Shown: positions 1 through 64,000 of the stretch, piece after piece | How positions within the stretch are numbered: position 1 is the first letter of the stretch | Layout of the letters: every line of letters starts with the position of its first letter | DNA from: a virus | IMG/VR virus record: IMGVR_UViG_3300045988_135167 | DNA: 64,000 bases | Strand: one strand, 5' to 3' | Position numbers and translations under genes: made by a program | The notes under the pieces: generated by a model | Told to the model about the DNA's origin: nothing | Seen by the model: the letters and a program-made list of their open reading frames with translations, nothing else | Database searches by the model: none

Positions 1-240
1 CTGTGGGATTGAAGCCCTGGGGTATTGCTTTCGCGTTTCTCAAGTCCAGCCAACCGCCGACTGTGGGGTTGAAGCCTTCAGGGATCGACGTTACGCTTTC
101 GAGGTCCAGCGAACCGCCGACTGTGGGATTGAAGCCCTGGGGTATTGCTTTCGCGTTTCTCAAGTCCAGCGAACCGCCGACTGTGGGATTGAAGCCCTGG
201 GGTATTGCTTTCGCGTTTCTCAAGTCCAGCGAACCGGGAA
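1..240. repeat. Four tandem copies of a 60-bp unit (1-60, 61-120, 121-180, 181-240). Copy 2 diverges in its central ~20 bp.
   Basis: Direct reading: the unit ctgtgggattgaagccctggggtattgctttcgcgtttctcaagtccagcgaaccgccga repeats head to tail. The repeats lie inside a minus-strand coding sequence. Confidence 0.9.
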
Positions 241-322
241 TCTTAGCTTCGCCGCGGAATTGTTCCATGGTGATTCCATATCGTTCACAGAACTCCTTTT
301 GTTGTTCTTCCAATTTGTTCAT
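2..322 (-). CDS. Partial CDS whose 3' end runs off the window start. It encodes N-terminal MNKLEEQQKEFCERYGITMEQFRGEAKIPG followed by 20-aa tandem peptide repeats (VGGSLDL-x6-IPQGFNPT). Function unknown.
   Basis: The ATG at 322-320 is preceded by the ATAGAAAGA upstream motif. The minus frame stays open to position 2. The plus-strand ORF 3..455 is the reverse-frame shadow of the repeats. Confidence 0.5.
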   Translation of the reverse strand, partial: MNKLEEQQKEFCERYGITMEQFRGEAKIPGSLDLRNAKAIPQGFNPTVGGSLDLRNAKAIPQGFNPTVGGSLDLESVTSIPEGFNPTVGGWLDLRNAKAIPQGFNPT

Positions 323-567
323 GGTTTTTTCTTTCTATGTGGTAGGATTCATTTGTCAAATAAAAATTATAAAGAAGCTATTTTTCCATATCCCTGGTCT
401 TGTAACGAATAAAGAAGAGATGCTTCGGATTCTTCCCAAGCTACCAGAACACTAGGTGCATTACTAGTTCCTCCGCTCTTTCCGTCCGGATAACAAAACT
501 TAATTCGCCCTTCCACAAAAATAAATATTTTGCTTTATTGAGAACCCATTGATGAAACCAACGAGTA

Positions 568-855
568 TCAGAACGCATAAATATAAGAGCAAGACCCCCC
601 AATATGTTCACTCATACGTTTTAAGAAAGGCTCTATTTCATTATCATACGGAGGATTCAACCAGACACGTCCTTTCCAGGGTAAAATAAGTCCATTATCC
701 TCAACCGTATAATTGACACGGGCGCAATCCCATGGACGAATAGTAGCGGCACATGGGTCTGTATCAAAGTCCCCTAATAAATCAAGAACATTTCTTGGGG
801 TGAGCCAAACGTTTGTACTGCTCTCCGTTTTAATAGTATTAAAAGTTTTAGCCAT
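568..855 (-). CDS. Dam-like DNA N6-adenine methyltransferase, unusually short and possibly truncated.
   Basis: Contains LDLLGDFDTDPCA and VWLNPPYDN (the NPPY catalytic motif of phage Dam-type methyltransferases). The ORF stops about 20 aa after NPPY. Confidence 0.45.
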   Translation of the reverse strand: MAKTFNTIKTESSTNVWLTPRNVLDLLGDFDTDPCAATIRPWDCARVNYTVEDNGLILPWKGRVWLNPPYDNEIEPFLKRMSEHIGGSCSYIYAF

Positions 856-895
856 GGTAGTTATCCTTTCATTTCAAGGATTCCATATATTTTAT

Positions 896-1120
896 TTAGT
901 TACATTGTTTTATCAATCCCCGCTTTATCCAGGCATCACGGATCAGGGCATCATAGGTATTCACCAGTTCGGTTTCCCAACAACATACCCTGGCCTCCCT
1001 CCGGAAATGGCGCATGTTTTGTTTGGCCACTTCCGGACGGGAAGCATGGTCAATGCGGAACCGCTTGAGTTCTCCGAGTGCCTGACCATACTTCCGGTAT
1101 GCCTTTGATTTTGGGGTCAT
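896..1120 (-). CDS. Hypothetical protein, 74 aa.
   Basis: ORF on the same strand as the operon. No recognisable motifs. Confidence 0.3.
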   Translation of the reverse strand: MTPKSKAYRKYGQALGELKRFRIDHASRPEVAKQNMRHFRREARVCCWETELVNTYDALIRDAWIKRGLIKQCN

Positions 1121-1238
1121 GTTTCTTCTTTATCTTTCCGGATTCGGATGTCAACAAAAAAGGAACCGTCCCGGAGGACGGTTCCTGAACATCATGCAGA
1201 TTGCTTATTTACAACCTTTGCCTTTTCCTTTACCTTTC

Positions 1239-1427
1239 TTAGCCATTGTCTTGTTCTGGTGTTATTTCCTTCAGCCAATGCAAGGCTTCTTCAACCTTGG
1301 TGATGGCCAGGGAAACTTGTCTGGAAGGTTTCAACTCCTGCAACGCATCGTAGAACTTGCTCCCTTGGAGAAAAGCTTCCTGATACTTTTGAGCCGGAGT
1401 TTGAACTTCAATAGGTCCTTTGCTCAT
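1239..1427 (-). CDS. Hypothetical protein, 62 aa.
   Basis: Small ORF abutting the next gene's start. Confidence 0.25.
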   Translation of the reverse strand: MSKGPIEVQTPAQKYQEAFLQGSKFYDALQELKPSRQVSLAITKVEEALHWLKEITPEQDNG

Positions 1428-1909
1428 TATGCTATTTGCTTGATAATGACTCCTGCTACGTAATCATCAACACTCCAGCCTTCACTTGCATTTTCAATCC
1501 TGAAGAAATCTGTAGGCCGCCCCGTTGTGTGATTGACAAACAAGGAGCATCGAAGAAATGCTTCACCGATCGCCAAGTTCGTGTAGCACGTATCGTTGTC
1601 ACCATCATAAATGAAGTAGCTCTGCATCACGCCATTCTGGGAGTTAACAATAGGCTGATTGGCTTGATACAAAGTAGAAAGAATCAGGTCCCACGTACCC
1701 ATTTTCCCTTGATTGTAAGCTCTGACTTGAAGAGCATTCAAAGGATTGAGCGGTGGCAACTGAATTTCATAAACTCCGGAGGGAGCTTCTGCCGGGACTT
1801 GAACGATATTGGAGGTGGTAGCCGAAGCGGCTTCTACATTTTGGTATTGAAAGTACATAGCATTATTTAGGGGGGGGGTGTTTATTGTATATAACTGAAT
1901 AAGACTCAT
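1427..1909 (-). CDS. Tail-fibre-associated or receptor-binding-like protein, paralog A. N-terminus MSLIQLYTINTPPLNNAMY.
   Basis: Shares the N-terminus and a PAEAPSGVYEIQ block with the adjacent gene. A C9 tract encodes TPPL at codons 11-14. Confidence 0.5.
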   Translation of the reverse strand: MSLIQLYTINTPPLNNAMYFQYQNVEAASATTSNIVQVPAEAPSGVYEIQLPPLNPLNALQVRAYNQGKMGTWDLILSTLYQANQPIVNSQNGVMQSYFIYDGDNDTCYTNLAIGEAFLRCSLFVNHTTGRPTDFFRIENASEGWSVDDYVAGVIIKQIA

Positions 1910-1910
1910 A

Positions 1911-2411
1911 TTATTGGGTTACTTGACGAATGATGTAGGAACCGAGAATCGTGTCCGGATTTGACGGTGCGTCGTTCACCTGGGTAAGCCTACAGGCATA
2001 GGTATCAGAACCGGAAACATGCTTGGCATAACCTCGGAACCCAACGTCGCCGCCTGTAATAACACCATCATTCAGAGAACAATACTGAACAAGTTCACCA
2101 GGTTCTTCTAGTCCAAACTCAAAGCCAACTCCTTGCGGAAGTGCAATGGGAGCGAACCACGGAGAATATTCCTGCTTGTACTTAATATTACCATAGGCTC
2201 CTGATTCCAGAACGCCTGGCCAAAAAGCTCGACCAGCACCATCAGAATAATTGAGGTTAATGGAAGCCTGGACTTCATACCAGCCGGAAGGAGCATCCGC
2301 AGGAATGATTACTTTGTATCCACCGGATTGGAACTTGTAATCGTCTCTTTTGTAGTACATAGCGTTATTTAGGGGGGGGGTGTTTACTTGAACTAAGCTT
2401 ATGAGGCTCAT
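1911..2411 (-). CDS. Tail-fibre-associated or receptor-binding-like protein, paralog B. N-terminus MSLISLVQVNTPPLNNAMY.
   Basis: Tandem paralog of 1427..1909 (PADAPSGWYEVQ block). A C9 tract sits at codons 11-14. Confidence 0.5.
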   Translation of the reverse strand: MSLISLVQVNTPPLNNAMYYKRDDYKFQSGGYKVIIPADAPSGWYEVQASINLNYSDGAGRAFWPGVLESGAYGNIKYKQEYSPWFAPIALPQGVGFEFGLEEPGELVQYCSLNDGVITGGDVGFRGYAKHVSGSDTYACRLTQVNDAPSNPDTILGSYIIRQVTQ

Positions 2412-2767
2412 TTGGTTAAAGAGTTGAAAAGTTTGATTGCGGAAGCGTCCGTCACGTACATGTCCGGGAAGGTCTTCAAGGCACCAGTTTCATCGTGCTG
2501 GGCCTCAATCACCAACCGGAGTGCGGGGGCGGCCGGATCGGATTCCGGGTCAATAGCAGAATAAACCCAGACCTGCGTGGCAGACCAGGGTTCCCCCTTG
2601 GCCTGGATGGTGGCTACCACGGCGGCAAAAGCTTTCTTCTGCGTGGCCGTGAGCGATTCGATTTCAACTTCGTCGGGCTTGGTCCAGCCGTCCGGCTTTT
2701 CGCCGAACGCCCGGATCGTGCCTTTCTCGAAGTTGCCTGTCTCTTGGAATATGACTCTTAAGAACAT
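2408..2767 (-). CDS. Hypothetical virion-associated protein, 119 aa.
   Basis: ORF in the structural operon. Confidence 0.4.
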   Translation of the reverse strand: MFLRVIFQETGNFEKGTIRAFGEKPDGWTKPDEVEIESLTATQKKAFAAVVATIQAKGEPWSATQVWVYSAIDPESDPAAPALRLVIEAQHDETGALKTFPDMYVTDASAIKLFNSLTK

Positions 2768-2779
2768 AAATGATTGAGG

Positions 2780-3265
2780 TTAGAATATTGCGGAGAGGAA
2801 GTAGGCATCGCCTATCACGTCGTAGTCGTTGAACCCGACCCCGGTGATGATGTTGGTGGGAGTAGCGGAGGCCGCGCAAAGAGCTGTAATCTCTACACTG
2901 AATCCCGGTTCGGCGGTAACTTCCATATTGTTTCCATTGATGGTCGGTTCTTTGTAGGTAACAGTCCCGTCTCCATTGTCAATGATAATCTGAATGGATT
3001 GGACATTATTCAGCGGGATCGTCAGCTTGGCTCCGGCGTTATAACTGGCGCGTCGGCCATACGCTTTGATCTTCATGTTGGAAGATTTCGGGAGGTTGGT
3101 GATGGCGAAGCTGGGAGTCGCGGCGGCATAAGCCCAGGAGCGGGCTTCAAAGTATTCTCTTTCCATTTCGTTGGTTATATCTGTAGCATTTAAGGAGTGC
3201 CCCCCCCAATAAATGGGAGGGGGACGATCAGGCGGGCACATCTGCCGTGACAATTCCCATGTCAC
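2780..3265 (-). CDS. Hypothetical structural protein. The start is uncertain and may be the internal ATG near 3172.
   Basis: ORF with a G8 tract near its 5' end (W-G-G-H codons). Confidence 0.4.
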   Translation of the reverse strand: MTWELSRQMCPPDRPPPIYWGGHSLNATDITNEMEREYFEARSWAYAAATPSFAITNLPKSSNMKIKAYGRRASYNAGAKLTIPLNNVQSIQIIIDNGDGTVTYKEPTINGNNMEVTAEPGFSVEITALCAASATPTNIITGVGFNDYDVIGDAYFLSAIF

Positions 3266-5465
3266 CGATGGCCCACATTCTTGGTGTAGTGTCTGTAATA
3301 AGGTAAATAGTGGTTGGGTCTTTCGTGGCCAGAGCCGTGTAGGCCGCCTTGGTAGTGGTTACTATCTTGGCGTAGCGTGCGTCTCCCATGGCTACGTTGA
3401 CTCCCATGTTGTCAGTCAACGTGGTTCCTTCGGCAGGGGCTGGAAACTCAATAGGTAGATTCAATCCGACTTTCCCGTTTGCAGGGCCTTCAAGCCAGAA
3501 ATCAGCTCCTGAGGAATACATGTTGATTGAAGTACCAAACTGGATTCCGGTACCATCTGCAATATTGAGTAAACCATTGGAATTGATGGCACCTGTAACG
3601 GTGAGGGTTTGCCCCATCGTAACGCCCGCATTAAAGGCCGCCGCACCCGTAAAGGTAGTTATTCCAAACTTCCAATCCCCGCTAACTTCTACCGTAGTAG
3701 GAGTGGAAGCATTGTATCGAATACTGTTGGGTCCGAACTGAAAGACTTCTGCCTGACAAGTTCCTGAAACTGAAACTGATTCCATAACAGGAAGGACCAA
3801 ACTACTATCTGCGGTTGGAAGAGAAACTTCAACGCGCTTTGCCGCATTGTTGTAGTTCAGCCTAAAAAAGACTGTGGAAGTGGAATCAATGAAACTAAAA
3901 CCAGAGTTACTGGGATCACCATAGTAACCTTCAATGCTTCCAGACAGTACGCCAACACCATCCATTAAAACAATGGGCTTATTACTTTCAATCCCATCGC
4001 CAAAGGAAGCTTTTCCAGCCACGGAAAGAGTCTGACCCATAGTGACACCTTGAGTGAAAGTCGCAGGTCCTTGAACTTCAAATTTCTTTCGGAACCAGAC
4101 ATTCCCTGTAGGGTCGAAAGTTAACCACACAGTATTGTTTCTCTGAACAAGCTGGTAATAGCCATTGTTGGCTGTATAGGTCCACTTACAGCCATATGCA
4201 GACAGAGTTGGATGGTTCTGCTCCATAAGAGTTTCCATTGCAGAACTCCCTTCCGTAATCCCAAAGGATATGCCTTTCTCTGCTTTAATCATTGTAGAGA
4301 AAGTAGTGGCATCCTGAAACACAGTCGGCTCCTGAAAGGTAGTAGAAACCGCCACATCCAGGTGTGCTCCGGTCCCTCCTTCAATTACCGACATCCCGGC
4401 ACCCGTGCCATGGAACTTAACGGCATCGGCACCAACGCCAAAAGTCAACGGAGCTTCATCAGCCATGGTAACGCCGTCGGTAAAAGTTTTAACCCCGGCA
4501 ACATTCTGGTTTCCAACATTCTTTACCGTAGGAGCAATCTGGCCATCCACGTATAGTTTGTTCGTAAGGTCACTAGGGGCTGAAGGGCTTCCCGTTTTCA
4601 TAATTCCCCCAGTAAAGGTCTTGTTACCAGAAATCGTTTGCTCCGTATCCAGAGTAACAAAATTGGCTCCTATACCGGAAACCGCATTGTCCACATACGA
4701 TTTGTTCGCCGCCTGCCCGGCCTGGGTAGGAGTGGGAACAGTGATGTTGGTAAAGCTCCACGCCCCAGTAATCGTGGCATCAGAAGAGGGCGTAAGTGAA
4801 TCTCCTGAGCCTGCGCTAAAAACCACGGGGGAGACCGTGATATTGAACTTGACGTTGGAACGTCCACCGAGATGTAGGATAGGCTTGGCCCCTGTCATCA
4901 CAAACAAATGGGAACCCACTGTGGTAACTCCGCGGAGAATGACCTGGGTGGCCTTGGTTCCCGTCAATCCCACGATGACGGCTGAGAAGGTTTCATCGGT
5001 GACAATGCCGGGTGTCTCCGGGTAGTCCTTGTCCTGCACCGGGAGAACCGAAAGCACGTACATCTTGCCCGCTTCCAGATTCAGGGAACTCAAGTCATAA
5101 TAGCCTGGAGCCACGGACGTTCCTGCCACAAACGGATTGATGGGGTCCGCAACTTCCATTTGGAACTCCTGCTCCACCAGAGCCATAGTCGCATGTTCCG
5201 TTACAGGCTCTTTGACCACGCGGAAATAACCGTTGGACAAAATAGGAAGAATCAGACCTGTAACCGTCCCATTGATATGGAACTGAGTGTCTTGAATGTT
5301 GCTCCAGTCTTCATCCGTTGGAGCGGTTGCCGTCATCTGGAACACCGCTCCCTGGGTCGTGGATTGGAGAATCCACGCTTCGGAGTTCATCTCTCCGGGA
5401 ATCTGGTAGGTCGTTCCCGCGGTAATGGGATCGCCCGAATTATATTGTACAATGTCTAAAGCCAT
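3228..5465 (-). CDS. Tail fibre protein, about 745 aa.
   Basis: Large Gly/Thr/Ser-rich beta-type protein with repeated KSYVDNAVSG and NKLYVDGQIA fibre-like motifs. The true start is MALDIVQYN at 5465. The listed MFHVEH start is an artefact of the palindrome. Confidence 0.6.
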   Translation of the reverse strand: MALDIVQYNSGDPITAGTTYQIPGEMNSEAWILQSTTQGAVFQMTATAPTDEDWSNIQDTQFHINGTVTGLILPILSNGYFRVVKEPVTEHATMALVEQEFQMEVADPINPFVAGTSVAPGYYDLSSLNLEAGKMYVLSVLPVQDKDYPETPGIVTDETFSAVIVGLTGTKATQVILRGVTTVGSHLFVMTGAKPILHLGGRSNVKFNITVSPVVFSAGSGDSLTPSSDATITGAWSFTNITVPTPTQAGQAANKSYVDNAVSGIGANFVTLDTEQTISGNKTFTGGIMKTGSPSAPSDLTNKLYVDGQIAPTVKNVGNQNVAGVKTFTDGVTMADEAPLTFGVGADAVKFHGTGAGMSVIEGGTGAHLDVAVSTTFQEPTVFQDATTFSTMIKAEKGISFGITEGSSAMETLMEQNHPTLSAYGCKWTYTANNGYYQLVQRNNTVWLTFDPTGNVWFRKKFEVQGPATFTQGVTMGQTLSVAGKASFGDGIESNKPIVLMDGVGVLSGSIEGYYGDPSNSGFSFIDSTSTVFFRLNYNNAAKRVEVSLPTADSSLVLPVMESVSVSGTCQAEVFQFGPNSIRYNASTPTTVEVSGDWKFGITTFTGAAAFNAGVTMGQTLTVTGAINSNGLLNIADGTGIQFGTSINMYSSGADFWLEGPANGKVGLNLPIEFPAPAEGTTLTDNMGVNVAMGDARYAKIVTTTKAAYTALATKDPTTIYLITDTTPRMWAIGDMGIVTADVPA

Positions 5466-5480
5466 AAGAAAAAGGAAGTT

Positions 5481-5510
5481 GGGGAAATGTTCCACGTGGA
5501 ACATTTCCCC
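5481..5510. promoter_or_regulatory. 30-bp perfect palindrome GGGGAAATGTTCCACGTGGAACATTTCCCC, located 8 nt after the upstream stop codon and 15 nt before the tail-fibre ATG.
   Basis: Direct reading. The core TGTTCCACGTGGAACA is shared with three other sites. The minus-strand transcript then has a U-rich run (cuuuuucuu). Confidence 0.8.
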
Positions 5511-5518
5511 GGTTAAGG

Positions 5519-6484
5519 TTAAGCCAGCGGTCCCAGGTAGGAGAACACCAACGTTCCGCTGGGGTTGCTCCCGGTGGAAGCCTTGGCAATCGTCACCATG
5601 GTAGTGGCCGCGGCCGTCGGGGCACCGATGGAGAAGATCAGGCGGCCGACGAACTGGTTGCCCGTGAGAACCTTCCCGGCAAGAACCAGCGGAACCAGGC
5701 CGCTGGCGGCCGAGGTGGCACCCAGCACTTCGGAAGTGATCACCGTAGCGGTGGCTCCAACCGTCAGCTTGGCATCCCAGGTGGTGGCTCCAGTCGCAAC
5801 CGGAACGGACACGTCCACCGCATAGGCTCCGGCGGGCATTCCCGCGGGAAGCTGGAAGTCAGTGGAAGCTCCGGACACGGCACCCTGGACGATCCTGGTG
5901 GCACAGGGCAGAACCTGGGCCTGGACGACCGTAATGACCGCGGGAGACACGCCATCCAGGAGAACCTGTAGGTTGGCGTTCACCGCTGTCACGAAAACAG
6001 CGTCCCATCCGGGAAGAAGGGGCGTTGCTTCAGCAACCACGTTATTCAGGGAATCATCCATGAACCGGAGAAGCACGGTGGCCATCGGGTCGGAACAGGT
6101 GATCTTGTAAACGCTACCGGGAGTCAGAGCGTTGGGAACATTGTACCACAAGTCCGGCTGTGCAGGAGAAGGAGAAGGAAGGTTCCCAATAGCGGGAGCA
6201 TCCTTCTGAATCATGCTCAGCGTGACCTTGGCTTCAGACAAGCCAATCACGGTGAAGTATGCGGAAGTCTGGCCTGCATCCGTGGTGAAAGCCACTTCGC
6301 GGTTATAGAGCCTTCCGGATGCCTGGACCGTGGTCCCGGCTTCTTCCTTGGTGATCAGGACTTCAACAGGCCTGTCCGTATTGACTTTGAACACGTACCG
6401 CTTGGTGGCAACAAGCTCTGTAAGCTGGTACTGGGTGCCCGGTACGATGGCCACTTTGTCGGCGGGAATTGGAATAGTAGGCAT
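5519..6484 (-). CDS. Structural protein, 321 aa, Ala/Thr/Val-rich.
   Basis: ORF in the structural operon. Confidence 0.45.
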   Translation of the reverse strand: MPTIPIPADKVAIVPGTQYQLTELVATKRYVFKVNTDRPVEVLITKEEAGTTVQASGRLYNREVAFTTDAGQTSAYFTVIGLSEAKVTLSMIQKDAPAIGNLPSPSPAQPDLWYNVPNALTPGSVYKITCSDPMATVLLRFMDDSLNNVVAEATPLLPGWDAVFVTAVNANLQVLLDGVSPAVITVVQAQVLPCATRIVQGAVSGASTDFQLPAGMPAGAYAVDVSVPVATGATTWDAKLTVGATATVITSEVLGATSAASGLVPLVLAGKVLTGNQFVGRLIFSIGAPTAAATTMVTIAKASTGSNPSGTLVFSYLGPLA

Positions 6485-6495
6485 ATTCTTTTGAT

Positions 6496-7107
6496 TTAGG
6501 ATTTAACGGCGACGGAAGCAACCTCTACAATGGATACATTGGCACTCCTGTCACTGTCAAGATAGAAATGAAAATCAGTCCCCTGGCTCACGAAGATGTC
6601 CTGCGCGGCCTGGCCGATCAGCGGCTTGTACTCGCACATGACTTTATTGTCCTTGATGGACTGAATGAGCAGGGTGGCCGGAACATCGGACACCAGGGAA
6701 ATGGCATATCCCTTCCCTTCAGCAACTGCCAGGGCCGCGGGGGCCTTGTAGGTCGTATTGGGGAGAGCCGGAGTCGGAAGCTCGGCGATTGCCGGATCAT
6801 CCGGAATCTCCTTGCCCGTGAAGGTAATGGTTGCAGAACTCAGCGTATCAACCGTAAAGTTGTAGCTATTCTGGGGAATCAGAATCCAACGGTTCTTTAC
6901 CCGACCCTGAACGATAATAGTCAATGGATCAGTATTCTCTTGAATCGTGATGATTGCATCCTTGTCACAATCCACCTTGATCCAACAGCGATTACCCGGT
7001 GACAGGGTATAGGTGACATTCGGAAGAATAGGCTGGGGAGTACCATCAATGATGATACGTTCCTGTGCCGCTCTTGCAGATGCCGCTTTTACTTTTGCTT
7101 TAGCCAT
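6496..7107 (-). CDS. Structural protein, 203 aa.
   Basis: ORF in the structural operon. Confidence 0.45.
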   Translation of the reverse strand: MAKAKVKAASARAAQERIIIDGTPQPILPNVTYTLSPGNRCWIKVDCDKDAIITIQENTDPLTIIVQGRVKNRWILIPQNSYNFTVDTLSSATITFTGKEIPDDPAIAELPTPALPNTTYKAPAALAVAEGKGYAISLVSDVPATLLIQSIKDNKVMCEYKPLIGQAAQDIFVSQGTDFHFYLDSDRSANVSIVEVASVAVKS

Positions 7108-7108
7108 C

Positions 7109-7426
7109 TTATTTAAATGAGTTCATGGCTTCGGCGATATTCAAAGGACCGGAGCCGATGTCAGTTTCAGAAACGGTAGTGGAGTCGCCTTCTCCATCCG
7201 AGATTTCGGTTTCAGATTCTTCCTCGGTTTCTTCTTTCGGGGAATCGTCGTCATCGTCCGAAGGGATCGGGACACCCTCAATAGTTTTGAGAATGAACGT
7301 GTCTCCCGTATCAGAGACCACGGCTTCACCCAAAACCTCAATGGTGTCTCCGGGCTTCGCGTCCGGGAAGGCTTCCTTGTCGAGTGTAATTTCCATATAT
7401 GTTAAACAATAAAGGGGGAGCGGCAA
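7109..7426 (-). CDS. Acidic Asp/Glu-rich protein, 105 aa, possibly a head decoration or scaffold-related protein.
   Basis: SDDDDDSPKEETEEESETE tract. Sits directly downstream of the capsid gene. Confidence 0.4.
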   Translation of the reverse strand: MPLPLYCLTYMEITLDKEAFPDAKPGDTIEVLGEAVVSDTGDTFILKTIEGVPIPSDDDDDSPKEETEEESETEISDGEGDSTTVSETDIGSGPLNIAEAMNSFK

Positions 7427-7463
7427 TTCCGAGTGCCGCTCCCCCTGGGGTTATATGTTCAAA

Positions 7464-8732
7464 TTACAGGCCAGCCGAGACGAGAGCCTGGTTGGGCGTG
7501 GACAGGAGGGAACCCTTGACAGTACCGTCGGCACCCATCAGCTTGTTGTTCGGAGCAACACGCAGGTGACGAATCACGATACCATGGCGGGGATACACGG
7601 GCATGGCCGCGTTGGACAGCTCGGCCACGAACATACCCTGGGTGCCAAGGTAGTTGGTGTTCATGTCCGGGTTGTTGATCCAGCGGACTTCGCCGTTGAA
7701 CGTGCGCGGATTGAACTTCATCTTGTCCGCGGAGTTGAACGGAGGCACCACCATGGACTTGAACACGTCCCGCACGAAGATGATCGTGTCCTCGAAAGGA
7801 GCATTATCATACGCTTCGTTGGGGATGTAGATATTGCCCGTGGTGGACGGAACCGCCACATACGGATGGATACGAACCCACTTCTGGCCTACGGGCTTGG
7901 TATCATCGAAGTCATAGCGCGGAGCCATGGAATCCTGAAGATACACGAAGTTGCGGAAAGCCTTGGTGGCACCGAGCTGGTGCATCAGGTAGGAATTGTC
8001 GCCGAAGTTCGCTTCCATGAAGCGGATGTCCTGACGGATGTTCGGGTCTTCCTGAAGGATATAGTCCGTAGTGTCACGGGAAGCCATCACCGTAAAGACC
8101 GGGGCACCGTTGGCCATGCCAGCGGCGGCATCGAATGCACCTTCAAACTGGAGCTTGTTGTACATGCGGTCCATCACACCGGAGGTGAGGACGCAATCAG
8201 GTTCCTGTTCGGCGAAGGTCGTGATGTTTTCCGCGGAGTTCAGGCCGATAATGCCGTTCTTGGTGAGGATGCACTTGAACGTAGCAATAGTGGTGTACTG
8301 GGCACGGTAGGTTTCAGACCAAGCCAGACCGACGTTGGCAACCAGCTGGTCCAGGATGTTGGCGGCCTGTTGCTTGTTTTCCCAAGCCTGACGGATGCGG
8401 GTCACGTCGATCTTCTGGGAAGCAAGGCGGGCGGCAAAACGCTGGAAGCTGTACTCCGTGGCACCCGTTTCGTTGATGGTCAGCGGAACGTCAGTGGACA
8501 GGGAGTTCATCGTAACCGGAACCCACTCCGGAAGCGTGTAAGTCGCGCCGAACACGTTGACGCGGCCCGTATCACCAACACCGTCTTTCCACGCGATCTG
8601 GTCGATCATCATGGAGTTCCACGGGGAACGGCGAATGGTGGTCTTGTACATCTGCTCCTGGAGCAGATTTGACATGTAGGTAAGAAGCGTATCAGCCGCA
8701 TTTACCTGGGAAGGATTATAGACAGTAGCCAT
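7464..8732 (-). CDS. Putative major capsid protein, 422 aa.
   Basis: The call rests on synteny (portal, then scaffold, then this gene) and on size. No diagnostic motif was read. Confidence 0.5.
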   Translation of the reverse strand: MATVYNPSQVNAADTLLTYMSNLLQEQMYKTTIRRSPWNSMMIDQIAWKDGVGDTGRVNVFGATYTLPEWVPVTMNSLSTDVPLTINETGATEYSFQRFAARLASQKIDVTRIRQAWENKQQAANILDQLVANVGLAWSETYRAQYTTIATFKCILTKNGIIGLNSAENITTFAEQEPDCVLTSGVMDRMYNKLQFEGAFDAAAGMANGAPVFTVMASRDTTDYILQEDPNIRQDIRFMEANFGDNSYLMHQLGATKAFRNFVYLQDSMAPRYDFDDTKPVGQKWVRIHPYVAVPSTTGNIYIPNEAYDNAPFEDTIIFVRDVFKSMVVPPFNSADKMKFNPRTFNGEVRWINNPDMNTNYLGTQGMFVAELSNAAMPVYPRHGIVIRHLRVAPNNKLMGADGTVKGSLLSTPNQALVSAGL

Positions 8733-8906
8733 ATTCTTTTGTGTTTAAAATACGCCTTCAGTCAAAGACAATTATGATTGATTGTTTTGGCTGTGAGGAG
8801 GCCGATTTTCTCTCACAAAGAATATTTGCCAGCGGGAAAGCAAAAGGGGGACCACCGCTTGATGGTCCCCCTGTAACATACACACGCCGGAAAGTCAAGT
8901 TCTTTT

Positions 8907-10142
8907 TTAAAATCCTTTGAATCCTTCAATCGCGGACATCAGGTCCAGCGGCTTGCTCAGGTCCACTTCACCCTTCCCGGATTCGGGCTTCTCGGTAGAG
9001 TCAACGGGCTTGGCCACGCCCTTGTTCACGGAAGGAGCGGCTCCGCGCAACTTGCCAATCTTCTTCTTCAGGGCGGCGATTTCCTCCCTGGCCGCATTCA
9101 ATTCGGAAGTGGCTACATCCAGAAGAGCCGAACGCATGAACGCTTCATTGTCGATCTTGTGGCCGAGGTGCCGGGCACGCTTCAGCGTTTCCTCGGTGGG
9201 AACGGTTTCCAGCCCCAGGCTCTTGGCCATCTCGGCCAGGTTTTCCTGGGTGTACTTGGTCAAGTCCACTTCATACTTGCCCTCCGGCGTGAGGGAGGAC
9301 ATGAACTTGTCGGCGTACTCCTGGGCTTTGTCTTCAAAGGCCCAGTGCTTCTGGACAATTTCGTTGCGCCGAATAGCCATGCGGACGAACTTGGCCGTTT
9401 CGGCTGGCGTAATCCCCAGGGACTCGGCAATGTTCAAATAGGCTTCTTCCCGGTCAAAGCTGTCCATCGTGGTGTTTTCCACAATGGCATTGATCTTCTG
9501 GAAGGTTTCATCGGCATCCAGGGCATTGGTCCGGATGATGCTATTCAAGGACGCATTGGCCTTCTCGAAAGGAACGGTCACTTCGTTCTTGTATTCTTCC
9601 GACTCCCGGAACGCATAAGCGTTGAAAGCATTGCGGTACTTTTCAAGCTCGGCTTTTTCATCCTCGGAAACCGGAGCGGCTTTCAACTGCTCCTGAAGCT
9701 CCTTGATTTTCTTTTCCTGCTCCTTCAACTGAACGCGCATTTCCGCAAACTTCTGCGTAGCGCGGGGACTGGTCTTGGGCTGGGTCGGTTCCCCTCCTTC
9801 TTCGTTCTCCGGCTCGCTGGGTTCATCACCCTGGGGTTCGGAAGATTCGTTTTCAGGTTCACCGCCTTGTTCATTCTCCGGAGCCGGGGAAGGTTCGGCA
9901 GGGTTTCCCGGTTCAGGATTCTGCGTTGCATCGGGAGCCTGGTTGGGGTCGAACTCCCCGCGGTTCATCTGTTCATAGATTTCCGTGGGTTGCTGGGCCG
10001 CGGCATCCGCTTTTGCAATGGCTTCGTTCACCAAGTCCAGCAAGCCTCCGGCAGAGCTGGAAGGCATGGAAGACGGATTGATGTCACCGTTGACGGGGTT
10101 GACAGTAACATCCGGAGTAGGGGCAATAATAGGATCACTCAT
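8907..10142 (-). CDS. Putative scaffolding protein, 411 aa.
   Basis: Glu/Gln/Lys-rich coiled-coil-like sequence (QLKEQEKKIKELQEQLKA) and an acidic Pro/Glu-rich N-terminus. Lies between portal and capsid. Confidence 0.5.
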   Translation of the reverse strand: MSDPIIAPTPDVTVNPVNGDINPSSMPSSSAGGLLDLVNEAIAKADAAAQQPTEIYEQMNRGEFDPNQAPDATQNPEPGNPAEPSPAPENEQGGEPENESSEPQGDEPSEPENEEGGEPTQPKTSPRATQKFAEMRVQLKEQEKKIKELQEQLKAAPVSEDEKAELEKYRNAFNAYAFRESEEYKNEVTVPFEKANASLNSIIRTNALDADETFQKINAIVENTTMDSFDREEAYLNIAESLGITPAETAKFVRMAIRRNEIVQKHWAFEDKAQEYADKFMSSLTPEGKYEVDLTKYTQENLAEMAKSLGLETVPTEETLKRARHLGHKIDNEAFMRSALLDVATSELNAAREEIAALKKKIGKLRGAAPSVNKGVAKPVDSTEKPESGKGEVDLSKPLDLMSAIEGFKGF

Positions 10143-10522
10143 TGTTGTTGATTATTAAAAGATAGGGGTTTTGGACAAACGCTTTGACCAGGGATAACAG
10201 CACTGAATTTAGAAGCATATTCTTGCATGAATTTATCTGCTATCTGATGTGGAGTCAAGGGAGGAAGAGGTTGATCCTCGTCTTTTTTCAAGGCGGTTTC
10301 CAGATTCATTTCCGTCAACGCTTCCAGTCCATTGAAAGCGGCGTACACTCCGGAAATGAATGCGCCCTGAATGGCGGCCGCATCAATGGATTTTGGAAGA
10401 GAGGGGCCATACATTTCCAGCACGATGCGGATGGCTTCGTGCATCACCGGATGCCGGAGAAGTTCATGGAGCTTCTCTCTTTTGGTCTCGTCGGCCCGGA
10501 ACTCTTGAGGGGTAATCTTCAT
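10139..10522 (-). CDS. Hypothetical protein, 127 aa.
   Basis: ORF translationally coupled to the portal and scaffold genes. Confidence 0.4.
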   Translation of the reverse strand: MKITPQEFRADETKREKLHELLRHPVMHEAIRIVLEMYGPSLPKSIDAAAIQGAFISGVYAAFNGLEALTEMNLETALKKDEDQPLPPLTPHQIADKFMQEYASKFSAVIPGQSVCPKPLSFNNQQQ

Positions 10523-12840
10523 CCTAATAAATCGGTTACGTTTTCATTGGCGGTGGCCGCCGCATCCCGGCTGATTCTGGAATTGGTCTCCCGGTCCTTT
10601 CGTTGCTGTTCCGCTTCAAAGGCCGCCTGTTTGCGTTGCTGTTCCGCTTCAAAGGCCATTTGCTTCATCTGCTCTTCAGTCAAGGGCTGGCCCTGGCCTC
10701 CAGCTTCAGCTTCCATCATCTGGGTCTGCTGGGCTTCACGTTGCATGGCTTCAAGGGCGCGCATTCCATTGGTGATTATTTCATTGCACCGCTTGATCAA
10801 TTCTTCCCACTGCTTGAACTCAGGGATGAACTCCTTGCGAACTGCCAGGTAATCCATGTGCGCGGCAAGCTGGGCCACCAGGCTTTGAATCACCGGAGCG
10901 AGCTGGGTCATTTCCTCCTTGGTCAGTTCCATATCCGGAATCAGGCTCATGATGTAGCGGGCGTGAATGGCCGCATGCGTCCGGTGGTCTTCTTCCGGAA
11001 GGACCGGAACTTCGCGTCCTTCTTCCAGCCAATAGTTCTGCTGAATGGCCACACCTTCCTGGTTGGCGTTGTTGAATGTAGCCTGGGGATCGGGCATCAG
11101 CATGCTGACTACAAACGGGTCAAAGTCATTGCCAAGCATCAGGCGCACCAGGTTCTTCTGGCCTTTCTCCGGAAGGAACTGCATCAGCCCCATGGCATTC
11201 TGGTAGAGAATCTTTCGCTGTACCGGGGAGCCGCTCCCAAGGGAAGGAACCGCCCTGGTGCATTCCACGTCAATCTGCTCAAAAGCCTCAATGGGAATCC
11301 CCTGAGCAACCAGATCATCGCGGAGCCGCTTGACTTCCGCGGAGCCACGCACCGACTCGTCCTTGACATCCATGCGGACAATCCGGCGCACCTGTTCTTT
11401 CATCAAAGAAGTGAAGCAACGAATCAAACGTTCAAGAACATTCTTGCTGATCAGGGTCGCCTGGCCCAGCATAACCTCAGCCTGGAACTGCGTCTTGCTG
11501 TTCCCGGCATCAGCAGTTATATCAATTTCTCCTAAGTGTTGCCTAGAACTGTCGGCCAACATGGCCATCACGGGACCCGCACTTGCATCAATATTGATGG
11601 GGGTGGGGGAGTTCAGATCAAAGTTGGGGTCAACAACCGTGTAGGCTCCCATCGGGGAGACTGCCTGGCTCACACGCGCCGCCTCATTCTTGGGCGTGAT
11701 GGTGTAGGAAAGGTTCTGCTGGGCAATATCCACGGAAGCGCACATCAACTTGCTATGGCTTTGCGCCATGGGGAGAATGTCATGGCCAAATCCGCGGAGG
11801 GCATGGATGTCTCCATTGGTGGAGGTCCCGTAGGGGAACATGATGAACGCTTCCTCCATGGATTCATACGCCTTCTTTTTCTTATACAGGAACTCGTTGT
11901 TCAACTCAAAGTCCCCTCCGGTGAATCCGGCTTCATTCTGAAGGGAAGACTGCGCGGTGTCCCGGTAAAAGACGGAATGGGTCACGGTGCCGTCAAACTC
12001 CTGGACATACATGTGGACGATGGGAATGGTGGTCCCTATCATGTCCTCCAAGGTGATGTCGTGGTTCTTCTGCATCCGTTCAATGTCCGTGTCCACCGTC
12101 CAGGGGTTGTTGACATTGTAGGATCGCGTCTTTAAAACATTGAGAACGGCCTTGACATTCCAGCCCGCTTCCTCCGCATTCTTCTGGTCCCGCACATACG
12201 CATAGAGTTCATGGGCGCGAAGGTCGCGCGTGGCGAACACCAGCTCCAGCGTACTGGGGTCGGGCTTAACATCCCGTTCAAAGGCAAAGTCATCAAGGCC
12301 CCCAGCATTCCAGTACCAGGTATCACGGTCGTCGAAGTAGGCCGTGGCGAATCCATGGAAGCCAAAACAATGAAGAAGATAATTCAGCCGGGAATCATAG
12401 CCCGGCATGTTGCGAATCATTTTGGTGATCTCGTAGCTCATGCGCTCCGAGTAAAAATGACTCATGGATGGATTCCCATACTTTGTTCGTACTGAACAGA
12501 AATAGGGGTTATTATTGAGACAGTCCCGGAGAGCGGCCAGAGCTTTTTCATGGGCCAGCTTCATGGCCCGGAAGTTGACGTTGGTCCGGTACTGCTGGCC
12601 CGTTTGGATCAGGGCCATCTGGTCGTAAGGCTCCGCGCCATCAAGCTCGGCTTGAGCAATGACGCGGACCCTTCGACTGAAAAAATCTGCTTGAAGACAG
12701 GCGAGCAAAAGGGCGCGGGCACCCTCAACGGTCGGAACACGATCCTTGAGCAAATTGCCCTCGGCATCCACTACACCCATCACCCCGGTAGTCGCGCTCG
12801 GCTCCTGGGGTAATTTCTTCGCATCAGATTTCTTCGCCAT
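10519..12840 (-). CDS. Putative portal protein, 773 aa.
   Basis: Size and position relative to the terminase genes (small proteins intervene). C-terminal duplicated QQRKQAAFEAE repeat and an acidic tail. Confidence 0.55.
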   Translation of the reverse strand: MAKKSDAKKLPQEPSATTGVMGVVDAEGNLLKDRVPTVEGARALLLACLQADFFSRRVRVIAQAELDGAEPYDQMALIQTGQQYRTNVNFRAMKLAHEKALAALRDCLNNNPYFCSVRTKYGNPSMSHFYSERMSYEITKMIRNMPGYDSRLNYLLHCFGFHGFATAYFDDRDTWYWNAGGLDDFAFERDVKPDPSTLELVFATRDLRAHELYAYVRDQKNAEEAGWNVKAVLNVLKTRSYNVNNPWTVDTDIERMQKNHDITLEDMIGTTIPIVHMYVQEFDGTVTHSVFYRDTAQSSLQNEAGFTGGDFELNNEFLYKKKKAYESMEEAFIMFPYGTSTNGDIHALRGFGHDILPMAQSHSKLMCASVDIAQQNLSYTITPKNEAARVSQAVSPMGAYTVVDPNFDLNSPTPINIDASAGPVMAMLADSSRQHLGEIDITADAGNSKTQFQAEVMLGQATLISKNVLERLIRCFTSLMKEQVRRIVRMDVKDESVRGSAEVKRLRDDLVAQGIPIEAFEQIDVECTRAVPSLGSGSPVQRKILYQNAMGLMQFLPEKGQKNLVRLMLGNDFDPFVVSMLMPDPQATFNNANQEGVAIQQNYWLEEGREVPVLPEEDHRTHAAIHARYIMSLIPDMELTKEEMTQLAPVIQSLVAQLAAHMDYLAVRKEFIPEFKQWEELIKRCNEIITNGMRALEAMQREAQQTQMMEAEAGGQGQPLTEEQMKQMAFEAEQQRKQAAFEAEQQRKDRETNSRISRDAAATANENVTDLLG

Positions 12841-12842
12841 AT

Positions 12843-13793
12843 TTATTCAGGTTTGTCGGCTTCCACCTTATCAGAAGTGGCCGCTTCGTCAACGGGAACT
12901 TCAGGAGTCTTGGCTTCGGATTCCACTTCCGAGTCTTTACCCATGGCTTCACGTGCCTTCTTGGCCGCTTCCTCAATCTCAGCCTTCTTCCTCTTCAGGG
13001 ATTTGGCCACACTCTTGGGGAGGGTTCCTTCCACGGTGGGAATGGCTCCCTGCTCCACGTTCGGAGTGAACCCGGCCATCGTTGCTTCAGCAGGACTGGA
13101 CACCACCTTGGGCTTGTACTCTGGCTTCACCGTAGGAAGCGGCTCCCCAAGGACCGTGATGGTCTTCTCCCAGTCCTGGACCTGCCGGGCACTTTCCATG
13201 AAAGCGCGCGCCAGAAGATGACGGAAGTGGTCGGTGGCCAGCATCCCCCGGACCATCGGAGCGACGGACCCATAGCGGGAGAGCATGTCATGCGGGAAGA
13301 CGAAGGAGTCCAGAATCAATTCCTTTTTGGAATGAACCACGCCATTGGGCGCACCTTCTACAGCAGTGGCTTCCATCTCGTAGGATTCCCCATACAGGAC
13401 GACCTGCTTGGTTTTCATGTACATGGCTTCCAGTTCATCCAGGCCCGCAGGGGTGATGGACTGGTTGCCGCGCTCGGAGAGCCAGAAGACAGGAACCACG
13501 ATGTTGGCATGAGGACCGCACATGTTCTTGGCATAGGACATCATCTCCGCAAACAAGGCATTGACGAGGGCATAGGTGCCAACAACCGGGTAGGGAAGCT
13601 CCACGACTTTACAGGTGGAGAACAGGGAACCGAGGCTCAACACGAAGGCGTTGGCATCGGAGACGTGCTGGTAATTCGTGAGAATAACCAGATCATGTTC
13701 AGCAAGGGAGGATGTATCCCCGCTGGTCATGGTGGCAATGATTTCGTTCTGCCGGGACAGAACCCTAGGATCACATGGGATAGATACGAACAT
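12843..13793 (-). CDS. Hypothetical protein, 316 aa, with a Lys/Glu-rich C-terminus. A prohead protease is possible but unsupported.
   Basis: ORF between the terminase region and portal. Confidence 0.4.
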   Translation of the reverse strand: MFVSIPCDPRVLSRQNEIIATMTSGDTSSLAEHDLVILTNYQHVSDANAFVLSLGSLFSTCKVVELPYPVVGTYALVNALFAEMMSYAKNMCGPHANIVVPVFWLSERGNQSITPAGLDELEAMYMKTKQVVLYGESYEMEATAVEGAPNGVVHSKKELILDSFVFPHDMLSRYGSVAPMVRGMLATDHFRHLLARAFMESARQVQDWEKTITVLGEPLPTVKPEYKPKVVSSPAEATMAGFTPNVEQGAIPTVEGTLPKSVAKSLKRKKAEIEEAAKKAREAMGKDSEVESEAKTPEVPVDEAATSDKVEADKPE

Positions 13794-13803
13794 ATCTTTG
13801 ATT

Positions 13804-14367
13804 TTAAATTACATGCTTCATGTCCCGGATGGGGATGTTGAAGCTCGCGGGTTTCAGAAGCTCAACATACTGGTGGGGGTTGAGCGTAAAGGCCCGGTCC
13901 AGAATGAGCCGGGAAAACGAATACCACCGCCAATAAAATTGAGACTCAACAAGCGGATGATACAATAAAACGTGGGGAAGTCCACAATTTAAATCAGTAA
14001 GGACCGGGTAGCGGAAGTAGCGCATGTCCCGTCGTTCATTGGAAATATAGTACCGATACGCTGTTAGAAAATGATAGTTATACTTAACCGTCAATAAGTC
14101 ATACGGATAAATATTGGGTGACTCAATCTCCTCGGTGAGTGGGCGCACCTTCATCTTCGGACTGACGAACGCGTTCAAGACATCCCGGTACTTCCAGGCG
14201 CGTCCCCACACCTTCCGCTCCTTCTGAATCTCCGGGTAAAGCTGGGAGTTCTCACTATCCGGACTGACCAGCTTTCCGCGAATCTGGTCTCGTGTTCCCT
14301 TATAAATCATGGCTGAACTTGGCAAGCTTCTCAGTCCCCGGCTCATAATAGGCCGATTCATTGGCAA
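13804..14367 (-). CDS. Hypothetical protein, 187 aa.
   Basis: ORF. Confidence 0.35.
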   Translation of the reverse strand: MPMNRPIMSRGLRSLPSSAMIYKGTRDQIRGKLVSPDSENSQLYPEIQKERKVWGRAWKYRDVLNAFVSPKMKVRPLTEEIESPNIYPYDLLTVKYNYHFLTAYRYYISNERRDMRYFRYPVLTDLNCGLPHVLLYHPLVESQFYWRWYSFSRLILDRAFTLNPHQYVELLKPASFNIPIRDMKHVI

Positions 14368-15073
14368 CCAGCATATTGATCAAGTTAATGAAGGAAGCCG
14401 CGTCAAACTCCGGAAGTTCATTCTTCAAGTCTTCGTAGCCGTCCAGGCTGGTGATGGGGATGGATTCCCACAAGGGATAGTCTTCACGCGCATGCTTGGC
14501 CAGTTGCTTCAACCACTTGGCATACTCCGTTGGTGGGGAGACCAGGAACCAGAAGTCAAGAAACTCCTGCTGGGTAAAGTCCACTGCGGTATGGTGAAGA
14601 TCGGGAACACATTCTCCTTTCTCCACCTGGGCAATCACCTTGCGCCTCCGGTCCGCAACGGCCCCGGCCTCCGTCAGGAAATTGACCATGTACTCCTGGA
14701 TGACCTTCATGTCAGCCAGCCAGTCCTGGATGTTTCCCATCCAGACCCGGAGGGCTTCAATCCGCATCCGGATCAGGTAGGCCATCCGGATGGCTTTGTG
14801 GAAACACCCGCAATGCCGCTGGTTCAGGAACAGGGATTTGTTTCCCCGGAACCTCCGGCCGCAGACGCAGGAAAGAATATAGGGGCTGTAAATGGAATTG
14901 GAAAAAGCCTCCACCTTCAGCGCGCCGCATTCCAGGCCGATGGTCAACGGCTCCTTGGATTCATCCAGGCAAGTGGGGCTTTCGGCCAGAACAGTATCTT
15001 CCGGAACCGGGGAGATGGTCAACGGAAGGTACTTCTTAAAGATGTCATGGAAGTCAGGTTTCTTCGGGGACAT
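14300..15073 (-). CDS. Hypothetical Cys-containing protein, 257 aa.
   Basis: CVCGRRF...HCGCFH cluster. Confidence 0.35.
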   Translation of the reverse strand: MSPKKPDFHDIFKKYLPLTISPVPEDTVLAESPTCLDESKEPLTIGLECGALKVEAFSNSIYSPYILSCVCGRRFRGNKSLFLNQRHCGCFHKAIRMAYLIRMRIEALRVWMGNIQDWLADMKVIQEYMVNFLTEAGAVADRRRKVIAQVEKGECVPDLHHTAVDFTQQEFLDFWFLVSPPTEYAKWLKQLAKHAREDYPLWESIPITSLDGYEDLKNELPEFDAASFINLINMLVANESAYYEPGTEKLAKFSHDL

Positions 15074-15103
15074 ATCCTGATCCTAAAGTCTCCGGTTCAG
15101 AGA

Positions 15104-15802
15104 TCAAGGCTTTTTCGGATTCCCTACCACGATCTTGCGCCGGACGCTGTTTTCCTCCACAACGGGAACTTCCTTGCGCTTTCCCTCTTCATCCAGGATG
15201 ACATTGCCTGAAGCATCCACTTCCGTCTGCATTACAATCTGTCGCGTGGTGTCCGTCTGCTCAATCTCAATGTCGTTCAGCAACTGCTTCAACAACTCAA
15301 CGTCATTATCGGACAATGCCTTGTGCATACTGGCGTTGAGTTCGTTGGCGCCCTTCAGCACGGAAAGCAGGTTGGCCAGTTCCTTGTAGGTAGAGGGGTC
15401 GCAGTCGTCCACGAACTCCTTGATCTTCCGCATCCCCTTTACCATCAGCTCGGAGAAGTCGCTGTTGACTTTATCCAGGATGGTGCAGATCGTATCAATC
15501 CGCTGGGTCCTCCGCTGGATAGCCATGGACTGTGCGCTCTTGTAATAAGTGGCCAGCATGGAATCCCTTACCTGTAATTCCTCCTTGCTCAACTCCACTT
15601 CTTCAAGGAAGGCATTGAGCTGGGCTTCGGTCAATCCAGTACAGGAAGCAATCACGGAAATGGGAACCCCGTCCTTGTACTGGGCAATCGCCTTCTTTTT
15701 GGCAATCGTCATGTCCTCGGTCTGGGGTTCAAGACTGGCGGCTTTTAAAACGTTCATCGTTGATATAGGAGTTTCTGGTACTCGGCCACGTCGTCGCGCC
15801 AA
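15104..15802 (-). CDS. HTH-containing protein, 232 aa, a possible terminase small subunit or regulator.
   Basis: N-terminal IAQYKDGVPISVIASCTGLTEAQL helix-turn-helix-like segment next to the terminase large subunit. Confidence 0.3.
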   Translation of the reverse strand: MARRRGRVPETPISTMNVLKAASLEPQTEDMTIAKKKAIAQYKDGVPISVIASCTGLTEAQLNAFLEEVELSKEELQVRDSMLATYYKSAQSMAIQRRTQRIDTICTILDKVNSDFSELMVKGMRKIKEFVDDCDPSTYKELANLLSVLKGANELNASMHKALSDNDVELLKQLLNDIEIEQTDTTRQIVMQTEVDASGNVILDEEGKRKEVPVVEENSVRRKIVVGNPKKP

Positions 15803-17586
15803 GTACGCTGGGGTTCATGGACAATAACAAAGTCCCGGCTGTCTTTCAAGTAAGAGGCAATCTCACTTTCAGAAATGATCCGGTTCCCGTTGGCATCCCG
15901 GCGGTGCTGGGTAACATCCACCTGGGCTTGCCGAACCTTGCGCTGGTTGATCTTTCCAAACTCGCGGGCATTCAGGCGAACCATCATGTGGATGACCAGG
16001 GCTACGGCATCCGCACTGTCGGGGCTTCGGGCCAGACGCTTCTTCATCTTTTCCTTTCGCTCCACGCAGATCAGCTTGCCGCGGGTCTCATAGTGCCGGG
16101 TGGTCAGCTCGGAGATCGTCTCCGGGTCCAGGCCATAGAGCTGGCGCGAGGCCAGGGCGAGCTTGATGGCTCCCCACAATTCAGAGACCTTGTTGGCGTA
16201 AAGGTCGCACCCGCGTTCCGGGATGTTGGCTGACATCGGGGAGGCACTGGCCTTGCCGGAAAAAGAGACGGAGCAGAACTTGGCCCCGATGAAGGAAGCC
16301 AGAATCTCGGCAAACGCAATGCCTCCGGTCACGTCCACGGCCAGATTGGCCGGGGGAATCTTCTCCGTTTCCAGAATCTCGGCTACTTGCTTGGCCACAT
16401 CAAAGTTTCGTTCCTTGTTCTCTTCCTTGGTCGCCGTGGACTTGATGAAGAAGGTCTTGTCAATGCAGACGCAAAAGTGATGGTCAATGTCGTAACCCAT
16501 GATGGCCGTCTTCAGGCAAGCCTGGTCCCCGCCATTGGTATAGGCCGGGTCCAGCCCCGCGATCCTAGTCACAGGCTCTGGCCCCCACAGAGGGCGCGTG
16601 TCGGCATCGGCGTTGATAATCTCGGCCTCAGACATCAAGCAACCTTCCTCAATGTCATCGGAAAAGGTAGCCTTGTAGAACCGGAGAACCTGCGGGGAGT
16701 TCTCGCCATACCGGGTGATGGCATCGTCGATGACCTGCTTGGGCGTGAAGAAAGACCAGTCCTCCCGGCCGCAAACAATCCGGGGGTTCTTCAGGTTATC
16801 GAACCGGATGTAGATTCCATCCTCCGTTTCCCATAGCTCGTCTTCCATCAAGTCCACTGACTTCCACCCGCGCTTGGGAGTGGCCAAAAGACCGAACGCA
16901 TCCATGCGGCCCTTCGGGTTGGACGCGGCAATCAGCGTCGGCGGGGTGTCCACGGCGTTGGTCCGCAGGTTGGTTCTCCAGACTTCCACCAGTTCAATGG
17001 GAAGTTCGGACAACTCGTCATAAAAGACGTGCATGTTCTTTGACTTGATCCCGATAAACCTGGAGCGGGGGTCCCCGATGTTGGCACAAGGAATGATATG
17101 AATGCCGCGGGAATCGTCGATCTTGCCTTCATCGTTGAGACCCTTGATCTGCCCTTTGCCGTCCACCAGCTTGCCGGGAAACTCGGACCGCCAGAATCTT
17201 TTCACGTCCTTGAAGATACGCTTCTTGGCACCTTCAATAGTCGTGGACGTGATCAAGCACATCGTATTGGTGGGGTCGGCCAAATAAAACAGCAGGGCCA
17301 GCAGGGCCATAATCATGGACTTGCCGCAGGAGGAACCACCGCCCATAATGCAAACGTCGTTTTCACAGGCGTGCTTCAGGCCATATTCCAGCCAGGGATT
17401 CCAAATGACCGGAGTGGGAGAGTCCCGGTAGTTCCACAAAAGATTGATGCAGTTGACCGCATGTCCGTAACGGCCCAGGCCCCCTTTTTCTTCCGGCCAT
17501 GCGTACTTGAAGCACCACAGTTCAATATTGATGTCCGTGGTTCCAACCTCCCATGCCCGTCCATACCTTGTGAACTTCCTTGCCAT
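15754..17586 (-). CDS. terL: Terminase large subunit, 610 aa.
   Basis: N-terminal P-loop CIMGGGSSCGKSM, followed by an acidic nuclease-type C-terminal half. Typical size. Confidence 0.7.
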   Translation of the reverse strand: MARKFTRYGRAWEVGTTDINIELWCFKYAWPEEKGGLGRYGHAVNCINLLWNYRDSPTPVIWNPWLEYGLKHACENDVCIMGGGSSCGKSMIMALLALLFYLADPTNTMCLITSTTIEGAKKRIFKDVKRFWRSEFPGKLVDGKGQIKGLNDEGKIDDSRGIHIIPCANIGDPRSRFIGIKSKNMHVFYDELSELPIELVEVWRTNLRTNAVDTPPTLIAASNPKGRMDAFGLLATPKRGWKSVDLMEDELWETEDGIYIRFDNLKNPRIVCGREDWSFFTPKQVIDDAITRYGENSPQVLRFYKATFSDDIEEGCLMSEAEIINADADTRPLWGPEPVTRIAGLDPAYTNGGDQACLKTAIMGYDIDHHFCVCIDKTFFIKSTATKEENKERNFDVAKQVAEILETEKIPPANLAVDVTGGIAFAEILASFIGAKFCSVSFSGKASASPMSANIPERGCDLYANKVSELWGAIKLALASRQLYGLDPETISELTTRHYETRGKLICVERKEKMKKRLARSPDSADAVALVIHMMVRLNAREFGKINQRKVRQAQVDVTQHRRDANGNRIISESEIASYLKDSRDFVIVHEPQRTWRDDVAEYQKLLYQR

Positions 17587-18173
17587 CAGGGTTTAACCAG
17601 GATTGCTTTCCAATCTTCAAGAGTCAATGAATTGTCTTCCATCTCCGTGCGGTAGGCGTACAGGGCAATCAGCAGTGCATCTGCGGTGGTCAGGGTCACC
17701 CTAATCTGGGGAAAGAGTTCCTGAGCAATGGCCTTCAAGTGCCGCTTCCATTTCTGGTAGCCAATGCCGGAAGAGGTCAGTCCGGTCTCATAGGCTCCGA
17801 CTGTTCGTTGCCATCGCTGGGGTAACACCGGAACCACCTTCATCCCCAGGGCTGTTGCGGTTCCCTTGAGGTCTCCGACGTTTTCGCCCAGCACGCCCAT
17901 GGACCGGGGGTTGCTCAAGCGGATGAAGTTTCCTTCCGAATCGCGTCGGCCTCCCTGGGCATAGGTCAGGAACTCATAGTAGAACCGGGCGGCCTTCGGA
18001 GTCTGCACCAGCCGAAGAAAGTCCACAACCCCCTGAAGCTTCGGAGGCATTGCTCCGTAGTAAATGACTTTGTTCTTGGTGTCCAGGTGGACCAGCGCAC
18101 CATTCTTTTTTCCGGGGTCGCACGCAATGATTCGGAACTTTAACGTCTTCATGATAAATAGAAATCCCCGCAA
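17586..18173 (-). CDS. RuvC-like Holliday junction resolvase, 195 aa.
   Basis: N-terminal FRIIACDPGKKNGALV matches the RuvC/RNase H-fold signature (I-x-DPG-x-x-x-G). Confidence 0.5.
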   Translation of the reverse strand: MRGFLFIMKTLKFRIIACDPGKKNGALVHLDTKNKVIYYGAMPPKLQGVVDFLRLVQTPKAARFYYEFLTYAQGGRRDSEGNFIRLSNPRSMGVLGENVGDLKGTATALGMKVVPVLPQRWQRTVGAYETGLTSSGIGYQKWKRHLKAIAQELFPQIRVTLTTADALLIALYAYRTEMEDNSLTLEDWKAILVKP

Positions 18174-18267
18174 CCTTCTAAGGGGTTACGGGGATTCTAT
18201 GGATTTATCGGAGTGTTGTCAACCTACTTCAGGTTTGTTTCAATCCACGCGCCTGGCGTGGCGCGAG

Positions 18268-19041
18268 TCACTTCAGGAACTCACCCATGGATGATTCCTG
18301 GAGAGCTTCGACCTGGCCTTCGATCTTGTTGGGGTTGATGTTCACGCGGAACTTCCCATACTTGGCTCCAGTGGTCTTGCTCACTTCCACCGTGCAACCG
18401 ATCTTAACACGGAAGGGACGGAGAGCAAGGGCGGGATCAGAGGCCATCATGGCGAAGGTGTAGAGCGGCTTGCCGGTGGTGTTGTACTGGTTGCCGTTGG
18501 CAATGCAACGGGCCATGCACCACTTGGAACCCATGAACTCCTGTTGGAAGAAGATGTCCAAGGCACTGTCGGAAGAGTTCTTCACGACGGTTTCCGGACG
18601 CTTGATCAGCAGGATCATGGAAGCCACATTGTCAATGTCGCGGTCGGTGAATCCTTCAGCGAGATATTCATCACGGGTCTGGAACGCGCGGGGGATCGTG
18701 TTGGCATCATAAGCCATGCGTTCCCGGTAGGATTTGTTCAGGGACAGGACGATACATTCCAGGGGGTTTTCACTGTTGGCCACCACAGAAGTCAGGAGCG
18801 GGGAGGAAATGATCATATCCCCAACCTTTCCATCAATCTCGGAAGCGTAAGTTCCCTGGCCGGAATAAAGCTTCAGGTGGGGGTAATTAACGTCACGGGC
18901 ATCAAAGTCGCCGCTAATGGCGGCTACGGTCTGGTCCGGCTTTACGGCCGTGGCCACTTCACCTTTTTGAGGAGTCGCAAGGGTTTCTTCAACTACATCG
19001 GCAGGTTTTACTTCTTCGTCTTTCGGTGCTACTTTAGGCAT
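18268..19041 (-). CDS. Hypothetical protein. The likely start is MPKVAPKDEE at 19041; the ORF track's 19122 start would place a hairpin inside the coding sequence.
   Basis: ORF. The GGCGGGTTGACCCCGCC hairpin at 19059-19075 lies upstream of the ATG at 19041. Confidence 0.4.
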   Translation of the reverse strand: MPKVAPKDEEVKPADVVEETLATPQKGEVATAVKPDQTVAAISGDFDARDVNYPHLKLYSGQGTYASEIDGKVGDMIISSPLLTSVVANSENPLECIVLSLNKSYRERMAYDANTIPRAFQTRDEYLAEGFTDRDIDNVASMILLIKRPETVVKNSSDSALDIFFQQEFMGSKWCMARCIANGNQYNTTGKPLYTFAMMASDPALALRPFRVKIGCTVEVSKTTGAKYGKFRVNINPNKIEGQVEALQESSMGEFLK

Positions 19042-19099
19042 ATCTCTCGTATGATTATATGTTCGTATTGCTGGCGGGGTCAACCCGCCAGGGAGAATC

Positions 19100-20452
19100 C
19101 GCAGAACCTCCCTGACGAGCAATACCCCTGTTATCCTATTAAGGATGGGTTAAGGCTATCACAGCGGGAAGCAAAGTCAATTAGGATTTCATTAAAAATT
19201 CATATCCTTAATTATCTAGAATAAATTTCTATGATTCTCGCTTCGACAACTCGCTAACCTTCCACTGGTTCTCCCAGTCTCTAGTGAACTCGAATCTCCA
19301 CGAGCGTAAGTTTCCGACTCCTCATCGGTACAATATTTTAAAATATTCAACGCCGCATTCAGGTCCCTATCTGCGGTATAGCCACAAAAAGGACATTTAA
19401 ATGTGCGCTTGGATAAATCCTTCATCGCACGATGACGTTCTCCGCAACAAGAACATAACTGCGATGAAGGGTACCATGGATCAACAAGCTCAAACGTACG
19501 TCCTGCACGAACGCATTTATATTCAAGCTGACGACGTATCTCATAAAATGATTGCTCTCCAATACTTCGGGCGAGATGATGGTTTTTCATCATGCCCTTG
19601 GTGTTGAGCGTCTCCATCCGAATCGCTTGGTTCTCGCGAACAAGGAATGAAGTCATTTTATGGATAAAGTCTGTATGTTGGCGCATTAAGCGTCTGTTGC
19701 GTTTTGCCAATGCGATTTTGGCTCTTGTGCGTCTCTTGCTACCTTTATGGCAACGAGAAAAATGTCTTTGAGAAAGCTTGATGCGACGCAATGAACGCTT
19801 CAAAGGGTTCCAACAAAAGACTTTTCCATCAGAGCAAGTCACAGTGGATTTGAGGCCAAGATCAATACCAACTTCTTTATTTACTAAAGGAAGAGACTCA
19901 ACAGGGTAATCGAAAAGAACTGAGCAATAGTAATCAATCCCATCCGTAGAAAGAGTGGCTCGTTTCAATTTCACATCTGGGATATAACCTTTGTTGTAAA
20001 ACTTGACCCGACCAAGTTTAGCAAGGCGAAGATGGTTACCATCCTCAAGACGTGGAACTGTGGGACTTACAGAAGAATAAGACTGTCTTAACTCTTTCTT
20101 ACTCTTGAACTTAGGGTAACTTGCCGAATGTGACCAAAAGCGCTGAAATGCTTTTGAGAGATTGTCGAAAACAAACTTCGGTATTTGAGAATCACACTCA
20201 TTAAGCCACATGAAATTAGAGTCCTCTTTCTTAAGCTTTCTTATTTCATTCCCAAGGTCAAAAGCGGATGGCCTTTTGGGCCGCTGATCCTTGGGGTATC
20301 TTTGTTCTCTTCCCACCATTTGTTGAGTCTTTCCAATCCCCAATTCCAAAGGAATCTTGAAGCACCAAAATTCCGATGAACCAATTCTTTTTGGAACTTG
20401 TTCAAATGAACTTTCACTTTACGACTCTGAAACATAGTTAAATTAAAGCAAC
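19100..20452 (-). mobile_element. IS200/IS605-family tnpB-only (IS1341-like) element. The boundaries are approximate.
   Basis: TnpB ORF plus a hairpin-rich 3' flank, inserted 17 nt after the upstream gene's stop. Sits at the junction between the structural and replication modules. Confidence 0.55.
19216..20435 (-). pseudogene. tnpB: tnpB (IS605 OrfB, RNA-guided nuclease family), interrupted by a +1/-1 frameshift near 20270-20300.
   Basis: N-terminal fragment 20241..20435 (KVHLNKFQKELVHRNFGASRFLWNWGLERLNKWWEE, the OrfB N-terminal HTH) and the body 19216..20349 overlap in different frames. The body carries the RuvC/zinc-finger C-terminus CSCCGERH...CPFCGYTADRDLNAALNI. Confidence 0.65.
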
Positions 20453-21661
20453 TTATTTTTCCCTCAAAAGACGAACCGAAGTTTTCCGGGCCGTCACGAT
20501 CCCGGAAGTCTCCAGGTCATTGATCAGGGCTTGCTTGATGGCATCCCTTTCCTTTTTGTTCGCTTCAGGAGCCATCTTGTCCAGCAGGACCACCAGGGCC
20601 TTTTTGAAAGAGACGCTGTTGGTGCATGCCATCAGCTCTTCCTGCGTCAGCTCTTCCCGCAGGTAAGCGGTCAGGGCTTCCTTGTTCACAGTCAGAAGCT
20701 CGCCGCCATTGTCGAACTTCCAGCCGGGAACCGGAATCCCCATGGCATTGAGGCTCTTGGCCGTTTCCTTCAACTGGTTTTGAGCCTCGGAAGCCACCTT
20801 GTAAAAGGATAACAACTTGCCTACCAGCACATTGTTCTGCACGGCATCCAAAATGTTGCTTATGTCGGTTCCCTTCAGGTCTTCTTCCTTCAGCACTTCC
20901 GCGGAGAAGGAAATGGCCAGCTCCGTCACCCGGCGGCAGGATGCACATTTGGCACAATACGGGCACACATCCGGGGAGGACTGGTAGGTAAACGGATTTT
21001 CCCGGTCGCGGTTCCTCCGGGAAATCACCGCCTTGTAGCCATCGCGGGCCTGGCGGTAATCCCTGGCCGCAAAATTGACATGATTTTCCCGGAGCTTCTT
21101 TTTAGACGAGCGGACCATCCGGGCCACCTTCAGGCTGTCGGAAAGTGTGGGCTGGATCACGGCCAGATAACACTCCTGGCACTGGCGGTTCTCAGCGAAC
21201 TCGAACACGCCGTAAATCATCAGCTGGGAATTGTCCTTGGGGTGGGTCACGGGGAGAAGACCCATCTTGTAGTCGGCAATACAGGACTTGTCGCCGCACC
21301 GGATCAGCACGTCGGCCGTCCCGCTTTGCTTTTCCTTCAGGCCCTTGAACGTCACCCCGCGGAACTTGTGCTCCCGGATGATGTTCAACTCCCCGCGCCC
21401 CACGCCCCAGAGGGAGCAGAGTTCATCCAGCAGGGATTCCAGGTCCGTATTGGCCCGGTTGTACAGGGAGGATTCATGAACGGACAGCAGGGGTTCGGGG
21501 TCCTGCTTCTCCAGGGCATAGTGGATTCGGGAACCGACGGCGGCCGGGGAGAACTCGTCCTCTTCTTCGTCTTCCCGCTCACGGTCTTCATAGCCGGGAC
21601 AGGTAGCGATCATCATCACCTTGGAAGGTGAATACTTGGTATGACTTACAGGGGTACTCAT
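20453..21661 (-). CDS. PD-(D/E)XK nuclease of the Cas4/RecB type with a C-terminal Cys cluster, 402 aa.
   Basis: IADYKMG (D-x-K motif), QLMIYGV (QxxxY), and a C-terminal CPYCAKCASC iron-sulfur-type cysteine cluster. Confidence 0.55.
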   Translation of the reverse strand: MSTPVSHTKYSPSKVMMIATCPGYEDREREDEEEDEFSPAAVGSRIHYALEKQDPEPLLSVHESSLYNRANTDLESLLDELCSLWGVGRGELNIIREHKFRGVTFKGLKEKQSGTADVLIRCGDKSCIADYKMGLLPVTHPKDNSQLMIYGVFEFAENRQCQECYLAVIQPTLSDSLKVARMVRSSKKKLRENHVNFAARDYRQARDGYKAVISRRNRDRENPFTYQSSPDVCPYCAKCASCRRVTELAISFSAEVLKEEDLKGTDISNILDAVQNNVLVGKLLSFYKVASEAQNQLKETAKSLNAMGIPVPGWKFDNGGELLTVNKEALTAYLREELTQEELMACTNSVSFKKALVVLLDKMAPEANKKERDAIKQALINDLETSGIVTARKTSVRLLREK

Positions 21662-24168
21662 TTTTCTATCAGTGTTTCCAGGTTTTCTTTTTTCTCTTCA
21701 ATGACTGCGGCGATCTTTTCCTCAATGGTGTTGGCCGCAACCAAAATGAACTGCCGCGTGTCGCTCTTGGCTCCGGCGCGGTCAATGCGTCCCAATGCCT
21801 GGACATTATCAATCAGGCTGTAGGAGAGGCTTAAAAGGGAGGCACGGGGACGTTGCCCATTGATGTCATGCAGGGAGAGTCCGGCTCCCCCGGCCTGAAT
21901 CTGAATGAAAGCAATATGGGCTTCGTCCCGCTGGAACTTGTCAATGGCCGCCTGGCGGCTCTTTTTGGACTGCCTTCCATCAATCCGGACGGAGGGAACC
22001 TTCGGGAACATTTCTTCCAGCGCATTGATGCTGTCCAGGAAAGTGAGGAACACGACCACGGAACAACCTTCATCCAGAAGGTTTTGCAGGAACTCGGCAA
22101 TCGTCGGGATTTTGTGAAGCTCCACTTCCTGCCGGGCGCGGAGCAATTCCACCACAGCCGGAGGCCCGGCATAGTCCCGGCCTTCCTCAATGGCTTTCAT
22201 CATGGCTTCCTCGCTCTTGATCAGGTCGGCATCCAATGTATTCTCCATCTTCTCCAGCCACTTCTGCATGCTGTTGATCCGGGAGACGGTCTCCTTGTCG
22301 TAGTCCACCAGCACGGTCTGGATGAAGGAGGTGGTGAAGTAGGGAGCCATTTCCGAGCGGTCCACCTTGGTCAGAATCCCGGCTTCCTTGAGACGGGAGT
22401 TGATGCGCTCCATGTGGGAGATGGTGACTGGAGTGCGGACAAACTCCAGGCCGCCCCAGAAAGCGTGGGTGCATCCATGCTGAAGCATCCAGGCCGTCTG
22501 GGAGATGTAGTTGGTGAACATGCCGAAGGCATAGGCGAAGTAGCCCATGTCCAGCGGATTGATGAAGGGTGTAGCCGAGAGAAGGATCGTTGGTATCTTC
22601 ATGCGGGCGGCCGAAACAAAGGCCAGCCCTTGCAAAGAGAACCGCCCCGCCCGGAGGGCCTGGGCCTCGTCTGAGATAAGCACGGCATCATCCGGGAGGT
22701 TCCAGCGGCCGAGGTTGACGCACCGCTTGTCCCGGCGAACCGGAGGCTTGTACCACCGGGTGTTTCCACGGACCAGCTTGGCATAAGTAAGCACATCATA
22801 ATACTCCACCTTCTGCTGGTCCAGGGCGCGCTCCCAGGAAGAGACCACAGCCTTGGGACAGACCACCACCGGGCGTTTTCCCATGCGCTTCACCGTCTCT
22901 ACAGCCATCAAGGTATTATGGACAATGGTAAAATCACCAAGGAGAAAACGATGGTCCACGTCGTTTACAAACCCGTAATAATCTCCGACCCCTATTGCCT
23001 CTACTTTAAACCCGGTTCTTAAAACATTCTTCTTTTGTTTTCTAATTGAACATTTTCTTCTCGGTACTCGAACAGGTATGCAACTTATATTTCCAGATAT
23101 AACAATTATATAATATAAATCTTCCTTATTAGTATTGGTACAAACCTTTTTTCTAAGCTTGGAATAAGAAGCAAAACCTAATGATCTGGCTACAAATAAT
23201 ATGTCTTCACAAAATCCTTTATATTTTGTGGAAATCTCATAACATCCATTTGTTAAATACCCATCAGTATCAATGATACCTGCAAGAACATTTAATCGGG
23301 TTTCATGACTTCCACATTTATATGGGTGCTTTATCCGTCGTTCCTTCCCATTAAAAATATTTCTATAAATAATCTGTCGTGGAAGTTCTTGGTTCTTGCT
23401 TATACTGGTAAAACTTAAAGGGGTAACACGGTTTACCGCTTTTATTTCTTTTGCCCTCCATCCGATACTTTCAGCGTACCCTTTACAATATTCCAATACC
23501 TCATTATCAACATTGGTTATTTGAGAACACGGGTAGAGCTTTCCATTTACTGTTACAGGTGAAGAGCCATCACCCAAATAAACTCCTACAAAATAAGGGT
23601 CAAGCTCCGGTTTCTCTATCTCCGGGAAATCTACTCCGGTCCTTACCAGCTTGAATCGGTGTTTAAAAGTTTTGGATGATGAAAGATATTCTTTAAGAGA
23701 TATATCAATCAATTCCCCTGCCCAATATTTTCTACCTCCCAATGAAATTTTTACAGGTGTTGTTCCGGAAATTATACCTGTTATAATATGTTCATCGTTA
23801 ACAATATGGGGATCACCTTTAAAGGGAACGATACGATACATCGGGGCTTGGCCACGGGCAAGACTCAAAACTTGACGAGGACAAGAGTCCGGACCCATTA
23901 TTTTATCTCCGACACTTACTTGTTCAATAGGTTTAATTGTACCGTTGAACATCAGAACAGGAGTTCCTTTTCCGAAGCACTTGCCGACCCCGGTGTTGCT
24001 GGAGTTCAGCACAATCCCGTTGCGGCGCATGGACTCCAGCATTTCACCGATGCACCGCTCCTGCGGAGGGAACGGGTTCAGGGGTTCCGGAACATACGCC
24101 TTCTGCGTCTCCAGGGTTTTCCGGGAGGCATTGCCCGTATTGGTCAGTCGGATTCGTCGGGTCGGCAT
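21658..24168 (-). CDS. SNF2/DEAD-like helicase, 836 aa, interrupted by a 355-aa LAGLIDADG intein. The extein is about 481 aa.
   Basis: Walker A GVGK|T is split by the intein. DEAQALR motif II and C-terminal helicase motifs are present. Intein features: Cys1 (CFGKG), two LAGLIDADG blocks (VGVYLGDGSS and LAGIIDTDGYL), and a terminal HN followed by Thr. Confidence 0.7.
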   Translation of the reverse strand: MPTRRIRLTNTGNASRKTLETQKAYVPEPLNPFPPQERCIGEMLESMRRNGIVLNSSNTGVGKCFGKGTPVLMFNGTIKPIEQVSVGDKIMGPDSCPRQVLSLARGQAPMYRIVPFKGDPHIVNDEHIITGIISGTTPVKISLGGRKYWAGELIDISLKEYLSSSKTFKHRFKLVRTGVDFPEIEKPELDPYFVGVYLGDGSSPVTVNGKLYPCSQITNVDNEVLEYCKGYAESIGWRAKEIKAVNRVTPLSFTSISKNQELPRQIIYRNIFNGKERRIKHPYKCGSHETRLNVLAGIIDTDGYLTNGCYEISTKYKGFCEDILFVARSLGFASYSKLRKKVCTNTNKEDLYYIIVISGNISCIPVRVPRRKCSIRKQKKNVLRTGFKVEAIGVGDYYGFVNDVDHRFLLGDFTIVHNTLMAVETVKRMGKRPVVVCPKAVVSSWERALDQQKVEYYDVLTYAKLVRGNTRWYKPPVRRDKRCVNLGRWNLPDDAVLISDEAQALRAGRFSLQGLAFVSAARMKIPTILLSATPFINPLDMGYFAYAFGMFTNYISQTAWMLQHGCTHAFWGGLEFVRTPVTISHMERINSRLKEAGILTKVDRSEMAPYFTTSFIQTVLVDYDKETVSRINSMQKWLEKMENTLDADLIKSEEAMMKAIEEGRDYAGPPAVVELLRARQEVELHKIPTIAEFLQNLLDEGCSVVVFLTFLDSINALEEMFPKVPSVRIDGRQSKKSRQAAIDKFQRDEAHIAFIQIQAGGAGLSLHDINGQRPRASLLSLSYSLIDNVQALGRIDRAGAKSDTRQFILVAANTIEEKIAAVIEEKKENLETLIEK
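22915..23979 (-). other. Intein (Hint plus LAGLIDADG homing endonuclease) inserted in the helicase P-loop.
   Basis: Begins at Cys (TGC at 23977-23979) and ends at His-Asn (22915-22920) followed by Thr. Splicing restores NTGVGKTLMAVE. The central part (about 22980-23800) is markedly AT-rich relative to the flanks. Confidence 0.65.
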
Positions 24169-24171
24169 GGC

Positions 24172-25989
24172 TTAATCCTTCGTGTACTTGTCCATGATAG
24201 ACGGTTCGGCGACCAGCGGAAGGCCCTTGGCCCAGGCAGGGGCATCGGTCATGCACATGGACAGGTAGCGGGCCTTGTCCTGCAAATTGTCTTCGGAGGC
24301 CAGCGTCACCATTTCGTCATGTACAATGGTCACAGGTTCAATGACATCTTCCGCGGAAACATGATTAAAAGCATTCATCATCAAGTCGCGGGCCGTTCCC
24401 TGGACGAAGTTGTTGGAAAGCAGGTTGGCATTGATGATGGCCGTGCGGTTCCCCTGGTCCACTACCCAGACCATGGCCTTCTGGCCGTTCTTCTTTTCAA
24501 TGAGCTTGCGGTAGCAGTTGCGGTAAATAATCTTGCGCCCGGAAGGGAGCGTCAGATAGAACGAGCGGGAAGGAGAAGCAAACCCGGCCCTGGCAATTTC
24601 CATCAACGTATTCCACCACTGGACCACGCGGTTGAAGTTGGTGCGGTAAAGTCGGATCATCTGCTCGCACTGTTCTTCCGTCAGCCAGGGGTTGCTCCGG
24701 TGAAGGCCCGCGGCCCCCTGTGCAAACCCGGCTCCAAGTACCGCGGCTTTCAAGGGATTGCGGATGTGGGTTCCATGGCTCGCGTCCCATTTCTTCAGGT
24801 CCTCCCCTTCCGGAATGATCTTCCAAATCCAGGCGACGGCCGAGTACAAGTCAACTCCCTGGCGGCATAGTTCCAATACATCATCATAGCCGTTGAGCCA
24901 CAGGATAATGCGGCCTTCAATCTGCCCGAAGTCACTGACAATCAGCTTGTAACCTTCGGGAGCCTGGATGATGTTGCGGATGTCGATGCCTTCCTTGGGT
25001 TCGCGAGGAAGCCCCTGGATGTTGAACTTGGAACCCCCGGCCCAGCGTCCGGTGGTGGCTCCAAAATATTTCAGGTCATAACTGCACCGCTCCATCCCCT
25101 TGTCATCCACAAAGCACCGGGGGACCAGCACTTCCATGTTTCGGCGGTTCTTGTTGGCCGAGCGAAGAGCCGGGAGGTTGCCCAGCCACGGAACGAACTT
25201 CCCGTACTGCTCCAGCCATTCATCAAAGATGGGGGAATCCTTGCGGGTGGTTTCGGGAACCGGGAGTCCCAGCTTCACAATCTCGGCCAGCAACTGGGGC
25301 CGAGAAAGCTTCTTATCCATCGGGAGCGCGTCGGCATACTTTTCAGCGGCCTTGGCAAAATGGTCAACGGCATTGGTGATGAACTCCCTGGAAGTCGGGA
25401 ACCCGCGAAGCCCCATGTCCACGGTATTGGACCAGCAGATGCGTTCTTCACTGGGCCAGAATCGGCCGAACTTCTCCCACAGCTTCCAGCACCAGATCGC
25501 GTCGAAAGCCACATATTCCTTCATGTCTTCGGGGATCACCTCCAGCTTGGAGAAGTCCACCCCCTTGGCTTTGTCGCGGACCTCCTTGCTCATGGTGACT
25601 CCGAACACCTGGGCCACGATCTTGGAGAGGGAACCGGGGATGCCGATGTACTGGCACGCGGCCATGGCGCAGACGAACTCCTTCATCGGCCAGTCGCACG
25701 GGGCACCCAGGCCCAGCTCGTACACCGTCCGGTCGAAGGCGGCGTTGAAGGCCACCACGGTCTTGTCCTTGGTGACGCTCCAGTCGAACTTGGAAGGATG
25801 GCACACCACCCGGTTCTGGCCGTCATAGGCGGCCATGATATAGGAATCAAAGCGCGGGTCCTTGCAATAGGTCCGGTAGTCCAGTTCCTTCAGGGAATAT
25901 TCGGACGTGTAAAAGGTTTCAAAGTCCACGGCGATCACGTCGCCGGAGAGCTTGTAGCAATCTGGGTCAAAGTCTTTTTTAGCAGTCAT
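24172..25989 (-). CDS. polA: Family A DNA polymerase with a 3'-5' exonuclease motif, 605 aa.
   Basis: Exo I VIAVDFETF; motif A SDFGQIEGRIILWL; motif C TIVHDEMV. Confidence 0.75.
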   Translation of the reverse strand: MTAKKDFDPDCYKLSGDVIAVDFETFYTSEYSLKELDYRTYCKDPRFDSYIMAAYDGQNRVVCHPSKFDWSVTKDKTVVAFNAAFDRTVYELGLGAPCDWPMKEFVCAMAACQYIGIPGSLSKIVAQVFGVTMSKEVRDKAKGVDFSKLEVIPEDMKEYVAFDAIWCWKLWEKFGRFWPSEERICWSNTVDMGLRGFPTSREFITNAVDHFAKAAEKYADALPMDKKLSRPQLLAEIVKLGLPVPETTRKDSPIFDEWLEQYGKFVPWLGNLPALRSANKNRRNMEVLVPRCFVDDKGMERCSYDLKYFGATTGRWAGGSKFNIQGLPREPKEGIDIRNIIQAPEGYKLIVSDFGQIEGRIILWLNGYDDVLELCRQGVDLYSAVAWIWKIIPEGEDLKKWDASHGTHIRNPLKAAVLGAGFAQGAAGLHRSNPWLTEEQCEQMIRLYRTNFNRVVQWWNTLMEIARAGFASPSRSFYLTLPSGRKIIYRNCYRKLIEKKNGQKAMVWVVDQGNRTAIINANLLSNNFVQGTARDLMMNAFNHVSAEDVIEPVTIVHDEMVTLASEDNLQDKARYLSMCMTDAPAWAKGLPLVAEPSIMDKYTKD

Positions 25990-26007
25990 CGTTCAAGGGT
26001 ATGAAGA

Positions 26008-26035
26008 CCGGAATGTTCCACGTGGAACATTCCGG
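26008..26035. promoter_or_regulatory. 28-bp perfect palindrome CCGGAATGTTCCACGTGGAACATTCCGG, located 8 nt after the upstream stop codon and 18 nt before the DNA polymerase ATG.
   Basis: Direct reading. Same core and same 8-nt spacing (GGTTnnnn) as the site at 5481-5510. Confidence 0.8.
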
Positions 26036-26043
26036 GGTTGGAA

Positions 26044-26313
26044 TTATGCCTGTGCGGAGTTGAAGTTCTTTAAATGGCAGAGGAACTGGCCGGTATCCGA
26101 AACAGCGGTTTCATACTGAATCACGCTGTACCGCTTGGCAAAAGTCTTGGACTTCTTCCCGGCGGGGATGGTGTACACCACTTCCAGGTCCCCCTTTTCG
26201 GAGACGACGAAGCTGGCGGCTACATTCAATTCACTGATTACCTTCAGGTTCTTTTCAATCTCCGTCAACTGGAGCTGGCGAATGGTGGTCTTAGGTATTC
26301 TGGGATTCCACAT
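26044..26313 (-). CDS. Hypothetical protein, 89 aa.
   Basis: ORF. Confidence 0.35.
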   Translation of the reverse strand: MWNPRIPKTTIRQLQLTEIEKNLKVISELNVAASFVVSEKGDLEVVYTIPAGKKSKTFAKRYSVIQYETAVSDTGQFLCHLKNFNSAQA

Positions 26314-26662
26314 CTGAATAGATTCTAATGATTCGGGAAAGGGTTTCTTCGCTCAAGGCTTCCCGGAGCCGCGTATGGGTTCCAAATCCACGCATGTAGG
26401 AGATGGTGAAATGGTAGGGGCCTTTGAAAGATGAACAGTTGATGTGAACGACAAGGGCTTTCTCCATGTCCGGACTGAAATCCTCGCACCCGGCGAGCGG
26501 GGCGTAAAGCCCCTTGATCACGTCCGGATCATGGACTGTGGAGAAGGAATAGGAGAGCTTCTGAACTATGTGGTCAATCTTTTTGGAACTGGCCGCAATG
26601 ACATCGGCAACAGAGAGAATCCATTCCTTTTCTTCAGGCGTTAAATTGTCGTTCGCATCCAT
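26291..26662 (-). CDS. Hypothetical protein, 123 aa.
   Basis: ORF. Confidence 0.35.
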   Translation of the reverse strand: MDANDNLTPEEKEWILSVADVIAASSKKIDHIVQKLSYSFSTVHDPDVIKGLYAPLAGCEDFSPDMEKALVVHINCSSFKGPYHFTISYMRGFGTHTRLREALSEETLSRIIRIYSDVESQNT

Positions 26663-26706
26663 TGTTTAAAATCATCTTATCGGGTGCGATTGGATTGTAA
26701 AGCCTA

Positions 26707-27357
26707 TTATAAATCTTTCGTATAGGGTTCAATGTCAAAGATAAGGAACTCAAAAGAGTTGAGCTTCATCCAGCTATGCAACCTGCACGCCAGCAGACGG
26801 ATCGGCTTCTGGGCATGGCGGCTGGTGCGGAGCTTCAGAAAGTGCCGGAACTCCCGCAGATTCATGGTGACGTAAATCTCGGACTTGGTATCCTGGGGGA
26901 GAACGCCGCGGGCATCTTCGGCCCGGATTCCGGCTTCCAGGAGGTCCTGGTAGCGGATGGCCGCTTCCCGGCAGGAATCCACCCAGACCTTCCGGACTTC
27001 TTCATTGGCGAATGTTCCAATCGGCGGTTCGATAAACACCACCTGGTTCTTGTACTTGCAGTAGCGCATGGACTCCTGGGAATAAGAAGCAATGCGGTGG
27101 CGCACAAGCTGGTGGGTGACTGCCCGGTTGGTCACCATCCGGAAGGAAATGGACGCATGCTCCAGAACGCTTTCGTGCCCGCTTTCAATGAGGCGGCGAA
27201 GAAATGCTTCCAATGGGGTCTTCCCCTCGCTCTGGTAACAGCAATGGCCCGCACGGGCGGCAATCTGCAACTGGTCAACGAGAGCATTGGGAGTGGTCAA
27301 GACATCCACGTAGGGAGCCATTATCATTATATTTTCTTGATTATTATTCATATTCAA
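26707..27357 (-). CDS. thyX: Flavin-dependent thymidylate synthase ThyX, 216 aa.
   Basis: ThyX signature RHRxxxxxxS, read as VRHRIASYSQESMRY. Confidence 0.75.
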   Translation of the reverse strand: MNMNNNQENIMIMAPYVDVLTTPNALVDQLQIAARAGHCCYQSEGKTPLEAFLRRLIESGHESVLEHASISFRMVTNRAVTHQLVRHRIASYSQESMRYCKYKNQVVFIEPPIGTFANEEVRKVWVDSCREAAIRYQDLLEAGIRAEDARGVLPQDTKSEIYVTMNLREFRHFLKLRTSRHAQKPIRLLACRLHSWMKLNSFEFLIFDIEPYTKDL

Positions 27358-27834
27358 TTACTTAGGGGTGTATAGAGTGCAGTTATCCGAGTTTCCCTTC
27401 TGGGGACAGGAATAAAAAGGCTTGTCAATGCTTTCATCATAAATGCAGGTAGTGCAAGGATTGCCCGGGGAATGACGGAACAGGCAATTGAGCTTCTTAT
27501 TTCTCAGGATTCCCTTGGCCATTTGGTAGAGCTGTTCGTGAGTCTTTTCCGGGAAGGACTCCCGGAGAGTACACGCCAGGGCATAACGTCTCCGAAGAAT
27601 CCGCATCTTTTCCTCCACCGCTTTCTCCGGATCGATATTCAGCAAATTGAACATCCGGGCCAGTACCAGAAGGCAATCAGCCAGCTCATAGCTCGGATCG
27701 GCCGAGCCGGGGACTTCCTCCAGCTCCTTCAATTCCTCCCGGAGCTTTTCAATCATCTCCGGGAAGGTGTCGTTGAACCCCAGGGACAGGCGGTCCCGGC
27801 TCAACATGCGTGCGTGTTCCAGTATTGTTTTCAT
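27358..27834 (-). CDS. MazG-like nucleoside triphosphate pyrophosphohydrolase, 158 aa.
   Basis: EELKELEEVPGSADPSYELADCLLVLARMF, an EExxE/ELADxL MazG-type motif. Confidence 0.5.
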   Translation of the reverse strand: MKTILEHARMLSRDRLSLGFNDTFPEMIEKLREELKELEEVPGSADPSYELADCLLVLARMFNLLNIDPEKAVEEKMRILRRRYALACTLRESFPEKTHEQLYQMAKGILRNKKLNCLFRHSPGNPCTTCIYDESIDKPFYSCPQKGNSDNCTLYTPK

Positions 27835-28076
27835 GATTTTGGTCTGCGGACGAGCCAGTCGATGATGGCTACAATAGCCGCGATGATTAAAGCTTCAAGT
27901 ACCATAATTACTTCTTTTTAAAATTGTTGTGAAGTTCTCCTTCTCTTTCGTCACTACAAGGATTCCAGTTGCAGTTCTTACAAAAGCCGGACTCCTTGCG
28001 GGAACACCTGGGACAGTGGGAACCGCCCCAAAGGAAAAGGATTCCTACTATTCCCATTACCAACAACCATATTGCT

Positions 28077-28541
28077 TCATTGGACATGCTTGCGGATTCG
28101 GGCCGGATATTCGACGATGCAGGAAACCGGATACACGTCTTCCCCGCAGGTGATTGTTCCCTCCATCCGGTTCACCGCATGGACCGCTACCTCCAGCCTC
28201 CTGCGCTCCGGCGTGCGGACGCAAACAACATCCGCGGGCTTCAGGCGCAGGTAAGGGGGGAAGTTCATAGCCCCCGCATTCCAGAAGCGAAGGGAGTCTT
28301 CAATCGTGATTCCCTGGGAAGTGTGGATGTTACAGCACCGGAACTGGTACAAGGGCTGGTTGTCCCAGGTGAACGAGGAAATGAACCGGGGCCGCTGGCC
28401 GCAGACCGGGCACAGCTCCATCTCTTCCAGCAAAGCGATCATCCGCTGGGTGTTTTCCGGAGTCACGAGGAAAAGAAGCTTGATCATGTCCGGGCGGTCC
28501 TTGATTCCCTCCCAGGTTTCTTCAGTGAATATGCTGTTCAT
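28077..28541 (-). CDS. Hypothetical zinc-finger protein, 154 aa.
   Basis: CPVCGQ...CCNIH. Confidence 0.35.
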   Translation of the reverse strand: MNSIFTEETWEGIKDRPDMIKLLFLVTPENTQRMIALLEEMELCPVCGQRPRFISSFTWDNQPLYQFRCCNIHTSQGITIEDSLRFWNAGAMNFPPYLRLKPADVVCVRTPERRRLEVAVHAVNRMEGTITCGEDVYPVSCIVEYPARIRKHVQ

Positions 28542-28873
28542 TTCAGTTCCTCCAGCAGGGTTGAGATTTCATCAAGCTCATGGAGCGGTCCCTTGAAATA
28601 TCGCAAGAGATCAAGCTTCTCACGGATTTTGGCAATAGCCTCTTTCCTCCGGATTCTCTCCCTGTTATCTGCCTCGCTGGTCTTAACCAATGTGAAATTA
28701 TACGCATGGGTTACTGACAGATAGGCATGTACCGCCGAATACTGGGATTTACATACAATGGTGTGAATCCCACAATTGGAACACTTGGCACGATACCCTC
28801 CTTCATCGGGATAAACTTCCCAGTTCTTTCCCGCAAAAGCCGCAGGGATTCGCCGTTTCTTTTCTATTTCCAT
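28538..28873 (-). CDS. Hypothetical zinc-ribbon protein, 111 aa.
   Basis: CSNCGIHTIVC. Confidence 0.35.
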   Translation of the reverse strand: MEIEKKRRIPAAFAGKNWEVYPDEGGYRAKCSNCGIHTIVCKSQYSAVHAYLSVTHAYNFTLVKTSEADNRERIRRKEAIAKIREKLDLLRYFKGPLHELDEISTLLEELK

Positions 28874-29115
28874 ACAAAATAATCGTATTGTTGTTTCTTC
28901 CTTCCGGGAACGAACACCAGCAAGCTGACCACCGTGCCGCTCCCGAACGGAGTTTCCCTCAGGTCAAACACGACCCCGCCTTCACTCCAGCTTCGCTCAT
29001 TGTTTCTGAGCGCGTGCTTGGTGTAACTGCGGACCACGTAGTCCGGAGGGTTGGTTTTGTTGAGCGGGACAAACTTTTCAGTGGCCCGCGGCTTTCTCCG
29101 TGTCAGCATATCCAT
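28864..29115 (-). CDS. Hypothetical protein, 83 aa.
   Basis: ORF. Confidence 0.3.
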   Translation of the reverse strand: MDMLTRRKPRATEKFVPLNKTNPPDYVVRSYTKHALRNNERSWSEGGVVFDLRETPFGSGTVVSLLVFVPGRKKQQYDYFVWK

Positions 29116-29390
29116 TCTCCTACCTCCCTGGATTCAGGTGTCAACAACTTTTTAAGAGGGCCTCCCGGATGAAGGCGGCCACGCCTCCACCACCCCGCCC
29201 TACATCCATATATTCCAAGTGTTTTTATTAGGGGTTGGGGTCCGAATCAACGGCCGGGAGATTTGAAAAACTTCTGGTTGACTTTCCTCCTGTTTTGCTT
29301 ATGATTGCTTCAGACCATTTGATTAGCGGTCTTCATAAATTAGTTGGATTCCTGAGACAGGAGGCGTTGTGAAACGTCTCCTGTTTCTGC

Positions 29391-32318
29391 TTACATGAAC
29401 AGGGCCAGTTCCTCTTCGGCCTGTTCGGGCGTGTACAGCTCCCCTTTCTCCAGGGCCAGCCGCCCCTTTTCCACCAGGGCTTCAAAGTATCTGCGGGGCA
29501 GGATTCGGCGCAACTGGACGGCCGATTTGTTGAACTTGCGCACATAATTCAGGTCTTCGGCTTCCACGCCGAAATAGCTCCGCACCGACTTGAAGAAGGC
29601 GTTTGAGGTCTTGCGGCCGTTGTCCACGCGGGTGCTGTCGTCCCCGGTGGCGCGGAGCAGGGTTTCGATGATGTTCTTGGCCATGGTGAACTTGTAGGGA
29701 AGGAACCGCTCCACAGGTTCGGAAAGTCCGGGGACCTCCCAGTCCTTTTTAATGTACACCAGGTAGGGAACCAGATGGGCGAACTGGGAGGGGATCACCG
29801 AGTTCCTGGTATTGTTCAAATCAGTCAGCGGCTCCAGCGAAGCAAAGCTTAACTTTTCCGAAGCTTCTTCGGAGAGGTAGCGAATCTGCGCCCAGAACTG
29901 TTGCTTGTCGATGTGGGACATTTTGACCATGTCCACGCTGGAGATGTTGATGACAAAGTACCGCCGGGTCCCCGTGTCATCGGAAAGGAACTTCTCCTGG
30001 TTAGTCGTTCCAATGAAGCTGGACTGCACGGCCAGCTCCAGCTCCTGCCTCCCATAGGGAGGCCGCACCTTGACGTGCGACTTGGAAATCAATGCCTTCA
30101 ACGCACCCTGCTTCTCTTCGGTGGAGAGCATGTTTTCCAGCTCTTCAAAGTGGATGACCACCGTGGAGGAAAGCTTCATCAGGGTGTCCTTGCTCTTGGG
30201 GTCGCATTCGGAAACTTCATCCAGCAGAGAGCCGAACTTGGAAAAACAAGCGGACACCCAGCGGTTCTTCCCCTTGCCCTGCGGACCGTTGAGAATGAGA
30301 AGGGCTGTCTGGGGAACCTCGCGGGAGTCCAGCATGTTATTGGCAAACAGGACGCGCCGCCACAAATTGATGAACCACACATAGAGAACCGAATCGGTGA
30401 ACCCGCGGGTCAACTCCTTGGACGGATCAAAGAACGGGCACTGGGAAAGGTCCGAAGCTTCCACGTTGGAAATGTCCATCTCCCAGTCGGGATTCAGGAC
30501 CAGGGAATGAAAGACTTCAGTCACCCGGTCCTTGCCGTCCCAGGGCTTCTCATAGGCCATGGCCATCAGCGCATGGAACTTGGTGCGCTGGGCAATGTAG
30601 CGCAGGTGGTGCATGACCTGCTCATTGTTGGGCTTGGGGAAGAAGTCATTGATCCGGGAGTAAATGGAAGAGAACATTTCATTGTTCAAGTCATATACCG
30701 TCCCCCGGTAAGTATCAAAAAGCATCAGACATTTATTGCTTATATCAAGATAAGGAATGATATTCAAGCAGTTGCGAAGAAACCAATCCAGATTGACCAT
30801 GTTAAACACGGGCTTTCCGTACTTGAGTTCATGGAAAACCCGGTTCTCCTGGACAGTCTGCGGGTCTTCCATGTCATCGGCCTTCTTCAAATCCTTTTCG
30901 GAAGAGGGAACCACATCCGGGAACCAGCCGACGTAGTAGGGAGGAAGGAACTTGAAATCTTCAAACGACCTGCGCGGGGCCTGGTAAATGCGCGAAAGCA
31001 ACGGGGTTGTCCGGTAAGACAGTTCCTCTTCGCCGCCAATGGCCTCCAGCGATTCATAGGATGCAATGAACGCCCGCCAGTAATCGGACATGTTCATCGG
31101 GACCAGCTTGTCGTCGTAGCAGGAAGCATGGAAGCAGTTCCAAATAGCAAATAGCTGGTTGTCGGCACTGATCTGCACGGACAGGTCGGTATCGGCTCTG
31201 GCCCCCTTGCACACGTCCTTGCAACAGGGGCACCAGGAGACATAGCGCGTCGGGTCCCCCGGTTTTGGCTTCATGTTCAAAACAGCCTCTTCCAATTCCT
31301 TTCTCCCGGCCAGCCTCAGCCATCCGGCAAAATCAAGCAGGATTTTGGGCTTGTCCTCCGTGGCTTCCATGGGACGGTCCATGGCTTCACCGCCGCGGAC
31401 TTCAAGGCTCCGGCACATGTACTGCGCCTCGGCCAGCTTGTCCCGGTCAAAGACAAAAGGCTCGCCTCCATTTGAGGCGAACAGGTGCATCTTGCAGGCG
31501 GGGTCGCGGTAGAGGAACTGGAGCCGGGTAACATCGGAACACTTGAGGTCCACGGAAAAACCCTTGGCCTCAATCATGGAAGCCAGATACAGGAAAAGCT
31601 GGCGGTGCAGGGACCACCGAGCCTTGTTGGTTCCAGTATTCAGAAGCTCAACAGTGGCATCGTCCACGCGCAACAGGACCTTGATTCCTCCCGAAGGACT
31701 CTGGAACAGGAAGCAGAATCCGGGGAACTCCGGGGCTTCCTTGCATGCCCTGCGGAAGAGCTTTGCCGGATCGGTTCCATTCGCGTTCTCGCCCAAGTCC
31801 AGGTCAATTCCGAAGAACCCCGAATGCTTCCACGATGCGGGGTTCTCCGCGGCCTGGCGTTTGGGCGAACTCAGGGACTCCTGGGGAATGAAGTACACGG
31901 AGGGAACCAGGGCCGGAAGGCTCTTTTTCATTTCATCCTTATGGGGTTCCCACAGATGAAGCCCCGATTCGTAGAGGGGTGGAAGCACAGTTCCCTGCGT
32001 CAGGGGTCCTGGATTCTTCAGCTTGTTGAAGGCATCCACCTGGAACCCGGCCATCCGCAGGTCAGGAGGCAAGTCCTCGAAAATGCCCGAAAAGAACTTC
32101 TTTAACTGTTTTACATTGATTGTGCTTGTGTTGTAGCACGCTCCGGCGGTTCTTACGATTCCACGGTCATTGACTACTTTCTTCCAGCTTGAGGACCGCA
32201 ACTGGGTCAGGGAAATAGCAGGGAGGGGAGATGGATTCATGGGTTCCAACCTACCCCGATTCATCGGTTGGTCAAGACTAAAAACGGTAGTCAGGGGCCA
32301 TTTTTTATACCCAACCAC
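29391..32318 (-). CDS. Primase/helicase (D5-like SF3 helicase with an N-terminal primase-like zinc region). The start is uncertain.
   Basis: P-loop LILNGPQGKGKNRW with downstream acidic Walker B region. N-terminal Cys cluster VSWCPCCKD...CFHASC. It is the first gene of the leftward replication block. Confidence 0.5.
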   Translation of the reverse strand: MVGYKKWPLTTVFSLDQPMNRGRLEPMNPSPLPAISLTQLRSSSWKKVVNDRGIVRTAGACYNTSTINVKQLKKFFSGIFEDLPPDLRMAGFQVDAFNKLKNPGPLTQGTVLPPLYESGLHLWEPHKDEMKKSLPALVPSVYFIPQESLSSPKRQAAENPASWKHSGFFGIDLDLGENANGTDPAKLFRRACKEAPEFPGFCFLFQSPSGGIKVLLRVDDATVELLNTGTNKARWSLHRQLFLYLASMIEAKGFSVDLKCSDVTRLQFLYRDPACKMHLFASNGGEPFVFDRDKLAEAQYMCRSLEVRGGEAMDRPMEATEDKPKILLDFAGWLRLAGRKELEEAVLNMKPKPGDPTRYVSWCPCCKDVCKGARADTDLSVQISADNQLFAIWNCFHASCYDDKLVPMNMSDYWRAFIASYESLEAIGGEEELSYRTTPLLSRIYQAPRRSFEDFKFLPPYYVGWFPDVVPSSEKDLKKADDMEDPQTVQENRVFHELKYGKPVFNMVNLDWFLRNCLNIIPYLDISNKCLMLFDTYRGTVYDLNNEMFSSIYSRINDFFPKPNNEQVMHHLRYIAQRTKFHALMAMAYEKPWDGKDRVTEVFHSLVLNPDWEMDISNVEASDLSQCPFFDPSKELTRGFTDSVLYVWFINLWRRVLFANNMLDSREVPQTALLILNGPQGKGKNRWVSACFSKFGSLLDEVSECDPKSKDTLMKLSSTVVIHFEELENMLSTEEKQGALKALISKSHVKVRPPYGRQELELAVQSSFIGTTNQEKFLSDDTGTRRYFVINISSVDMVKMSHIDKQQFWAQIRYLSEEASEKLSFASLEPLTDLNNTRNSVIPSQFAHLVPYLVYIKKDWEVPGLSEPVERFLPYKFTMAKNIIETLLRATGDDSTRVDNGRKTSNAFFKSVRSYFGVEAEDLNYVRKFNKSAVQLRRILPRRYFEALVEKGRLALEKGELYTPEQAEEELALFM

Positions 32319-34080
32319 GATTTTTTAATAGGTGAAAAGTCAGAACAGAAAATCCCAAATAATCTAGTAAGACCCCCATCGTATATAGGGTAAGCGAGAG
32401 GTTAAGATTTTTTGGCTTTCCCAGGATATGACTAAGCGTCAGCGACTTATCGGTTTCCGTTAGTCCGTTAGCTATAAACTCCAATATATACATACGTGAG
32501 AAATGTAGTTATAAAAAAACACATATAGGAATGTCCGCGCGTTAAATGTGTGCGCGGGAGAAAGCCAACCGGAAGCTGAGGGCAAGCCCAAACCCATCTG
32601 TTTTATCCCGCCCTCGCAAAATTGCCCATTCCCGCCATTCTTTCATGTAGGGTGTACACCTAACAGGGCCTTCAGGTATAACTTTAAGCCTCGACCACTA
32701 TCACCATTCACCCTCTCGCATATTTTCAATTTTGGTTCCATCACCCTCCCTGGAACGCCCCTCCGGTGCTTTTCTCCGTGCCAGGGTGGATTCCCGGTTC
32801 GACGGACCCATGTTCCGTTGGCCCGCTCACGTGTACGCGCGACCCTGGCGCAAATCCCGGTTTGTCGTCCTGGCGAATCGTGAACCCGGCTTCAACGATC
32901 CTTCGCTTCAACGCTTCCCCGGTTCAAAACTTCGGCGACCCCATTTCCGGAAAAATGCGAGTTGAGGATTTGGATATGCGCGGCGGGCGGCTGAAGGGGG
33001 AGTGACCGTGGTGGTGTCAAAAAAGTTAGGTGCGACTTTTTTAGAATCATTCCAACATTGAAGCGGTGAATCGGAGCCGCGCCGGGAAAACCAAACGCCC
33101 TACCGTATAGCATAACTCGCTTATACTTAACAGTCTCTTAATCCATACTTCGCATAATATACGTAATGCCAAATCGGTTGCGTGTCCAGTGCATAACGCG
33201 TTGAAGCTTAGAACCTTGAACCCTTTTCCGTTGGCTTTTCGCTTGGGAGAATCTGCGATTCATTGGTTCAACGGTTCGGCGTAGCAAAAGAATCCATTCT
33301 GGAGCTTTACAAAATTGTAAAAAAGAGACTTTTCTTTTGCGCCAAATTGTAAATCCCTACCATTCCGATAGGGATAAACGCTGAAGCGTTGTAACGTAGT
33401 TGCGTTGAATCATTTAGCCACATACCAGAACCGACATATCAATGAATCACGATACGTTGATGCGTTGAATCGTTGAACTGTGGAAGGTCTGCAAGGAATA
33501 AAATTTTATGCTTGAATGTAAAACTTTTCTAAATCCCTATAAACCAATGACTTATAAGGATTTAGAATCACTGAATCAACAATCGGAGCATCGAAAAGGC
33601 ATAAAATTTTATACAATTCGGCTAAAATCATATAAAATTTTATCCAACTGATATTCAATCACTTGGGATAGAATCATGAAAAAACCCATAACGAAGCGTT
33701 GAATCATTGAAGCGTTGAATCGTAGAATCTTGTTCACTTTTTATACGCTTGTATAAAAAGTGACGGGGAAACCGGGAATCATGGAGCCGTGAAACTGGAA
33801 AAAAGTCCAAAATGGAGCCGTGAAACTGAAAAAGAGTCCAGAATGGAGCCGGAATGAGTCAAAACTTTTTATACAAGCGTATAAAAAGTGAACAAGGCTC
33901 ACATGCGAGGGTTGTATGACACAATCATAACCTATTGATACTGAACAGATAATAAAATTTTTGAAGAAAAGGATTGACGTAATAAAAAAAATAATGATAA
34001 AAGATAGTCATCAGCCGAACGAACTACAAACCGACTGAATCCAACAATCAAATACTAAACAATAGAAAGAACCAGCCAAC
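32319..34080. other. Non-coding divergent control region, a candidate replication origin. It contains iterons, palindromes and inverted repeats around a GC-rich structured island.
   Basis: No credible ORF. GCGTTGAATC occurs 4 times (33402, 33462, 33697, 33712) plus degenerate and inverted copies. ATAAAATTTTAT occurs 3 times. An inverted-repeat pair (CACTTTTTATA-n6-TATAAAAAGTG, 33735-33762 and 33866-33890) flanks three 31-bp direct repeats (33781-33865). Confidence 0.6.
32530..33035 (+). ncRNA. Candidate structured non-coding RNA. This is a GC-rich island with many hairpins, and the strand is uncertain.
   Basis: Hairpins at 32534-32558, 32578-32616, 32744-32767 and 32882-32928 (enclosing two CTTCAACG motifs), then an AU-rich stem plus T-run at 33017-33043. 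The translations look non-protein (Pro/Cys-rich, overlapping frames). Confidence 0.3.
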
Positions 34081-34344
34081 ATGAAGAGATACCGATTTGT
34101 GATTTACGCCTTGAAAGGCATTGCAGGCCTGAAAGCGGTTGACTCCCTGGAATGCTCTACGCTTTTGGAAACTATCCGGAAAGGCAAGCATGCCGTTGAA
34201 ACTAAAGGTGAAAGCCTTGTCATGTGGGTCCAAAAATACGAACCGGGTACTGAGCCGTCCGGCTGGCTGACAGTCACTGTGTTCACCCGCAAGGGCGGCC
34301 CGCGCTCCCATTGGATGGAAAAGCCGGACTACTCCCCCTATTAA
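34081..34344 (+). CDS. Early hypothetical protein, 87 aa.
   Basis: ATG 10 nt after AATAGAAAGAACCA. First gene of the rightward block. Confidence 0.45.
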   Translation: MKRYRFVIYALKGIAGLKAVDSLECSTLLETIRKGKHAVETKGESLVMWVQKYEPGTEPSGWLTVTVFTRKGGPRSHWMEKPDYSPY

Positions 34345-34371
34345 CCCTAAACCATAGAAAGACAATAGATT

Positions 34372-34467
34372 ATGACAGAAGAAAATAAAGAAATGGAATG
34401 GGAGACACACGCCCTTGCGAGTCAGGCGGCGGCCCGTGCTAATGCAACCCTTATATGGTGCGTGTGA
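34372..34467 (+). CDS. Small early ORF, 31 aa.
   Basis: ATG 9 nt after CATAGAAAGA. Not in the ORF track because it is under 60 aa. Confidence 0.3.
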   Translation: MTEENKEMEWETHALASQAAARANATLIWCV

Positions 34468-34480
34468 TTTTACCGTTCGC

Positions 34481-34506
34481 CGAATTGTTCCACGTGGAAC
34501 AATTCG
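34481..34506. promoter_or_regulatory. 26-bp perfect palindrome CGAATTGTTCCACGTGGAACAATTCG, followed by the hairpin GGCGAGGTTTTAATCTCGCC (34519-34538).
   Basis: Direct reading. Confidence 0.8.
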
Positions 34507-34572
34507 AGAATCACAAAAGGCGAGGTTTTAATCTCGCCGCATAAATAAGCCAATAGACAGGAAAATCAAATC

Positions 34573-34818
34573 ATGAAGCCTATCATTACATTCTGCAAGC
34601 CGGACCTTTCCGGAAAAATCGCGCCCCTTTGTGGCACGATGGATTCCTATTTGGACGACGGCCGCCGCTCCCTGGAGTCCATTAAACAATCTGCATGGGA
34701 AGAATTGAAGCGACGGAACGCCCATTCAAAAACCAATTATGCCGGGTTTGTCATTTATAATGCCATTTCCTTCCCATGGCGCACCGTGTACAAAACCCAT
34801 GAAGAAATTGAGGATTGA
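34573..34818 (+). CDS. Early hypothetical protein, 81 aa.
   Basis: ATG follows CCAATAGACAGG, a variant of the upstream motif. Confidence 0.4.
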   Translation: MKPIITFCKPDLSGKIAPLCGTMDSYLDDGRRSLESIKQSAWEELKRRNAHSKTNYAGFVIYNAISFPWRTVYKTHEEIED

Positions 34819-34856
34819 ACCTTTAATTTGAAGGAAAAAGCATATATCTTTGAATC

Positions 34857-35054
34857 ATGATAACTTCATATATTCCCCCTTGCCTTCAGCGGTCCGCGCG
34901 TGAATTGGAGCTTGAACTGGCAAAGACCCGGTGGATTCAAGCCGTTGAATACCTGAAAGAAGAAATTGAAAATAACAAGCACGACAAGCGGAAAGTCCGC
35001 GCCTTGCTTCAACGGCTCCGGGATCAATATTCATGGAGGCCTGCTATTTATTAA
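34857..35054 (+). CDS. Early hypothetical protein, 65 aa.
   Basis: ORF. Confidence 0.3.
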   Translation: MITSYIPPCLQRSARELELELAKTRWIQAVEYLKEEIENNKHDKRKVRALLQRLRDQYSWRPAIY

Positions 35055-35194
35055 ATAAAAAATAATGAACAAAAAGCTTGCAATCCGGTTCAAGCAAGCA
35101 TAGATTGAAAGCATCAACTGAGGCGGCCCGCCGCACAGGGCAATCCAAATCCGGTTATCACCGGAAAACTAAAATCCAAACCAAAAACTAATTT

Positions 35195-35608
35195 ATGAAT
35201 ACTAAAGAAAGACGCACAGAAGACCTTCTAAGGGCATTTGGAATTCGATTTTCTAAATTTAAATTAGGTCTTAGAATCCCGCCGCACTGGGGCGACTGTC
35301 AAGATCGTCACATGGAATATTTGGTACGGTTTGAACGATTGAAGCCGCGGAGGGGCGAAAAAGATGTGTTAAACGTTTTATGGTACGCTTCTTTACTGAG
35401 ACCAAATGAATGCACAGCGTTTGACGTTCTGACTACCTTGACTAAAGAAAAGTTCGCCGATTTTGAAGATTTCGCGGATCAACTTGGTATGGATTATTCC
35501 AAAAAAAGTTACAAGCTTTACAACGCCATCCAACAGGAAGCGGAAGACGTGATAGCTTTCTTTTCCCGTGAAAATGAATTGAACTTAATTTCTACCCTCG
35601 AAGACTAA
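35195..35608 (+). CDS. Early hypothetical protein, 137 aa.
   Basis: ORF. Confidence 0.4.
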   Translation: MNTKERRTEDLLRAFGIRFSKFKLGLRIPPHWGDCQDRHMEYLVRFERLKPRRGEKDVLNVLWYASLLRPNECTAFDVLTTLTKEKFADFEDFADQLGMDYSKKSYKLYNAIQQEAEDVIAFFSRENELNLISTLED

Positions 35609-35610
35609 AC

Positions 35611-36066
35611 ATGAATCCATTAGTACAAAGAGAATTAGGCTTGCTGATAGTATCCGTGTCCATGAACCTTGATGGAACGGGAACACTGACTTTTGATCAC
35701 AAGCATCGCGGCATGCTCAAAACCATGTCATTTCCGAAACTGCCGGACGCGCTCAATATGCAGGAACGCATTATTCGTTATACCTGTGAAAAATTGAATA
35801 GGGTCAAGTCTTCAAAAGGGCATGTAGTCAACTTTTTTAGGCTATCTCCTTCTCTTGTCATGGTGAAGGCTCCCATGAACTATTTGACAATGATACAGGG
35901 AGATGGACAAAAGCTTAACGTTGATTATGCGACCGCCTTGTTTGCCGAACTGAAAGAAGGTAGGTTGGTTTCCGATTTTTTCCCGATTCCGGAAGAATTG
36001 GAAGTTGTTTATTACAAGGTGGAAGATGATCATCTTGTCATGGTGATTGAAGATAAGTCACGCTGA
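35611..36066 (+). CDS. Early hypothetical protein, 151 aa.
   Basis: ORF, start overlapping the previous stop. Confidence 0.4.
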   Translation: MNPLVQRELGLLIVSVSMNLDGTGTLTFDHKHRGMLKTMSFPKLPDALNMQERIIRYTCEKLNRVKSSKGHVVNFFRLSPSLVMVKAPMNYLTMIQGDGQKLNVDYATALFAELKEGRLVSDFFPIPEELEVVYYKVEDDHLVMVIEDKSR

Positions 36067-36079
36067 ACCCTTAATCCCT

Positions 36080-36109
36080 CCGGAAAATGTTCCACGTGGA
36101 ACAATCCGG
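36080..36109. promoter_or_regulatory. Palindrome with the perfect core TGTTCCACGTGGAACA (36088-36103) and imperfect outer arms, followed by the hairpin GGCAGGATTAAAATCCTGCC (36131-36150).
   Basis: Direct reading. Confidence 0.75.
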
Positions 36110-36182
36110 GAACCTCAAACCAAATCAAAAGGCAGGATTAAAATCCTGCCACGTAAACAAACCAATAGAAAGAACCAACAAT

Positions 36183-36815
36183 ATGAACGCTAATTCAATT
36201 TATGAACTGGAACAATTAAAGGAAAAAGTCGCGCTGAACCGTTGCATCCTGGAAATCTGGATCGACGTATTGCCTCACATGGACAAATGCTTTAAAACTT
36301 TTCAGGAATGGCTTGAAAAGCACCAAGGGCAAGTGATTAACAAGCGCGTGAATACAGCCATGAAAGAAGCCTTTCGTGGGTTTGATTTCCCGAACTTATC
36401 CCACAAGGAGTTTAGGAATGTTTCCCTGCGAACGTTTGTAGATTTTGAATTTTCCCGTTATCAGGTAAACGCTTTTCAATTTTCTGTTAACATGGAGGTA
36501 ATCTACTCTTTGAAGACTGACGAATTTGGATGTAAATATGATAAAAGTTTTTGGATTAACGAAGACGGTATGACAATCGGCAAGATTGACGTTAATTTAG
36601 TTGAAGGAATTAAAAACATGCGTAGAAAGTTGAAGAAGAAAATCCATGAGGCAAAAGATTTGTTGAATCACTATGAAGACCGCATGGCCGTTCTTGTTCA
36701 AAAAGCGGAAGCATGTCTTCAGGCAATGGAAGACTGGGAGAAAGCAACAAACCTTTTTAATAGCCCGCGCTGCTTTATTGCTGTGGAATCCTGCCCTAAA
36801 TTGAATAAACGTTAA
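36183..36815 (+). CDS. Early hypothetical protein, about 210 aa. The start is MNANSIYELEQ.
   Basis: ATG 9 nt after CCAATAGAAAGAACCA. The upstream extension in the ORF track starts at the ATG inside the palindrome and is an artefact. Confidence 0.45.
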   Translation: MNANSIYELEQLKEKVALNRCILEIWIDVLPHMDKCFKTFQEWLEKHQGQVINKRVNTAMKEAFRGFDFPNLSHKEFRNVSLRTFVDFEFSRYQVNAFQFSVNMEVIYSLKTDEFGCKYDKSFWINEDGMTIGKIDVNLVEGIKNMRRKLKKKIHEAKDLLNHYEDRMAVLVQKAEACLQAMEDWEKATNLFNSPRCFIAVESCPKLNKR

Positions 36816-36875
36816 ACCTTGAACTCGCCGGGGAGCTTCAAACTCCCCCGGCATTGAATAGAAAGAAACCTAGTC

Positions 36876-37397
36876 ATGATCAATCTTCAAAAACCTGTAA
36901 TGGTAAGCAATGAAGCTTTCCTTGAATGCCTGGACATTCCCACATGGGCAATCAATTATTTGGAATATGGGGAGGACGAAACGGAAGAACTTCATCCGGA
37001 CGATTTGGCCCTTGTCGAGTCATTCAGAAGGAAATGGGATCACCTTGAACGAAAATCGGAAGAGTTCTATTCCAACTCTCCGGCGTTTGGTCTTCCGTCC
37101 ACCGTGGAAACATGGGCTTGCATTCCAAAAATCCTTTCCGGGTTTGTCTCCTACGCTCCCCTGAACCGTAGAATCGGCGTAAACGGAAACGTTATTTATT
37201 ACACGCAAAAGGAGAACGGAACCTGGAAGATTGTTTATGGTCTTGCATCCGTTTCCCTGGATGGAAGAAAAACAGTCGGCGTGTGCGTCAATGAAGTCCT
37301 GGAACGGATACGCCTGGCAAAAGATGAACGTGTTAAAGGGTTCATAATCAGAAGTCATAACACAGTTCTTTTTAAATCAAACAAAAACATAGCCTAA
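36876..37397 (+). CDS. Early hypothetical protein, 173 aa.
   Basis: ATG 9 nt after GAATAGAAAGAAACC. A hairpin (CCGGGGAG...CTCCCCCGG) lies just upstream. Confidence 0.45.
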   Translation: MINLQKPVMVSNEAFLECLDIPTWAINYLEYGEDETEELHPDDLALVESFRRKWDHLERKSEEFYSNSPAFGLPSTVETWACIPKILSGFVSYAPLNRRIGVNGNVIYYTQKENGTWKIVYGLASVSLDGRKTVGVCVNEVLERIRLAKDERVKGFIIRSHNTVLFKSNKNIA

Positions 37398-37398
37398 G

Positions 37399-38169
37399 AT
37401 GAAATTGTACTTGACTAAAAACACCGGACGTGAAGAGTTCGCAAATGTTTATGAAGCCTTGCGGTCTTCCTATCCAGAGAAAGTGCGGCGGGAGATTTAC
37501 CCCGTTCAATTCAACTATGAAAATCCAGGGCAAAAGCCGCCTATCCGTATTATCGGCTCTGATCTGGCAGGAACTCCCATTCTGTGCATGGCCATTCATG
37601 AAGATGGAGAACTTACAGGATTCATGAAAAGATACAAGTACCCGGTGAAGCTTCCCTTCATGGCTCGAATTGCGCTAGATGCAGGAGCTACTCATTTTCT
37701 GGGAATCCGGGAACTTCCCATTCACCAGAAGCTTGCCGACCTTCTGGATTTTAAAGTGATGGATGATCCGCAACTTGCCGCCATGAATGCGGTTGCCAAT
37801 TTGTTCACGGAGTCCCGGAAGTCTCCTGATGTGGTTCGGTTTGGTGCCAAAACAGAGAAACGAAATGGCCCGCGGGAACTGTTGAACAATTTCATTCTGG
37901 AAATTGCGGACAATTGCATCGTGCGCCGTCTTGAAAATAGCCGGGAGTCGTTGAAGTCCTATCCGCTGGAAGTCATCGCCCGCATGACCAGCCGCAACAT
38001 TGTTCCACTGATTCCTGAAGATGTGGACTGGGAAACTTTCGTGCGTATTTCCCCCAGGGAAGACCCCGAAACTATCATGGCCGCCGTGTTGCTGGATCGG
38101 GAAGGGGAGTTCCATATCTTTCATGATTATTCCGTGCCTCAGCACGTGGACTTCTCCGCACTGGCATGA
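37399..38169 (+). CDS. Early hypothetical protein, 256 aa.
   Basis: ORF. Confidence 0.45.
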   Translation: MKLYLTKNTGREEFANVYEALRSSYPEKVRREIYPVQFNYENPGQKPPIRIIGSDLAGTPILCMAIHEDGELTGFMKRYKYPVKLPFMARIALDAGATHFLGIRELPIHQKLADLLDFKVMDDPQLAAMNAVANLFTESRKSPDVVRFGAKTEKRNGPRELLNNFILEIADNCIVRRLENSRESLKSYPLEVIARMTSRNIVPLIPEDVDWETFVRISPREDPETIMAAVLLDREGEFHIFHDYSVPQHVDFSALA

Positions 38170-38275
38170 TTCAATACCCCGCCGGGAAGCCTGAAGCTTC
38201 CCGGCATCCTCACCAAGCCAAAAGCAGGCCTCACGGCTTGCCGCGTAAAACAAGCCAATAGAAAGAACCAAACAA

Positions 38276-38773
38276 ATGATTGAAGCTAAAGAAACGCCGC
38301 ATCAACTGACGTTGCATCATTTAAACGATGTAGTTCAAATCGTGGGAAACCGTTTCATGTCCTACGAATGGAAGGAAAAAGACCGCATGATCAACCTGCA
38401 TGTGCGCCCGGAAGTGGCATGGGACCTGATGAAACTCCTGCGTTCGCAGGGTTACCGCGTCAAATGCCGCGTTGAATCCAGGTTCCGGAAGCCCGCCATG
38501 GTGCTTTCCACCTCATTGAATGGCCGCTCCGGCAAGTCGGTAGCCTATGCCCGCCGGGCCGCGGAGCTGGCCTCCCAGTTTGAAGTTGACTCCCCGCAGG
38601 TACTCTTTAAAAAGCGGAGCGTGGAGCTTTCCTTCTGCGGGAAGGAAGACCTGGAGCGCATCATGGCCCGCATGGTGGATGCGCTGGATGAACTGGGGCA
38701 TGCCCGTCTGCTGAAGGAAGCCTGTCAGGGGACCCTTGGCCGCGAGTTCGTTTACACCATTATTTGCGATTAA
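38276..38773 (+). CDS. Early hypothetical protein, 165 aa.
   Basis: ATG 9 nt after CCAATAGAAAGAACCA. Hairpin CCGGGAAGC-CTGAA-GCTTCCCGG at 38184-38206. Confidence 0.45.
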   Translation: MIEAKETPHQLTLHHLNDVVQIVGNRFMSYEWKEKDRMINLHVRPEVAWDLMKLLRSQGYRVKCRVESRFRKPAMVLSTSLNGRSGKSVAYARRAAELASQFEVDSPQVLFKKRSVELSFCGKEDLERIMARMVDALDELGHARLLKEACQGTLGREFVYTIICD

Positions 38774-38800
38774 AGCTCATGAAGACTAGCAATCAATCCT

Positions 38801-39142
38801 TTGAGTCAGGGGACTTTGTGGAGATTACATTCTCCGGACACATTACTGGATATGATCCGAGTTCGGATTATCCCTACACAGTTATCTTTACTGCCGCAGA
38901 TAGTAGTGAAAATCTTAAAGCTGGACCCTTCAAATGAATGGTTCCAACATGAAGCCCATGAACTTCGCTGTCTGGTAATCAATTCCGTGATAGCCGGGTT
39001 TCTGGCATGCGGGTGCGTCCTGGCCGCTATCGGCGGTTATTGGATTAACTTTTTAATTGATATTGGAATCCTGTCTGTTCTTATATTGACTATTAGCAAC
39101 CATTTAAGTTACTTCAAAAAGCATTATGACGAAGTCTATTGA
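38801..39142 (+). CDS. Possible small membrane protein. The start is unclear, and a 52-aa ORF (38779..38937) overlaps in another frame.
   Basis: Hydrophobic segment VINSVIAGFLACGCVLAAIGGYWINFLIDIGILSVLILTI. Confidence 0.25.
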   Translation: MSQGTLWRLHSPDTLLDMIRVRIIPTQLSLLPQIVVKILKLDPSNEWFQHEAHELRCLVINSVIAGFLACGCVLAAIGGYWINFLIDIGILSVLILTISNHLSYFKKHYDEVY

Positions 39143-39527
39143 AGACCTCAAGGACTTGCCTCAGGAACGGGAGTTCCAGGTGGAGTTCGGACCCTACCAA
39201 ATCATCGGCAGGTTCCAGGATGGGACCTATGAGGGCAATGAAGCCCTGATCCAGGTAGCCCGGAGCTATGCGGCGGCGTTGTTCTGTTGCGCCTTCATTG
39301 AAAAGCTCAAGGCGACTTCCAAAATCATGATGAAGCTGGTTTCTGAAGCCAGTTCGGCCATAAACAAGGCGGCTCCCGGAGTCAGCATCAAGGAAGGGGA
39401 GTTTGATCACCACAAAAAGAACTTCCGCATGCGCCTTCTCCTGCCACAGGGTCCCCCCTCATTGAAGATTCGTGTTTACGGACTCAGGGGACGTGCCAGA
39501 ACCATTTACATTAACACTTCGATATGA
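39126..39527 (+). CDS. Hypothetical protein, 133 aa.
   Basis: ORF. Confidence 0.4.
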   Translation: MTKSIEDLKDLPQEREFQVEFGPYQIIGRFQDGTYEGNEALIQVARSYAAALFCCAFIEKLKATSKIMMKLVSEASSAINKAAPGVSIKEGEFDHHKKNFRMRLLLPQGPPSLKIRVYGLRGRARTIYINTSI

Positions 39528-39814
39528 ATTACAAAGACATAGGAATACTACTCCGCAACTGTTATGAAAGCTCCCTGTCCCATGGGAGCATCCGCACCCT
39601 GATTGCGTGCAGTGACGGTGAACCCAAATCCGTGGCAGAAGTGGCCATGGAAACCGGGACCCAGACCAACACGCAGGGAATCGACCTGATGAACCTGCAC
39701 CTTCAGGGCTACCTGAAACGCCATGGCAAGGTCCGCAGTTACAGGTACTCCATCACCTCAAAAGGCAAGAGGTTCCTTGCCATTACCCTGGATGCAACGC
39801 CGGACGCTTACTGA
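39524..39814 (+). CDS. Winged-helix (PadR/MarR-like) DNA-binding protein, 96 aa.
   Basis: KSVAEVAMETGTQTNTQGIDLMNLHLQGYLKRHGKVRSYRYSITSKGKRFL, a helix-turn-helix plus wing pattern. Confidence 0.4.
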   Translation: MNYKDIGILLRNCYESSLSHGSIRTLIACSDGEPKSVAEVAMETGTQTNTQGIDLMNLHLQGYLKRHGKVRSYRYSITSKGKRFLAITLDATPDAY

Positions 39815-40142
39815 AAGCTACCAGTGGTTGCTGGACCACACGCGCCTGAAGGTTGCTGAAGACTACCTGCTCTTCGTGTACAACCTGCTGACCTGGGATC
39901 GCCGCCGGGAAGAACCCTTCGATGAAGAACTGTTCTGGGTTGTCCGGATCATCCTCATTGAAGGAAAGGTCCGGGACCTAGTGGAAAAGGGAATCAAGGA
40001 AGGCCGCAACCCCGGCCACCTGGCCCTGGAATGCGCCATTTACTACGCCGAAAAAGACACGGAATTCAATAATCAAATCCTTAACCTCAAAGAATTATAT
40101 GACAGAATCACAGCTAATGGAACTTCGGGAGCTGATCATTAA
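39723..40142 (+). CDS. Hypothetical protein, 139 aa.
   Basis: ORF overlapping its neighbours. Confidence 0.35.
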   Translation: MARSAVTGTPSPQKARGSLPLPWMQRRTLTESYQWLLDHTRLKVAEDYLLFVYNLLTWDRRREEPFDEELFWVVRIILIEGKVRDLVEKGIKEGRNPGHLALECAIYYAEKDTEFNNQILNLKELYDRITANGTSGADH

Positions 40143-42042
40143 AGCGAACGAAGCCTACTATCGGGACAACAATCCCACCATGCCGGACTACGACTACGAC
40201 CAGCTGATCATGCGGTTGCGAGGCGAATGCCCGGACGATCCCCTTCTGAACCGGATCGGGGATGACCGGAAAAACGGAGCCAAGGTGCGCCACCCCTTCC
40301 CCCTGCTTTCCCTGGACAACGTGTATGAAAAAGAAGGCGACGACCAGATGGCCCTGGAGTTGAAATTGCTTCAGCGATTTTCCTCGGAACCCCTGCTGGT
40401 TGTTGAACCCAAGGTGGACGGTCTGACCTTGATGCTCTGCTATGAAAAGGGCAAGCTGGTCTCGGCGGCTACCCGCGGCAACGGCCTGGAAGGAGAGGAC
40501 GTGCTGGAAACTGTCCGGAAGTATGTGAATGGCATTCCCGGAGAGATCAGCGAAGAGATTACGGTCTTCATTCGGGGTGAAGTTTTTATCTCGCTGGATG
40601 AAGACCTTCCGGAAGGCTACACCAGCTACCGCAATGCCGCTTCCGGCCTGTTGCGAAAGAAAGGGGCCGACCCCAACAAGAACCTGCTTTCCTTCCTGGC
40701 CTATGACTGCTGGTATCGCTACCAGGATGGCCGGATTGATTCGGTGATGGTGGACCGGAGGGGCAACGAAACCTTCTTCCACAGCGAGGGCATCGGTTAT
40801 GTCCCTTCCTTCCACTGGCATAGCCGGGTTCCCAGCTCCACCCCTTTCAAGCACATGATGGATTGCTTCAGGGAAAACTACAACCTGCCCATGGACGGGC
40901 TGGTCTTCAAGATCAATGACCTCTACGAAGCGTCGAAGTGTGAATCAACGTCCCACCATCCCACGCACAGCTATGCGCTGAAGTTCATTCCGGAATCCGT
41001 TGAAACCACCATCACGGACATCACCTGGCAGGTGGGACGCACCGGGGTGGTCACGCCTGTGGTCTGGTACGATCCGGTGGTCCTGGACGGGGCCGAGTGC
41101 CGAAAATGCACGGGATTCAATCCGGAGCAACTGGCGGTTCGCGGCATCGGGCCGGGAGCCGTGGTCCGCGTGATGAAAGCCGGGATGGTGATCCCCTATA
41201 TCCAGGAGGTCAAGACCAAGGCTGAACTGAACCTGCCTTCCAGCTGTCCGGAGTGCGGGACTCCGCTTCACTTCAACGGACCCATGCTCCATTGCCCCTC
41301 CCAGGCTTGCCCGGCCAAGCTCCATGCCGCCCTGGAGTATGCGCTGGGGAAAAATGCGCTGGATGTGAAGAACATCGGACCCCAGTACCTGAAGGAGTTC
41401 CTGGACCAGGCCCGCAAGGAGCATGAAGAAGATGGGTTGATGATGGTTTCCCGGATGGACTACTGGTTCCAAATCTTTGAGAAGGTCCACCTTCTTACGC
41501 CCCGCATGCGTAAGTGCTTTGATGAGGCAGTGCCAGGGTTCACCCTGTCAAAAATGATCGCGGCTCTGGGCATTCCTTCCATCGGCAAGGAGAAGGCCCG
41601 AATCATTGCCCGCAGGTTCAACGATCTTGGGGCCTTTATCCAGCTGGCCGGAAGCGTATCCCTATCAGAATACTCGGATTTAGGGGAAGCCGCTTACAAG
41701 TCACTGGAGAACTATTTGAAATCCAGTGAGTTTGAATACTTCAAGACCCTTTACTATTCCGCTTTGATTCCCAACGTGCCCGGAGACCTGGCCCAGGGTG
41801 ACTCGCTGAAGGGATTGACGTTTGTGATCACAGGCTCCTTCCCCAAGGACCGATCCTATTATGTGGCCCTCATTGAAAATGAAGGGGGAGCCGTGAAGAA
41901 CAGCGTCAGTGCCAGGACCTCCTACCTGATCGCCGGGGAGAAGGTGGGCAAGACCAAGACGGAAGCGGCCCGGCTCAAGGGAGTCCAGGTCATTTCCCTG
42001 GAGCAGTTCATGAACCTCATGCAGGAAAGGAAGGCCCAATGA
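40099..42042 (+). CDS. ligA: NAD-dependent DNA ligase, 647 aa.
   Basis: Adenylation motif VVEPKVDGLTL (KxDG); Cys4 zinc finger CPECGTPLHFNGPMLHCPSQACPAK; C-terminal BRCT-like LKGLTFVITGSFPKD. Confidence 0.8.
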   Translation: MTESQLMELRELIIKANEAYYRDNNPTMPDYDYDQLIMRLRGECPDDPLLNRIGDDRKNGAKVRHPFPLLSLDNVYEKEGDDQMALELKLLQRFSSEPLLVVEPKVDGLTLMLCYEKGKLVSAATRGNGLEGEDVLETVRKYVNGIPGEISEEITVFIRGEVFISLDEDLPEGYTSYRNAASGLLRKKGADPNKNLLSFLAYDCWYRYQDGRIDSVMVDRRGNETFFHSEGIGYVPSFHWHSRVPSSTPFKHMMDCFRENYNLPMDGLVFKINDLYEASKCESTSHHPTHSYALKFIPESVETTITDITWQVGRTGVVTPVVWYDPVVLDGAECRKCTGFNPEQLAVRGIGPGAVVRVMKAGMVIPYIQEVKTKAELNLPSSCPECGTPLHFNGPMLHCPSQACPAKLHAALEYALGKNALDVKNIGPQYLKEFLDQARKEHEEDGLMMVSRMDYWFQIFEKVHLLTPRMRKCFDEAVPGFTLSKMIAALGIPSIGKEKARIIARRFNDLGAFIQLAGSVSLSEYSDLGEAAYKSLENYLKSSEFEYFKTLYYSALIPNVPGDLAQGDSLKGLTFVITGSFPKDRSYYVALIENEGGAVKNSVSARTSYLIAGEKVGKTKTEAARLKGVQVISLEQFMNLMQERKAQ

Positions 42043-42323
42043 ACGGGGTAAAGTGTCCGTTGTGCGATCAGGGAGTAAAAGCTTTTTTATGTCCGGAAGC
42101 AGAGGATTTGTGGAAAGCGGGTTGTTTCACTTGTCAATGGGAGACATCTTTTACCTCCACCACAAAGCAGAAGGCTTTACAAAAAGCCAAAGAGTTCATT
42201 GCCAAGTTCCCTCCGCTTATGCGGGTAAGCCCCGGTGATAAAGTTATTATAGGCCCTAATTATGTTGAGTCAATTAAAGCCCATGAAAAGGAGATTGAAT
42301 TAAGAGACATTGAAAAAGAATAG
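42039..42323 (+). CDS. Zinc-ribbon protein, 94 aa.
   Basis: CPLCDQ...CFTCQW. Confidence 0.4.
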   Translation: MNGVKCPLCDQGVKAFLCPEAEDLWKAGCFTCQWETSFTSTTKQKALQKAKEFIAKFPPLMRVSPGDKVIIGPNYVESIKAHEKEIELRDIEKE

Positions 42324-42579
42324 CTTTATGGAAACATACGATAGAAACCCGAAGTATCCGATGAACCGTGATGAAGCGTTTGATTTGATCAAGCGCAACA
42401 AGCGGACCGCCGTAGCCACGAAGTGGGGAAATGGTGAAGCCTGTTTCTTTTATGGAGCAGACGGCCATACCCTGTGCATGAAGCTCCCGGACCTGGACCC
42501 GTGCATCATGGAACCCCTGGTCCGGATGCACTTCCTCACCTCCTACATGTTCCGGGAACTGGACTCCATCCCCTGTTAA
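42310..42579 (+). CDS. Hypothetical protein, 89 aa.
   Basis: ORF. Confidence 0.35.
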   Translation: MKKNSFMETYDRNPKYPMNRDEAFDLIKRNKRTAVATKWGNGEACFFYGADGHTLCMKLPDLDPCIMEPLVRMHFLTSYMFRELDSIPC

Positions 42580-42583
42580 AGCC

Positions 42584-43321
42584 ATGCCCTATGTTCCAAG
42601 ACCCCCGCTGATCCGGACTCCCAAGGCCAAGAAAAAGCGCATGGCCGCTTCACGGAACCGGAAGTACCGCCGGGAATACAAACGCCGCAAAAGGGTTGAA
42701 GAGATCGCCCGCCGCCTGGAAGCCGGGGAGACTGTGGACTCCATTGTCCGCGCTCCGATGACTCCGGCTGAAAGGAAGAAGAATGAAGCCATTAAAAAGA
42801 AGGTGGCGTCTTCCACTCTGACGGTGGTCAACAAGGTGCTGGCGGCCAAGCGCAATGAAACGGGGAGGCTCACCGGGAAGGGGAGACGGGCCGTCAAACT
42901 GTTGGCGGCCCGCACCAACCGGAGGTATGGGGCCGACGGATTGAGCGACTACCTGTACGAAGAAGTCACCCGCTTTGACAACACATCCCAGATTTTGTAC
43001 GACAAAAAGGGGATGTGCTTCAAGGCCAAGTTCTGGATTCCCATGAAAGGGTTCGCCCCCTACTTCTTCCTGGTCCAGCTGAGGCTCTACCCGGATGCCC
43101 GGATTGCCTATGAGGAAACCCAGCGGCTTCACCTGGTAGGCATGCGCCTTCTTCGCCGCTACTTCCTGAAGGGCAAGGAGGTGGACAACCCCACCAATGA
43201 AGAGATCATCCGGTTTAAGAAGATGATGCGCCGCTTCCGTGAATGCTCGGCCCTGCGCTACCGGATTCCCTGCTCCCGGTTCAAGGGATTCAGACTCCTG
43301 CCCCAGATGAAAAAGTATTGA
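42584..43321 (+). CDS. Hypothetical basic protein, 245 aa, with an Arg/Lys-rich N-terminus.
   Basis: ORF. Confidence 0.4.
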   Translation: MPYVPRPPLIRTPKAKKKRMAASRNRKYRREYKRRKRVEEIARRLEAGETVDSIVRAPMTPAERKKNEAIKKKVASSTLTVVNKVLAAKRNETGRLTGKGRRAVKLLAARTNRRYGADGLSDYLYEEVTRFDNTSQILYDKKGMCFKAKFWIPMKGFAPYFFLVQLRLYPDARIAYEETQRLHLVGMRLLRRYFLKGKEVDNPTNEEIIRFKKMMRRFRECSALRYRIPCSRFKGFRLLPQMKKY

Positions 43322-43352
43322 CAATCGAATCATAGCACATAGAGAAAAGAAA

Positions 43353-43787
43353 ATGAAACCTGACATTGTAAATCACCCGCCCCATTACACCAGCCATCCA
43401 AGCGGCATGGAATGTATCCAGCTCTCCCGCTTGTTCCCCTTCTCCCTGGGCAACTTCATCAAGTACCTGTGGAGAAGCGGGGAGAAGGATGATGTTCAGC
43501 AGGAACGCCGGAAAGCCCGGTGGTACTTGGCTGATTACATGGACAATATGCCGGACATCCGGTTTGATATAGACCCTATCATGGAACTGTCCCAGGAGTT
43601 TATCTCTCGAATGGAGGGAAAACCCATGCGTCCCGAAGATGAAATCCTTGTTAATTTCTTCAAGGGTTTTGCCGACAATTCCGGATCGGATGTCATGCTC
43701 AATAACTTTCTGGGTCCCATCTTTGAGGACCTGGATCAACTCATAGAAGACAACGAAGATGATGCACCACAAACTGCAAATCAATAA
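43353..43787 (+). CDS. DUF3310-like phage protein, 144 aa.
   Basis: PHYTSHPSGMECIQL...GNFIKYLWR pattern (HYxxxxxxIE...GNxxKY) recalled from phage DUF3310 proteins. Confidence 0.35.
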   Translation: MKPDIVNHPPHYTSHPSGMECIQLSRLFPFSLGNFIKYLWRSGEKDDVQQERRKARWYLADYMDNMPDIRFDIDPIMELSQEFISRMEGKPMRPEDEILVNFFKGFADNSGSDVMLNNFLGPIFEDLDQLIEDNEDDAPQTANQ

Positions 43788-43971
43788 GGAGTATATCTAC
43801 CATCCCAACCGGACCTATTTCCGGAGCTACAATATCCCGAAGGGTTCCCTGGTAAAAACGCTGGCGGTCGAAGCCATCGGCACTAGGGAATACTACGTCG
43901 TCAAGACCGTTGAAAAACCCGTGAAATTCGGGATCGTCCTTGGAACCCAGCTGAAAGAAGATGAAGAATAA
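43759..43971 (+). CDS. Hypothetical protein, 70 aa.
   Basis: ORF. Confidence 0.3.
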   Translation: MMHHKLQINKEYIYHPNRTYFRSYNIPKGSLVKTLAVEAIGTREYYVVKTVEKPVKFGIVLGTQLKEDEE

Positions 43972-44188
43972 AGGTGAACCATGCCCCCTTTGTTCCTGGC
44001 CTCCGGAGGTTGTCCGGATTGACCCGGCCAAGACCGACTGGTTTTTATACGGTTGTACAAGATGTGGATTTTATGTTGAGCCTCAAGAGTTAAACTGGAA
44101 TAATCCGATGAAGGCAAAGCATAGTCTCAACCATGTTAAAAAGAGATGGATGGCACTTGTGGAGAAAATAAAGCATGAAAAAGATTGA
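43961..44188 (+). CDS. Zinc-ribbon protein, 75 aa.
   Basis: CPLCSW...CTRCGF. Confidence 0.35.
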   Translation: MKNKGEPCPLCSWPPEVVRIDPAKTDWFLYGCTRCGFYVEPQELNWNNPMKAKHSLNHVKKRWMALVEKIKHEKD

Positions 44189-44486
44189 TGACTCCTATGC
44201 CCATGACGGCTACCAGTGTCAGTTGGTGCGCCGGGAAGGGAAGTTCGCCCTGTTCAAATGCACCAAGGGCCGCGGATGTGACTATGAACTTCTGGTCATC
44301 CGCACCTACAAGAAAGACAATTCTTTCACCAACACGTTTGCCGGGGACGAATACCGCCCGTCCACCAGCGAGTGGGGACGCTACGGCTGGTCCTACCCCA
44401 CGCTGGAGAAAGCGCAGGAAGCCATGAATAAAAAACTGGCTGAAGAAGATAAGCTTGACAAAACGGCTTGCGTCCGGGAAGAGTAG
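44175..44486 (+). CDS. Hypothetical protein, 103 aa.
   Basis: ORF. Confidence 0.35.
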   Translation: MKKIDDSYAHDGYQCQLVRREGKFALFKCTKGRGCDYELLVIRTYKKDNSFTNTFAGDEYRPSTSEWGRYGWSYPTLEKAQEAMNKKLAEEDKLDKTACVREE

Positions 44487-44528
44487 GTTCTTCCATCTTG
44501 ACTTCATGGTTGGTTCGGTTAGGATGGT

Positions 44529-47500
44529 GTGCGTCAGATTAACGGCGCGCACCATCCTTTTATTATGGCTATTGATTATTCCAAGTTAAGACCTTCCGAC
44601 TTTCGACCGGAAAGAGATTCAGAGTTCCGGGCTGAAACCAATTTCCTTCAGCGGCAGGAGGACCGATCCACCCGGCTCCAGAAGGAAGAGGGGCAAGCCC
44701 AGGTCGAAGCCGAAGAACCGCTGGCCAAGTTTGAACAGGAGCTGGCCAAGACGATTGAACGGAATCGGAAGAATGCCGAGAGTGCGGAAGACCGCCAGCT
44801 CCGGTTGACCCGCCAGCAACAGGCCGACATTGACAAGGAAACTTCCAAGTTCGTGGCCACCACCACACGGGAGGACCGGGCCACGACCCAGGCAAACCAG
44901 AAAGCTGAGAGCAGGTTGGCCGCGCTGGGAAAAACCGGGAGAAGCGGTCTGGTATTCAATACGATTGAAGAGGCCGAACAGTATAACAGCCGTCCGGATA
45001 CTGACTTTGTTGACTATGTGTCAGGAGGCGCGGAAGCTTTCCGCAACAAGGCTTCTTCCCTGGGCCTGTCCGTGGTTGATCCGGCTTCCCTTCCCCAGCC
45101 TGTCAAGACCCGGCCAGCCCAGCAACGGGGAGATGAATTGACCGGGACCATGCTCAAGCGCAGTCCCTATGGTATAGCCGTCGGCAGTGATGGAAGCATT
45201 GTGGTCTCCGACAAGTTCATGCAGTTCGCCCTGAACCCGGACCTGGACCCGGCGACCCTGGCCAAGAATATTTCCCGAACATTTGATGCGTTTAAAAAAG
45301 AAGCCAATCCCACGCAGAACCCAAACAGCGAGATCAATTCACGCAACCTTGCACCCGAAGACATTGAACAACAAATCAGAACCCTCCGGGCCAGTGATGT
45401 CCGGACCCGTGATTCCGTCCGGAAAATCCTGCAAGAGCGGCAGGACGCGCTATCAAAGTACAAAGCAAGAGAAGAGAAGATTCAGCAAATCCAGGGTGGA
45501 AGCCCCGGCCAGCAAACTCAACGGCAGGAAGGAACCCCGCAAGTGGGGGAGCCGCTTGGAGGTGGCGAATCTTCTGAACTCACGTTCGTCCAGAACGTCA
45601 TCAGCCAGATCGACCGCCTCCGCACCGAGCCGGAACTTGCCGCTGAAGCCTTCGGGGAACAGCTCGCCGGACAGACAGACGCACAATCCGTAGCCCAGCG
45701 CGGAGCGGTGGCCGATGAATTGCAGTCGGCAATCGACCAGCAGGAGCGTTACAAACGCACGGAGGAACTGGCCGCCCGCATGCGGCTGATTGAAGAGAAC
45801 AAGGACAAGCTCGCCGAATCGCTGGTGCGCCAATCGCCCAACCTGGAATTCAGAACCATCCGCAAGGAGCTGGATGATGACAGCTTGATGGCCAATGAAG
45901 CGTTGGAGCAATGGGTCGTGAACCGTGGATTCCCTTTGACTCCGCAGGAAGCCGACATTATTAACAGCCGCTCCAATGAACTCTCCGCAAACGCGGCAAT
46001 CGCCGATGACTATGAGAAGGCCAGGGACCAGGCGGTGAGGGAATATCTCAAGTCCCAGGATGCGTCGCTGGATGACCGGGGCATTGATACCATGGGCCTT
46101 CAGCACTATGCCATGCGGCACATGGGCCAGCTTGACCAGGACAATTCCCCGGAGCGCGTGGCCAGGGAAGCCCTGCGCCATTGGGCCTCGGAGGCCCGGC
46201 AGATTTTTGGCGGCCAGGCGTTTGAGTCCGACCAGATGGTCAACCCCCTGGATGCGTTGCAGTGGGTCCACCGTCCGGAGACCGGGAAGTATATCCTTCA
46301 ATTCATTGATCCCACCACCAAGGAGGGGTATGGCAACGGCTATGAAGTGGACTTCATGGGGGTGCATGACAACGCCCGCCGCCTCGGCGTTACACCGGAA
46401 CAATACCTCGACGCTTTGGCCCTCCCCCTGCGCCAGGGAAACCTGGGTGACAGCCGGGACACCAACACACTCTTCGCTTATGATCCCATTAACCAGGTTC
46501 TTGTGGAAAATGCAACGATTGGGCAGGGCAATTCCGCAAGCTATTTTGATGATGCCCTGCTTGAGCGCAGTATTGAACAGGCCCGGAAAGCTGGCGCGCC
46601 GCAAGAGCAAATTGATGCGACCGTCAAAGAGGTCCAGCGCGTCCGGGATGAAGCGAGCCGTATCGTGGTCTCGGACCTCCTTCAGGAGTCGGATGCCATG
46701 GCCCTGGTCAGCGACACACCGCTTGAGGGGATCATCCCCCAGTCGGTCAAGGACAGCATCCAGGCATCCACGGCTGTCAATTTCCGGCAGTTCTATGACA
46801 TTGAAAAGAAAGCGGGCAAGGATGATCAGGAGATCATCCGGGACTACATGTCCGATGTGAAGGACAAGAAAATATCCATGGGGGTCAACATGGCCCTGGC
46901 CCGCTGGGAGAATCAGTGGAACCGCATCAAGCTGGCTTCCGAACAGTGGACCAAATCCGCGCTCTCCCTGCTCCCCGGAGTCAACCTCAACGAGGGACAG
47001 GGCCAGCGGTATGCTTCCGAATGGGAAGCCTTGAACAAGCGTGACCAGCTGATCACTTCTGCCGTGGGACGCGCCGGGTCCGTGGCAGAGTGGACGGGAG
47101 AATTTGGATCACTGGCTCTCCAGTTGGGAGAGTCTGCAATCTCAGGGGGATTGGGTTCCCTGGCCGGACGCGGGGCGGCCCGGCTTCTGGCCACCCGCGC
47201 CGCAACGATTGCAGGAACCAGCGTGGCTCTCCGAAGTGCTGAAGTGGTGGGAGCCGTAGCCCGGCCCGGAATCACCAGCCGCATCGGGCAGGGAGTCACC
47301 CGGCTCCTGACAACGGAGTCTGCAACCCTGGCCCGGCTCGGAGCCGGGACGGCCAACTCCATGTACATTGCCATGCAGAGCATGCCCCAGACCTACGGGG
47401 ATGTCTTCACCCACCGCTACCAGCAAGCCAGGGAGATGATCAACAACGATCCCCTCACCCGGAACATGGCCGAAGGAATGAAGGACGAGCTGGCCCAGAA

Positions 47501-64000: not shown

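Follow-up and report, generated by a model that had tools for sequence, protein, structure and literature searches.

Length-variable C tracts in the leaders of duplicated genes for predicted tail-fibre knobs of a human-gut phage

Homopolymer switching systems and the fibre cassette

Homopolymer slippage as a cause of phase variation is textbook matter for the surface genes of bacteria; the only phages for which it has been demonstrated, to our knowledge, are those of Campylobacter and, more recently, the T-even phages. Among bacterial repeats of other kinds, those of Haemophilus lic1 follow alternative ATGs and those of Neisseria opa lie in the leader peptide. Distal fibre parts are also varied by other means, the Mu G segment and the P1 C segment being invertible tail-fibre segments and BPP-1 Mtd belonging to a diversity-generating retroelement. 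Campylobacter Fletchervirus phages carry hypermutable polyG tracts (Sorensen et al. 2021, Cell Rep 35:109214, cited in PMC10877375 and PMC12823448). In T2 and T4, short homopolymers mutate reversibly by polymerase slippage, which has been interpreted as bet-hedging, and repeats of at least 6 are reported to be under-represented in tail-fibre genes (Gomez, Barrick and Waters, bioRxiv 10.1101/2025.10.21.683753).

The locus described here, in a window of 64 kb (the whole stretch of DNA that was analysed), is the variable gene cassette that follows the tail-fibre gene in an uncultured phage from the human gut. The plus strand carries homopolymers at exactly the positions originally given, G9 at 1870-1878, G9 at 2372-2380 and C8 at 3200-3207; the genes are read from the minus strand. 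Its features are as follows.

3228..5465, minus strand: tail-fibre gene, likely start MALDIVQY at 5465, TGA stop at 3230..3228 (Phage_tail_C)
3200..3223, minus strand: GC hairpin right after the fibre stop (predicted RNA fold)
2780..3166, minus strand: 128-aa gene MEREYFEA..., 3' of the hairpin (gene calls of six relatives)
2408..2767, minus strand: 119-aa conserved gene upstream of paralog A (sequence)
2361..2411, minus strand: paralog A leader, 17 codons, MSLISLVQVNTPPLNNA (sequence, translation)
2372..2380, minus strand: paralog A tract, C9 on the coding strand, codons 11-14
2365..2371, minus strand: TAAATAA directly 3' of the paralog A tract
1911..2360, minus strand: paralog A core, 149 aa, MYYKRDDY..., predicted jelly-roll tail-fibre knob domain (AF2, domain matches)
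1859..1909, minus strand: paralog B leader, 17 codons, MSLIQLYTINTPPLNNA (sequence, translation)
1870..1878, minus strand: paralog B tract, C9 on the coding strand, codons 11-14
1863..1869, minus strand: TAAATAA after the paralog B tract
1427..1858, minus strand: paralog B core, 143 aa, MYFQYQNV..., predicted jelly-roll knob of the same family as A (family alignments)
595..600, minus strand: fourth hypervariable tract, G6 on the coding strand, in a Dam-family methyltransferase gene (441..855)

The lineage is a recurrent human-gut phage that had not been described previously, and the window was compared with 26 related loci from human-gut metagenomes. The relatives derive from ERR13293752, ERR11570494, SRR19064786, ERR13954743, ERR5173241, ERR5173234, ERR11477792, SRR12783092, SRR24987944, ERR15871861, ERR15871645, SRR32969659, ERR13955494, SRR27599825, SRR29904496, SRR29904555, ERR13993368, ERR13988903, SRR30237521, DRR514038, ERR14020451 and ERZ24770434. 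In 50,697 phage records (INPHARED), neither positions 1200-5600 (blastn) nor the major capsid protein (tblastn) had a match, a search with the DNA polymerase gave only matches below 30% identity, an exact-pattern scan of IMG/VR for C6TAAATAAYGCTATGTA found none, and a scan of GTDB genomes with the capsid protein revealed no prophage relative or host. Shine-Dalgarno sequences are absent and a BT4734-like primase domain is present, which weakly hints at a host among Bacteroidota.

As in the Campylobacter phages, so far as these are portrayed in the citing articles, G/C homopolymers lie in genes of what is here the probable host-recognition module, where a change of length shifts the frame and would create subpopulations. 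In those accounts, however, the tract lies inside the body of a receptor-binding gene, whereas here it sits in a short coupled leader, both alternative frames are stopped with a restart AUG 4-8 nt downstream, and the variable genes are separate duplicated knob genes of an uncultured gut phage known from sequence alone. Unlike the repeats of T2 and T4, the long runs are concentrated beside the fibre, and they are longer (8-13); the Dam tract parallels agt, the defence-evasion example of the T2/T4 study. The locus resembles lic1 and opa in that the repeat falls in the first ~15 codons and the frame decides translation of the protein body, and also in the alternative ATG of L002, which lies in another frame and leaves the gene open. 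It differs from them in being phage rather than bacterial, in having a homopolymer instead of a 4-5-nt repeat, and in an internal restart codon that may turn the switch into a choice between a long and a short form. With Mu, P1 and BPP-1 it would share stochastic switching of distal fibre parts encoded beside the fibre gene, but by frame switching and not by inversion or mutagenic retrohoming, flanking inverted repeats being absent. An invertible segment was considered and rejected, the only candidates being two weak inverted pairs of 17-18 nt unrelated to gene borders. No template/variable repeat pair turned up in a repeat scan of 250-6000, nor did the selected ORFs that were domain-scanned include a reverse transcriptase or an invertase.

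Leaders, knob cores and the fibre

The ATG of leader A overlaps the TGA stop of the 119-aa gene (ATGA) and that of leader B begins 1 nt past the stop of paralog A, suggesting that each leader is translationally coupled to the gene upstream. Codons 11-14 read ACC CCC CCC CTA in both paralogs, which gives the identical TPPL already pointed out in the original prediction, and a 34-nt block around the tract is identical at 33/34 positions between A and B, the remaining gene parts having diverged. When the tract length is a multiple of three, the leader is in frame with the core Met and reads MSLI..NTPPLNNAMY...; at any other length, translation of the off alleles ends after ..NTPP or ..NTPPK. These off-frame stops are the two TAA codons inside TAAATAA, 8 or 4 nt before the core Met. 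TAAATAA thereby provides one TAA per alternative frame, is invariant at all leader-1 sites and resembles the motif usual upstream of start codons in this phage.

Across relatives, the three varying sites of the leader types found in the window (MSLIS.. and MSLIQ..) are all synonymous third positions; MSLIH.. is one further variant, changed at codon 5. Leaders A and B keep MSLI despite three synonymous differences, and representatives with less than 50% identity still share two further types of leader, MNLNEW..HP.LF..SPPP and M.S.DLLLTLK...ITPPP. The synonymous changes, the preserved MSLI and the conservation of the distant types together indicate that the leader is coding sequence.

The paralogs had been said to diverge after about 45 aa. 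BLASTP indeed aligns only their first 50 aa (52% identity), but family alignments show homology over the full length, with 27-29% identity and a common C-terminal IIxQI motif, and the divergence is therefore true in degree only. The AF2 model of the paralog A core (pLDDT 79.5) has an all-beta fold with weak matches of the C1q/TNF/BclA type. Among distant relatives, full-length matches to this domain sit at the C-terminus of Phage_tail_C proteins, and in P0041 and P0046 Phage_tail_C lies directly N-terminal to it. Because of this direct fusion and the jelly-roll fold, the core can be assigned as a distal tail-fibre domain, that is, a predicted fibre knob, in keeping with the receptor-binding type proposed originally. 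Searches of Pfam and PHROGs gave no match for the knob paralogs, the 119-aa protein or the 128-aa protein, and the AF2 model of the 119-aa protein (pLDDT 88) gave no informative fold match. One relative, L001, has no knob gene at all, although its fibre is of the same type as that of L005, implying that the knobs are dispensable.

The mechanical ORF of the fibre gene reaches 5504, and aa 713-737 of the fibre match Pfam Phage_tail_C. Aligned with its relatives, the fibre is a mosaic in which both the N and the C end are conserved and the middle varies. The 17-aa leader in the window is similar to the C-terminal tail of the fibre. In L002 and L008 the fibre ORF passes through the tract and ends just past it; with one added C in these two loci, a fibre-to-knob frame (...TPTPPQIEEI-MYY) would result, which is open in P0021.

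Rarity and length polymorphism of the tracts

The three tracts on the plus strand are the only G/C runs of at least 7 in the 64-kb window. Run lengths decay geometrically (79 runs of 5, 3 of 6 and 0 of 7), and from this decay 0.2 runs of at least 8 are expected, against 3 observed (P about 1e-3); the span of the three, 1.34 kb, has a P of about 1.3e-3 under random placement. Both C9 tracts, at leader codons 11-14, are thus homopolymers of ~7 or more units within an ORF. Long G/C runs are avoided elsewhere in the genome, and none of the 27 Pro-Pro dipeptides in the 14,622 codons of other genes is encoded by CCCCCC (4.1 expected). Since other runs of at least 7 and other CCCCCC-encoded Pro-Pro pairs are both missing, the pure C run appears to be kept by selection rather than to be a by-product of codon bias.

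Tract lengths vary among the 26 loci while the flanks are up to about 99% identical, ranging from C5 to C10 at the leaders, from G7 to G13 after the fibre and from G6 to G13 in the Dam gene; by translation, the change of length alters the reading frame at the leader tracts and in the Dam gene. Twenty-nine leader-1 sites were counted in the window and 20 relatives, excluding a C10 at the start of the L026 contig, and they comprise C5 (1), C6 (1), C7 (6), C8 (10), C9 (10) and C10 (1). Leaders before an A-type core in relatives carry C6, C7TT, C8, C9 or C10, the pure C7 alleles of the MSLISLVQV leader (L016, L017) precede a B'-type core, and the paralog B site has C5, C7, C8, C9, CTC7 or GCAC9. 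The homopolymer is pure at 26/29 sites and the adjacent codons change synonymously. Among the relatives, neither a uniform tract length nor replacement by non-repetitive synonymous codons, which had been named together as a refutation, was observed. The closest relatives differ by about 34 mismatches in 2.9 kb, and 3 of their 4-5 indels fall at homopolymer tracts, the others being a G3/G4 run at plus-strand position 510 and an alignment-edge gap at 1439.

All four on/off combinations were found among the six genomes that have an A-type and a B-type knob: in the order A/B, the window is on/on, L005, L010 and L015 are on/off, L004 is off/on and L003 is off/off. The three leader-bearing paralogs of L027 are all in the off state. 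The on/off switching originally proposed is supported to this extent, but the off state is not clean, because the stop of the frameshifted leader lies 4-8 nt ahead of a core AUG preceded by the usual upstream motif.

The third tract is as unstable as the leader tracts. Read on the minus strand, the post-fibre hairpin consists of CCCCCTCCC (3223..3215), a loop ATTTATT (3214..3208) and G8 (3207..3200), and folding of a 66-nt segment predicts a 9-bp G-C stem (MFE -21.2 kcal/mol); because dinucleotide shuffles retain the runs of G and C, the z-score of this fold against them is weak. In relatives the G arm reads G7, G8, G10, G13 or G4AG13, and the divergent relative L014 keeps a C-rich arm with a different loop and G8. 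An intrinsic terminator was considered and discarded, the terminator scan leaving the hairpin unflagged because it has no T tail. This tract had been placed near the 5' end of the next gene, whose mechanical ORF (2780..3265) has a GTG start and overlaps the fibre by 38 nt. The gene calls of L003, L016-L019 and L024, however, start at ATG 3166 and give a product of 128 aa, so that G8 falls in the 61-nt spacer between the fibre and the next gene and is probably non-coding, most likely one arm of a hairpin. In the window, the alternative starts ATG 3241 and GTG 3265 would bring it into frame. The 128-aa gene is unrelated to the two paralogs; as a candidate fourth knob paralog it was rejected by hhalign against the knob family (probability 0.06%).

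An Acb2/Tad1-like gene and the Dam methylase come directly after the knob cassette and run in the same direction, and of terminator-like hairpins the only one to have a T tail is found 3' of the Acb2-like gene. In the window the reading frame of the Dam gene is broken. Intact 163-aa copies, which have G8, occur in L001, L019, L020 and L022, and an intact copy matches Pfam Dam; other relatives have G7, G9, G12 or G13, and in L015 the tract is interrupted (GGAGGGGG).

Explanations of the length variation

The best explanation, and in our view a fairly probable one, is that the C runs are slippage contingency tracts which switch the frame of the 17-aa leader of the fibre-knob genes, independently in each paralog. 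Such homopolymers would be hypermutable, shifting in length by replication slippage at a rate, and with a reversibility, that we infer. A tract of 6 or 9 would fuse the leader to the ~145-aa core and yield a knob with a 17-aa N-terminal extension. With 5, 7, 8 or 10, the leader would end at a TAA in TAAATAA that precedes the core AUG by 8 or 4 nt, and the knob would either lack the extension, its translation being started by re-initiation or independently, or be poorly made. The off-state core may therefore still be produced; the invariant core Met, the upstream motif and the existence of leaderless C-type knobs even suggest that core expression may be equal in both states. Because A and B would switch separately, the phage population would be a mixture of knob states, with bet-hedging in host recognition as the most likely benefit, a function of the leader and any effect on host range being presumed. 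A more specific, and at present tentative, proposal is that the C run is a dedicated joint between fibre shaft and knob, and that the leader is a detachable anchor docking knob A, knob B or both on the fibre only when the tract is a multiple of three. If so, the addition of one C in L002 and L008 would fuse the fibre covalently to the next knob, mimicking the natural fusions of P0041 and P0046, and one genotype could give virions with differing tip combinations.

Frame switching of the leader has to be weighed against neutral instability, which we regard as rather unlikely. Under neutral instability the gene would start at the core ATG (MYY/MYF), the tract and TAAATAA would form a 5' untranslated or initiation region and a recombination joint, and tract length would drift without a phenotype. 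The core Met is invariant in alignment A4 of the stand-alone forms (AGG replaces it only in the leader-2 genes of L002 and L008, which keep the leader in frame), an upstream-motif comparison found TAAAT and an A-rich stretch before many confirmed starts, gene callers preferred the core ATG despite an in-frame leader in L004 and L021, and C-type knobs have no leader, all as would be expected if translation began at the core. The leader is in frame at 11/29 leader-1 sites (38%), close to the 33% expected if the frame were irrelevant, and an A-type leader is joined to a B'-type core in L016-L019 and L023, which points to recombination inside the block. Yet the leader codons evolve synonymously with MSLI preserved, the ATG that opens the leader is coupled to the stop codon before it, and distant representatives conserve the peptides of leader types 2 and 3. 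All six loci with leader 2 (five distinct sequences) moreover have it in frame, two of them without the internal ATG, and a long homopolymer that ought to decay is pure at 26/29 sites in a genome that otherwise avoids such runs. Homopolymers are also prone to sequencing error, which had raised doubt about the tract lengths; three contigs are broken exactly at tracts (L006 at its end in G12, L026 and L027 at their starts in C10 and G6), which might also hint at switching within a population, and the very long G12-G13 alleles are perhaps inflated by two-colour polyG artefacts. That miscalls in sequencing or assembly mimic all the length differences is nevertheless very improbable. The same allele was recovered from independent samples (L005/L006, L016/L017, L018/L019 and L011/L012) and by different assemblers, which argues against random error, the differences amount to as much as 7 nt, interrupted alleles occur (CTC7, C7TT, GCAC9 and GGAGGGGG) as well as a compensating substitution (C9TTT versus C10TT in L011/L013), and other homopolymers in the same alignments are constant except for the one G3/G4 site.

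Programmed recoding, in which a ribosomal frameshift or transcriptional slippage would produce a fixed ratio of two products from one DNA, appears equally remote. Although C CCC CCC matches the slippery pattern X XXY YYZ, and a recoding design could accommodate an AUG behind stops in both alternative frames, recoding sites are fixed in length, whereas the tract here varies from 5 to 10 in the DNA itself, which makes the ribosomal slippage suggested earlier superfluous. Furthermore, no downstream stimulatory structure was found in the leader regions (-2 to -3 kcal/mol, z +0.3 to +0.7 against shuffled sequences), and efficient bacterial slippage sites are A/T-rich. A role of the cassette in defence evasion instead of adsorption may be conceived because the Acb2/Tad1-like gene and the Dam methylase, with its own variable G tract, come directly after it; the tracts would then bet-hedge against host immunity, like agt of T2, through counter-defence or exclusion factors. 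The position of the sole T-tailed terminator-like hairpin after the Acb2-like gene and the dispensability of the knobs in L001 fit this idea. It is improbable, though slightly less so than recoding or artefact, as the knob core is fused behind Phage_tail_C in other phages, its predicted jelly roll, with weak matches of C1q/TNF type, is a fold typical of fibre heads, and no PADLOC-type or anti-defence homology was found for the knobs in Pfam or PHROGs.

Four tracts are thus clustered behind the tail fibre, and natural alleles for all on/off combinations are present in public metagenomes. If the states produced by frame switching of the leaders alter adsorption or defence evasion, this lineage would offer a natural setting in which to study the hedging of gut phages against hosts with varying surfaces of their own. 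The tracts also mislead assembly and annotation: contigs are split at them, the methylase resembles a pseudogene, and gene callers report knobs of either 143-149 aa or 160-166 aa.

Mononucleotide tracts behind the tail fibre

G/C runs of at least 7 nt occur at only three places in the 64-kb window, all near the tail fibre and exactly where the original prediction had located them: G9 at 1870-1878, G9 at 2372-2380 and C8 at 3200-3207 (plus strand). Run lengths in the window otherwise decay geometrically (351 runs of 4, 79 of 5, three of 6 and none of 7), and extrapolation predicts 0.2 runs of at least 8 versus the three observed (P about 1e-3), all of which fall inside 1.34 kb (P about 1.3e-3). 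The gene order around these tracts is as follows.

Features of the fibre region
3228..5465, minus strand: tail fibre (Pfam Phage_tail_C)
2780..3166, minus strand: 128-aa gene, next after the fibre
2408..2767, minus strand: 119-aa gene, between the 128-aa gene and paralog A
1911..2411, minus strand: paralog A, C9 tract in leader
1427..1909, minus strand: paralog B, C9 tract in leader
1239..1427, minus strand: Acb2/Tad1-like gene, 62 aa (Pfam Acb2_Tad1_hairpin, E 8e-7)
1186..1161, minus strand: terminator-like hairpin, 3' of the Acb2/Tad1-like gene
441-855, minus strand: Dam-family N6-adenine methyltransferase gene, fourth tract at plus-strand 595-600

Paralogs A and B each consist of a 17-codon leader and a core that begins at an internal Met. 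As predicted, the tract encodes TPPL at codons 11-14 of both (ACC CCC CCC CTA), within a 34-nt block, AAACA-C9-TAAATAAYGCTATGTACT, that is identical at 33 of 34 positions, the remainder of both genes being diverged. The Acb2/Tad1-like gene, of an anti-CBASS/anti-Thoeris sponge protein family, lies directly 3' of the last knob gene and is kept in nearly all relatives.

The third tract had been placed near the 5' end of a gene at 2780..3265, an assignment that is probably wrong: stored gene calls for six relatives (L003, L016-L019 and L024) put the start at 3166 (MEREY), and the tract lies upstream in a hairpin. This hairpin starts 4 nt past the fibre stop (CCCCCTCCC-ATTTATT-GGGGGGGG, 9-bp stem; predicted MFE of the 66-nt segment, -21.2 kcal/mol), with G8 of the coding strand as its 3' arm, and the divergent relative L014 keeps the C-rich arm and G8 with a different loop. 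An ATG at 3241 would frame G8 in the window and L019, not in L016-L018, L023 or L024, and is missing in L003. The tract was treated as unstable and putatively non-coding. The hairpin was rejected as a canonical terminator because it has no T tail, and the 128-aa gene proved unrelated to the knobs.

Tract length and leader reading frame among relatives

A total of 26 related loci from human-gut metagenomes (L-numbered here) were gathered by protein search, exact-protein contig look-ups, IMG/VR and JGI/ENA contigs, after a duplicate (L007, equal to L001) was dropped, and comparison across them revealed variable rather than uniform tract lengths. The tally leaves out a second C10 that opens contig L026 and has only a truncated leader.

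Tract lengths among 29 window-type leader sites
C5: 1/29
C6: 1/29
C7: 6/29
C8: 10/29
C9: 10/29
C10: 1/29

Interrupted alleles (CTC7, C7TT and GCAC9) account for 3 of the 29 sites, and the post-fibre G tract occurs as G7, G8, G10, G13 and G4AG13. The closest relatives, L018 and L019, differ from the window by about 34 mismatches in 2.9 kb, and three of the 4-5 indels fall at homopolymer tracts; the others are a G3/G4 site within the methylase and a gap at the edge of the alignment, where a gene ends (plus-strand 1439).

The A-leader ATG shares bases with the stop codon (TGA) of the 119-aa gene, as ATGA, and the B-leader ATG lies 1 nt past the paralog A stop. A C9 or C6 tract puts the leader (MSLISLVQVNTPPLNNA or MSLIQLYTINTPPLNNA) in frame with Met18 and the core (on). 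After a C8 or C5 tract the leader terminates in NTPP, its stop being the first TAA in TAAATAA, and after C7 or C10 in NTPPK, its stop being the second; these stops lie 8 or 4 nt upstream of the core AUG (off). All four combinations were found in natural genomes.

Leader states of paralogs A and B
Window: A on, B on
L005, L010, L015: A on, B off
L004: A off, B on
L003: A off, B off

In L027, all three leader-bearing paralogs are off, and none of the off genomes has a disrupted core ORF. Translation of the leader is suggested by its substitutions: the MSLIS/MSLIQ leaders vary at three sites, each a synonymous third position (CTC/CTT, AGT/AGC, CAG/CAA), and M-S-L-I is conserved between A and B despite three synonymous differences. 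A B-leader variant, MSLIH, in L024-L027 has CAC/CAT at codon 5 (Q to H). Two further leader types, MNLNEW..HP.LF..SPPP.. (type 2) and M.S.DLLLTLK..G...ITP(T)PPP.., also carry a C run 5-11 codons upstream of the core Met and are recognisable below 50% identity in distant proteins (P0022, P0025, P0029, P0021 and P0050). All six loci with a type 2 leader (five distinct sequences), L002 and L008 among them, have it in frame; in L002, where the tract is 14 nt long, a different-frame ATG compensates.

Although this phage uses CCC for Pro more often than any other codon, none of the 27 Pro-Pro dipeptides outside the tracts (14,622 codons) is CCC-CCC, versus 4.1 expected. The run is therefore avoided in ordinary genes and kept at the leaders, the opposite of the replacement by non-repetitive synonymous codons that had been named as evidence against a selected slippery run.

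Proposed switching, its alternatives and known systems

The best-supported explanation is replication slippage at the runs, which would leave heritable gains or losses of 1 nt, and the tract frame would set whether a knob carries the 17-aa N-terminal leader; in the wrong frame, leader translation would end just upstream of the core AUG. Of the proposed on/off switching of tip proteins, the frame switching stands, whereas the off state may still yield a short form; silencing of the knob and mere removal of the leader are both compatible with the sequences. Continued expression of a short form is favoured by three observations: the core Met is invariant in alignment A4 of the stand-alone forms (AGG replaces the internal ATG only in the type 2 genes of L002 and L008), it has the start-codon context usual in this phage, and C-type knobs without a leader exist.

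An assembly artefact or sequencing error could mimic such variation; however, independent samples yielded the same alleles (L005/L006, L016/L017, L018/L019 and L011/L012), lengths differ by up to 7 nt, and L013 C10TT versus L011 C9TTT is a substitution rather than an indel, all of which disfavour error. Three independent contigs end exactly at a tract (end of L006, G12; start of L026, C10; start of L027, G6), which matches mixed within-sample lengths or coverage loss there and is only a hint. Neutral drift in a 5' region doubling as a recombination joint was also considered, and the proportion of leaders in frame (11/29) fits either a balanced switch or absent selection on frame. Further alternatives considered were programmed recoding at the run and a role of the knobs in counter-defence rather than adsorption; an invertible segment was excluded.

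At the sequence level, the locus has the features of a contingency locus: the run is present, polymorphic, frame-changing and maintained. The nearest known system is that of Campylobacter Fletchervirus phages, whose receptor-binding genes contain hypermutable polyG tracts (Sorensen 2021, as cited in PMC10877375 and PMC12823448), followed by contingency loci in T2/T4 (bioRxiv 10.1101/2025.10.21.683753). Several differences set the present case apart: double stops and a restart codon accompany the run, which lies in a coupled leader; knob genes that have been duplicated and split off are the targets; a phage Dam gene is among the sites of the tracts, which are grouped behind the fibre; and the environment is the human gut.

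The Dam tract is G6 in the window, where it splits the gene, and G6, G7, G8, G9, G12, G13 or interrupted GGAGGGGG in relatives. The intact 163-aa protein arises solely from G8 or GGAGGGGG, G7, G9, G12 and G13 being out of frame, and the gene looks like a phase-variable phage methylase. A 1-nt loss private to the window lies near plus-strand 510 (GGG versus GGGG in all relatives); resetting its tract to G8 gives only about 146 aa with the C-terminal 22 or so residues altered, not the 163-aa form.

Knob cores, cassette and phage lineage

The knob family comprises 15 clusters among 5.8 billion proteins, and the paralogs had no Pfam or PHROG matches. When 1.84 billion representatives were searched with a profile, full-length domain matches lay at the C-terminus of longer proteins. 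Two of these, P0041 (438 aa) and P0046 (498 aa), have the knob domain directly behind Phage_tail_C, which also terminates the fibre of this phage (P0041 junction, TIYFLTDRNMWAIGGKE-MGHNYFTIIA-MYLTT; window fibre C-terminus, TIYLITDTTPRMWAIGDMGIVTADVPA). From these fusions, the paralog cores are predicted tail-fibre distal (knob) domains carried as separate genes in this lineage, and the same homology supports the receptor-binding, or tip, label proposed earlier. The fibre ORF of L002 and of L008 reads in frame across the tract (C6 and C9) and terminates shortly after it; one additional C would fuse it to the next knob (TPTPPQIEEIMYY), in a frame that is open in P0021 and would match the P0041/P0046 architecture. 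The likeness of the window leader (SLVQVNTPPL) to the L002/L008 fibre tail (EIVTAETPTPL) raises the possibility, on balance doubtful, that the run serves specifically to join shaft and knob and that the leader is a peptide for docking.

Knob genes number from none (L001) to four (L027) per genome, and A-type leaders are joined to B'-type cores in L016-L019 and L023, showing recombination within the conserved leader block. Cassette variation (L001, L004, L005, L010, L016-L019, L023 and L027 versus window 1427-3227) points to frequent recombination at the leader/tract block. The first cassette position alternates between the 128-aa gene and a C-type knob. In L009 (9363-9400), a C10 tract and leader precede a 3-codon knob remnant (ATG TAC TTT TAA), followed by a 108-aa truncated B-type knob; this degenerate cassette shows silenced copies decaying.

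The lineage (genomes of about 60-67 kb) is known solely from human-gut metagenome assemblies; no relative was detected among 50,697 deposited phage genomes by DNA or capsid protein, and no prophage relative in GTDB genomes. Its genes include those for a family A DNA polymerase, a VapE/BT4734-like primase and an NAD-dependent ligase. The helicase gene (21658-24168, minus strand) is split by an intein with Hint and LAGLIDADG homing endonuclease domains, and a single 3323-aa ORF (44529-54500, plus strand) is near the size of virion RNA polymerases of N4-like/crAss-like phages. Shine-Dalgarno sequences are absent from the genes of this phage, whose start codons are preceded by TTAAAT or TTTAAA and then an A-rich stretch.

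An 18-bp perfect palindrome, ATGTTCCACGTGGAACAT, has four copies with at most two mismatches (0 expected by chance), at 5487-5504, 26013-26030, 34485-34502 and 36087-36104. At least three of the four lie at edges of long ORFs, and the copy upstream of the fibre forms part of a hairpin with a 13-bp stem and a T-rich tail after it; the palindrome may be a terminator or operator, and it yields spurious MFHVEH N-termini in ORF calls. Window positions 1-240 contain 60-nt tandem repeats running past the window edge, and in L001 (9212-10339) the same repeats form a 375-aa ORF with about nine copies of a 20-aa unit (PTVGGSLDL.....IP.GFN).

Follow-up and report, generated by a model that had tools for sequence, protein, structure and literature searches.

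ParB proteins load onto DNA as CTP-dependent clamps at a 16-bp site, parS. In the phage-plasmid N15, four centromere copies are scattered among phage genes and are able to affect gene expression. Host centromere sites on a phage without partition genes offer a concrete candidate mechanism for the unexplained persistence, over years and without integration, of virulent-looking gut phages beside their hosts. The prior basis for ParB hijacking by phages is mainly one case, phi29 in sporulating Bacillus; the part of the phi29 literature drawn on here describes parS sites and spore entrapment dependent on the host protein Spo0J, a precedent for a phage borrowing host partition machinery. Here we describe a novel, uncultured phage of ~69 kb from human-gut metagenomes that carries four copies of a 16-bp palindrome. 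We favor, with moderate confidence, the reading that these repeats are orphan parS sites of the chromosomal type that load host ParB, on a phage with no detectable ParB or ParA.

The exact 16-mer TGTTCCACGTGGAACA occurs four times in the 64,000-nt window (the whole stretch of DNA that was analyzed; Table 1), and the ~5 kb of phage genome beyond it hold no further copy, so that the genome-wide total is four. Allowing up to three mismatches, six sites were observed against a chance expectation of 0.32, a count equaled in none of 100 shuffles. All four cores lie in short intergenic gaps that make up 3.7% of the window (P ~2e-6), in a genome that is 93.5% coding. Gene and family assignment placed a tail protein (Phage_tail_C), a family-A DNA polymerase, and two small early genes downstream of the copies. 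Much of the sequence-only reading was borne out: the identical core at four places, perfect palindromes of 30, 28, and 26 bp beside an imperfect fourth, intergenic positions ahead of the tail, polymerase, and early genes, and a spacing of exactly 8 nt past the upstream stop codon for the two minus-strand copies (copies 1 and 2, contexts GGTTAAGG and GGTTGGAA), the plus-strand copies following at 12 and 13 nt. Open reading frames (ORFs) starting with MFHVEH (also MFHVEQ) were, as it had suspected, artefacts of the ATG within the motif. A non-coding region has copies 3 and 4 at 0.4–2 kb on its right and copy 2 at 6.3 kb on its left. This region, which we infer to be a candidate origin or control region, contains GCGTTGAA iterons phased at 8 bp, palindromes of sequence ATAAAATTTTAT, and a tandem repeat (2 x 31 nt) enclosed by a pair of 33-nt inverted repeats.

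Table 1. Palindromic parS-like sites and associated features, in window coordinates.
Feature	Coordinates	Core	Strand	Structure	Neighbors
parS copy 1	5481..5510	5488-5503	.	GGGGAAA-core-TTTCCCC, 30 bp perfect (15+15)	8 nt past stop of 321-aa gene (5519..6484, minus); tail-protein ATG at 5465, 15 nt beyond
parS copy 2	26008..26035	26014-26029	.	CCGGAA-core-TTCCGG, 28 bp perfect (14+14)	8 nt past stop of 89-aa gene (26044..26313, minus); DNA polymerase ATG at 25989, 18 nt beyond
parS copy 3	34481..34506	34486-34501	.	CGAAT-core-ATTCG, 26 bp perfect (13+13)	12 nt past stop of 31-codon ORF (34373..34468, plus); ATG at 34573, 66 nt beyond
parS copy 4	36080..36109	36088-36103	.	imperfect arms CCGGAAAA / ATCCGG	13 nt past stop of 151-aa gene (35611..36066, plus); ATG at 36183, 73 nt beyond
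Second hairpin	34519..34538		-	GGCGAGGTTTTAATCTCGCC	12 nt downstream of copy 3
Second hairpin	36131..36150		-	GGCAGGATTAAAATCCTGCC; architecture as 34519..34538	21 nt downstream of copy 4
Non-coding region	32319..34080		.	1.8 kb	between divergent replication-and-structural (minus) and early (plus) blocks

By sequence, the core is parS in its canonical, perfectly palindromic form, at which ParB loads in Pseudomonas and many other bacteria. In the library searched, all nine papers with the exact 16-mer deal with parS or ParB, and a review of ParB gives this sequence for the parS of both P. putida and P. aeruginosa, with TGTTNCACGTGAAACA as the general consensus; all four phage copies match this documented variant exactly. 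A palindromic phage repeat with eight free positions would equal a canonical parS variant by chance with a probability of ~1e-4 or less. The flanks agree as well: among both genome and viral 16-mers, position -1 is A at a frequency of 0.50–0.51 and C at 0.04–0.11, position -2 is A at 0.42–0.47, and 8/8 phage half-flanks follow the chromosomal preference (A/T at -1, A at -2). The sequence-specific core within a hairpin that had been proposed from the letters alone is thus a real, non-random element, but its core had not been recognized as chromosomal parS. We regard the four sites as candidate ParB loading sites.

The exact 16-mer is present in the genomes of at least 120 bacterial species, often in 2–5 copies per 8 kb, and a ParB gene with the GERRxRA motif lies within 8 kb of it at 25/120 loci among the matches listed. 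These genomes include four Akkermansia (one of them an A. muciniphila MAG), other PVC bacteria, and many gut Bacteroidales; one Akkermansia MAG carries two sites at mnmG(gidA)-mnmE, the classic origin-proximal locus. At least 120 viral contigs in IMG/VR contain it, whereas scrambled palindromes of the same composition gave 1 and 3 matches, an enrichment of at least 40-fold that sets the 16-mer apart from a compositional artefact. No canonical ParB was found near the 16-mer in the IMG/VR contigs. The majority of parS 16-mers in other viral contigs fall within ORFs, so not every viral copy need be functional. Among chromosomal parS copies, 17/164 (~10%) were extended by palindromic arms of at least 4 bp, against an expectation of 0.6; several of these carry A/T tracts that make them bidirectional terminators, and at one Akkermansia site the perfect palindrome reaches 34 bp.

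Similar arms occur on the phage, where at 4/4 sites the core forms the tip of a 13–15-bp palindromic hairpin located 8–13 nt past a stop codon in the direction of transcription. Folding predicted 11–13 pairs and a 4-nt loop for copies 1–3 and a shorter two-part stem for copy 4, whose 5-bp outer stem (CCGGA/TCCGG) is followed by a 3x1 internal loop (AAA-versus-A asymmetry). The RNA hairpins are stable (dG -23.8 kcal/mol, z -4.8 for copy 1; -23.5, z -4.4 for copy 2; z -4.4 to -5.7 across the sites). Pairing beyond the core amounts to 7+6+5 extra pairs, with a chance complementarity of ~1e-11, and is kept although the arms differ in sequence and spacer length (2–4 nt). The compensatory arm changes claimed earlier therefore hold as far as pairing goes, but the arms are less independent than was implied, since all share a layout of G/C-rich clamp, 2–4 A/T bases, and core. 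They are unexplained by ParB, which needs only the duplex 16-mer; extrusion of a hairpin or cruciform would destroy the duplex ParB site.

These hairpins could instead constitute a purely RNA-level element (terminator, RNase-processing site, or 3'-end stabilizer) whose apex is read by a phage or host RNA-binding factor, the match to parS being coincidental. Their stability, their place after stop codons, the variable arms with maintained pairing, and the outer stem retained round the same apex in a distant relative all fit such an element, and a stable stem-loop that contains G/C and follows a stop codon is what a Rho-independent terminator calls for. However, copies 2, 3, and 4 have no U-tract 3' of the stem, copy 1 shows just a T-rich stretch from 4 nt past the stem, and a terminator scan called none of the four, whereas the genuine terminators of the phage (1161-1186 and 62811-62844) combine a hairpin with a T-run. 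With start codons only 15 and 18 nt beyond copies 1 and 2, the tail and polymerase transcripts must read through the palindrome; given this read-through for essential genes and the missing U-tracts, any terminator activity can only be partial. The terminator or processing element first proposed was thus right in position, each copy lying just past a stop codon, but is not canonical. Four hairpins sharing one identical 16-nt apex are unlike ordinary terminators, an Rfam search gave no match, and the low chance of identity to parS, together with flank preferences equal to those of chromosomal sites, makes a purely RNA-level explanation unlikely. Two further hairpins lie close by. At 34519-34538 an A-run precedes the stem on the plus strand, so that the minus-strand reading is a hairpin plus TTTTG terminator, the link of which to adjoining copy 3 is uncertain; the hairpin at 36131-36150 is followed by a conserved leader, CCAATAGAAAGAAC.

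A phage-encoded binder was another candidate reader of the core. The sites could be operators for winged-helix or MarR-like proteins, or for an unrecognized, divergent ParB-like protein, and so belong to the phage's own regulon or partition system. Palindromes of 16 bp are typical dimer operators, and a hidden binder is possible in that the majority of phage proteins have no detectable homology; a 92-aa protein (56023..56301) has MarR/HxlR/winged-helix matches, all sub-threshold, and a 65-aa early protein (34857..35054) has a weak DpnI_C HTH match. Against this, HMM searches, which a structurally divergent ParB-like protein could escape, detected no ParB or ParA (Pfam for ~64 proteins, PHROGs for 30, precomputed Pfam for the ~5 kb outside the window); the GERRxRA motif was not found, and no ParB-fold or partition-ATPase signal appeared anywhere in the phage. 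The candidate genes adjoin none of the four sites, and the variable arm spacing speaks against an extended duplex operator. The sequence-only reading had nominated two winged-helix proteins as binders, but nothing ties them to the sites: their genes lie 3–20 kb or more from every copy, the supposed MarR-like product of 56023..56301 reaches only the matches given above, and that of 39524..39814 matches no family. A private regulator also fails to explain an exact host-type centromere shared by hundreds of unrelated bacterial genomes and viral contigs, for which host ParB is the natural binder; we therefore judge a phage-encoded binder quite improbable.

Conservation bears on whether the sites matter to the phage. 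Copy 1 is identical in nine other assemblies of the phage, and copy 2 is conserved in the strains, its apparent losses in Logan assemblies being 1–2-nt indels within the palindrome. Copy 3 is present in 8/10 strain loci; strain L138 shows a 1-nt bulge in the left arm, and in strain L140 the upstream flank is replaced up to the arm, forming a mosaic junction. Copy 4 is exact in 9/10 strain loci, and in the tenth (L133) an N-gap begins within the palindrome. Short-read assemblies break or are corrupted at these perfect palindromes, which probably makes counts of such sites too low. In L049, a distantly related phage, an exact parS caps an outer stem of 9 bp. No parS-like site lies within 10 kb of the polymerase in six to seven related phage lineages (polymerases 41–47% identical), which indicates that the sites are accessory and not essential to the phage family. 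A largely neutral palindrome, in which parS-containing copies spread by recombination and template-switch mutation (quasi-palindrome correction) preserved their symmetry with no role for the phage, would accommodate these siteless relatives, the mosaic junction at copy 3, and related arms (C/G clamp plus A-run) descended from one ancestral ~28-bp palindrome. It is very unlikely in view of the exclusively intergenic placement in so densely coding a genome, the invariance of the copies in intact assemblies of strains from many samples, the enrichment over scrambled controls in viral contigs, and the independent occurrence in the hairpin of L049.

DNA-hairpin promoters for an injected, N4-like virion RNA polymerase, an idea prompted by a giant 3323-aa ORF (44529..54500) and by hairpin-forming palindromes ahead of early genes, are hardly credible: N4 promoters have 5–7-bp stems and 3-nt loops and cluster at the early end, whereas the stems here span 13–15 bp, two copies lie in the replication and structural operon right against start codons, no Pfam or PHROG family matches the giant ORF, and the genome is not N4-like, its polymerase being <27% identical to any cultured phage.

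Under the orphan-parS reading, host ParB dimers would recognize the duplex 16-mer at the four intergenic sites after injection, close around the DNA, and spread, forming partition complexes on the phage genome. With such complexes in place, phage genomes could be positioned and segregated by host ParA/ParB in the manner of a low-copy plasmid, and so could persist unintegrated as the cells divide (a carrier state). Unstable plasmids have been stabilized by parS together with chromosomal Par proteins. As a secondary effect, ParB could dampen the adjoining downstream genes (DNA polymerase, tail fiber, and early genes); in P. aeruginosa, ParB was reported to repress genes beside the intergenic sites parS3 and parS4. 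The arms may have been selected for intramolecular pairing rather than for a second duplex-binding protein, with the hairpin acting as a weak terminator, attenuator, or 3'-end stabilizer, so that two functions would be packed into one short gap; they may also protect the site of ParB loading against transcription. Akkermansia and Bacteroidales, in which the 16-mer is present, are candidate gut hosts. Distant homologues of the polymerase are binned with PVC bacteria, host assignment by tetranucleotide, TnpB, and lysin searches gave no result, and a published survey lists ParABS in A. muciniphila YL44.

If this holds, host ParB sits on phage DNA, the phage segregates like a plasmid, and its replication and tail genes are possibly damped. 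More tentatively, a prevalent gut phage that has no integrase may outsource plasmid-like inheritance altogether, with host ParABS partitioning its genome and ParB throttling polymerase, tail, and early genes to maintain a carrier state without lysogeny, possibly as a general strategy. The viral-contig enrichment and the share of hairpin-embedded chromosomal parS suggest that the trick may be widespread, and it is easily searched for.

The site resembles several known systems in part. With Rho-independent (bidirectional) terminators and stabilizer hairpins it shares a G/C-clamped stem-loop right after stop codons, and in several bacteria the parS core itself tips a hairpin set between A- and T-tracts; it differs in that copies 2–4 lack the U-tract and start codons follow copies 1 and 2 so closely that termination would be inefficient. 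The phage-plasmids P1 (ParAB-parS) and N15 (SopAB, four dispersed inverted-repeat centromeres) likewise carry palindromic centromeres on a phage genome, but bring ParA/ParB (SopA/SopB) of their own and rely on private centromeres, whereas this phage combines the host chromosomal consensus with no partition proteins. The phage is probably a further case of the use of host parS already known from phi29, as both carry several host-type parS sites without a detected ParB. However, phi29 is a small protein-primed podovirus of a sporulating Firmicute with a role tied to sporulation, the likely host here is a non-sporulating gut bacterium, and the portion of the phi29 literature used here does not describe hairpin embedding of parS. 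Compared with chromosomal ParABS systems (the TGTTNCACGTGAAACA family, with TGTTCCACGTGGAACA in Pseudomonas, Myxococcus-like bacteria, and, here, Akkermansia and other PVC members), the phage lacks parA/parB, its four sites span 31 kb of ~69 kb rather than clustering near oriC, every copy is intergenic, and the palindromes are extended to 26–30 bp. Yet all 16 bp are identical, the flank preferences are the same, several copies occur per replicon, two phage copies adjoin the candidate origin or control region, and some chromosomal copies also sit in longer, terminator-like palindromes.

The exact 16-mer TGTTCCACGTGGAACA occurs four times in the window, as the sequence-only reading had reported, and corresponds to parS, the centromere of bacterial chromosomes, in its perfect-palindrome form. 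This identification draws on two sources: nine publications in the literature searched contain the exact 16-mer and all nine concern parS/ParB, and a ParB review gives TGTTCCACGTGGAACA for Pseudomonas putida and P. aeruginosa, alongside the general parS consensus TGTTNCACGTGAAACA and the Myxococcus parS TGTTCCACGTGGAACG. Eight positions are free to vary in a palindromic 16-mer, and the chance that an arbitrary repeat would match a canonical parS variant is ~1e-4. The earlier description of the core as a sequence-specific element is upheld; its identity as parS had not been recognized. With up to three mismatches allowed, the window contained six matches (0.32 expected), a number reached in 0 of 100 shuffles. 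The two 3-mismatch relatives are probably chance matches; the one at 61827 is conserved in strains L127–L130.

All four copies lie in short intergenic gaps, which make up 3.7% of the window, so that this placement has P ~2e-6. The intergenic position had been noted from the sequence, and the palindrome lengths of copies 1–3, the identity of the downstream genes (a tail protein (Phage_tail_C), a family-A DNA polymerase, and two small early genes) and the ATG within the motif as the source of two MFHVE... ORF starts were likewise confirmed. In the direction of transcription, each copy starts 8–13 nt past the stop codon of the gene before it.

Coordinates of parS copies and other features in the window and in fetched loci (L handles; IMG/VR, bacterial-genome or strain-assembly loci)
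Feature	Position	Strand	Remarks
parS copy 1	5481-5510	minus (genes)	core from 5488; perfect palindrome, 30 bp
parS copy 2	26008-26035	minus (genes)	core from 26014; perfect palindrome, 28 bp
parS copy 3	34481-34506		core from 34486; perfect palindrome, 26 bp
parS copy 4	36080-36109		core from 36088; imperfect arms, outer CCGGA/TCCGG stem, AAA-versus-A asymmetry
3-mismatch relatives of the 16-mer	8615-8630; 61827-61842		both within coding sequence
Hairpin-plus-T-run terminators	1161-1186; 62811-62844		
TnpB gene	19216-20349	minus	OrfB_IS605 / Cas12f-like TNB
Helicase gene with intein	21658-24168	minus	Hint + LAGLIDADG homing endonuclease
Non-coding region	32319-34080		1.8 kb, between divergent gene blocks
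Inverted-repeat pair	33729-33761 / 33864-33896		perfect, 33 nt
Second module	34513-34555; 36125-36170		3' of copies 3 and 4
Leader motif CCAATAGAAAGAAC	34059; 36162; 38255		weaker at 34550, 36855
3323-aa ORF	44529-54500	plus	no significant Pfam or PHROG match; 3311 aa in strains
Extended chromosomal parS	L209 6119; L176 7947; L217 7194; L180 2786; L198 2034; L253 4166; L213 606		
Assembly breaks or mis-calls at palindromes	L131 ~385; L134 ~390; L133 10487 onward; ends of L270, L271, L273		
Long palindromes in relatives	L125/L126 2434-2467; L124 13535-13566 and 14496-14525		
Acb2/Tad1-hairpin-like match	L127 4074-4262		weak; precomputed Pfam, outside window
Tad2-like match	L127 9512-9997		precomputed Pfam, outside window

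The exact 16-mer was present in at least 120 bacterial genomes (one genome per species scanned). Among the matches listed, many chromosomal loci held 2–5 copies within 8 kb, and 25 of 120 had a GERRxRA ParB gene within the fetched 8 kb. Listed carriers included four Akkermansia genomes (one labelled A. muciniphila), Victivallales, Opitutia, Chthoniobacterales, Limisphaerales, Planctomycetota, many gut Bacteroidales, and Ruminococcus, Pseudomonas, and Myxococcus. In one Akkermansia MAG, two sites were located at mnmG(gidA)-mnmE, a classic origin-proximal neighbourhood, and one Akkermansia parS site forms a 34-bp perfect palindrome. Chromosomal parS was extended by at least 4 bp in 17 of 164 exact copies among the matches listed (~10%, 0.6 copies expected). 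Several extended copies (e.g. in Chitinophaga, Shewanella, Ruminococcus, and a Bacilli MAG) were bordered by A- and T-tracts, placing parS at the tip of a bidirectional intrinsic terminator. We found no description of chromosomal parS built into long terminator-like palindromes in the literature searched.

At least 120 contigs of IMG/VR, which includes some misclassified host or plasmid DNA, also contained the exact 16-mer, compared with 1 and 3 IMG/VR matches for scrambled palindromes of identical composition in which the central CACGTG was kept (control loci L261–L264). The canonical GERRxRA ParB motif was detected at 0 of 120 viral loci among the matches listed (L001–L120; 1.0 Mb in total). 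Viral and genome sets displayed the same flank bias, in which position −1 favours A or T over C and position −2 favours A; all eight half-flanks in the window fit it. In both sets, sites were 2–4-fold enriched outside long open frames, even though most lay inside them. Judged by its sequence, its chromosomal usage and its flank preference alike, the phage element belongs to the parS family. The position of the 16-mer was conserved in a family of 54–106-kb contigs (L013, L030, L068, L072–74, L080, L086, and L108). Phages may commonly carry orphan parS of the host type, and its strong enrichment in viral contigs suggests a phenomenon broader than a single textbook example.

Across strains from many samples, the four copies and their arms were identical in intact assemblies. 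Apparent strain losses of copies 2–4 were rejected as biology, being 1–2-nt indels within the palindrome (Logan assemblies) or, at other loci, an N-gap beginning inside it and contigs stopping exactly there. Within these palindromes, assemblies from short reads are interrupted or called wrongly, making presence/absence calls from assemblies unreliable; copy 3 was truly missing from L133 and L137, where the gene calls just upstream differ. Compensatory changes among strains were not seen, as there was almost no variation (only a 1-nt bulge in copy 3 of L138). The covariation evidence therefore comes from the four paralogous copies and from L049, a much more distant IMG/VR relative that shares ligase, ThyX, DUF6926, and other genes with the phage. 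Downstream of DUF6926, L049 carries one exact parS, which forms the tip of a hairpin whose closing stem (GUUCCGGGG/CCCCGGAAC) is 9 bp long. No parS-like site (≤3 mismatches) was detected within 10 kb of the polymerase in 6–7 related lineages (41–47% polymerase identity), which harbored unrelated long hairpins in that interval. Together with the L049 site, the relatives without sites indicate that the parS sites are accessory and patchily distributed, not accidental. Related phages (41% polymerase identity) have long intergenic palindromes whose sequences are unrelated, e.g. the 34-bp AATTCCCTGCCTATTTGCAAATAGGCAGGGAATT.

Despite their different sequences, the arms follow a common layout, with 2–4 A/T bases between a G/C clamp and the core; in the L049 hairpin, 6 and 9 unpaired bases precede the clamp. 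Variable spacing with maintained pairing favours an intramolecular hairpin (RNA or extruded DNA) over a second duplex-binding protein. RNA folding yielded ~−23 kcal/mol for copies 1–2 and element z scores of −4.4 to −5.7, and scans for Rfam families and tRNAs returned nothing. As for the terminator suggested from the sequence, the stem-loop 3' of a stop codon was borne out but the canonical form was not: copies 2–4 have no U-tract and none was called by a terminator scan, so the hairpins are not intrinsic terminators in the strict sense. Proper hairpin-plus-T-run terminators occur elsewhere in the phage. The palindromes end 18 nt (polymerase) and 15 nt (tail) before the start codon, too short for a promoter, implying that both genes are transcribed through the hairpin. 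In our reading, the palindrome was there first and the arms grew around it to form a weak terminator, an attenuator, or a 3'-end hairpin. A function as attenuator, insulator, or stabiliser hairpin is conceivable at somewhat below even chances, and the hairpin may shield the site of ParB loading from transcription. Template-switch correction of quasi-palindromes could help to keep the symmetry perfect. A likeness between the arms and the Noc-binding site, or between the arms and the L049 CCCCGGAAC repeats, was dropped as over-reading.

The phage genome (~68–70 kb, most of it in the window) is recurrently assembled from human-gut metagenomes and encodes a VapE-type primase-helicase, PolA, an intein-containing helicase, a PD-(D/E)XK nuclease, ThyX, an NAD-ligase, TnpB, and a terminase. 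No ParB/ParA domain was found in ~64 proteins searched with Pfam, in 30 searched with PHROGs, or in precomputed Pfam annotations of ~5 kb of genome beyond the window; these ~5 kb hold no further parS, giving a genome total of four. The intein-bearing helicase measures 836 aa; its counterparts in the related phages L121 and L275 are 448–454 aa long. The closest TnpB homologues (50–63% identity) lie almost exclusively on other ~65–72-kb phage-like contigs, and TnpB seems, from these matches, to be resident in the phage family. The Acb2/Tad1-hairpin-like and Tad2-like proteins of strain L127 are possible anti-CBASS/Thoeris sponges, and the product of the 3323-aa ORF may be a virion or injected protein.

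The polymerase is <27% identical to that of any cultured phage, the early region had no megablast match among cultured phages, and a polymerase-based scan of IMG/VR revealed no close relatives. Distant polymerase homologues were binned with Verrucomicrobiota, Kiritimatiellia, and Lentisphaerota (cluster names added only more PVC labels), which hints weakly at a PVC host, for instance Akkermansia. Lysin homologues (the same phage only) and TnpB homologues (nearly all in related phage contigs) gave no host signal, and Akkermansia did not rank high in tetranucleotide correlation with 8-kb genome loci.

Two of the four parS sites flank an iteron-rich non-coding region that looks like an origin or control region. 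It contains at least seven GCGTTGAA-type repeats, partly 8-bp phased, four ATAAAATTTTAT palindromes, and the inverted-repeat pair, which encloses a 2 x 31-nt tandem repeat. The second conserved module reads CAAAAGGC(G/A)GG-loop-CC(T/C)GCC, then TAAA.AA.CCAATAGA, with an additional partial copy in strain L135. On the minus strand, these modules read as canonical hairpin-plus-TTTTG terminators, while the local genes are on the plus strand; they may be antisense terminators or promoter elements. The leader motif lies 8–10 nt 5' of early-gene start codons, where no Shine-Dalgarno sequence is evident, and has 13 matches at ≤3 mismatches (5.7 expected).

ParB is a CTP-gated clamp that loads at parS and then spreads. 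A single parS combined with chromosomal Par proteins stabilizes unstable plasmids, and P. aeruginosa ParB at the intergenic parS3 and parS4 represses downstream genes. By analogy, host ParB would load onto the four phage sites, and it probably binds them in vivo. The host Par machinery would then position phage genomes, allowing plasmid-like inheritance in dividing cells, i.e. a carrier state without integration; secondarily, ParB would damp the polymerase, tail, and early genes. Such positioning and inheritance would be the most likely pay-off, and we propose it as the main role of the sites only tentatively; ParB titration or SMC recruitment are alternatives. No link was found between the sites and the small putative winged-helix proteins of the phage, previously named as candidate binders. 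An N4-like reading, with the 3323-aa ORF as an N4-type virion RNA polymerase and the palindromes as hairpin promoters, was rejected, as the ORF matches no Pfam or PHROG family, the genome is not N4-like, and the stems exceed the length expected of such promoters and sit in the wrong places.

The phage-plasmids P1 and N15 encode their own ParAB or SopAB and use private centromeres, whereas the phage described here has no detected ParAB and its core is the chromosomal parS. The closest known biological case is the Bacillus phage phi29, which uses the host Spo0J. Two features of the phage sites were not found described in the literature searched: the hairpin embedding of every copy, and a carrier from a probably non-sporulating gut system.

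Follow-up and report, generated by a model that had tools for sequence, protein, structure and literature searches.

A decaying tnpB-only element of the IS200/IS605 family with a predicted omega RNA in an uncultured phage

TnpB of ISDra2 from Deinococcus radiodurans (structures 8exa, 8bf8, 8h1j) has the same domain architecture, RuvC D-E-D triad, and zinc finger as the product of the phage-borne tnpB element described here. ISDra2 also has an RNA scaffold of ~150 nt that overlaps the 3′ end of tnpB and stops at the right end of the transposon, and a similar arrangement is predicted for the phage element. ISDra2 differs in that it has tnpA and is autonomous, whereas the phage element is without tnpA; protein identity is low, making this a distant match, and the copy studied here is frameshifted. 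The transposon-adjacent motif (TAM) of ISDra2 is TTGAT, while the candidate TAM of the phage element is AAATAA.

Non-autonomous IS605 elements that carry only tnpB, together with PATEs that bear an omega RNA, have been described in Geobacillus stearothermophilus (Meers et al. 2023, PMC10055086), and tnpA is absent from the element for most tnpB genes (PMC10055086). Like the Geobacillus elements (PMC10055086), the phage element carries no gene but tnpB, has a predicted omega RNA that overlaps this gene and extends to the right end, and is inserted scarlessly next to a TAM, in this case a candidate one. In G. stearothermophilus, retention and homing proceed via RNA-guided cleavage and recombination (PMC10055086). 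The omega RNA of the PATEs needs TnpB in trans (PMC10055086). The PATEs have a counterpart in related phages, where protein-less mini-elements encode a putative omega RNA that would likewise depend on TnpB in trans. However, the Geobacillus elements have conserved left and right ends that bear hairpins, with a TnpA identified in the same genome, whereas the left end of the phage element is 17 nt and neither a hairpin there nor a TnpA was found. The carriers also differ, being phages here, and the phage mini-elements have their own sigma-70-like promoter.

TnpB is common in phages, with 618 matching INPHARED records, although all of these are <40% identical, among them the tnpB genes of the cultured Klebsiella phage phiKp_32, Clostridium phage c-st, and Geobacillus virus E3. 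TldRs are phage-encoded, nuclease-dead, TnpB-like proteins that act as RNA-guided repressors (PMC10705468). In both TldRs and the present element, a relative of TnpB is carried by a phage and has a guide RNA beside it (PMC10705468). TldRs have lost the RuvC active site and are under selection as regulators, whereas here the family triad is intact and the gene is being lost by frameshift and nonsense mutations. By analogy only, the element can also be compared to the free-standing homing endonuclease genes of phages. Both are small selfish nuclease genes that lie between essential genes, show presence/absence polymorphism in close relatives, and arrive with recombination tracts at their flanks. 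In this case, however, targeting would be RNA-guided and the enzyme family is unrelated.

The window, meaning the whole 64,000-nt stretch of viral DNA that was analysed, derives from an uncultured phage of roughly 70 kb, with a gut origin assumed from sample names only. Megablast of positions 18000–22000 and tblastn with the terminase found no match in INPHARED. The element occupies 19182–20452 on the minus strand, as do tnpB and the RNA features described below. It is 1,271 bp long, or 1,272 bp in the intact allele. Its extent was defined by comparing the occupied site with the empty site of relatives, as the preliminary description had proposed. L086 and L087, two contigs from this phage species obtained by exact-protein look-up of contigs, have the exonuclease gene followed directly by a 257-aa gene, and hence define the insert as 19182–20452. 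With a slash marking each junction, the empty site reads ...GGGAAAAATAA/ATTGACTTTGC... and the occupied site of the window reads ...GGGAAAAATAA/GTTGCTTT...AAATCCTA/ATTGACTTTGC. The left junction can also be written ...GGGAAAAATAA/GTTGCTTTAATTTAACTATG... and the right ...AAATCCTA/ATTGACTTTGC..., with a 1-nt ambiguity of an ‘A’. This comparison of occupied and empty sites gave a target duplication of 0 and 0 terminal inverted repeats. The G+C content is ~41% over the element and ~55% in the flanks. IMG/VR gave no match to either the neighbouring 257-aa protein or a 21-nt pattern from the flank.

Scarless insertion without inverted terminal repeats is as expected for IS200/IS605 elements. The element is a non-autonomous, tnpB-only insertion sequence of this family, of the IS1341-like type, and is an ordinary decaying mobile element and no new kind of system. 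It inserted, without target duplication, after the TAA stop codon of the exonuclease gene and before the promoter region of the following gene. Its nuclease gene is dead in the window copy, and the element is now a decaying passenger, passed on by vertical inheritance and shuffled among phages by recombination. We assign this reading as a whole a probability of about 0.85.

The gene upstream of the element encodes an exonuclease (PHROG 69, DUF2800/PD-(D/E)XK). Downstream lie, in order, the 257-aa gene of no known function, a Holliday-junction resolvase gene, and the large terminase gene. The element had been placed exactly at the boundary between two phage modules. It is near the boundary, which divides the replication module from the packaging module, but not at it, as the resolvase gene separates the insertion from the large terminase. 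The 64-kb window contains no tRNAs.

The tnpB gene is present as two ORFs that overlap in different frames, and the ORF listing agrees exactly with the fragments first reported. The N-terminal frame (20241–20435) encodes 64 aa beginning MFQSRKV and contains part of the HTH_OrfB_IS605 domain. It is authentic TnpB only down to a run of C residues, after which it continues out of frame to a stop at 20241–20243. The second ORF (19216–20349) encodes 377 aa, and its portion after the frameshift (19216–20292) forms the body of TnpB, with RuvC-I, RuvC-II, RuvC-III, and a CxxC...CxxC zinc finger. Joining the ORFs gives a protein of 406 aa. Pfam searches with this frame-corrected protein returned HTH_OrfB_IS605 (3.7e-09), OrfB_IS605 (5.9e-20), and Cas12f1-like_TNB (5.4e-25), all scoring above the gathering cut-offs, and the ISDra2 TnpB structures 8bf8, 8exa, and 8h1j were matched over residues 7–377 (E about 6.5e-51). 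The body frame encodes the catalytic residues D192 of RuvC-I (19861–19863), E275 of RuvC-II (19612–19614), and D358 of RuvC-III (19363–19365). Across 20 aligned family members D192, D358, and the cysteines C328, C331, C348, and C351 are invariant, while E275 is found in at least 90%. The Pfam domains, the structure match, and the invariant or near-invariant catalytic and zinc-binding residues identify the product as TnpB, whose activity as an RNA-guided nuclease is predicted by homology.

These domains, the ISDra2 match, and the empty sites bear out the earlier reading of a frameshifted IS605-family TnpB insertion, as do the cysteines and D358 for the claim that the body retains the zinc finger and RuvC-III. 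The ORF was also described as running unusually far past the DRDLNAALNI motif. The tail is real, but it is the norm for the family, as the ORF continues through the stretch that encodes the RNA scaffold. The tnpB stop codon (19216–19218) sits in the loop of the terminal RNA hairpin. Neither a second tnpB nor a second omega RNA was found within the 64-kb window.

The frameshift had been mapped to about 20270–20300, and it lies in this interval at the C-run 20293–20296, where a one-base deletion leaves C4 in the window in place of C5 in the intact allele. The intact allele was found in L001, a Logan contig that is 97% identical over 18.7 kb and encodes the full 406-aa ORF (P0001) at the same locus. 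Over the whole element the window differs from L001 by three substitutions and the one missing C. An intact ORF is thus held by relatives while the window copy, with its 1-nt deletion, is a pseudogene of a family member; the missing C splits the ORF and the nuclease gene is dead. Two runs had been named near the shift. CCCC is the C4 allele, but CCCAAAAGG (20272–20280) is where P0139 carries another frameshift, A4 to A3, reading ...RYPQGSAAQRPSAF... at this point. In the N-terminal frame the latter run is read C CCA AAA, formally a -1 slippery heptamer.

The product of the window gene from an internal ATG is identical to P0136 (367 aa), which was found on 145 contigs among the cluster members listed and is indexed in 196 collection blocks. 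The P0136 contigs come from ENA and Logan assemblies produced with different assemblers, and the locus always lies between the same two genes. All eight inspected loci (L105–L112) have C4. C4 is therefore no sequencing error but a genuine inherited allele and, of the protein-cluster members listed, the most frequent.

It is not the only null allele. Ten aligned copies from different samples have eight variable sites in 1,272 bp, five of which are disruptive. These are delta-C140, which is the allele of the window; G880T, which converts E294 to a stop and leaves a 293-aa allele; delta-A115; and, in L002, +4C and delta-T675, with the L002 run at the position of the C4 run being C9. Intact 406-aa forms were found on 15 + 5 + 1 contigs, compared to 145, 36, 35, 15, and fewer for the disrupted forms, in counts that cover the 15 of 48 cluster members listed and are rough, as fragments of split genes are counted twice. 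Disrupted products thus outnumber intact ones among the members listed, and many other truncated forms exist. The E294 stop and other frameshifts are independent null mutations in other copies and indicate that the gene is decaying. tnpB is being lost in this phage lineage, and of the origins put forward in the preliminary description it is the decaying insertion that agrees with these multiple alleles. As the window holds no intact family TnpB elsewhere, the omega RNA of this copy probably lacks a protein partner.

The same description had offered a sequencing frameshift and a programmed frameshift as other origins of the split gene. A sequencing or assembly error in a homopolymer would mean that the gene is really intact. 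C4 and C5 do differ by a one-base change in the length of a homopolymer run, and the C9 and T4 of L002 resemble platform errors. This reading is effectively refuted for C4, as P0136 recurs in independent studies and the assemblies containing it span metaSPAdes scaffolds, MEGAHIT k119/k141, and Logan, in addition to the agreement of all inspected loci. In a programmed -1 frameshift, comparable to that of IS1 and IS3 transposases, slippage at C CCA AAA G (20273–20280) would yield full-length TnpB from the C4 allele. Such a mechanism would account for the body ORF still being intact in the common C4 allele, and a perfect X XXY YYZ heptamer (20274–20280) is present in the N-terminal frame, 13 nt past the deletion and before the stop. 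However, the C-run is crossed in one continuous frame by all 20 aligned family members and by the element's own C5 allele. The heptamer is already present in the C5 allele in the other frame, and so was not selected for slippage; by our estimate one would arise by chance in the 17-codon overlap with a probability of about 7% (17/256). A downstream stimulatory structure was not identified, and the stop codon and other indels of other lineages are beyond rescue by slippage. Programmed frameshifting is hence very improbable, although low-level read-through of the C4 allele may occur, as C CCA AAA is in the right frame downstream of the deletion.

Two further readings concern selection on the gene. 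It may be a domesticated phage gene with a benefit to its carrier, either as a nuclease against competitors or as a TldR-like regulator of the adjacent promoter. The subfamily sharing >50% identity was found here in phage contigs only, the peptide patterns used detected no close relative among 185,579 reference genomes of bacteria and archaea, and the guide would derive from the intergenic region upstream of the promoter of the next gene. All 24 contigs with one variant of the flanking gene are occupied. Domestication, which had been named as the scenario that would speak against a mobile element, is nonetheless improbable given that relatives with an empty site exist, that three or more independent mutations break the ORF in the majority of listed copies, and that family members occupy many different intergenic sites. 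The intact RuvC triad also differs from the degenerate site of TldR. Conversely, an active TnpB may be costly, so that null alleles sweep and leave the RNA and right end in place. The high proportion of disruptive sites (5/8 in 1,272 bp) would fit such selected inactivation, and each of the independent nulls delta-C140 and E294 stop greatly outnumbers the intact allele. The sample is small, however, with clonally related lineages and rough counts, and null alleles can hitch-hike on successful phage lineages. As the cost of an active TnpB is itself a supposition, selected inactivation is considered unlikely.

The core of the omega-RNA scaffold is predicted at 19226–19331, where hairpin 1 (19314–19328) and a multi-helix domain overlap the 3′ end of the ORF. 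In aligned 3′ ends of the family, nucleotide conservation extends from the RuvC-III motif to ...GAATCATAGAAA at 19226. RNAalifold with ten sequences gave 36 pairs, with 96% of cells paired. Two-sided pair changes numbered 11, compared to 4.6 ± 1.5 after shuffling (0/500 reaching 11) and 1–3 in slid controls. A covariance model, R1, scores 99 bits (E 2e-20) at 19226–19331, its sole match in the window. R1 further recognises the 3′ ends of all family tnpB genes and, less strongly, those of some 35%-identical homologs. An Rfam scan of 18500–21000 at E up to 1 gave no match, placing the RNA outside the curated omega-RNA families. The single-sequence minimum free energy (MFE) fold of the window RNA departs from the consensus and does not reach significance (z = -0.73), and thus only comparative analysis is informative for this RNA. 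The preliminary description had located the omega RNA in the 3′ flank, but the covariation-supported core lies inside the 3′ end of the ORF.

Beyond the core is the terminal stem-loop of the right end (19182–19245), in which the scaffold end AGCGAGAAUCAUA would pair with UAUGA...AUCCU. It contains the tnpB stop and AGGAT-n16-ATCCT (19183–19208), and the element ends ...AAATCCTA. In nine family variants the terminal helix closes a variable loop in every MFE fold. This loop ranges from 7 to about 60 nt by subgroup and is followed by a terminal motif, TATA[A/G]A..CC and then CCA or CTA, which pairs back with the core end. Two positions of the terminal helix change from T:A to C:G between variants. 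Each locus has a single terminal motif, in every case where tnpB ends at its 3′ side. TATATAAAYCC was also considered as a phage promoter motif but was rejected, being found once per locus and only at tnpB 3′ ends; the window contains 0 exact matches and one match with one mismatch, which is chance level.

Together these comparisons delimit a predicted scaffold of ~150 nt that shares the final ~115 nt of the ORF and runs through the terminal hairpin to 19182. Its 5′ end appears to be marked by stand-alone modules in relatives, which begin at the 5′ point of the scaffold just downstream of a promoter of their own. Among variants, the linker from the last helix to the boundary measures between about 3 and 14 nt. 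A ribonucleoprotein of fixed geometry would not usually show such variation, and this counts against the overall reading.

TnpB guides canonically derive from the flank that lies 3′ of the right end (PMC10055086). On this arrangement and the mapped boundary, the putative guide/target is ATTGACTTTGCTTCCCGCTG (19162–19181), directly 3′ of the right end, with the adjoining flank ATTGACTTTGCTTCCC (19166–19181) predicted to serve as guide. A complex of intact TnpB and omega RNA would then cut empty alleles, in which AAATAA is followed by ATTGACTTTGCTTCCC, and homologous recombination with an occupied genome would copy in or restore the element. A guide directly after the core (TTTATTCTAGATAATT, 19210–19225) was rejected on three grounds. 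This stretch lies within the inserted DNA, copies at four different sites share an identical equivalent tail, and every variant has the terminal motif of the tail paired with the scaffold end. No second match to candidate guides of this kind was found in the window or in loci L001–L087.

All sequence from 19181 downward is also found in the empty site of L086/L087. The native phage intergenic region outside the element (19042–19161, minus strand) is likewise present in empty-site relatives. This region includes a G+C-rich pair of hairpins, CAGGGAG...CTCCCTG (19089–19114) and GGCGGG...CCCGCC (19073–19089), which overlaps a promoter-like site, TTGACC-18-TATAAT at 19054–19083, that is near consensus (11/12 in a promoter scan). 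The native stretch 19042–19181 folds better than 200 of 200 shuffles (z = -2.67). As the hairpins at 19073–19114 are unchanged in element-free L086/L087, they are native phage sequence. The three stem-loops first described at 19100–19215 all exist, but at 19089–19114, 19073–19089, and 19183–19208, and so partly outside that span. As candidates for the omega RNA, only the third was retained, as part of the terminal stem-loop.

The two ends of the element are dissimilar, with a conserved terminal stem-loop on the right and only a short leader on the left. The leader, GTTGCTTTAATTTAACT (20436–20452), extends for 17 nt from the upstream stop codon to the tnpB ATG and contains neither its own promoter nor a significant hairpin. 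The DNA fold of the surrounding 90 nt (20376–20465) is no better than shuffles (z = 0.16). Some family members have longer left ends of 50–95 nt with a promoter. Directly 5′ of the insert is AAATAA (20453–20458, minus strand), which contains the TAA stop of the exonuclease gene. A 5′ flank of [A/C]AAATA[A/G] was found at five of six junctions (the window, L004, L008, L014, and a stand-alone RNA module), usually as the stop codon of the upstream gene, while the sixth, L112, has CTATTT and does not match. AAATAA is a candidate target/TAM motif, as a lead only.

Family members with 50–64% identity are found at different intergenic sites in related ~70-kb phages. Y1 (HUH) TnpA was absent from the 64-kb window and from L001–L015 and L086–L103 by motif scan and tblastn. 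The same motif scan did detect tnpA beside distant tnpB homologs, which validates the search. The ISEc46 locus of phage RCS47, intended as the source of the tnpA query, has no tnpA. Related phages also carry stand-alone modules consisting of a sigma-70-like promoter, scaffold, and terminal hairpin without an ORF, and these share contigs with a full tnpB.

Recombination has brought in at least one family member. L112 has a second one, of 414 aa, one gene downstream, whose flanks of about 1 kb and at least 0.65 kb diverge by 2–4.5% vs. 0.03% elsewhere; it arrived by homologous recombination. L087 has a recombination breakpoint some 500 nt away from where the element inserted. These data fit a spread between phages through recombination, and RNA-guided homing is compatible with them. 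It is tentatively possible, though rather doubtful, that the lineage needs no TnpA at all. Cleavage of empty alleles and recombinational copying among co-infecting phages would then make it an RNA-guided equivalent of a free-standing homing endonuclease, landing after AAATAA stop-codon contexts, with stand-alone omega-RNA genes borrowing TnpB in trans.

For annotation, these results mean that the split ORF is a true pseudogene allele in an element of exactly 19182–20452, with a predicted scaffold that overlaps the 3′ end of the ORF and downstream hairpins that are native promoter-region sequence. For TnpB biology the locus is a compact and delimited case, in which an intact allele, several nulls, and empty sites occur in the public assemblies of one phage species. 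It offers a natural system for asking whether TnpB homing works between co-infecting phages and whether an active nuclease costs its carrier. Several features hint at spread without TnpA: the distribution is confined to phages, the left end is minimal, guide-RNA genes occur on their own, and recombination tracts are present. One copy, L095, has an internal deletion.

A single intergenic site in related phages (flank ...CCAATCATG...ATGGC) holds members of the TnpB family with three distinct right-end tails. One tail is carried by loci L009 and L091, a second by L011, L012, L090 and L097, and the third by L095. The L009 tail is ~60 nt longer and looks composite. Because three different right ends occupy the same site, the comparison suggests repeated insertion or replacement at this position.

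In one genome of the window's phage species, L112, the 257-aa gene and the resolvase gene are separated by a second tnpB (5053-6450). This copy is apparently intact, and its product is 414 aa long, about 58% identical. The resolvase in this genome gains a new ATG and N-terminus from the right end of the insertion, reading MKTKALKF vs. MKTLKF, and diverged recombination tracts lie on the flanks of the insertion.

Stand-alone omega-RNA modules, lacking a tnpB ORF, were found at six loci (L092, L096, L098, L099, L101 and L103), as at 7427-7620 on the minus strand of L092. Each consists of a TTGACA-17-TATGAT promoter followed by a ~120-nt scaffold and the terminal hairpin, and lies directly 3' of an upstream stop reading ...AAATAA. 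For four of the six, the same IMG/VR contig has a full-length tnpB of the family at another place. A different reduced form is seen in L095 (8714-8969), where a family member has lost its interior: the left-end promoter and first ~180 nt of tnpB run straight into the final ~70 nt of the omega scaffold, followed by the right end.

Two further copies may carry disrupted reading frames. In L014 (6001-7231) the ORF from the tnpB ATG ends at 6348 although the tnpB match spans residues 1-404, and this copy is probably a further frameshifted family member. L002 has homopolymers of C9 (vs. C5) and T4 (vs. T5), at about 6070 and 6620; these differences may reflect either true slippage or an artefact of the sequencing platform in run ERR4158336.

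An intein carrying a LAGLIDADG homing endonuclease (domain matches Hom_end_hint at 7.9e-20, Hom_end and LAGLIDADG_3) splits the SNF2-type helicase gene of the window (21658-24168, minus strand), in which G+C content falls to 32–39% in a block at ~22750-23950. The intein is, like the tnpB element, polymorphic within this phage species, since the 481-aa helicase of the relative L086 is uninterrupted.

The native sequence 5' of the 257-aa gene (window 19042-19181, minus strand) has a very stable predicted fold (-48.4 kcal/mol, z = -2.67). Two G+C-rich hairpins stand side by side in it, and a near-consensus promoter has its -35 box within the second. The region may serve the phage as a regulatory element.

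Follow-up and report, generated by a model that had tools for sequence, protein, structure and literature searches.

Inteins inserted in the P-loop are common in the ATPases of bacteria, archaea, and phages (PMC5050341, PMC4760082), and the position between the invariant Walker A lysine and the nucleophilic threonine or serine has been described as the classic one (PMC5050341). The mycobacteriophage TerL1-a intein and the DnaB-b (DnaBi1), MCM-a, and RFC-a inteins share this site in other hosts, and it is by site that they are likened to the element described here. Superfamily II helicases of the SNF2 group (SNF2/HepA) are among the 15 most frequent bacterial intein hosts (PMC4760082); these inteins are comparable by host family, the host in our case being a short phage SNF2-like protein. 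The best match in the PDB, by both sequence and fold, is PI-SceI, the VMA1 intein of S. cerevisiae (PDB 1vde, 1lws, 1dfa). Inteins of the same family as ours lie in the helicases of Klebsiella phage JD001, Vibrio phage PS65A.1, and Pseudomonas phage Touem01, as well as of Escherichia phage Bas95 ('similar to intein') and Salmonella phage St162 ('putative intein-containing helicase').

We analyzed a stretch of 64,000 nucleotides (the window) from an uncultured phage of ~70 kb, which carries a helicase gene with an in-frame insert. According to the first-pass annotation, the insert was a LAGLIDADG intein seated exactly in the Walker A motif. Our results agree with this, and we consider it very probable, judging from the sequence, that the insert represents a true class-1, PI-SceI-type intein, capable of splicing and composed of a Hint domain with a nested LAGLIDADG homing endonuclease. 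The features of the locus are listed in Table 1.

Table 1. Features of the intein-containing helicase gene in the window, in the order of translation
Feature	Position	Strand	Basis or remark
Precursor ORF, SF2 (SNF2-like) helicase split by the predicted intein, 836 aa	21658..24168	(-)	ORF list and Pfam
N-extein, 63 aa, C-terminal Walker A residues SNTGVGK (23980..24000)	23980..24168	(-)	Translation
Predicted intein, PI-SceI type, 355 aa, GC 0.369	22915..23979	(-)	Pfam, PDB search, AlphaFold2, Foldseek
Block A, CFGKGTPVLMFNG, with the Cys1 nucleophile at 23977..23979	23941..23979	(-)	Aligns to PI-SceI C1
Block B, HIVNDEHIITG	23776..23808	(-)	N61 and H64 align to PI-SceI N76 and H79
First LAGLIDADG motif, PYFVGVYLGDGSS	23560..23598	(-)	D137 aligns to PI-SceI catalytic D218
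NGKERRIKHPYKC, containing R214	23314..23352	(-)	Aligned to the PI-SceI K301 column
Second LAGLIDADG motif, NVLAGIIDTDGYL	23254..23292	(-)	D239 aligns to PI-SceI catalytic D326
Blocks F and G, DYYGFVNDVDHRFLLGDFTIVHN, last residues His354-Asn355	22915..22983	(-)	Alignment
C-extein, 418 aa and stop, with the Helicase_C lobe after motif II	21658..22914	(-)	Translation, Pfam
Thr+1, completing the Walker A motif	22912..22914	(-)	First C-extein residue
First four C-extein codons, ACC TTG ATG GCT	22903..22914	(-)	Separate intein-bearing from intein-free alleles
Motif II, DEAQ	22660..22671	(-)	In the C-extein

The 355-aa insert extends from CFGKG, starting at residue 64 of the precursor, through TIVHN, ending at residue 418, and lies precisely between the Walker A lysine and threonine (GVGK/C...HN/T; slashes mark the insertion point). 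Its removal restores a canonical P-loop in a 481-aa protein that reads ...NTGVGK/TLMAVE.... When the splice-junction residues were re-read in the alignment with relatives and PI-SceI, all of them were present, together with both catalytic aspartates; the two dodecapeptide blocks noticed at first pass were also found. Of 78 aligned inteins, 96% share Cys1, which is Cys64 in precursor numbering. The block B motif (T/N)xxH is represented by N61-D-E-H64; across the alignment, H64 never varies and N61 is kept in at least 90% of the sequences. Block G consists of H354-N355, both invariant, followed by T419, and in the 50-sequence alignment D237, D239, and G240 do not vary.

The Pfam search suggested by the first-pass annotation returned Hom_end_hint (7e-21), Hom_end (2e-8), and LAGLIDADG_3 (2e-6), all above the cutoff, and the best PDB sequence match of the intein was PI-SceI (phmmer, 1.8e-22). 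The AlphaFold2 model of the intein (pLDDT 95, pTM 0.93) was used as a Foldseek query and matched PI-SceI best (1vde, E 2e-25, TM 0.76); Prp8 inteins were matched as well. The Hint fold is thus backed by the Pfam Hom_end_hint family, the model, and the Foldseek matches, and each of the two LAGLIDADG motifs carries a catalytic acidic residue (D137 and D239). The two inteins share the Hint domain, the nested two-motif LAGLIDADG endonuclease, the NxxH of block B, and the terminal HN, at an identity of ~20-23% over the structural alignment. Meanwhile, the phage intein is 99 aa shorter (355 vs 454), its Hint-domain insert is much smaller at the place where PI-SceI has its DNA-recognition region, its +1 residue is Thr instead of Cys, and it resides in the P-loop of a phage SF2 helicase rather than in subunit A of the V-ATPase. 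With its compact 355 aa and Thr at +1, this PI-SceI-type intein might lend itself to protein engineering.

Relatives of the intein with 37-45% identity occur in 305 phage records. The five phage-helicase inteins named above are 38-44% identical to it over their full length (E 1e-76 to 1e-93), and the insertion point GxGK/C...HN/T is common to all five and to the intein described here. Their host helicases have no detectable similarity to ours (E at least 0.06). In each of these five phages, the GC content of the intein is lower than that of the exteins, by 3-9 points as compared with ~20 points in our case. Among 76 metagenomic relatives, 62 directly follow the GK of unrelated P-loop NTPases, their hosts being DnaB, ABC, AAA, dTMP kinase, thymidine kinase, PhoH, and other NTPases; 74 end with HN, and the +1 residue is T in 41 and S in 30. 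The helicase intein occupies a textbook insertion site, and its family, common in phage helicases, is a large one that has already been described in phage and bacterial ATPases. Within this family the intein is ordinary, and it leaves the current understanding of inteins unchanged.

The Pfam analysis of the 836-aa precursor revealed Helicase_C in addition to the three intein families, and the host protein contains the SF2 helicase core, namely Walker A GVGKT, motif II DEAQ, and the Helicase_C lobe. The earlier designation of the helicase as SNF2-type is backed only loosely: Helicase_C passed the Pfam cutoff (4.9e-8), whereas SNF2-rel_dom stayed below its own (16.8 bits against 24.9). The homologue P0012 does pass the SNF2-rel_dom cutoff (29.9 bits), and the best PDB sequence matches of the helicase are SNF2/Rad54 enzymes, over the C-terminal lobe only. 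The tblastn search of the spliced helicase against phage records gave only distant matches (23-25% identity), and a megablast search with the gene found no match among 50,697 phage records, a collection from which this phage is absent. A reading of the phage as N4-like or crAss-like, with the giant 3323-aa ORF as a virion RNA polymerase, was rejected; since neither Pfam nor PHROGs backs it, we make no lineage claim. No Rfam match and no tRNA genes were found in the window.

The same 836-aa protein is encoded on other contigs and is deposited at NCBI as UVX80933.1. However, most public gene calls for this helicase give a truncated form of 416 aa, without the N-extein, the Walker A residues preceding the intein, and the intein itself. 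We considered whether these abundant 'MAVE...' proteins are decayed or split inteins and rejected the idea; the 836-aa ORF is intact in all 21 contigs read, and therefore the 416-aa form is a gene-calling artefact.

Following established intein chemistry, the 836-aa precursor would be translated with a split P-loop and would be unable to bind ATP. Cys1 would form a thioester with Lys63, this thioester would be attacked by Thr+1, and cyclisation of Asn355, assisted by His354, would release the intein. An O–N shift would then create a native K–T peptide bond, giving a 481-aa helicase with an unbroken GVGKT. As proposed at first pass, it can soundly be inferred from the split P-loop that helicase activity would depend on splicing, and the value of the locus for annotation is a phage helicase predicted to be functional only once spliced. 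The freed 355-aa intein is expected to be a site-specific endonuclease. During co-infection, it would cleave helicase genes lacking the intein across the insertion point, and repair off an intein-bearing copy would introduce the intein along with a few flanking bases (homing).

The alignment with intein-free alleles agreed with the predicted splicing product, as the allele P0250 (481 aa) is 100% identical to it. The alleles P0001, P0252, and P0253 likewise lack the insert, and the intein-free alleles sit on syntenic contigs with 96% DNA identity. The finding that the first-pass annotation had named as evidence against an intein, the same segment conserved as a native helicase domain in homologues, was not obtained: close alleles are precisely without it and have an unbroken GVGK/T.

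The bases after the insertion site separate the two kinds of alleles. All 22 intein-bearing alleles read AC[C/T] TTG ATG GC[T/C], while the 10 intein-free alleles read ACG CTC ATG GCC or ACC [C/T]TG GAA GCA. The joined flanks of the intein-bearing allele are ...GGGGTCGGCAAG/ACCTTGATGGCT..., the intein-free site of the L014 type is ...GGCAAG/ACGCTCATGGCC..., and that of the L006 type is ...ACAGGTACGGGCAAG/ACCTTGGAAGCA.... The closest intein-free alleles (L014-17) show 9 differences over the whole gene, 4 of them inside the 12 nt that follow the site; in L006, 19 of the 65 differences fall inside 58 nt around it (hypergeometric 4e-13). The four codons after the site probably represent either a tract of co-conversion or a portion of the endonuclease target. 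Simple co-conversion from an AT-rich donor, considered for the clustering in the L006 flanks, accounts for the data only partially, as the L014-17 flanks show no difference upstream of the site and depart from the intein-bearing ones solely in the 12 nt behind it. Co-conversion and resistance of the target site fit this pattern alike.

The nucleotide composition of the intein is foreign to the host gene. The AT-rich core noticed earlier (22980-23800) has a GC content of 0.350, compared with 0.525 for the whole window, and the GC content of the N-extein (0.614) and the C-extein (0.569) far exceeds that of the intein; at third codon positions, the values are 0.27 for the intein and 0.73-0.79 for the exteins. 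With z = -3.1, the intein is the lowest-GC interval of 1065 bp in the whole window, and a GC content this low is found in 0.03% of such intervals. The first-pass annotation had called the element recent and horizontally acquired. The foreign composition stands, but recent acquisition is not supported, because the intein is present in most sampled copies of the phage species, its haplotypes are up to 5.6% apart, and its dS (0.18) is higher than that of the host gene. The intein has been circulating in the phage population for some time, and its composition has not moved closer to that of the host.

Eleven nucleotide haplotypes of the intein were distinguished, and C1, H64, D137, D239, and the terminal HN are kept in all of them. 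Only 2-3 nt distinguish the A-type inteins from one another, as against 32-40 nt for the C-exteins that follow them, and clean A/B recombinant inteins occur among the haplotypes. Both this mosaic pattern and the clustered flank differences could stem from ordinary phage recombination or hitch-hiking instead of homing. The contigs with intein-bearing alleles, intein-free alleles, and recombinant inteins are a ready data set for natural homing dynamics, and their cluster appears to comprise more than 300 contigs.

The endonuclease is probably active at present, the indirect signs of homing being the presence/absence polymorphism of the intein, flanks that differ with intein state, near-identical inteins in diverged hosts, and the low dN/dS given below. 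A doubtful but still credible alternative is that the intein is competent for splicing while its endonuclease is dead or domesticated, and that it spreads only by descent and ordinary phage recombination, persisting because imprecise loss would destroy the essential P-loop. At the position of PI-SceI K301, which belongs to the active site of that enzyme, all 11 haplotypes have arginine (R214), although this column contains Lys in 91% of the relatives; the endonuclease could therefore be weakened or dead. Phage genomes also recombine freely anyway, and with the intein near fixation few homing targets would be left. In spite of this, none of the 22 intein-bearing copies (the window and 21 related contigs) is decayed and each has an uninterrupted 836-aa ORF, the catalytic Asp pair is invariant, and dN/dS amounts to 0.14 for the intein as a whole and 0.10 for its endonuclease part, although the purifying selection on the latter could reflect the need for folding during splicing only. 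Further points against a dead endonuclease are the near-identical inteins found in helicase backgrounds 3% apart and the absence of the intein-bearing, cleavable-looking flank from every intein-free allele examined (n = 10).

If the preferred reading of an active endonuclease is carried further, the enzyme might serve co-infecting members of a single gut phage species as a weapon, cutting intein-free helicase genes and so converting or excluding competitors. We consider this extension rather unlikely. If true, it would explain both the near fixation of the intein and the changed, mostly synonymous, target bases in the surviving intein-free alleles, and the contigs would capture, in an uncultured phage sampled from nature, an arms race of homing in which resistant target alleles have arisen.

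It is improbable that the intein has taken on the role of a post-translational switch, with conditional splicing (e.g., redox or metal at Cys1) gating the helicase, although such a role is compatible with the main intein explanation. Conditional splicing of the mycobacterial DnaB P-loop intein (DnaBi1) is documented (PMC6195587), and our intein shares its insertion site, is intact, and is near fixation. However, no sequence pointer to regulation was found, and phages of this species are also viable with intein-free alleles.

Hardly any credence can be given to the view that the 355-aa segment is never excised, whether as an insertion domain native to the helicase or as a pseudogene-like disruption, since the close alleles lack it, no residue is missing from intein blocks A, B, F, and G, its relatives occur in dozens of unrelated NTPases, and the P-loop would stay permanently split. 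An assembly chimera joining AT-rich foreign DNA to a phage contig, to which the sharp change in composition and one known chimeric contig (P0131) might point, is refuted by the recurrence of the same in-frame junctions on at least 21 contigs, which come from different samples and were assembled independently.

Translation of the helicase gene placed the 355-residue insert at exactly the coordinates and length proposed in the first-pass annotation. Its removal in silico joined ...NTGVGK to TLMAVE... and yielded a 481-aa protein in which, as stated there, the canonical GVGKT Walker A motif is restored. The GC content of the insert is 0.369 (N-extein, 0.614; C-extein, 0.569; window, 0.525) and its GC3 is 0.27 versus 0.73–0.79 in the exteins. 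The AT-richness claimed relative to the rest of the genome was also borne out, as no 1065-bp interval anywhere in the 64 kb is poorer in GC than the insert.

Features of the window considered in this analysis
Feature	Coordinates	Strand	Source
Precursor ORF, 836 aa	21658..24168	minus	ORF list
Intein, 355 aa, from CFGKG (residue 64) to TIVHN (residue 418)	22915..23979	minus	translation
416-aa gene call whose start Met lies two residues into the C-extein (loci L009-L013, L023-L036)	21658-22908		public gene calls
NAD-dependent DNA ligase, 647 aa, phage-encoded	40099-42042	+	PHROG 3869, 1.7e-131
1262-bp insertion with TnpB-like gene	19183-20444; ORF 19216..20349	minus	contig comparison
3323-aa ORF	44529-54500	+	ORF list

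The search of the precursor against Pfam detected Hom_end_hint (7e-21), Hom_end (2e-8) and LAGLIDADG_3 (2e-6), all three passing the curated cutoffs. By sequence, the best solved relative of the insert is PI-SceI, the yeast VMA1 intein (1.8e-22), the match spanning the N-terminal Hint part and residues 118-355. When the insert was aligned with PI-SceI and 76 full-length relatives, conservation was seen at C1, N61/H64 (N76/H79 of PI-SceI), the LAGLIDADG aspartates D137 and D239 (D218/D326 of PI-SceI), block F and H354-N355. The AlphaFold2 model, built from an alignment of 50 sequences, reached pLDDT 95 and pTM 0.93. The Foldseek comparison of this model with the PDB ranked the PI-SceI structures first (E 2e-25, TM 0.76), followed by the TliVMA and PI-PfuI inteins, Prp8 inteins and I-DmoI.

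P0001, recovered with the spliced sequence as query, is a 481-aa protein with 98% identity. It is encoded on L006, a syntenic 31.9-kb contig which shows ~96% DNA identity to the window and lacks precisely the intein. The helicase cluster at 90% identity contains 91 members of three lengths (836, 481 and 416 aa). Among the 836-aa members are the protein of the window itself and NCBI UVX80933.1 ('MAG: Hom-end-associated Hint [Bacteriophage sp.]'). The 481-aa members are devoid of the intein, and one of them, P0250, matches the predicted spliced product at every residue. The Pfam domains, the PI-SceI match, the conserved splicing and LAGLIDADG Asp residues and these intein-free alleles thus uphold the first-pass reading of a LAGLIDADG intein, and we regard it as virtually certain that the 355-aa segment is an intein. 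It is also very probably competent for splicing. Meanwhile, R214 departs from the Lys found in that column in 91% of the relatives and in PI-SceI (K301), where it is part of the active site. Endonuclease activity is therefore not to be presumed, and we consider it more likely than not that the enzyme is active at present.

The commonest of the three lengths is the 416-aa form (MAVE... start), P0243 alone being present on at least 254 contigs. We rejected it as a real form of the protein, since the 836-aa ORF was open and intact in 21 of the 21 contigs read among those with 416-aa calls. Evidently, gene finders skip the AT-rich intein, and the N-extein with Walker A is lost from most public calls. 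As these calls are an artefact, the intein is carried by the majority of the copies sampled from this phage species and is not confined to the window. A separate ENA contig of 4122 bp encodes P0131, in which an identical N-extein and the first ~121 intein residues (97% identical) run into outer-membrane-efflux-like sequence; the probable explanation is a chimeric assembly that breaks within the AT-rich intein.

Among 22 intein-bearing copies, we found 11 intein nucleotide haplotypes, all of them preserving the reading frame and catalytic residues. The main types, A and B, differ by 58 nt; also present are clean recombinants of the two and a third, diverged type. The acquisition had been described as recent; this haplotype diversity and the near-fixation of the intein speak against it. 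The dN/dS between A and B is 0.14 for the whole intein and 0.10 for its endonuclease part, and the intein dS of 0.18 is four to five times the C-extein value (0.035-0.05). C-exteins 32-40 nt apart adjoin A-type inteins only 2-3 nt from that of the window, indicating that the intein moved between diverged genomes.

The codons directly after the junction read AC[C/T] TTG ATG GC[T/C] in all intein-bearing alleles, versus ACG CTC ATG GCC (7/10) or ACC [C/T]TG GAA GCA (3/10) in the intein-free ones, so that each of the ten intein-free alleles differs from every intein-bearing allele. In the closest intein-free alleles (L014-17), the 1446-nt gene has only 9 differences, 4 of which fall in the 12 nt after the site, all four synonymous, and on L006, 19 of 65 differences fall within 58 nt around it (hypergeometric 4e-13). 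Homing with short co-conversion would produce such a pattern, as would a situation in which the only empty sites to survive are endonuclease-resistant ones, or the two together; the pattern does not by itself prove cleavage. The natural polymorphism data and the annotation point are the most useful by-products of this analysis.

In the mechanism that we propose, the precursor would be translated with a split P-loop; Cys1 would form a thioester, followed by Thr+1 attack, Asn355 cyclisation and an O-N shift restoring the K-T bond, to give the helicase in active form and release the endonuclease. The latter would cleave the empty site of any intein-free genome present in the same infected cell, and repair would copy the intein in. 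The anatomy was observed directly; for the chemistry of splicing and homing, we rely on established intein and LAGLIDADG biochemistry.

With the intein as tblastn query, 305 phage records were retrieved at 37-44% identity, from phages of Salmonella, Klebsiella, Vibrio, Escherichia, Mycobacterium and others; the annotation of several of them names an intein-containing helicase. All five phage relatives examined carry the insertion at GxGK|C...HN|T. Their inteins match that of the window at 1e-76 to 1e-93, and no similarity was detectable between their exteins and the window helicase (E at least 0.06). Among the 76 full-length metagenomic relatives, GK precedes the intein in 62 and T or S follows it in 71; the hosts are DnaB, ABC ATPases, AAA proteins, dTMP kinase, thymidine kinase, PhoH, KaiC-like and other proteins. 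The 'classic' P-loop insertion separates the invariant Lys from the nucleophilic Thr (PMC5050341), and SNF2/HepA helicases belong to the most frequent intein hosts in bacteria (PMC4760082). The window intein is a further example at the best-known insertion site, and phage helicases are already known to carry inteins of its family commonly. More distant members of the family (~28-30% identity) reside in RNA polymerase large-subunit proteins (P0219, P0221, P0236, P0215, P0232), three having GKR before the intein and Cys +1 and two having NS and Ser +1; the family is therefore not restricted to P-loops.

The assignment of the host as an SNF2-type helicase held in part. The spliced protein has Helicase_C above the Pfam cutoff, a DEAQ motif II and, by sequence against the PDB, its best matches to SNF2/Rad54 enzymes over the C-terminal lobe, but SNF2-rel_dom, like ResIII and DEAD, was sub-threshold. 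SNF2-like SF2 helicase is a fair description, though one that stops short of full membership. The gene lies in a replication module, flanked by a family A DNA polymerase and a DUF2800/PD-(D/E)XK nuclease, with a VapE-like primase-helicase, ThyX and an NAD-dependent ligase nearby. Related contigs reach ~71 kb, and most structural genes had no PHROG match.

The 1262-bp insertion (GC 0.41) directly follows the stop codon of the DUF2800/PD-(D/E)XK gene and is absent from L006, L012, L014-22 and other related loci. Its 377-aa TnpB-like protein matches OrfB_IS605 (5e-20) and Cas12f1-like TNB (5e-25) in Pfam and a PHROG transposase (3e-100); the Rfam scan of the window gave no match for a guide RNA. 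Two different TnpB forms occupy this intergenic spot among relatives. The insertion is a second, likewise polymorphic mobile element ~1.2 kb from the intein-bearing gene. By size alone, the 3323-aa ORF recalls the RNA polymerases that N4-like or crAss-like phages package in their virions; such an identity found no support in the Pfam and PHROG searches, which returned nothing above threshold. Other low-GC stretches (0.38-0.47 per kb; ~33000-37000, 55000-57000 and 1-2000) hold small ORFs, two of which were searched and gave no family match; these stretches could be further foreign or accessory segments.

Follow-up and report, generated by a model that had tools for sequence, protein, structure and literature searches.

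A candidate Shine-Dalgarno element directed at the 16S rRNA tail in shuffled early-gene cassettes of an uncultured gut phage

Introduction

Tail-directed, or "species-specific", Shine-Dalgarno (SD) sequences pair with the terminal nucleotides of a 16S rRNA ending in ..CCUCCUUUCU(A), and not with its CCUCC segment. UAGAAAG is the B. subtilis-specific SD sequence of genes 6 and 7 of Bacillus phage phi29 (PMC5427494). Gene 6 has AAUAGAAAGU, with its U1 at -19, and gene 7 has AUAGAAAGA followed by GGUGA, with U1 at -18. In phi29 and B. subtilis an SD sequence is found at nearly every gene, tail-only sites being a minority.

Two other systems bear comparison. In Bacteroidota the proteins bS21/bS18/bS6 sequester the whole 3' end region of 16S rRNA, its tail (PMC7797042). 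Most genes there are preceded by a degenerate, purine-/A-rich motif some 9 nt upstream (GeneMarkS-2 group B; bioRxiv 10.1101/193490), with Kozak-like A positions described in Flavobacterium (PMC6847099). These SD-blind bacteria nonetheless place a strong SD sequence on rpsU and rpsR, which is read by ribosomes lacking bS21 or bS18 (PMC7797042, PMC9976891). The T4-type phages carry PeSL elements, short composite stem-loop cassettes with a conserved sigma-70 early promoter, ahead of small variable early ORFs, and indels between close relatives end at them (PMC2839356, PMC4122927).

Results

The window analyzed here is the whole 64,000-nucleotide stretch of virus record IMGVR_UViG_3300045988_135167. 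ATAGAAAGA occurs in this 64-kb window in seven exact copies, against 0.33 expected, and none of 100 shuffles reached seven. Six of the copies are followed after 7-10 nt by the ATG of a genuine ORF; a seventh such ATG has the variant ATAGACAGG 11 nt ahead of it (Table 1). The constant spacing described in the first-pass annotation was confirmed (9 nt for four genes, 10 nt for gene 34081 and 7 nt for gene 322 on the minus strand). The copies that it listed are real; a seventh exact copy, at 62850(+), had been overlooked, and here a hairpin is present and only a two-codon ORF follows. The motif precedes 7 of the 63 called genes (about 11%) and is not a general feature of gene starts. Its restriction to small ORFs adjoining the divergent control region, and its placement in reiterated intergenic cassettes, are both supported.

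Table 1. Motif copies, hairpins and a promoter-like site in the window
Feature	Position	Strand	Remarks
ATAGAAAGA	330..338	-	ATG 322 at 7 nt; in -10 slot of TTGACAaatGAATC-N8-TAGAAA (359-346)
Promoter-like TTGACG-N18-TAAAAG, TG upstream of -10	33974..34003	+	L047: TTGACA-N18-TAAAAA
ATAGAAAGA	34062..34070	+	ATG 34081 at 10 nt; 87-aa ORF
ATAGAAAGA	34354..34362	+	ATG 34372 at 9 nt; ORF of only 31 codons; no hairpin
Palindromic hairpin, invariant core TGTTCCACGTGGAACA	34482..34505		First early-region copy
Proximal GC hairpin, 8 bp	34519..34538	+	34573 cassette; A-run on its 5' side
Variant ATAGACAGG	34553..34561	+	ATG 34573 at 11 nt; 81-aa ORF
Palindromic hairpin, same element as 34482-34505	36079..36110		Second early-region copy
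Proximal GC hairpin, 8 bp	36131..36150	+	36183 cassette; same A-run 5'
ATAGAAAGA inside CCAATAGAAAGAACCAA	36165..36173	+	ATG 36183 at 9 nt; 210-aa ORF
Hairpin	36827..36852	+	Ahead of 36876 cassette; duplicated, different hairpin in L046
ATAGAAAGA	36858..36866	+	ATG 36876 at 9 nt; 173-aa ORF, DUF6926
Distal hairpin	38181..38205	+	Past stop codon of 256-aa gene
Proximal hairpin	38224..38241	+	38276 cassette; different hairpin in L047, deleted in L046
ATAGAAAGA inside CCAATAGAAAGAACCAA	38258..38266	+	ATG 38276 at 9 nt; 165-aa ORF
Orphan ATAGAAAGA	62850..62858	+	Hairpin, ATAGAAAGA, 11 nt, ATG GTT TAA; amid minus-strand genes

The first-pass annotation had judged the motif a poor anti-SD match. This does not hold, as UAGAAAG is perfectly complementary to the 7 nt (CUUUCUA-3') that end the usual 16S tail, 5'-CCUCCUUUCUA-3', and is the very sequence used by phi29 genes 6 and 7 (PMC5427494). 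The phi29 gene 7 site contains the identical 9-mer, gene 6 has AUAGAAAG, and the U1 positions there (-18 and -19) compare with -17 to -19 in this phage. Pairing was scored against the consensus tail, which may differ from the host's mature 3' end; on that tail the UAGAAAG:CUUUCUA duplex has an energy of -6.9 kcal/mol and the variant copies range from -7.9 to -10.8 kcal/mol. The variants pair more strongly because core pairs replace the lost tail pairs. In the variant at 34553 one tail pair is lost and the core pairs of GGA are gained; the orthologous site in the related contig L047 reads ATAGAAAGG.

The register of pairing was informative as well. In the window, tail-complementary runs of at least 5 nt cluster with U1 at -15 to -18 (12, against about 2.4 expected), and among the non-redundant genes of related contigs they cluster at -15 to -19 (12, against about 3), while runs in other registers are at expectation. 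The motif's register to the ATG (U1 at -15 to -19) agrees with that of the few core-type sites of the phage (GGAGG at 28541, GGAGGT at 29115 and GAAAGGA at 42039), with that of GGAGGT at L051:4655 and GGAGG at L071:3339, and with that of phi29 genes 6 and 7. Apart from such sites, the start regions of the phage have less anti-SD complementarity than random windows do (mean of -3.97 kcal/mol versus -5.37 kcal/mol). The motif genes have a mean MFE of -1.2 kcal/mol over -25..+20, versus -3.4 kcal/mol for other genes, and all seven have A at +4, versus 52% of the others. The 34062 copy lies within an unstructured CA-rich leader (MFE of -3.4 kcal/mol for 34010-34086), some 60 nt past the promoter-like site (33974-34003). 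The 34354 copy follows the stop codon of the upstream gene by 10 nt, which fits an operon-internal ribosome-binding site. We consider it rather probable that ATAGAAAGA forms the centre of a signal for translation initiation, namely a ribosome-binding site pairing with the final bases of 16S rRNA.

This phage differs from phi29 in reiterating the tail-only form as an invariant 9-mer on one gene class, while its remaining genes have almost no such sites; its host is probably of an SD-scarce lineage. The group B motif of Bacteroidota is similar in composition and position, also in an SD-less genome, and the copies with an ACCA spacer (36165 and 38258) have A at -3, -6, -12 and -13, as in the Kozak-like pattern of Flavobacterium. 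Unlike that motif, the one described here is an exact 9-mer found at only a few genes, and two G residues in it never vary and correspond to C residues of the rRNA tail. The phage has fewer Bacteroidota-type TAnnTTTG promoters than expected (14 versus 24). The likeness to rpsU and rpsR is that a few genes have real rRNA complementarity and the rest of the genome avoids it; those, however, are ribosomal protein genes with core (GGAGG-type, extended) SD sequences and an autoregulatory logic, whereas the sites here are tail-only and stand before early genes of a phage whose host need not belong to the Bacteroidota. Were the host of that phylum, tail pairing would need an extra explanation, because the tail is sequestered (PMC7797042).

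The first-pass annotation had preferred repeated early promoter or leader units. On a promoter reading, ATAGAAAGA would serve as the -10-like or initiation segment of an early promoter present in several copies, used either by the host RNA polymerase together with a phage factor or by a polymerase of the phage; mRNA leaders would be very short, and the hairpin would either terminate the previous unit or act as an N4-type hairpin promoter. The 330-338(-) copy and a related TAGAGA at 43340 do sit exactly in the -10 slot of TTGACAnnnGAATC-N8-TAGRRR, with the ATG 7-9 nt on. The copy ahead of gene 322 is a different case. The TTGACAnnnGAATC sites form a promoter-like class of their own, and the position of the copy in their -10 slot makes its role ambiguous (promoter element, ribosome-binding site or both). 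At the six early-region copies, variant included, we found neither a sigma-70 -35 element nor the GAATC element at the required distance, and TAGAAA does not end in the invariant T of a -10 hexamer. Its own T is 17-19 nt from the ATG, versus 12-15 nt in the promoter-like class, which would leave leaders of 4-5 nt, suiting neither leaderless nor SD-led initiation. ATAGAA resembles the initiation region of the SP6 promoter. Paralogues and orthologues are not conserved upstream of CCAAT, in contrast to positions -17 to -5 of T7-type promoters. The hairpin stands at a variable distance and is deleted in L046. The phage encodes a protein of 3311 amino acids, about the size of the N4 virion polymerase, yet it has no RNA polymerase match (PHROG, Pfam, PDB) and no DxDGD motif, and no phage RNA polymerase was found in it or in the other large ORFs. 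The orphan copy at 62850, with no ORF to translate, would suit a promoter; the 34354 copy, placed just past a stop codon, does not. We regard the promoter reading as quite unlikely. The start of the rightward early transcript is likely the promoter-like site at 33974-34003.

The orphan locus bears also on regulation. The motif might be a sequence-specific mRNA operator for a phage translational repressor or endoribonuclease, for Hfq or S1, or for an antisense RNA, by which the early cassette genes could be switched off or on together, possibly alongside ribosome binding. The models are RegA and RegB of T4, which act on early ribosome-binding sites, and the AAU-AGA-AAG-AAC run, which conforms to (ARN)4 (Hfq or S1). 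The 9-mer is invariant past what 7 bp of pairing need, and only one gene class, defined by timing or position, has it. Its reverse complement, UCUUUCUAU, is found on the minus strand at 62850 within a possible short RNA or 5'UTR (62797-62892), with TTGACA-17-TATATT upstream and a hairpin then UUUU downstream; the locus is conserved in 8 contigs, which are nearly identical, so that this conservation tells little. Against an operator, the anti-motif is partly paired in the predicted fold, no candidate regulator gene was found, the early ORFs having no informative family matches, and the shared register of core-type SD-like sites at other genes is left unexplained. We consider an operator unlikely.

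The hairpins and the longer block behave differently from the motif. The longer shared block is borne out by two pairs, 36155-36186 with 38248-38279 (88% identity) and the 56-nt modules at 34514-34569 and 36126-36181 (71% identity). The hairpins at 34519-34538 and 36131-36150 are as first annotated, while one had been misplaced at 36822-36844 (36827-36852). A hairpin precedes the copies at 34553, 36165, 36858 and 38258, and those at 34062 and 34354 have none in the window; at 38258 the hairpin cited exists, with a second one nearer to the motif. The 34519-34538 hairpin is terminator-like on the minus strand because of the A-run on its 5' side, and the orthologues of 36131-36150 in L047 and L049 have uncompensated changes. 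The palindromic hairpin with the TGTTCCACGTGGAACA core is intergenic genome-wide and not limited to early cassettes. Hairpin and CGTAAA block had been counted as part of the signal, which we do not uphold: the gap from hairpin to motif varies from 5 to 15 nt, and both elements are deleted in L046 and exchanged in L047, with CCAATAGAAAGAACCAA and its distance to the ATG unchanged.

In close relatives, hairpins and CGTAAA block vary, move or vanish, while the motif-ATG distance stays at 9-11 nt (L046-L049); the relatives with the early region are all more than 90% identical in protein, which limits the power of this comparison. The motif also precedes genes missing from the window (L047 4752 and 5031, and L047 5652 as ACAGAAAGG). 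CCAATAGAAAGAACCAA also occurs 9 nt ahead of an ATG, downstream of a TATAAT box, in a low-GC phage family that is unrelated (L016, L027 and others); as an independent case this is weak and may be a coincidence.

The window and L047 cease to be homologous at 34052/34463 and 34545/34551, which fall at or beside hairpin and motif cassettes, and the same junctions enclose different genes in the two. The cassettes are paralogous (71-88% identity). The block could be a homologous junction for early-cassette swaps, like the PeSL of T4-type phages, and would then owe its distance from the ATG to inheritance and not to selection. Yet the 9-mer and its ATG distance persist inside cassettes whose hairpins and CGTAAA block drift or vanish, the variant copies change so as to keep rRNA complementarity, and the unstructured starts with A at +4 speak for selection on expression. 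PeSL differ too in their promoter, since most copies here lack a promoter consensus and have instead an ATG-tied ribosome-binding motif, and no U-run follows the stem-loops of this phage on the coding strand. As the whole explanation a junction is very improbable; a role in shuffling is compatible with the role in expression and probably secondary to it.

Discussion

Our best reading is that shuffled cassettes of early genes contain a tail-directed SD element and that the phage infects an SD-scarce host. UAGAAAG in the mRNA (variants UAGAAAGG and AGAAAGGA) would pair with the last 7-8 nt of a 16S tail, 5'-..CCUUUCUA-3', that lie 3' of the classical CCUCC core. Binding of the 30S subunit in this manner would put the AUG, 10-12 nt downstream, into the P site, provided that the host's 16S rRNA ends as the consensus does. 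The leader is kept unstructured and poor in G and U, with A at +4. Each small rightward gene that has an intergenic spacer to itself has one copy; these genes, for which the first-pass annotation suggested possible roles in host takeover or anti-defence, are probably expressed early, off long polycistronic transcripts from host-type promoter-like sites such as 33974-34003. The upstream hairpins would be separate elements (terminator, processing or stability hairpins, plus the conserved palindrome), and hairpins and motif together would form the repeated intergenic cassettes where related phages swapped genes.

Some observations sit less easily with pairing. The 9-mer is conserved more strictly than pairing needs, and its leading A and the CCA / ACC flanks are unaccounted for; common descent of the duplicated cassettes could explain part of this conservation, and the fixed spacing as well. 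Few genes carry the motif, the orphan copy has no gene, and the 330-338 copy is in a -10-like slot.

The element is most likely of the type known from Bacillus phage phi29; in this uncultured gut phage only a few cassettes of early genes have it.

The conserved element keeps its place before the start codon

The window covers most of the roughly 70-kb genome of an uncultured human-gut phage, near-identical relatives of which are present in gut metagenomes (contigs L046-L049 and L071-L078). The 9-mer ATAGAAAGA, with the RNA core UAGAAAG, occurs in the window in seven exact copies, compared to 0.33 expected. Five are located 9-10 nt before the ATGs at 34081, 34372, 36183, 36876 and 38276, one is 7 nt before the minus-strand ATG at 322, and the variant ATAGACAGG stands 11 nt before the ATG at 34573. 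The first-pass annotation had reported this placement, which is borne out by the copy number and by the spacing of 7-10 nt at six copies; the longer shared blocks and the hairpins that it described are also real, with slightly corrected coordinates. It overlooked the seventh exact copy, at 62850(+), which has the usual hairpin and is followed only by a two-codon ORF. ORFs of 31-210 codons lie downstream of six of the seven exact copies and of four further copies in relatives, and the gene calls of the relatives agree. The motif is found on only 7 of the 63 called genes of the window, and hence is not a general compositional feature of gene starts, an explanation that the annotation had itself raised.

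Within the early-gene cassette (proximal GC hairpin, CGTAAA block, motif and ATG), the parts differ in their persistence. The hairpin-to-motif distance ranges from 5 to 15 nt, and the copies at 34062 and 34354 have no hairpin; the 34354 copy starts 10 nt past the preceding gene's stop codon. Before the 165-aa gene (ATG 38276), the proximal hairpin of L047 has a different sequence and L046 has lost the hairpin together with the CGTAAA block, while CCAATAGAAAGAACCAA and the ATG stay in place in both. CGTAAA is missing in L047 upstream of the 210-aa gene (ATG 36183), and a different, duplicated hairpin is found in L046 upstream of the 173-aa gene (ATG 36876). The motif also precedes L047 genes that are absent from the window: the ATG at 4752 follows it by 9 nt and those at 5028/5031 by 6 or 9 nt, and it occurs as ACAGAAAGG and ATAGAAAGG, each 11 nt before the start, at 5652 and 5998, respectively. 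Some 13 nt, (C)CAATAGAAAGAA(C)C, are common to all copies. That the flanks change while the motif and the ATG stay put points to approximately (C)CAATAGAAAGAA(C)C and the distance from it to the start codon as the element under constraint. The hairpin and CGTAAA part of the module proposed earlier, replaced or deleted in L046 and L047, is dispensable, and the proximal GC hairpins as a class are both variable and dispensable.

Folding predictions leave every cassette fully single-stranded from the last hairpin to past the ATG. The mean minimum free energy of the segment from -25 to +20 is -1.2 kcal/mol for the motif genes, compared to -3.4 kcal/mol for the others, and an A directly follows the ATG in all seven motif genes, compared to 52% of the others.

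Complementarity to the 16S rRNA tail

Most bacterial 16S rRNAs outside the enterics end in 5'-GAUCACCUCCUUUCU(A)-3' (PMC5427494). UAGAAAG is fully complementary to the seven terminal nucleotides of this tail, 5'-CUUUCUA-3', and the 7-bp duplex has a predicted energy of -6.9 kcal/mol, as scored against the consensus tail GAUCACCUCCUUUCUA only. The earlier remark that AGAAAGA matches the anti-Shine-Dalgarno sequence poorly is correct for the CCUCC core and does not hold for the extreme tail. Against the consensus, the motif provides the at least 4-6 nt of Watson-Crick pairing to the free 16S 3' tail that define such a site, and the variants pair over 8-9 nt. One tail pair is lost and GGA gained in ATAGACAGGAAAA (-7.9 kcal/mol), the terminal U is lost and GGA gained in ACAGAAAGGAAUC (-10.8 kcal/mol), and one pair is gained in ATAGAAAGG (-8.8 kcal/mol). 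By these calculated energies, the variant copies behave as tail pairing predicts.

Duplex energy alone does not discriminate, since 26% of 25-nt windows drawn at random score -7 kcal/mol or better with the 16-nt tail, and a register test was therefore used. Its premise is that tail pairing places U1, the mRNA position opposite the rRNA 3' end, where other Shine-Dalgarno-like sequences place it; runs of at least 5 nt matching UAGAAAGGAGGUGAUC were counted. In the window, 12 matches had U1 at -15 to -18, compared to about 2.4 expected, and all other registers together were at expectation (18 vs 14). The cluster includes the tail-type copies together with GGAGG (28541), GGAGGT (29115), GAAAGGA (42039), AAGGA (24168) and GAAAG (20319). 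Among 61 further genes of related contigs, including a distant clade whose primase is 28% identical, 12 matches fell at -15 to -19 where about 3 were expected, GGAGGT (L051:4655), GGAGG (L071:3339) and AAAGG (L068:16642) among them. With all motif copies left out, 14 register matches remain, compared to about 6 expected. In the distant clade, AUAGAAAGGAG lies before a small ORF and has U1 at -16.

The same signal is documented in phi29. UAGAAAG is listed among the Shine-Dalgarno motifs specific to Bacillus subtilis; phi29 gene 6 uses it exclusively and gene 7 uses it as well (PMC5427494). In the phi29 record, gene 6 has aaAUAGAAAGu, 12 nt from the ATG, and the 9-mer recurs unchanged in gene 7 as AUAGAAAGA, where GGUGA comes next and the U of UAG stands at -18. 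The motif shares its register, U1 at -15 to -19, with the core-type Shine-Dalgarno-like runs and with phi29 genes 6 and 7, and this position fits the published distance-to-start range (DtoStart) of 13-24 for a tail ending in AUCU (PMC5427494). The phi29 sites are tail-directed Shine-Dalgarno sequences, and the motif in the window is most likely of this kind. We consider it probable that the motif is a translation-initiation element by whatever mechanism, and hold with moderate confidence that it is a tail-directed Shine-Dalgarno element, predicted to pair with the 16S tail. The first-pass interpretation had left room for a ribosome-binding determinant, which is the part retained, and preferred a promoter or hairpin unit, which is not.

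Promoter readings

Three kinds of promoter were considered for the motif and rejected. A sigma-70-type promoter would have a TTGACA-like -35 hexamer 16-18 bp upstream of a TAnnnT -10 hexamer; the six early-region copies, the variant included, offer no -35 hexamer, TAGAAA does not end in T, the 330-338(-) copy is the sole one with TTGACA-N16, and the sequence 5' of CCAAT is not conserved. An N4-type hairpin promoter calls for a conserved short hairpin at a set distance from the start site. The hairpins here vary in sequence as well as in stem and loop, their distance to the motif runs from 5 to 15 nt, the copies at 34062 and 34354 lack one, and deletion has occurred in L046. A T7-type promoter spans about 23 bp (-17 to +6), compared to the 13 nt or so common to all copies, and no single-subunit RNA polymerase was found among the ORFs scanned. 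The 3311-aa ORF was rejected as a crAss- or N4-like polymerase: it has no polymerase match by sequence in PHROG, Pfam (above threshold) or PDB, and no DxDGD motif. This ORF, at 44565-54500(+), has a single HEMAH motif near residue 1576 and orthologues of 3312-3468 aa in relatives; its ATG comes 7 nt after a 15-bp hairpin with a trailing TTTATT.

The early transcript likely starts from the conserved TTGACG-N18-TAAAAG at 33974-34003, and a second perhaps from TTGCAA-N17-TAGATT at 35078-35106. A separate class of sites is defined by TTGACAnnnGAATC, which occurs in six exact copies in the window, all co-oriented with genes; the shuffle figure of 1.55 for this sequence refers to matches with up to one mismatch. 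At five of the copies and at L071 2414, a TA-purine hexamer (TAGAAA, TAGAGA, TAGGAG, TAAAGA or TAAACC) follows after 8 nt, and the ATG of a real ORF follows 6-9 nt further on. These sites look like promoters for leaderless or near-leaderless mRNAs. The 330-338(-) copy of the motif belongs to this class, and its role is ambiguous because its TAGAAA fills the -10 slot.

Repeated elements in the window
Feature	Coordinates	Description
Non-coding region between divergent gene arms	32320-34000	1.7 kb, with iterons
Iterons GCGTTGAA(TC)	33383-33735	8-nt-phased
Inverted repeat	33729-33761 / 33864-33896	33 nt, perfect
Tandem 31-mer	33781-33842	
Palindrome TGTTCCACGTGGAACA	5488-5503, 26014-26029, 34486-34501, 36088-36103	
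TTGACAnnnGAATC sites	359-346(-), 1154-1141(-), 29144-29131(-), 43318-43331(+), 56880-56867(-), 62610-62597(-)	also L071 2414

Hairpins, palindromes and cassette exchange

Two kinds of hairpin lie upstream of the early genes. The GC hairpins at 34519-34538, 36131-36150 and 62813-62843 have an A-run on their 5' side in the plus strand, which reads as a trailing T-run in the minus strand, and the proximal hairpins therefore score as terminators on the strand opposite the early genes. Those at 34519-34538 and 36131-36150 look like intrinsic terminators pointing against these genes. No antisense promoter for the terminator-like hairpins of the early region was found, and when G-U pairs were set against A-C mismatches in the proximal hairpins, two cases favored each strand.

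The distal palindrome, farther upstream, is a genome-wide intergenic element. Its core TGTTCCACGTGGAACA has four exact copies, compared to 0.02 expected, all of them intergenic, and it is found also before the DNA polymerase gene and the gene for a 758-aa tail protein; this also implies a start of the tail-protein gene at 5465 instead of 5504. Within hairpins of 24-30 nt, the inner 16 nt do not vary, and the outer stem covaries (GGGGAA..TTCCCC, CCGGAA..TTCCGG, GAAT..ATTC and CCGGA..TCCGG). The palindrome could be the binding site of a dimeric protein, or an RNA or DNA hairpin with a conserved apex.

The window and L047 lose homology at 34052/34463 and 34545/34551, which coincide with or adjoin cassettes, and different ORFs occupy the space between the same junctions. 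The cassette structure explains the exchange of early genes between related phages. In the T4-type PeSL cassettes (PMC2839356, PMC4122927), the break points between close relatives likewise fall at the cassettes. PeSL combines a stem-loop with an early promoter between small ORFs, whereas the cassettes in the window have the stem-loop without the promoter part; the conserved part is a promoter in PeSL and a probable translation signal here.

The orphan copy at 62850

The 62850(+) copy has the full cassette form and sits within a block of genes on the minus strand. Along that strand, this locus reads TTGACA-17-TATATT, about 50 nt, UUUCUUUCUAU, and a 13-bp hairpin with UUUUC, the last located 12 nt before the ATG of a 128-aa gene. 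The segment 62797-62892(-) lies just downstream of the endolysin gene and of a small 67-aa gene, possibly a holin, and could give rise to a minus-strand RNA or 5'UTR of about 90 nt. Its UUUCUUUCUAU has the same sequence as the 16S tail and is complementary to the early motif. Since UCUUUCUAU both copies the tail and is antisense to the motif, one may speculate that a minus-strand RNA carrying it might regulate the early motif genes. The eight contigs with this locus are nearly identical, and conservation is therefore no test of this idea.

An unrelated phage family of low GC content (35%) from other metagenomes (L016, L017, L021, L027, L030, L034, L035 and L042) carries CCCAATAGAAAGAACCAATCCA immediately before the ATG of an ORF of 153-177 aa, with a TATAAT box upstream (for example, L027 6354-6420, minus strand); AGGAG sites serve the remaining genes of this family. 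The site could reflect independent use of the tail type, or a coincidence of the 16-mer search. Beyond the right end of the window (L071 4470-4955, about 63845-64330), a Tad2-like (PF11195) anti-defense gene adjoins the endolysin gene (PG_binding_3) in the leftward late block.

Phage family and host

The leftward arm (32318 to 1) encodes a VapE-type primase-helicase, a family-A DNA polymerase, a helicase, a DUF2800 nuclease, a TnpB-like protein, the large terminase and tail proteins, and the rightward arm, from 34081, small function-unassigned ORFs, an NAD ligase and the 3311-aa ORF. The non-coding region between them, 87% conserved in L047, is probably a replication origin or control region. 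Megablast gave no match to 33000-40000 among cultured phages, and the best matches in a protein search with the DNA polymerase were at most 26% identical. The exact 16-mer gave 45 matches in IMG/VR, about the chance level, with only L025/L046 related to the window. Searches of IMG/VR with the primase, a primase alignment and the distant-clade primase returned nothing, or only generic VapE helicases; a large protein search with the 165-aa protein and the primase returned near-identical proteins only. The window has no Rfam match at gathering score and no tRNA genes.

A wider family, made up of contigs of 65-72 kb, was reached through TnpB homologues; the flanks covered extend 10 kb, and the early regions lie farther out. 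The TnpB (Cas12f-like) gene itself, at 19216-20319(-), has OrfB_IS605 and TNB domains, and homologues 50-63% identical recur on many of these gut metagenome contigs in the same gene order, sometimes in two or three copies per genome. It therefore appears to be a resident gene of the family.

The upstream regions in the window are A-rich and G-poor (G 5-19% from -8 to -2), and have less anti-Shine-Dalgarno complementarity than random windows of the same genome (-3.97 vs -5.37 kcal/mol). Three things make the motif unusual: no other rRNA-complementary signal is common in this phage, which elsewhere avoids them; the 9-mer is invariant; and it is confined to shuffled early-gene cassettes. Gut lineages in which Shine-Dalgarno sites are scarce and CCUCC is kept include Bacteroidota and Akkermansia (PMC10783764). 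Bacteroidota-type promoters were rejected: TAnnTTTG boxes are under-represented in the window (14 vs 24 expected). Together with the TTGACA-type sites before several units, this scarcity leads us to infer a host that leans away from Bacteroidota; in a Bacteroidota host the tail is sequestered (PMC7797042), which would argue against simple pairing. LigA and TnpB found no relatives in a genome collection, and thus no host pointer, and the Akkermansia phage literature held nothing informative on the host. The host is probably a lineage in which Shine-Dalgarno sites are scarce.

Implications

On this reading, what appeared to be a new early promoter or leader module becomes a recognizable ribosome-binding signal, with the hairpins as separate elements, and start codons of small early ORFs can be assigned by a practical rule across this family of uncultured, approximately 70-kb gut phages. 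A more far-reaching reading, which we consider improbable, is that a phage of a Shine-Dalgarno-scarce gut bacterium (Akkermansia-like or Bacteroidota) gives a site for the last seven 16S nucleotides to its early cassette genes only. The extreme ribosome tail would then be usable even though the host hardly uses Shine-Dalgarno pairing; alternatively, the phage would exploit or create a subset of ribosomes whose tail is free. With such a uniform site, the phage could also switch off the whole early class together, possibly by way of the minus-strand RNA from 62797-62892 carrying UCUUUCUAU. If such a host is confirmed, the site would be a handle on the function of the 16S tail there, and expression constructs for such bacteria could use it as a compact translation signal.

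Follow-up and report, generated by a model that had tools for sequence, protein, structure and literature searches.

In an uncultured phage, 1.8 kb of gene-free DNA separate the replication genes from the early genes (32319-34080; positions refer to the window, i.e. the whole 64 kb of DNA analysed). Short repeats, palindromes and AT-rich DNA make up this stretch, a real block conserved in evolution. The stretch is most likely a conserved cis-acting module containing a replication origin and the promoters for two divergent gene blocks; both blocks are transcribed outward from the stretch, so that transcription would be co-directional with replication forks leaving it. More specifically, we propose an origin made of iterons and AT-rich DNA, served by the adjacent primase-helicase and provided with sigma70-type promoters at both edges, and we regard the chances that this specific reading is right as about even. 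An origin with divergent promoters is an ordinary kind of element, found here in a little-known phage group.

The view in the initial annotation that the stretch has no credible ORF holds. Gene callers run on the contigs of seven relatives made no call in it, nearly all of its ORFs of 47-111 aa are broken in relatives, and in every one non-synonymous changes outnumber synonymous ones. Hidden genes were rejected, all of these ORFs failing the conservation tests. ARAGORN found no tRNA in the 64-kb window. The left edge of the stretch depends on the start of the primase, which is ambiguous (GTG 32318, ATG 32264 or ATG 32240); the public gene calls place it at 32240, and at 32264 in the second clade, and with the former start the gene-free stretch may reach 32241. 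The features of the locus are, from left to right:

29391-32240, - strand: primase-helicase, candidate initiator, with a primase/Zn region, a VapE-like AAA+ core and a C-terminal domain (residues ~821-949).
32248-32275, - strand: candidate primase promoter, TTGACC-16 nt-TAGGTT, 7 nt before ATG 32240.
32512-32557, - strand: putative terminator-like element, a CCGCGC-N11-GCGCGG stem followed by seven T; DNA fold z -2.6; kept in L010.
32638-32663, + strand: conserved element e, TTCTTTCATGTAGGGTGTACACCTAA; 22 of 26 nt identical in L097, L063 and L038 (other phage families), with two copies in L038.
32889-32920, - strand: CG(T/C)TGAAGC iteron array with 16-nt spacing; two copies in the window, copy number variable.
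33111-33176, - strand: ultra-conserved block, CGATTTGGCATTAC-GT-ATATTATGCGAAGTATGGA..., with its core at 33144-33160 and an unexplained role.
33347-33375, no strand assigned: hairpin element g, ATCCCTA-N9-TAGGGAT; in L038 the stem is kept and the loop changed.
33383-33478, + strand: left iteron cluster, with all copies on the + strand (GAAGCGTTGTAACG, GCGTTGAATC, CGTTGATG-CGTTGAAT-CGTTGAAC); contains imperfect palindrome f.
33434-33461, within the left iteron cluster: imperfect palindrome f; 24 of 28 nt identical in L097.
33497-33696, no strand assigned: AT-rich core, candidate DNA-unwinding element; GC 0.28, three ATAAAATTTTAT palindromes and an inverted repeat with 16-nt arms at 33527-33567.
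33693-33729, + strand: right iteron cluster, an 8-nt head-to-tail array, GAAGCGTT GAATCATT GAAGCGTT GAATCGTA GAATC.
33729-33896, no strand assigned: two palindromes bracketing 31-nt repeats, with stems of 11-13 bp; may be a pair of operators or a binding array ahead of the early promoter.
33912-33939, + strand: conserved element d, TTGTATGACACAATCATAACCTATTGAT; 19 of 20 nt identical in L097 and 25 of 28 in L038.
33954-34010, + strand: candidate rightward early promoter, TTTTTGAA...TTGACG (33974-33979), a spacer of 17-18 nt, and ATAAAA/TAAAAG.

The repeats are real, non-random and confined to 32319-34080. Exact GCGTTGAATC iterons occur at 33402, 33462, 33696 and 33712, so that all four perfect copies reported initially are present, although the third starts at 33696 and not at 33697. 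When one mismatch is allowed, the window contains 15 sites against 4.9 expected, a number reached in none of 100 shuffles, and seven of the 15 fall at 32905-33712. The core CGTTGAA is found nine times in the stretch and 24 times in the remaining 62 kb, which corresponds to a 13-fold higher density, and GAATC is biased towards one strand (16 copies on the + and two on the - strand). The two iteron clusters, the right one of which is described by TRF as GAATCGTT x4.6 with a period of 8 at 33693-33729, flank the AT-rich core. Both clusters are on the + strand, and inverted copies stand 230-600 bp further left (33267, 32907 and 32891). The inverted CTTCAACG pair and the direct repeat AAATTGTAAA x2 seen at the outset were both recovered, at 32889-32920 and at 33312 and 33344, respectively.

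Among all the 200-bp stretches of the 64 kb, the AT-rich core has the second-lowest GC content, the lowest being that of an intein insert at 23.1 kb. The ATAAAATTTTAT palindrome, which contains the -10-like hexamer TAAAAT on both strands, is present at 33498, 33601 and 33632 and nowhere else in the 64 kb (0.07 expected); the initial annotation had counted these palindromes correctly but placed them at about 33506, 33603 and 33637. Perfect DnaA boxes (TTATNCACA) are absent from the 64-kb window, and one-mismatch boxes are not enriched in the stretch (3 of 45, with ~1.2 expected by length). To the right of the core, the first palindrome, TCACTTTTTATAC-GCTT-GTATAAAAAGTGA, is at 33734-33763 (DNA-hairpin z -6.3) and the second, ACTTTTTATAC-AAGC-GTATAAAAAGT, at 33864-33889 (z -4.9). 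Jointly, they form a perfect 33-nt inverted repeat (33729-33761 / 33864-33896) with arms 102 nt apart. Both palindromes had been noticed before, with coordinates that are corrected here, as had the direct repeat of 31 nt between them, which TRF finds in 2.3 copies (33781-33851) and not in three.

The stretch is kept in all close relatives, which preserve its stems and the number of iterons but show drift in loops, positions and copy numbers. Within 32900-33200 and 33380-33560, the window and a second clade, the primases of the two being 93% identical, differ at only 1-5 positions in every 60 nt; although non-coding, the stretch is constrained. Close relatives have lost individual iteron copies, and in L010 the right cluster is partly lost and a compensating copy is gained elsewhere. 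TTCAACG is nevertheless present in six copies on the primase strand of the window, L002, L005 and L010 alike, at positions that differ. A 76-nt duplication in L002 and a 38-nt insertion in L010 both add copies to the 16-nt-spaced array at 32889-32920, where many k=31 Logan contigs break. A stable number of TTCAACG sites with turnover of their positions, together with a variable 16-nt array, is as expected of binding-site arrays. The stems of the two palindromes right of the core are invariant in relatives, and their 4-nt loops vary (AAGC, AAGT, GCCT, GCTT or AGGT). Because the 31-nt repeat has 1.3 copies in relatives, the spacing of these palindromes is 128 bp as against 97 bp, a difference of about three helical turns. 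In L010, a copy of GTATAAAAAGT takes the place of hairpin element g.

A gene-free module of 2-3 kb beside the primase-helicase gene, with its own iterons flanking an AT-rich core, is also found in distant phages whose primases are 27-35% identical. In L012 (primase ~27-30% identical), a 2.7-kb gap upstream of the primase contains GGATTCCG and GGGTCGGGCTGA repeats around an AT-rich patch, and in L011 (30-35% identical) a 2.1-kb gap contains six copies of GTGAGTCACCGA, as well as inverted copies, around the palindrome CTATAATATATATAAT. Relative to the primase-helicase gene, the window and L012 have the module upstream; only in L011 is it downstream, between two same-strand genes. Iterons that change with the initiator in distant relatives are as expected of an initiator-iteron pair.

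The primase-helicase matches the Pfam family VapE-like_dom at 3.5e-28 and PDB entry 7pds, annotated 'Similar to D. nodosus vapE', with an E of 8e-8, so that at the sequence level its helicase core resembles the SaPI-type Rep. For an AlphaFold2 model of residues 637-949, the best Foldseek matches were SaPI PriRep1 with dsDNA (E 8e-7, 314 aligned columns), which is matched over the whole length of the model, and the C-terminal region of the NrS-1 helicase. The C-terminal domain is modelled as helices and a beta-hairpin with pLDDT 73-92. Overall, the predicted structure is that of a SaPI-Rep-like ATPase whose C-terminal domain may be winged-helix-like. Binding of the iterons had initially been proposed for the N-terminal domain of the primase; the predicted structure and the analogy with SaPI and P4 favour the C-terminal domain instead.

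From these data, we infer how the module might work. The primase-helicase would be a self-loading initiator of the SaPI-Rep / P4-alpha type, whose C-terminal winged-helix-like domain would bind the short CGTTGAA(K) iterons in the head-to-tail clusters on both sides of 33497-33696 and in the further inverted copies at 32889-32920 and 33267. Binding would melt the 200-bp AT-rich core, after which the helicase would load itself and the N-terminal primase would prime synthesis. Host sigma70 RNA polymerase would start leftward at ~32248-32275 (primase) and rightward at ~33974-34002 (early genes), and the two palindromes with the 31-nt repeats between them, just ahead of the early promoter, would most likely be operators or binding arrays that tie early transcription to origin function. 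For the promoter candidates, conservation is the basis, because a simple sigma70 promoter scan gave no excess (3 sites, with 4.2 expected from shuffled sequence). The candidate primase promoter is identical in both clades, in which the DNA directly upstream has diverged, and at the equivalent place the distant relative L012 has a perfect TTGACA-16-TATAAT, 13 nt before the primase ATG. The candidate early promoter is nearly invariant in close relatives, and its -35 element and upstream tract align with positions 3340-3387 of L012; the 100 bp at 33912-34011 have the lowest GC content of the window (0.23).

Among the closest known counterparts is the replication origin of Staphylococcus aureus pathogenicity islands (SaPIs), served by Pri/Rep. 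The initiator there is a helicase, Rep, of the VapE-like / pre-sensor-II-insert AAA+ type, which binds its own origin, located directly downstream of the rep reading frame, and melts it; a C-terminal winged-helix domain of Rep reads six to twelve iterons of 5-6 nt on both sides of an AT-rich centre (PMC9371898). The phage locus appears to share with it a VapE-like self-loading helicase initiator, fused to or paired with a primase and ending in a predicted DNA-reading domain, and it has likewise a non-coding putative origin beside the initiator gene, iterons on both sides of an AT-rich centre and a lineage-specific iteron sequence. The nine CGTTGAA copies are within the SaPI range, but the unit is 7-8 nt long rather than 5-6 nt. 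In addition, the module is upstream of the gene and measures 1.8 kb as against a few hundred bp, the iterons flanking its core point the same way, and its palindromes, 31-nt repeats and conserved block are without SaPI counterpart.

Other known origins are alike in part. The gp-alpha protein of satellite phage P4 combines primase, helicase and C-terminal origin-binding domain in one polypeptide, and it reads an octamer that the P4 ori and crr contain in direct and inverted orientation at two sites 4.5 kb apart. By analogy, the architecture may be the same here, with a primase-helicase polypeptide, a predicted C-terminal origin reader and repeats at separated sites, although the clusters lie within 0.9 kb. 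The iteron origins of lambda-type phages and theta plasmids similarly place initiator-binding repeat arrays of variable copy number beside an AT-rich unwinding element; however, O, RepA and Pi, the initiators of those systems, are not helicases themselves but recruit one from the host, and DnaA boxes are not enriched in our stretch. The unwinding element of E. coli oriC consists of three AT-rich 13-mers, and the stretch also has three copies of a 12-14-nt AT-rich motif inside its least stable segment, but in this case the motifs are perfect palindromes conserved across phage families and a DnaA-box cluster is absent. The perfect symmetry of ATAAAATTTTAT and its conservation across families suggest either binding by a dimeric protein or -10 elements that work in both directions. 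Finally, T4 and T7 have origins made of a promoter and an unwinding element, which resemble a strongly conserved asymmetric element beside an AT-rich stretch; the block of L097 does face AT-rich palindromes, whereas in the window, L011 and L012 it faces away from the AT-rich core, and a promoter role of the block is speculative.

The GC-rich left half (32520-33200), which includes this block, is the best-conserved part of the stretch. The initial annotation had overlooked both its conservation and the elements common to several phage families. Block 33111-33176 is identical to L012 at 53 of 66 positions (E 3e-11), to L080, L063 and L038 at 91-94% over 34-36 nt, and to L097, where its orientation is inverted, at 85% over 54 nt, although the primase identity of those phages is merely 27-35%. 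It has no secondary-structure signal (z +0.8), and it is targeted by a CRISPR spacer. The elements common to the window and distant phages form a suite that includes a near-invariant ~38-nt block, the ATAAAATTTTAT palindromes (kept in L010, L011, L097 and L063, including the pair spaced 31-32 nt) and the TTTATAC-N4-GTATAAA hairpin, also present in L097 and L063. In both L097 and L038, element d is directly upstream of early genes. The shared elements persist while the surrounding proteins diverge to ~30% identity. Because they are common to phages with very different primases, the block, the palindromes and element d are probably read by something else, and the iteron-initiator model therefore leaves these best-conserved elements unexplained. 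A tentative idea, which we consider rather unlikely, is that the ~38-nt block (CGATTTGGCATTAC-NN-ATATTATGCGAAGTATG), ATAAAATTTTAT and the hairpins form a family-wide control cassette, recognised by conserved phage machinery of a novel type, in a previously undescribed group of 60-76 kb phages that probably infect Treponema. The reader could be an RNA polymerase hidden in the unannotated giant protein of 3323 aa (no match in PHROGs, Pfam or PDB sequences), the elements being its promoters; alternatively, the elements could signal priming or loading without involving the iterons.

It should be noted that the cumulative GC skew, proposed initially as a check on the origin, lends it no support: there is no extremum at 33 kb, the global minimum and maximum being at 1637 and 62394, with a broad flat trough at 24-36 kb. 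The identical orientation of the iterons on both sides of the core, in contrast to SaPI origins, and the loss of single iteron copies in close relatives also count against the proposed origin. The original proposal of an origin with divergent promoters, with which our reading agrees in substance, is thus supported in part: by the anatomy, which is real and conserved, by the position of the module beside a SaPI-Rep-like gene in distant relatives too, by the lineage-specific iterons of those relatives, by the least stable DNA lying between iterons and by the promoter candidates at the edges, but not by the skew. The skew would fit a purely transcriptional control hub, in which the iterons, palindromes and block are operators and promoter elements by which host RNA polymerase and phage regulators time the two gene blocks, the origin being elsewhere. 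This is possible but doubtful. It would account for the sigma70-like candidates at both edges, the TAAAAT hexamers, the shared elements conserved among phages with very different primases, and the palindromes with invariant arms and free loops, which are like dimeric-repressor operators and whose 31-bp shift in spacing would preserve the phasing of a DNA loop. On the other hand, the promoter scan shows no excess, Pfam and PHROGs searches of the neighbouring small proteins found no DNA-binding regulator, promoters and operators alone would hardly need as much as 1.8-2.7 kb, and the L011 module, downstream of the primase between same-strand genes, is ill-suited to a hub of divergent promoters.

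In T7- and N4-like phages, short repeat arrays and early promoters adjoin the terminal repeat, and a non-coding, repeat-rich stretch beside early genes might similarly mark the physical genome ends, being either the junction of a direct terminal repeat or a packaging (pac/cos) site. In other families, several contigs of near-genome length apparently end within ~1 kb of the block, but locus ends obtained from pattern scans may not be true contig ends; the breaks in Logan contigs of this phage, at 32894 and 33758, are explained by the 33-nt inverted repeat and a tandem duplication, both longer than k=31. With the terminase gene 16 kb away, such ends are improbable, and a genome end at the stretch was rejected, considering that the full-length MEGAHIT contigs L002 (68.7 kb) and L137 (69.9 kb), and likewise L012, carry the stretch internally. 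The conservation of the left half without protein coding, the asymmetry of the block, as of a promoter, and the terminator-like element at the primase-proximal end would suit a non-coding RNA gene at ~32520-33180, starting at the block (promoter or 5' end) and terminated by the 32512-32557 hairpin and T-run. We find this quite improbable, since folding of 32500-33060 gave no energy signal on either strand (z +0.6 and +0.2), Rfam 15 gave no match at E <= 1 over 31500-35000 and none at gathering score in six related loci, and the sequence downstream of the block, itself inverted in L097, is unconserved between families. As for the perfect arms of the 33-nt inverted repeat, located directly upstream of the early genes, it is highly improbable that they bound an invertible, phase-variable promoter segment: of the long inverted repeat, relatives retain only the two palindromes, all six aligned genomes have the intervening segment in the same orientation, and no invertase gene was found nearby. 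The alignments of relatives led us to reject this candidate.

A CRISPR array links the phage to Treponema, which it probably infects. Its DNA has no match among 50,697 records of known phages, PolA is at most ~26% identical to that of cultured phages, and primase-based and hairpin-based scans of IMG/VR found no close relatives. To our knowledge, there is almost no phage biology for gut Treponema. If the reading as an origin with divergent promoters is true, a phage group that apparently infects gut Treponema gains its first candidate for an origin and an early-control region. The origin would then be paired with a self-loading primase-helicase like the SaPI Rep, in a phage genome of full size and lytic type. 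The related genomes provide a natural experiment, in which lineage-specific iterons can be set against shared near-invariant elements, and sites read by the initiator thereby separated from those read by a conserved factor. The sequence of the conserved block further serves as a simple tag by which metagenomes can be screened for this phage group. A metagenome scan with the exact 17-mer returned 112 stretches, many of which are probably chance matches, and the extended block is common to only ~25 loci.

The gene-free region at about 32319-34080 is best filed as a putative origin of the iteron plus AT-rich kind, with candidate promoters beside it, from a phage lineage not described before. The window represents most of one genome (public contigs are of 68-70 kb), and a search for a close cultured phage found none. 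The genes around the region are the following.

Left of the region, minus strand: primase-helicase of 949-975 aa with a VapE-like domain (E 3.5e-28)
Left of the region, also minus strand: ThyX, family A DNA polymerase, SNF2-type helicase, exonuclease and IS605 TnpB
Farther left than IS605 TnpB, minus strand: large terminase
Right of the region, plus strand: small genes of unknown function, NAD-dependent ligase and a 3323-aa protein

Candidate primase starts are GTG 32318, ATG 32264 and ATG 32240, the last two being those used in public gene calls. An intein (Hint plus LAGLIDADG homing endonuclease) interrupts the SNF2-type helicase gene (21658-24168, minus strand); relatives lack it, and their gene product has 416 aa. 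The insert lies where GC content is lowest in the window (23.08-23.8 kb). The IS605-family TnpB/OrfB transposase gene (19216-20349, minus strand), within the replication-to-packaging block, is present in relatives in variable form. Searches of PHROGs, Pfam and PDB sequences returned nothing for the 3323-aa ORF (44529-54500, plus strand), whose size is reminiscent of N4-like virion RNA polymerases, an assignment that nothing supports.

The absence of any credible ORF, claimed in the initial annotation, was borne out. Gene callers placed no gene in this stretch on any of the relatives' contigs, and ten ORFs of 47-111 aa showed, in the second clade (L010) or in the close relative L002, either a broken frame or non-synonymous changes far exceeding synonymous ones. 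Between the window and L010, whose primases are 93% identical, the DNA immediately upstream of the primase gene (32300-32480) has 20-22 differences in each 60 nt, compared with no more than 1-5 at 32900-33200 and at 33380-33560.

Direct reading of 32100-34400, with repeat finders and pattern counts compared with shuffles, confirmed the iterons (short CGTTGAA-type repeats), palindromes and inverted repeats as originally described, with small coordinate corrections; the 31-nt direct repeats are likewise present, in 2.3 rather than three copies. Exact GCGTTGAATC occurs at 33402, 33462, 33696 and 33712. With one mismatch allowed, it has 15 sites in the 64 kb (4.9 expected), seven of them at 32905-33712, and the CGTTGAA core has nine copies in the region versus 24 in the other 62 kb. 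The palindrome ATAAAATTTTAT is found at 33498, 33601 and 33632 and is absent from the rest of the window, where a search for the region's elements gave no recurrence. The main arrays are listed below.

Left iteron cluster: includes CGTTGATG-CGTTGAAT-CGTTGAAC
33693-33729: right iteron cluster, an 8-nt head-to-tail array of 4.6 copies
33734-33763: first palindrome, 13-bp stem and 4-nt loop (DNA hairpin z -6.3 versus shuffles)
33864-33889: second palindrome, 11-bp stem and 4-nt loop (DNA hairpin z -4.9 versus shuffles)

The two stem-loop palindromes jointly form a perfect 33-nt inverted repeat. In close relatives their stems are invariant while the loops vary (AAGC, AAGT, GCCT, GCTT, AGGT), the 31-nt repeat is one copy shorter, and insertions of 38 and 76 nt have added copies to a CG(T/C)TGAAGC array near 32890. 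CGTTGAA copies are individually gained and lost, yet their number on the primase strand is six in four strains. This pattern of turnover is that of protein-binding arrays rather than of neutral DNA. Because of these repeats, k=31 assemblies frequently break at 32894 and 33758.

The two iteron clusters flank an AT-rich core (33497-33696, GC 0.28). Leaving aside the 23-kb intein insert, this core and 33912-34011 (GC 0.23) are the least stable stretches of the window. The primase-helicase matches by sequence the Rep initiator of Staphylococcus aureus pathogenicity islands (SaPIs; 7pds, E 8e-8). Residues 637-949, modelled with AlphaFold2 (mean pLDDT 70.6; 73-92 in the C-terminal domain), gave as best Foldseek matches SaPI PriRep1 with dsDNA (314 columns) and the C-terminal region of the NrS-1 helicase. 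In SaPI Rep, a self-loading helicase, a C-terminal winged helix reads 5-6-nt iterons on either side of an AT-rich centre (PMC9371898). Beyond the observed anatomy, constraint, linkage to the initiator gene and fold resemblance, we infer each step of the mechanism by this analogy: the C-terminal domain of the primase-helicase would bind the CGTTGAA arrays, and the protein would then open the AT-rich core, load itself and prime synthesis. Since both gene blocks run away from the region, forks and transcription would be co-directional.

The proposed origin resembles the SaPI and P4 types in having short iterons specific to the lineage, an AT-rich centre next to the initiator gene and a primase-helicase that would load itself. 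It nevertheless falls outside the defined SaPI origin family: its flanking iterons share one orientation, and the module is upstream of the gene and several times longer. Cumulative GC skew, proposed as a check, has no extremum in the region; as the skew signal is weak in this genome and dominated by 56-62 kb, this result withholds support without refuting an origin.

An exhaustive profile search retrieved about ten full-length primase homologues (27-35% identity). Two distant relatives found in this way have gene-free gaps beside the primase: L012, a portion of a 67-kb contig, has 2.7 kb upstream, between divergent blocks, and L011 has 2.1 kb downstream. The former carries GGATTCCG, a 26-mer in four copies, and GGGTCGGGCTGA beside an AT-rich patch; the latter has GGTAACG runs, six copies of GTGAGTCACCGA and three inverted ones, arranged around the palindrome CTATAATATATATAAT / ATTATATATATTATAG. 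Each gap has its own repeats; the module therefore keeps its place beside the primase gene, and the iterons differ from lineage to lineage.

Comparison of the window's non-coding DNA with L012, L011 and other phage families (L097/L021, L063, L038, L080) gave 28 local matches at E <= 0.5; sixteen coding segments of equal length, used as controls, gave 0-3. The shared elements are:

33111-33176: the block, with core ATATTATGCGAAGTATG identical in all and the extended form CGATTT[G/T]GCATTAC-NN-core
ATAAAATTTTAT palindromes, one pair spaced 31-32 nt
TTTATAC-N4-GTATAAA hairpin
TTGTATGACACAAT[C/T]ATAAC, adjoining early genes
TTTCATGTAGGGTG
Imperfect palindrome around GATACGTTGAT
ATCCCTA...TAGGGAT hairpin

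Their arrangement toward the early genes is nearly unchanged in L097, apart from the block, which is inverted there. Near-invariant non-coding elements common to phages with proteins as divergent as about 30% identity are beyond the ordinary. In the module of L097, a human-gut phage, a tandem duplication of about 240 nt (9560-10060, minus strand) has TTTCATGTAGGGTG in each copy, and L038 has the same two copies. A 137-aa early protein (35195-35608, plus strand), in which no domain was found, is the only one of the early block with a detectable homologue in the L097 family (30% identity), where the matching segment (L097 5877-6239, minus strand) is the N-terminal part of a 328-aa protein. The 137-aa protein is one candidate for what reads the shared elements.

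On the primase side, the candidate promoter TTGACC-16-TAGGTT, identical in both clades, ends 7 nt before ATG 32240. The corresponding position in L012 (5960-6003) holds a perfect sigma70 consensus, TTGACA-16-TATAAT; as its end is 13 nt from the primase ATG, the leader is predicted to be very short. Rightward, TTGACG (33974-33979) is followed 17-18 nt on by ATAAAA/TAAAAG, almost invariant in close relatives; the -35 element and upstream tract of this candidate promoter align with L012. The two palindromes and the 31-nt repeats, 85-240 nt upstream of it, are probable operators or binding arrays. Strains differ by 31 bp in palindrome spacing; this is close to three helical turns, so that a protein-mediated loop would stay in phase.

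The main alternative, a purely transcriptional hub, accounts well for the palindromes and shared elements; however, it leaves the module's position in L011 and its size unexplained, and a search for a regulator found none. Full-length contigs have the region in their interior, which makes a genome-end or packaging site unlikely. A non-coding RNA gene in the GC-rich half lacks fold, family or cross-family support, and the block gave no fold signal or RNA family match. Alignments of relatives excluded an invertible switch.

Metagenome contig OGUM01002686.1 carries a CRISPR array of 69 GTTTCAATTCACGCACCTGTGAAGGTGCGAC repeats (5429-9918). Eighteen spacers match the window, eight perfectly, and one perfect spacer targets the block at 33138-33169; about nine further spacers match the L097 family. 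A gut Treponema is the probable host: among species-representative genomes, the identical repeat occurs only in a horse-faeces MAG of Treponema sp. Such a host fits the E. coli-like promoter sequences of the region.

Many Logan contigs end near position 370, probably because of a 60-nt tandem repeat (1-236; 3.9 copies, 85% matches) within an apparent minus-strand gene that begins near 337. Directly upstream of three rightward early genes (34054-34085, 36157-36187 and 38256-38279) stands CAATAGAAAGAACCA-N4-6-ATGA, and a similar ATAGAAAGAAAAAACC-ATG precedes the gene near 337; the motif may mark translation starts in common, or act as a shared promoter-proximal signal.
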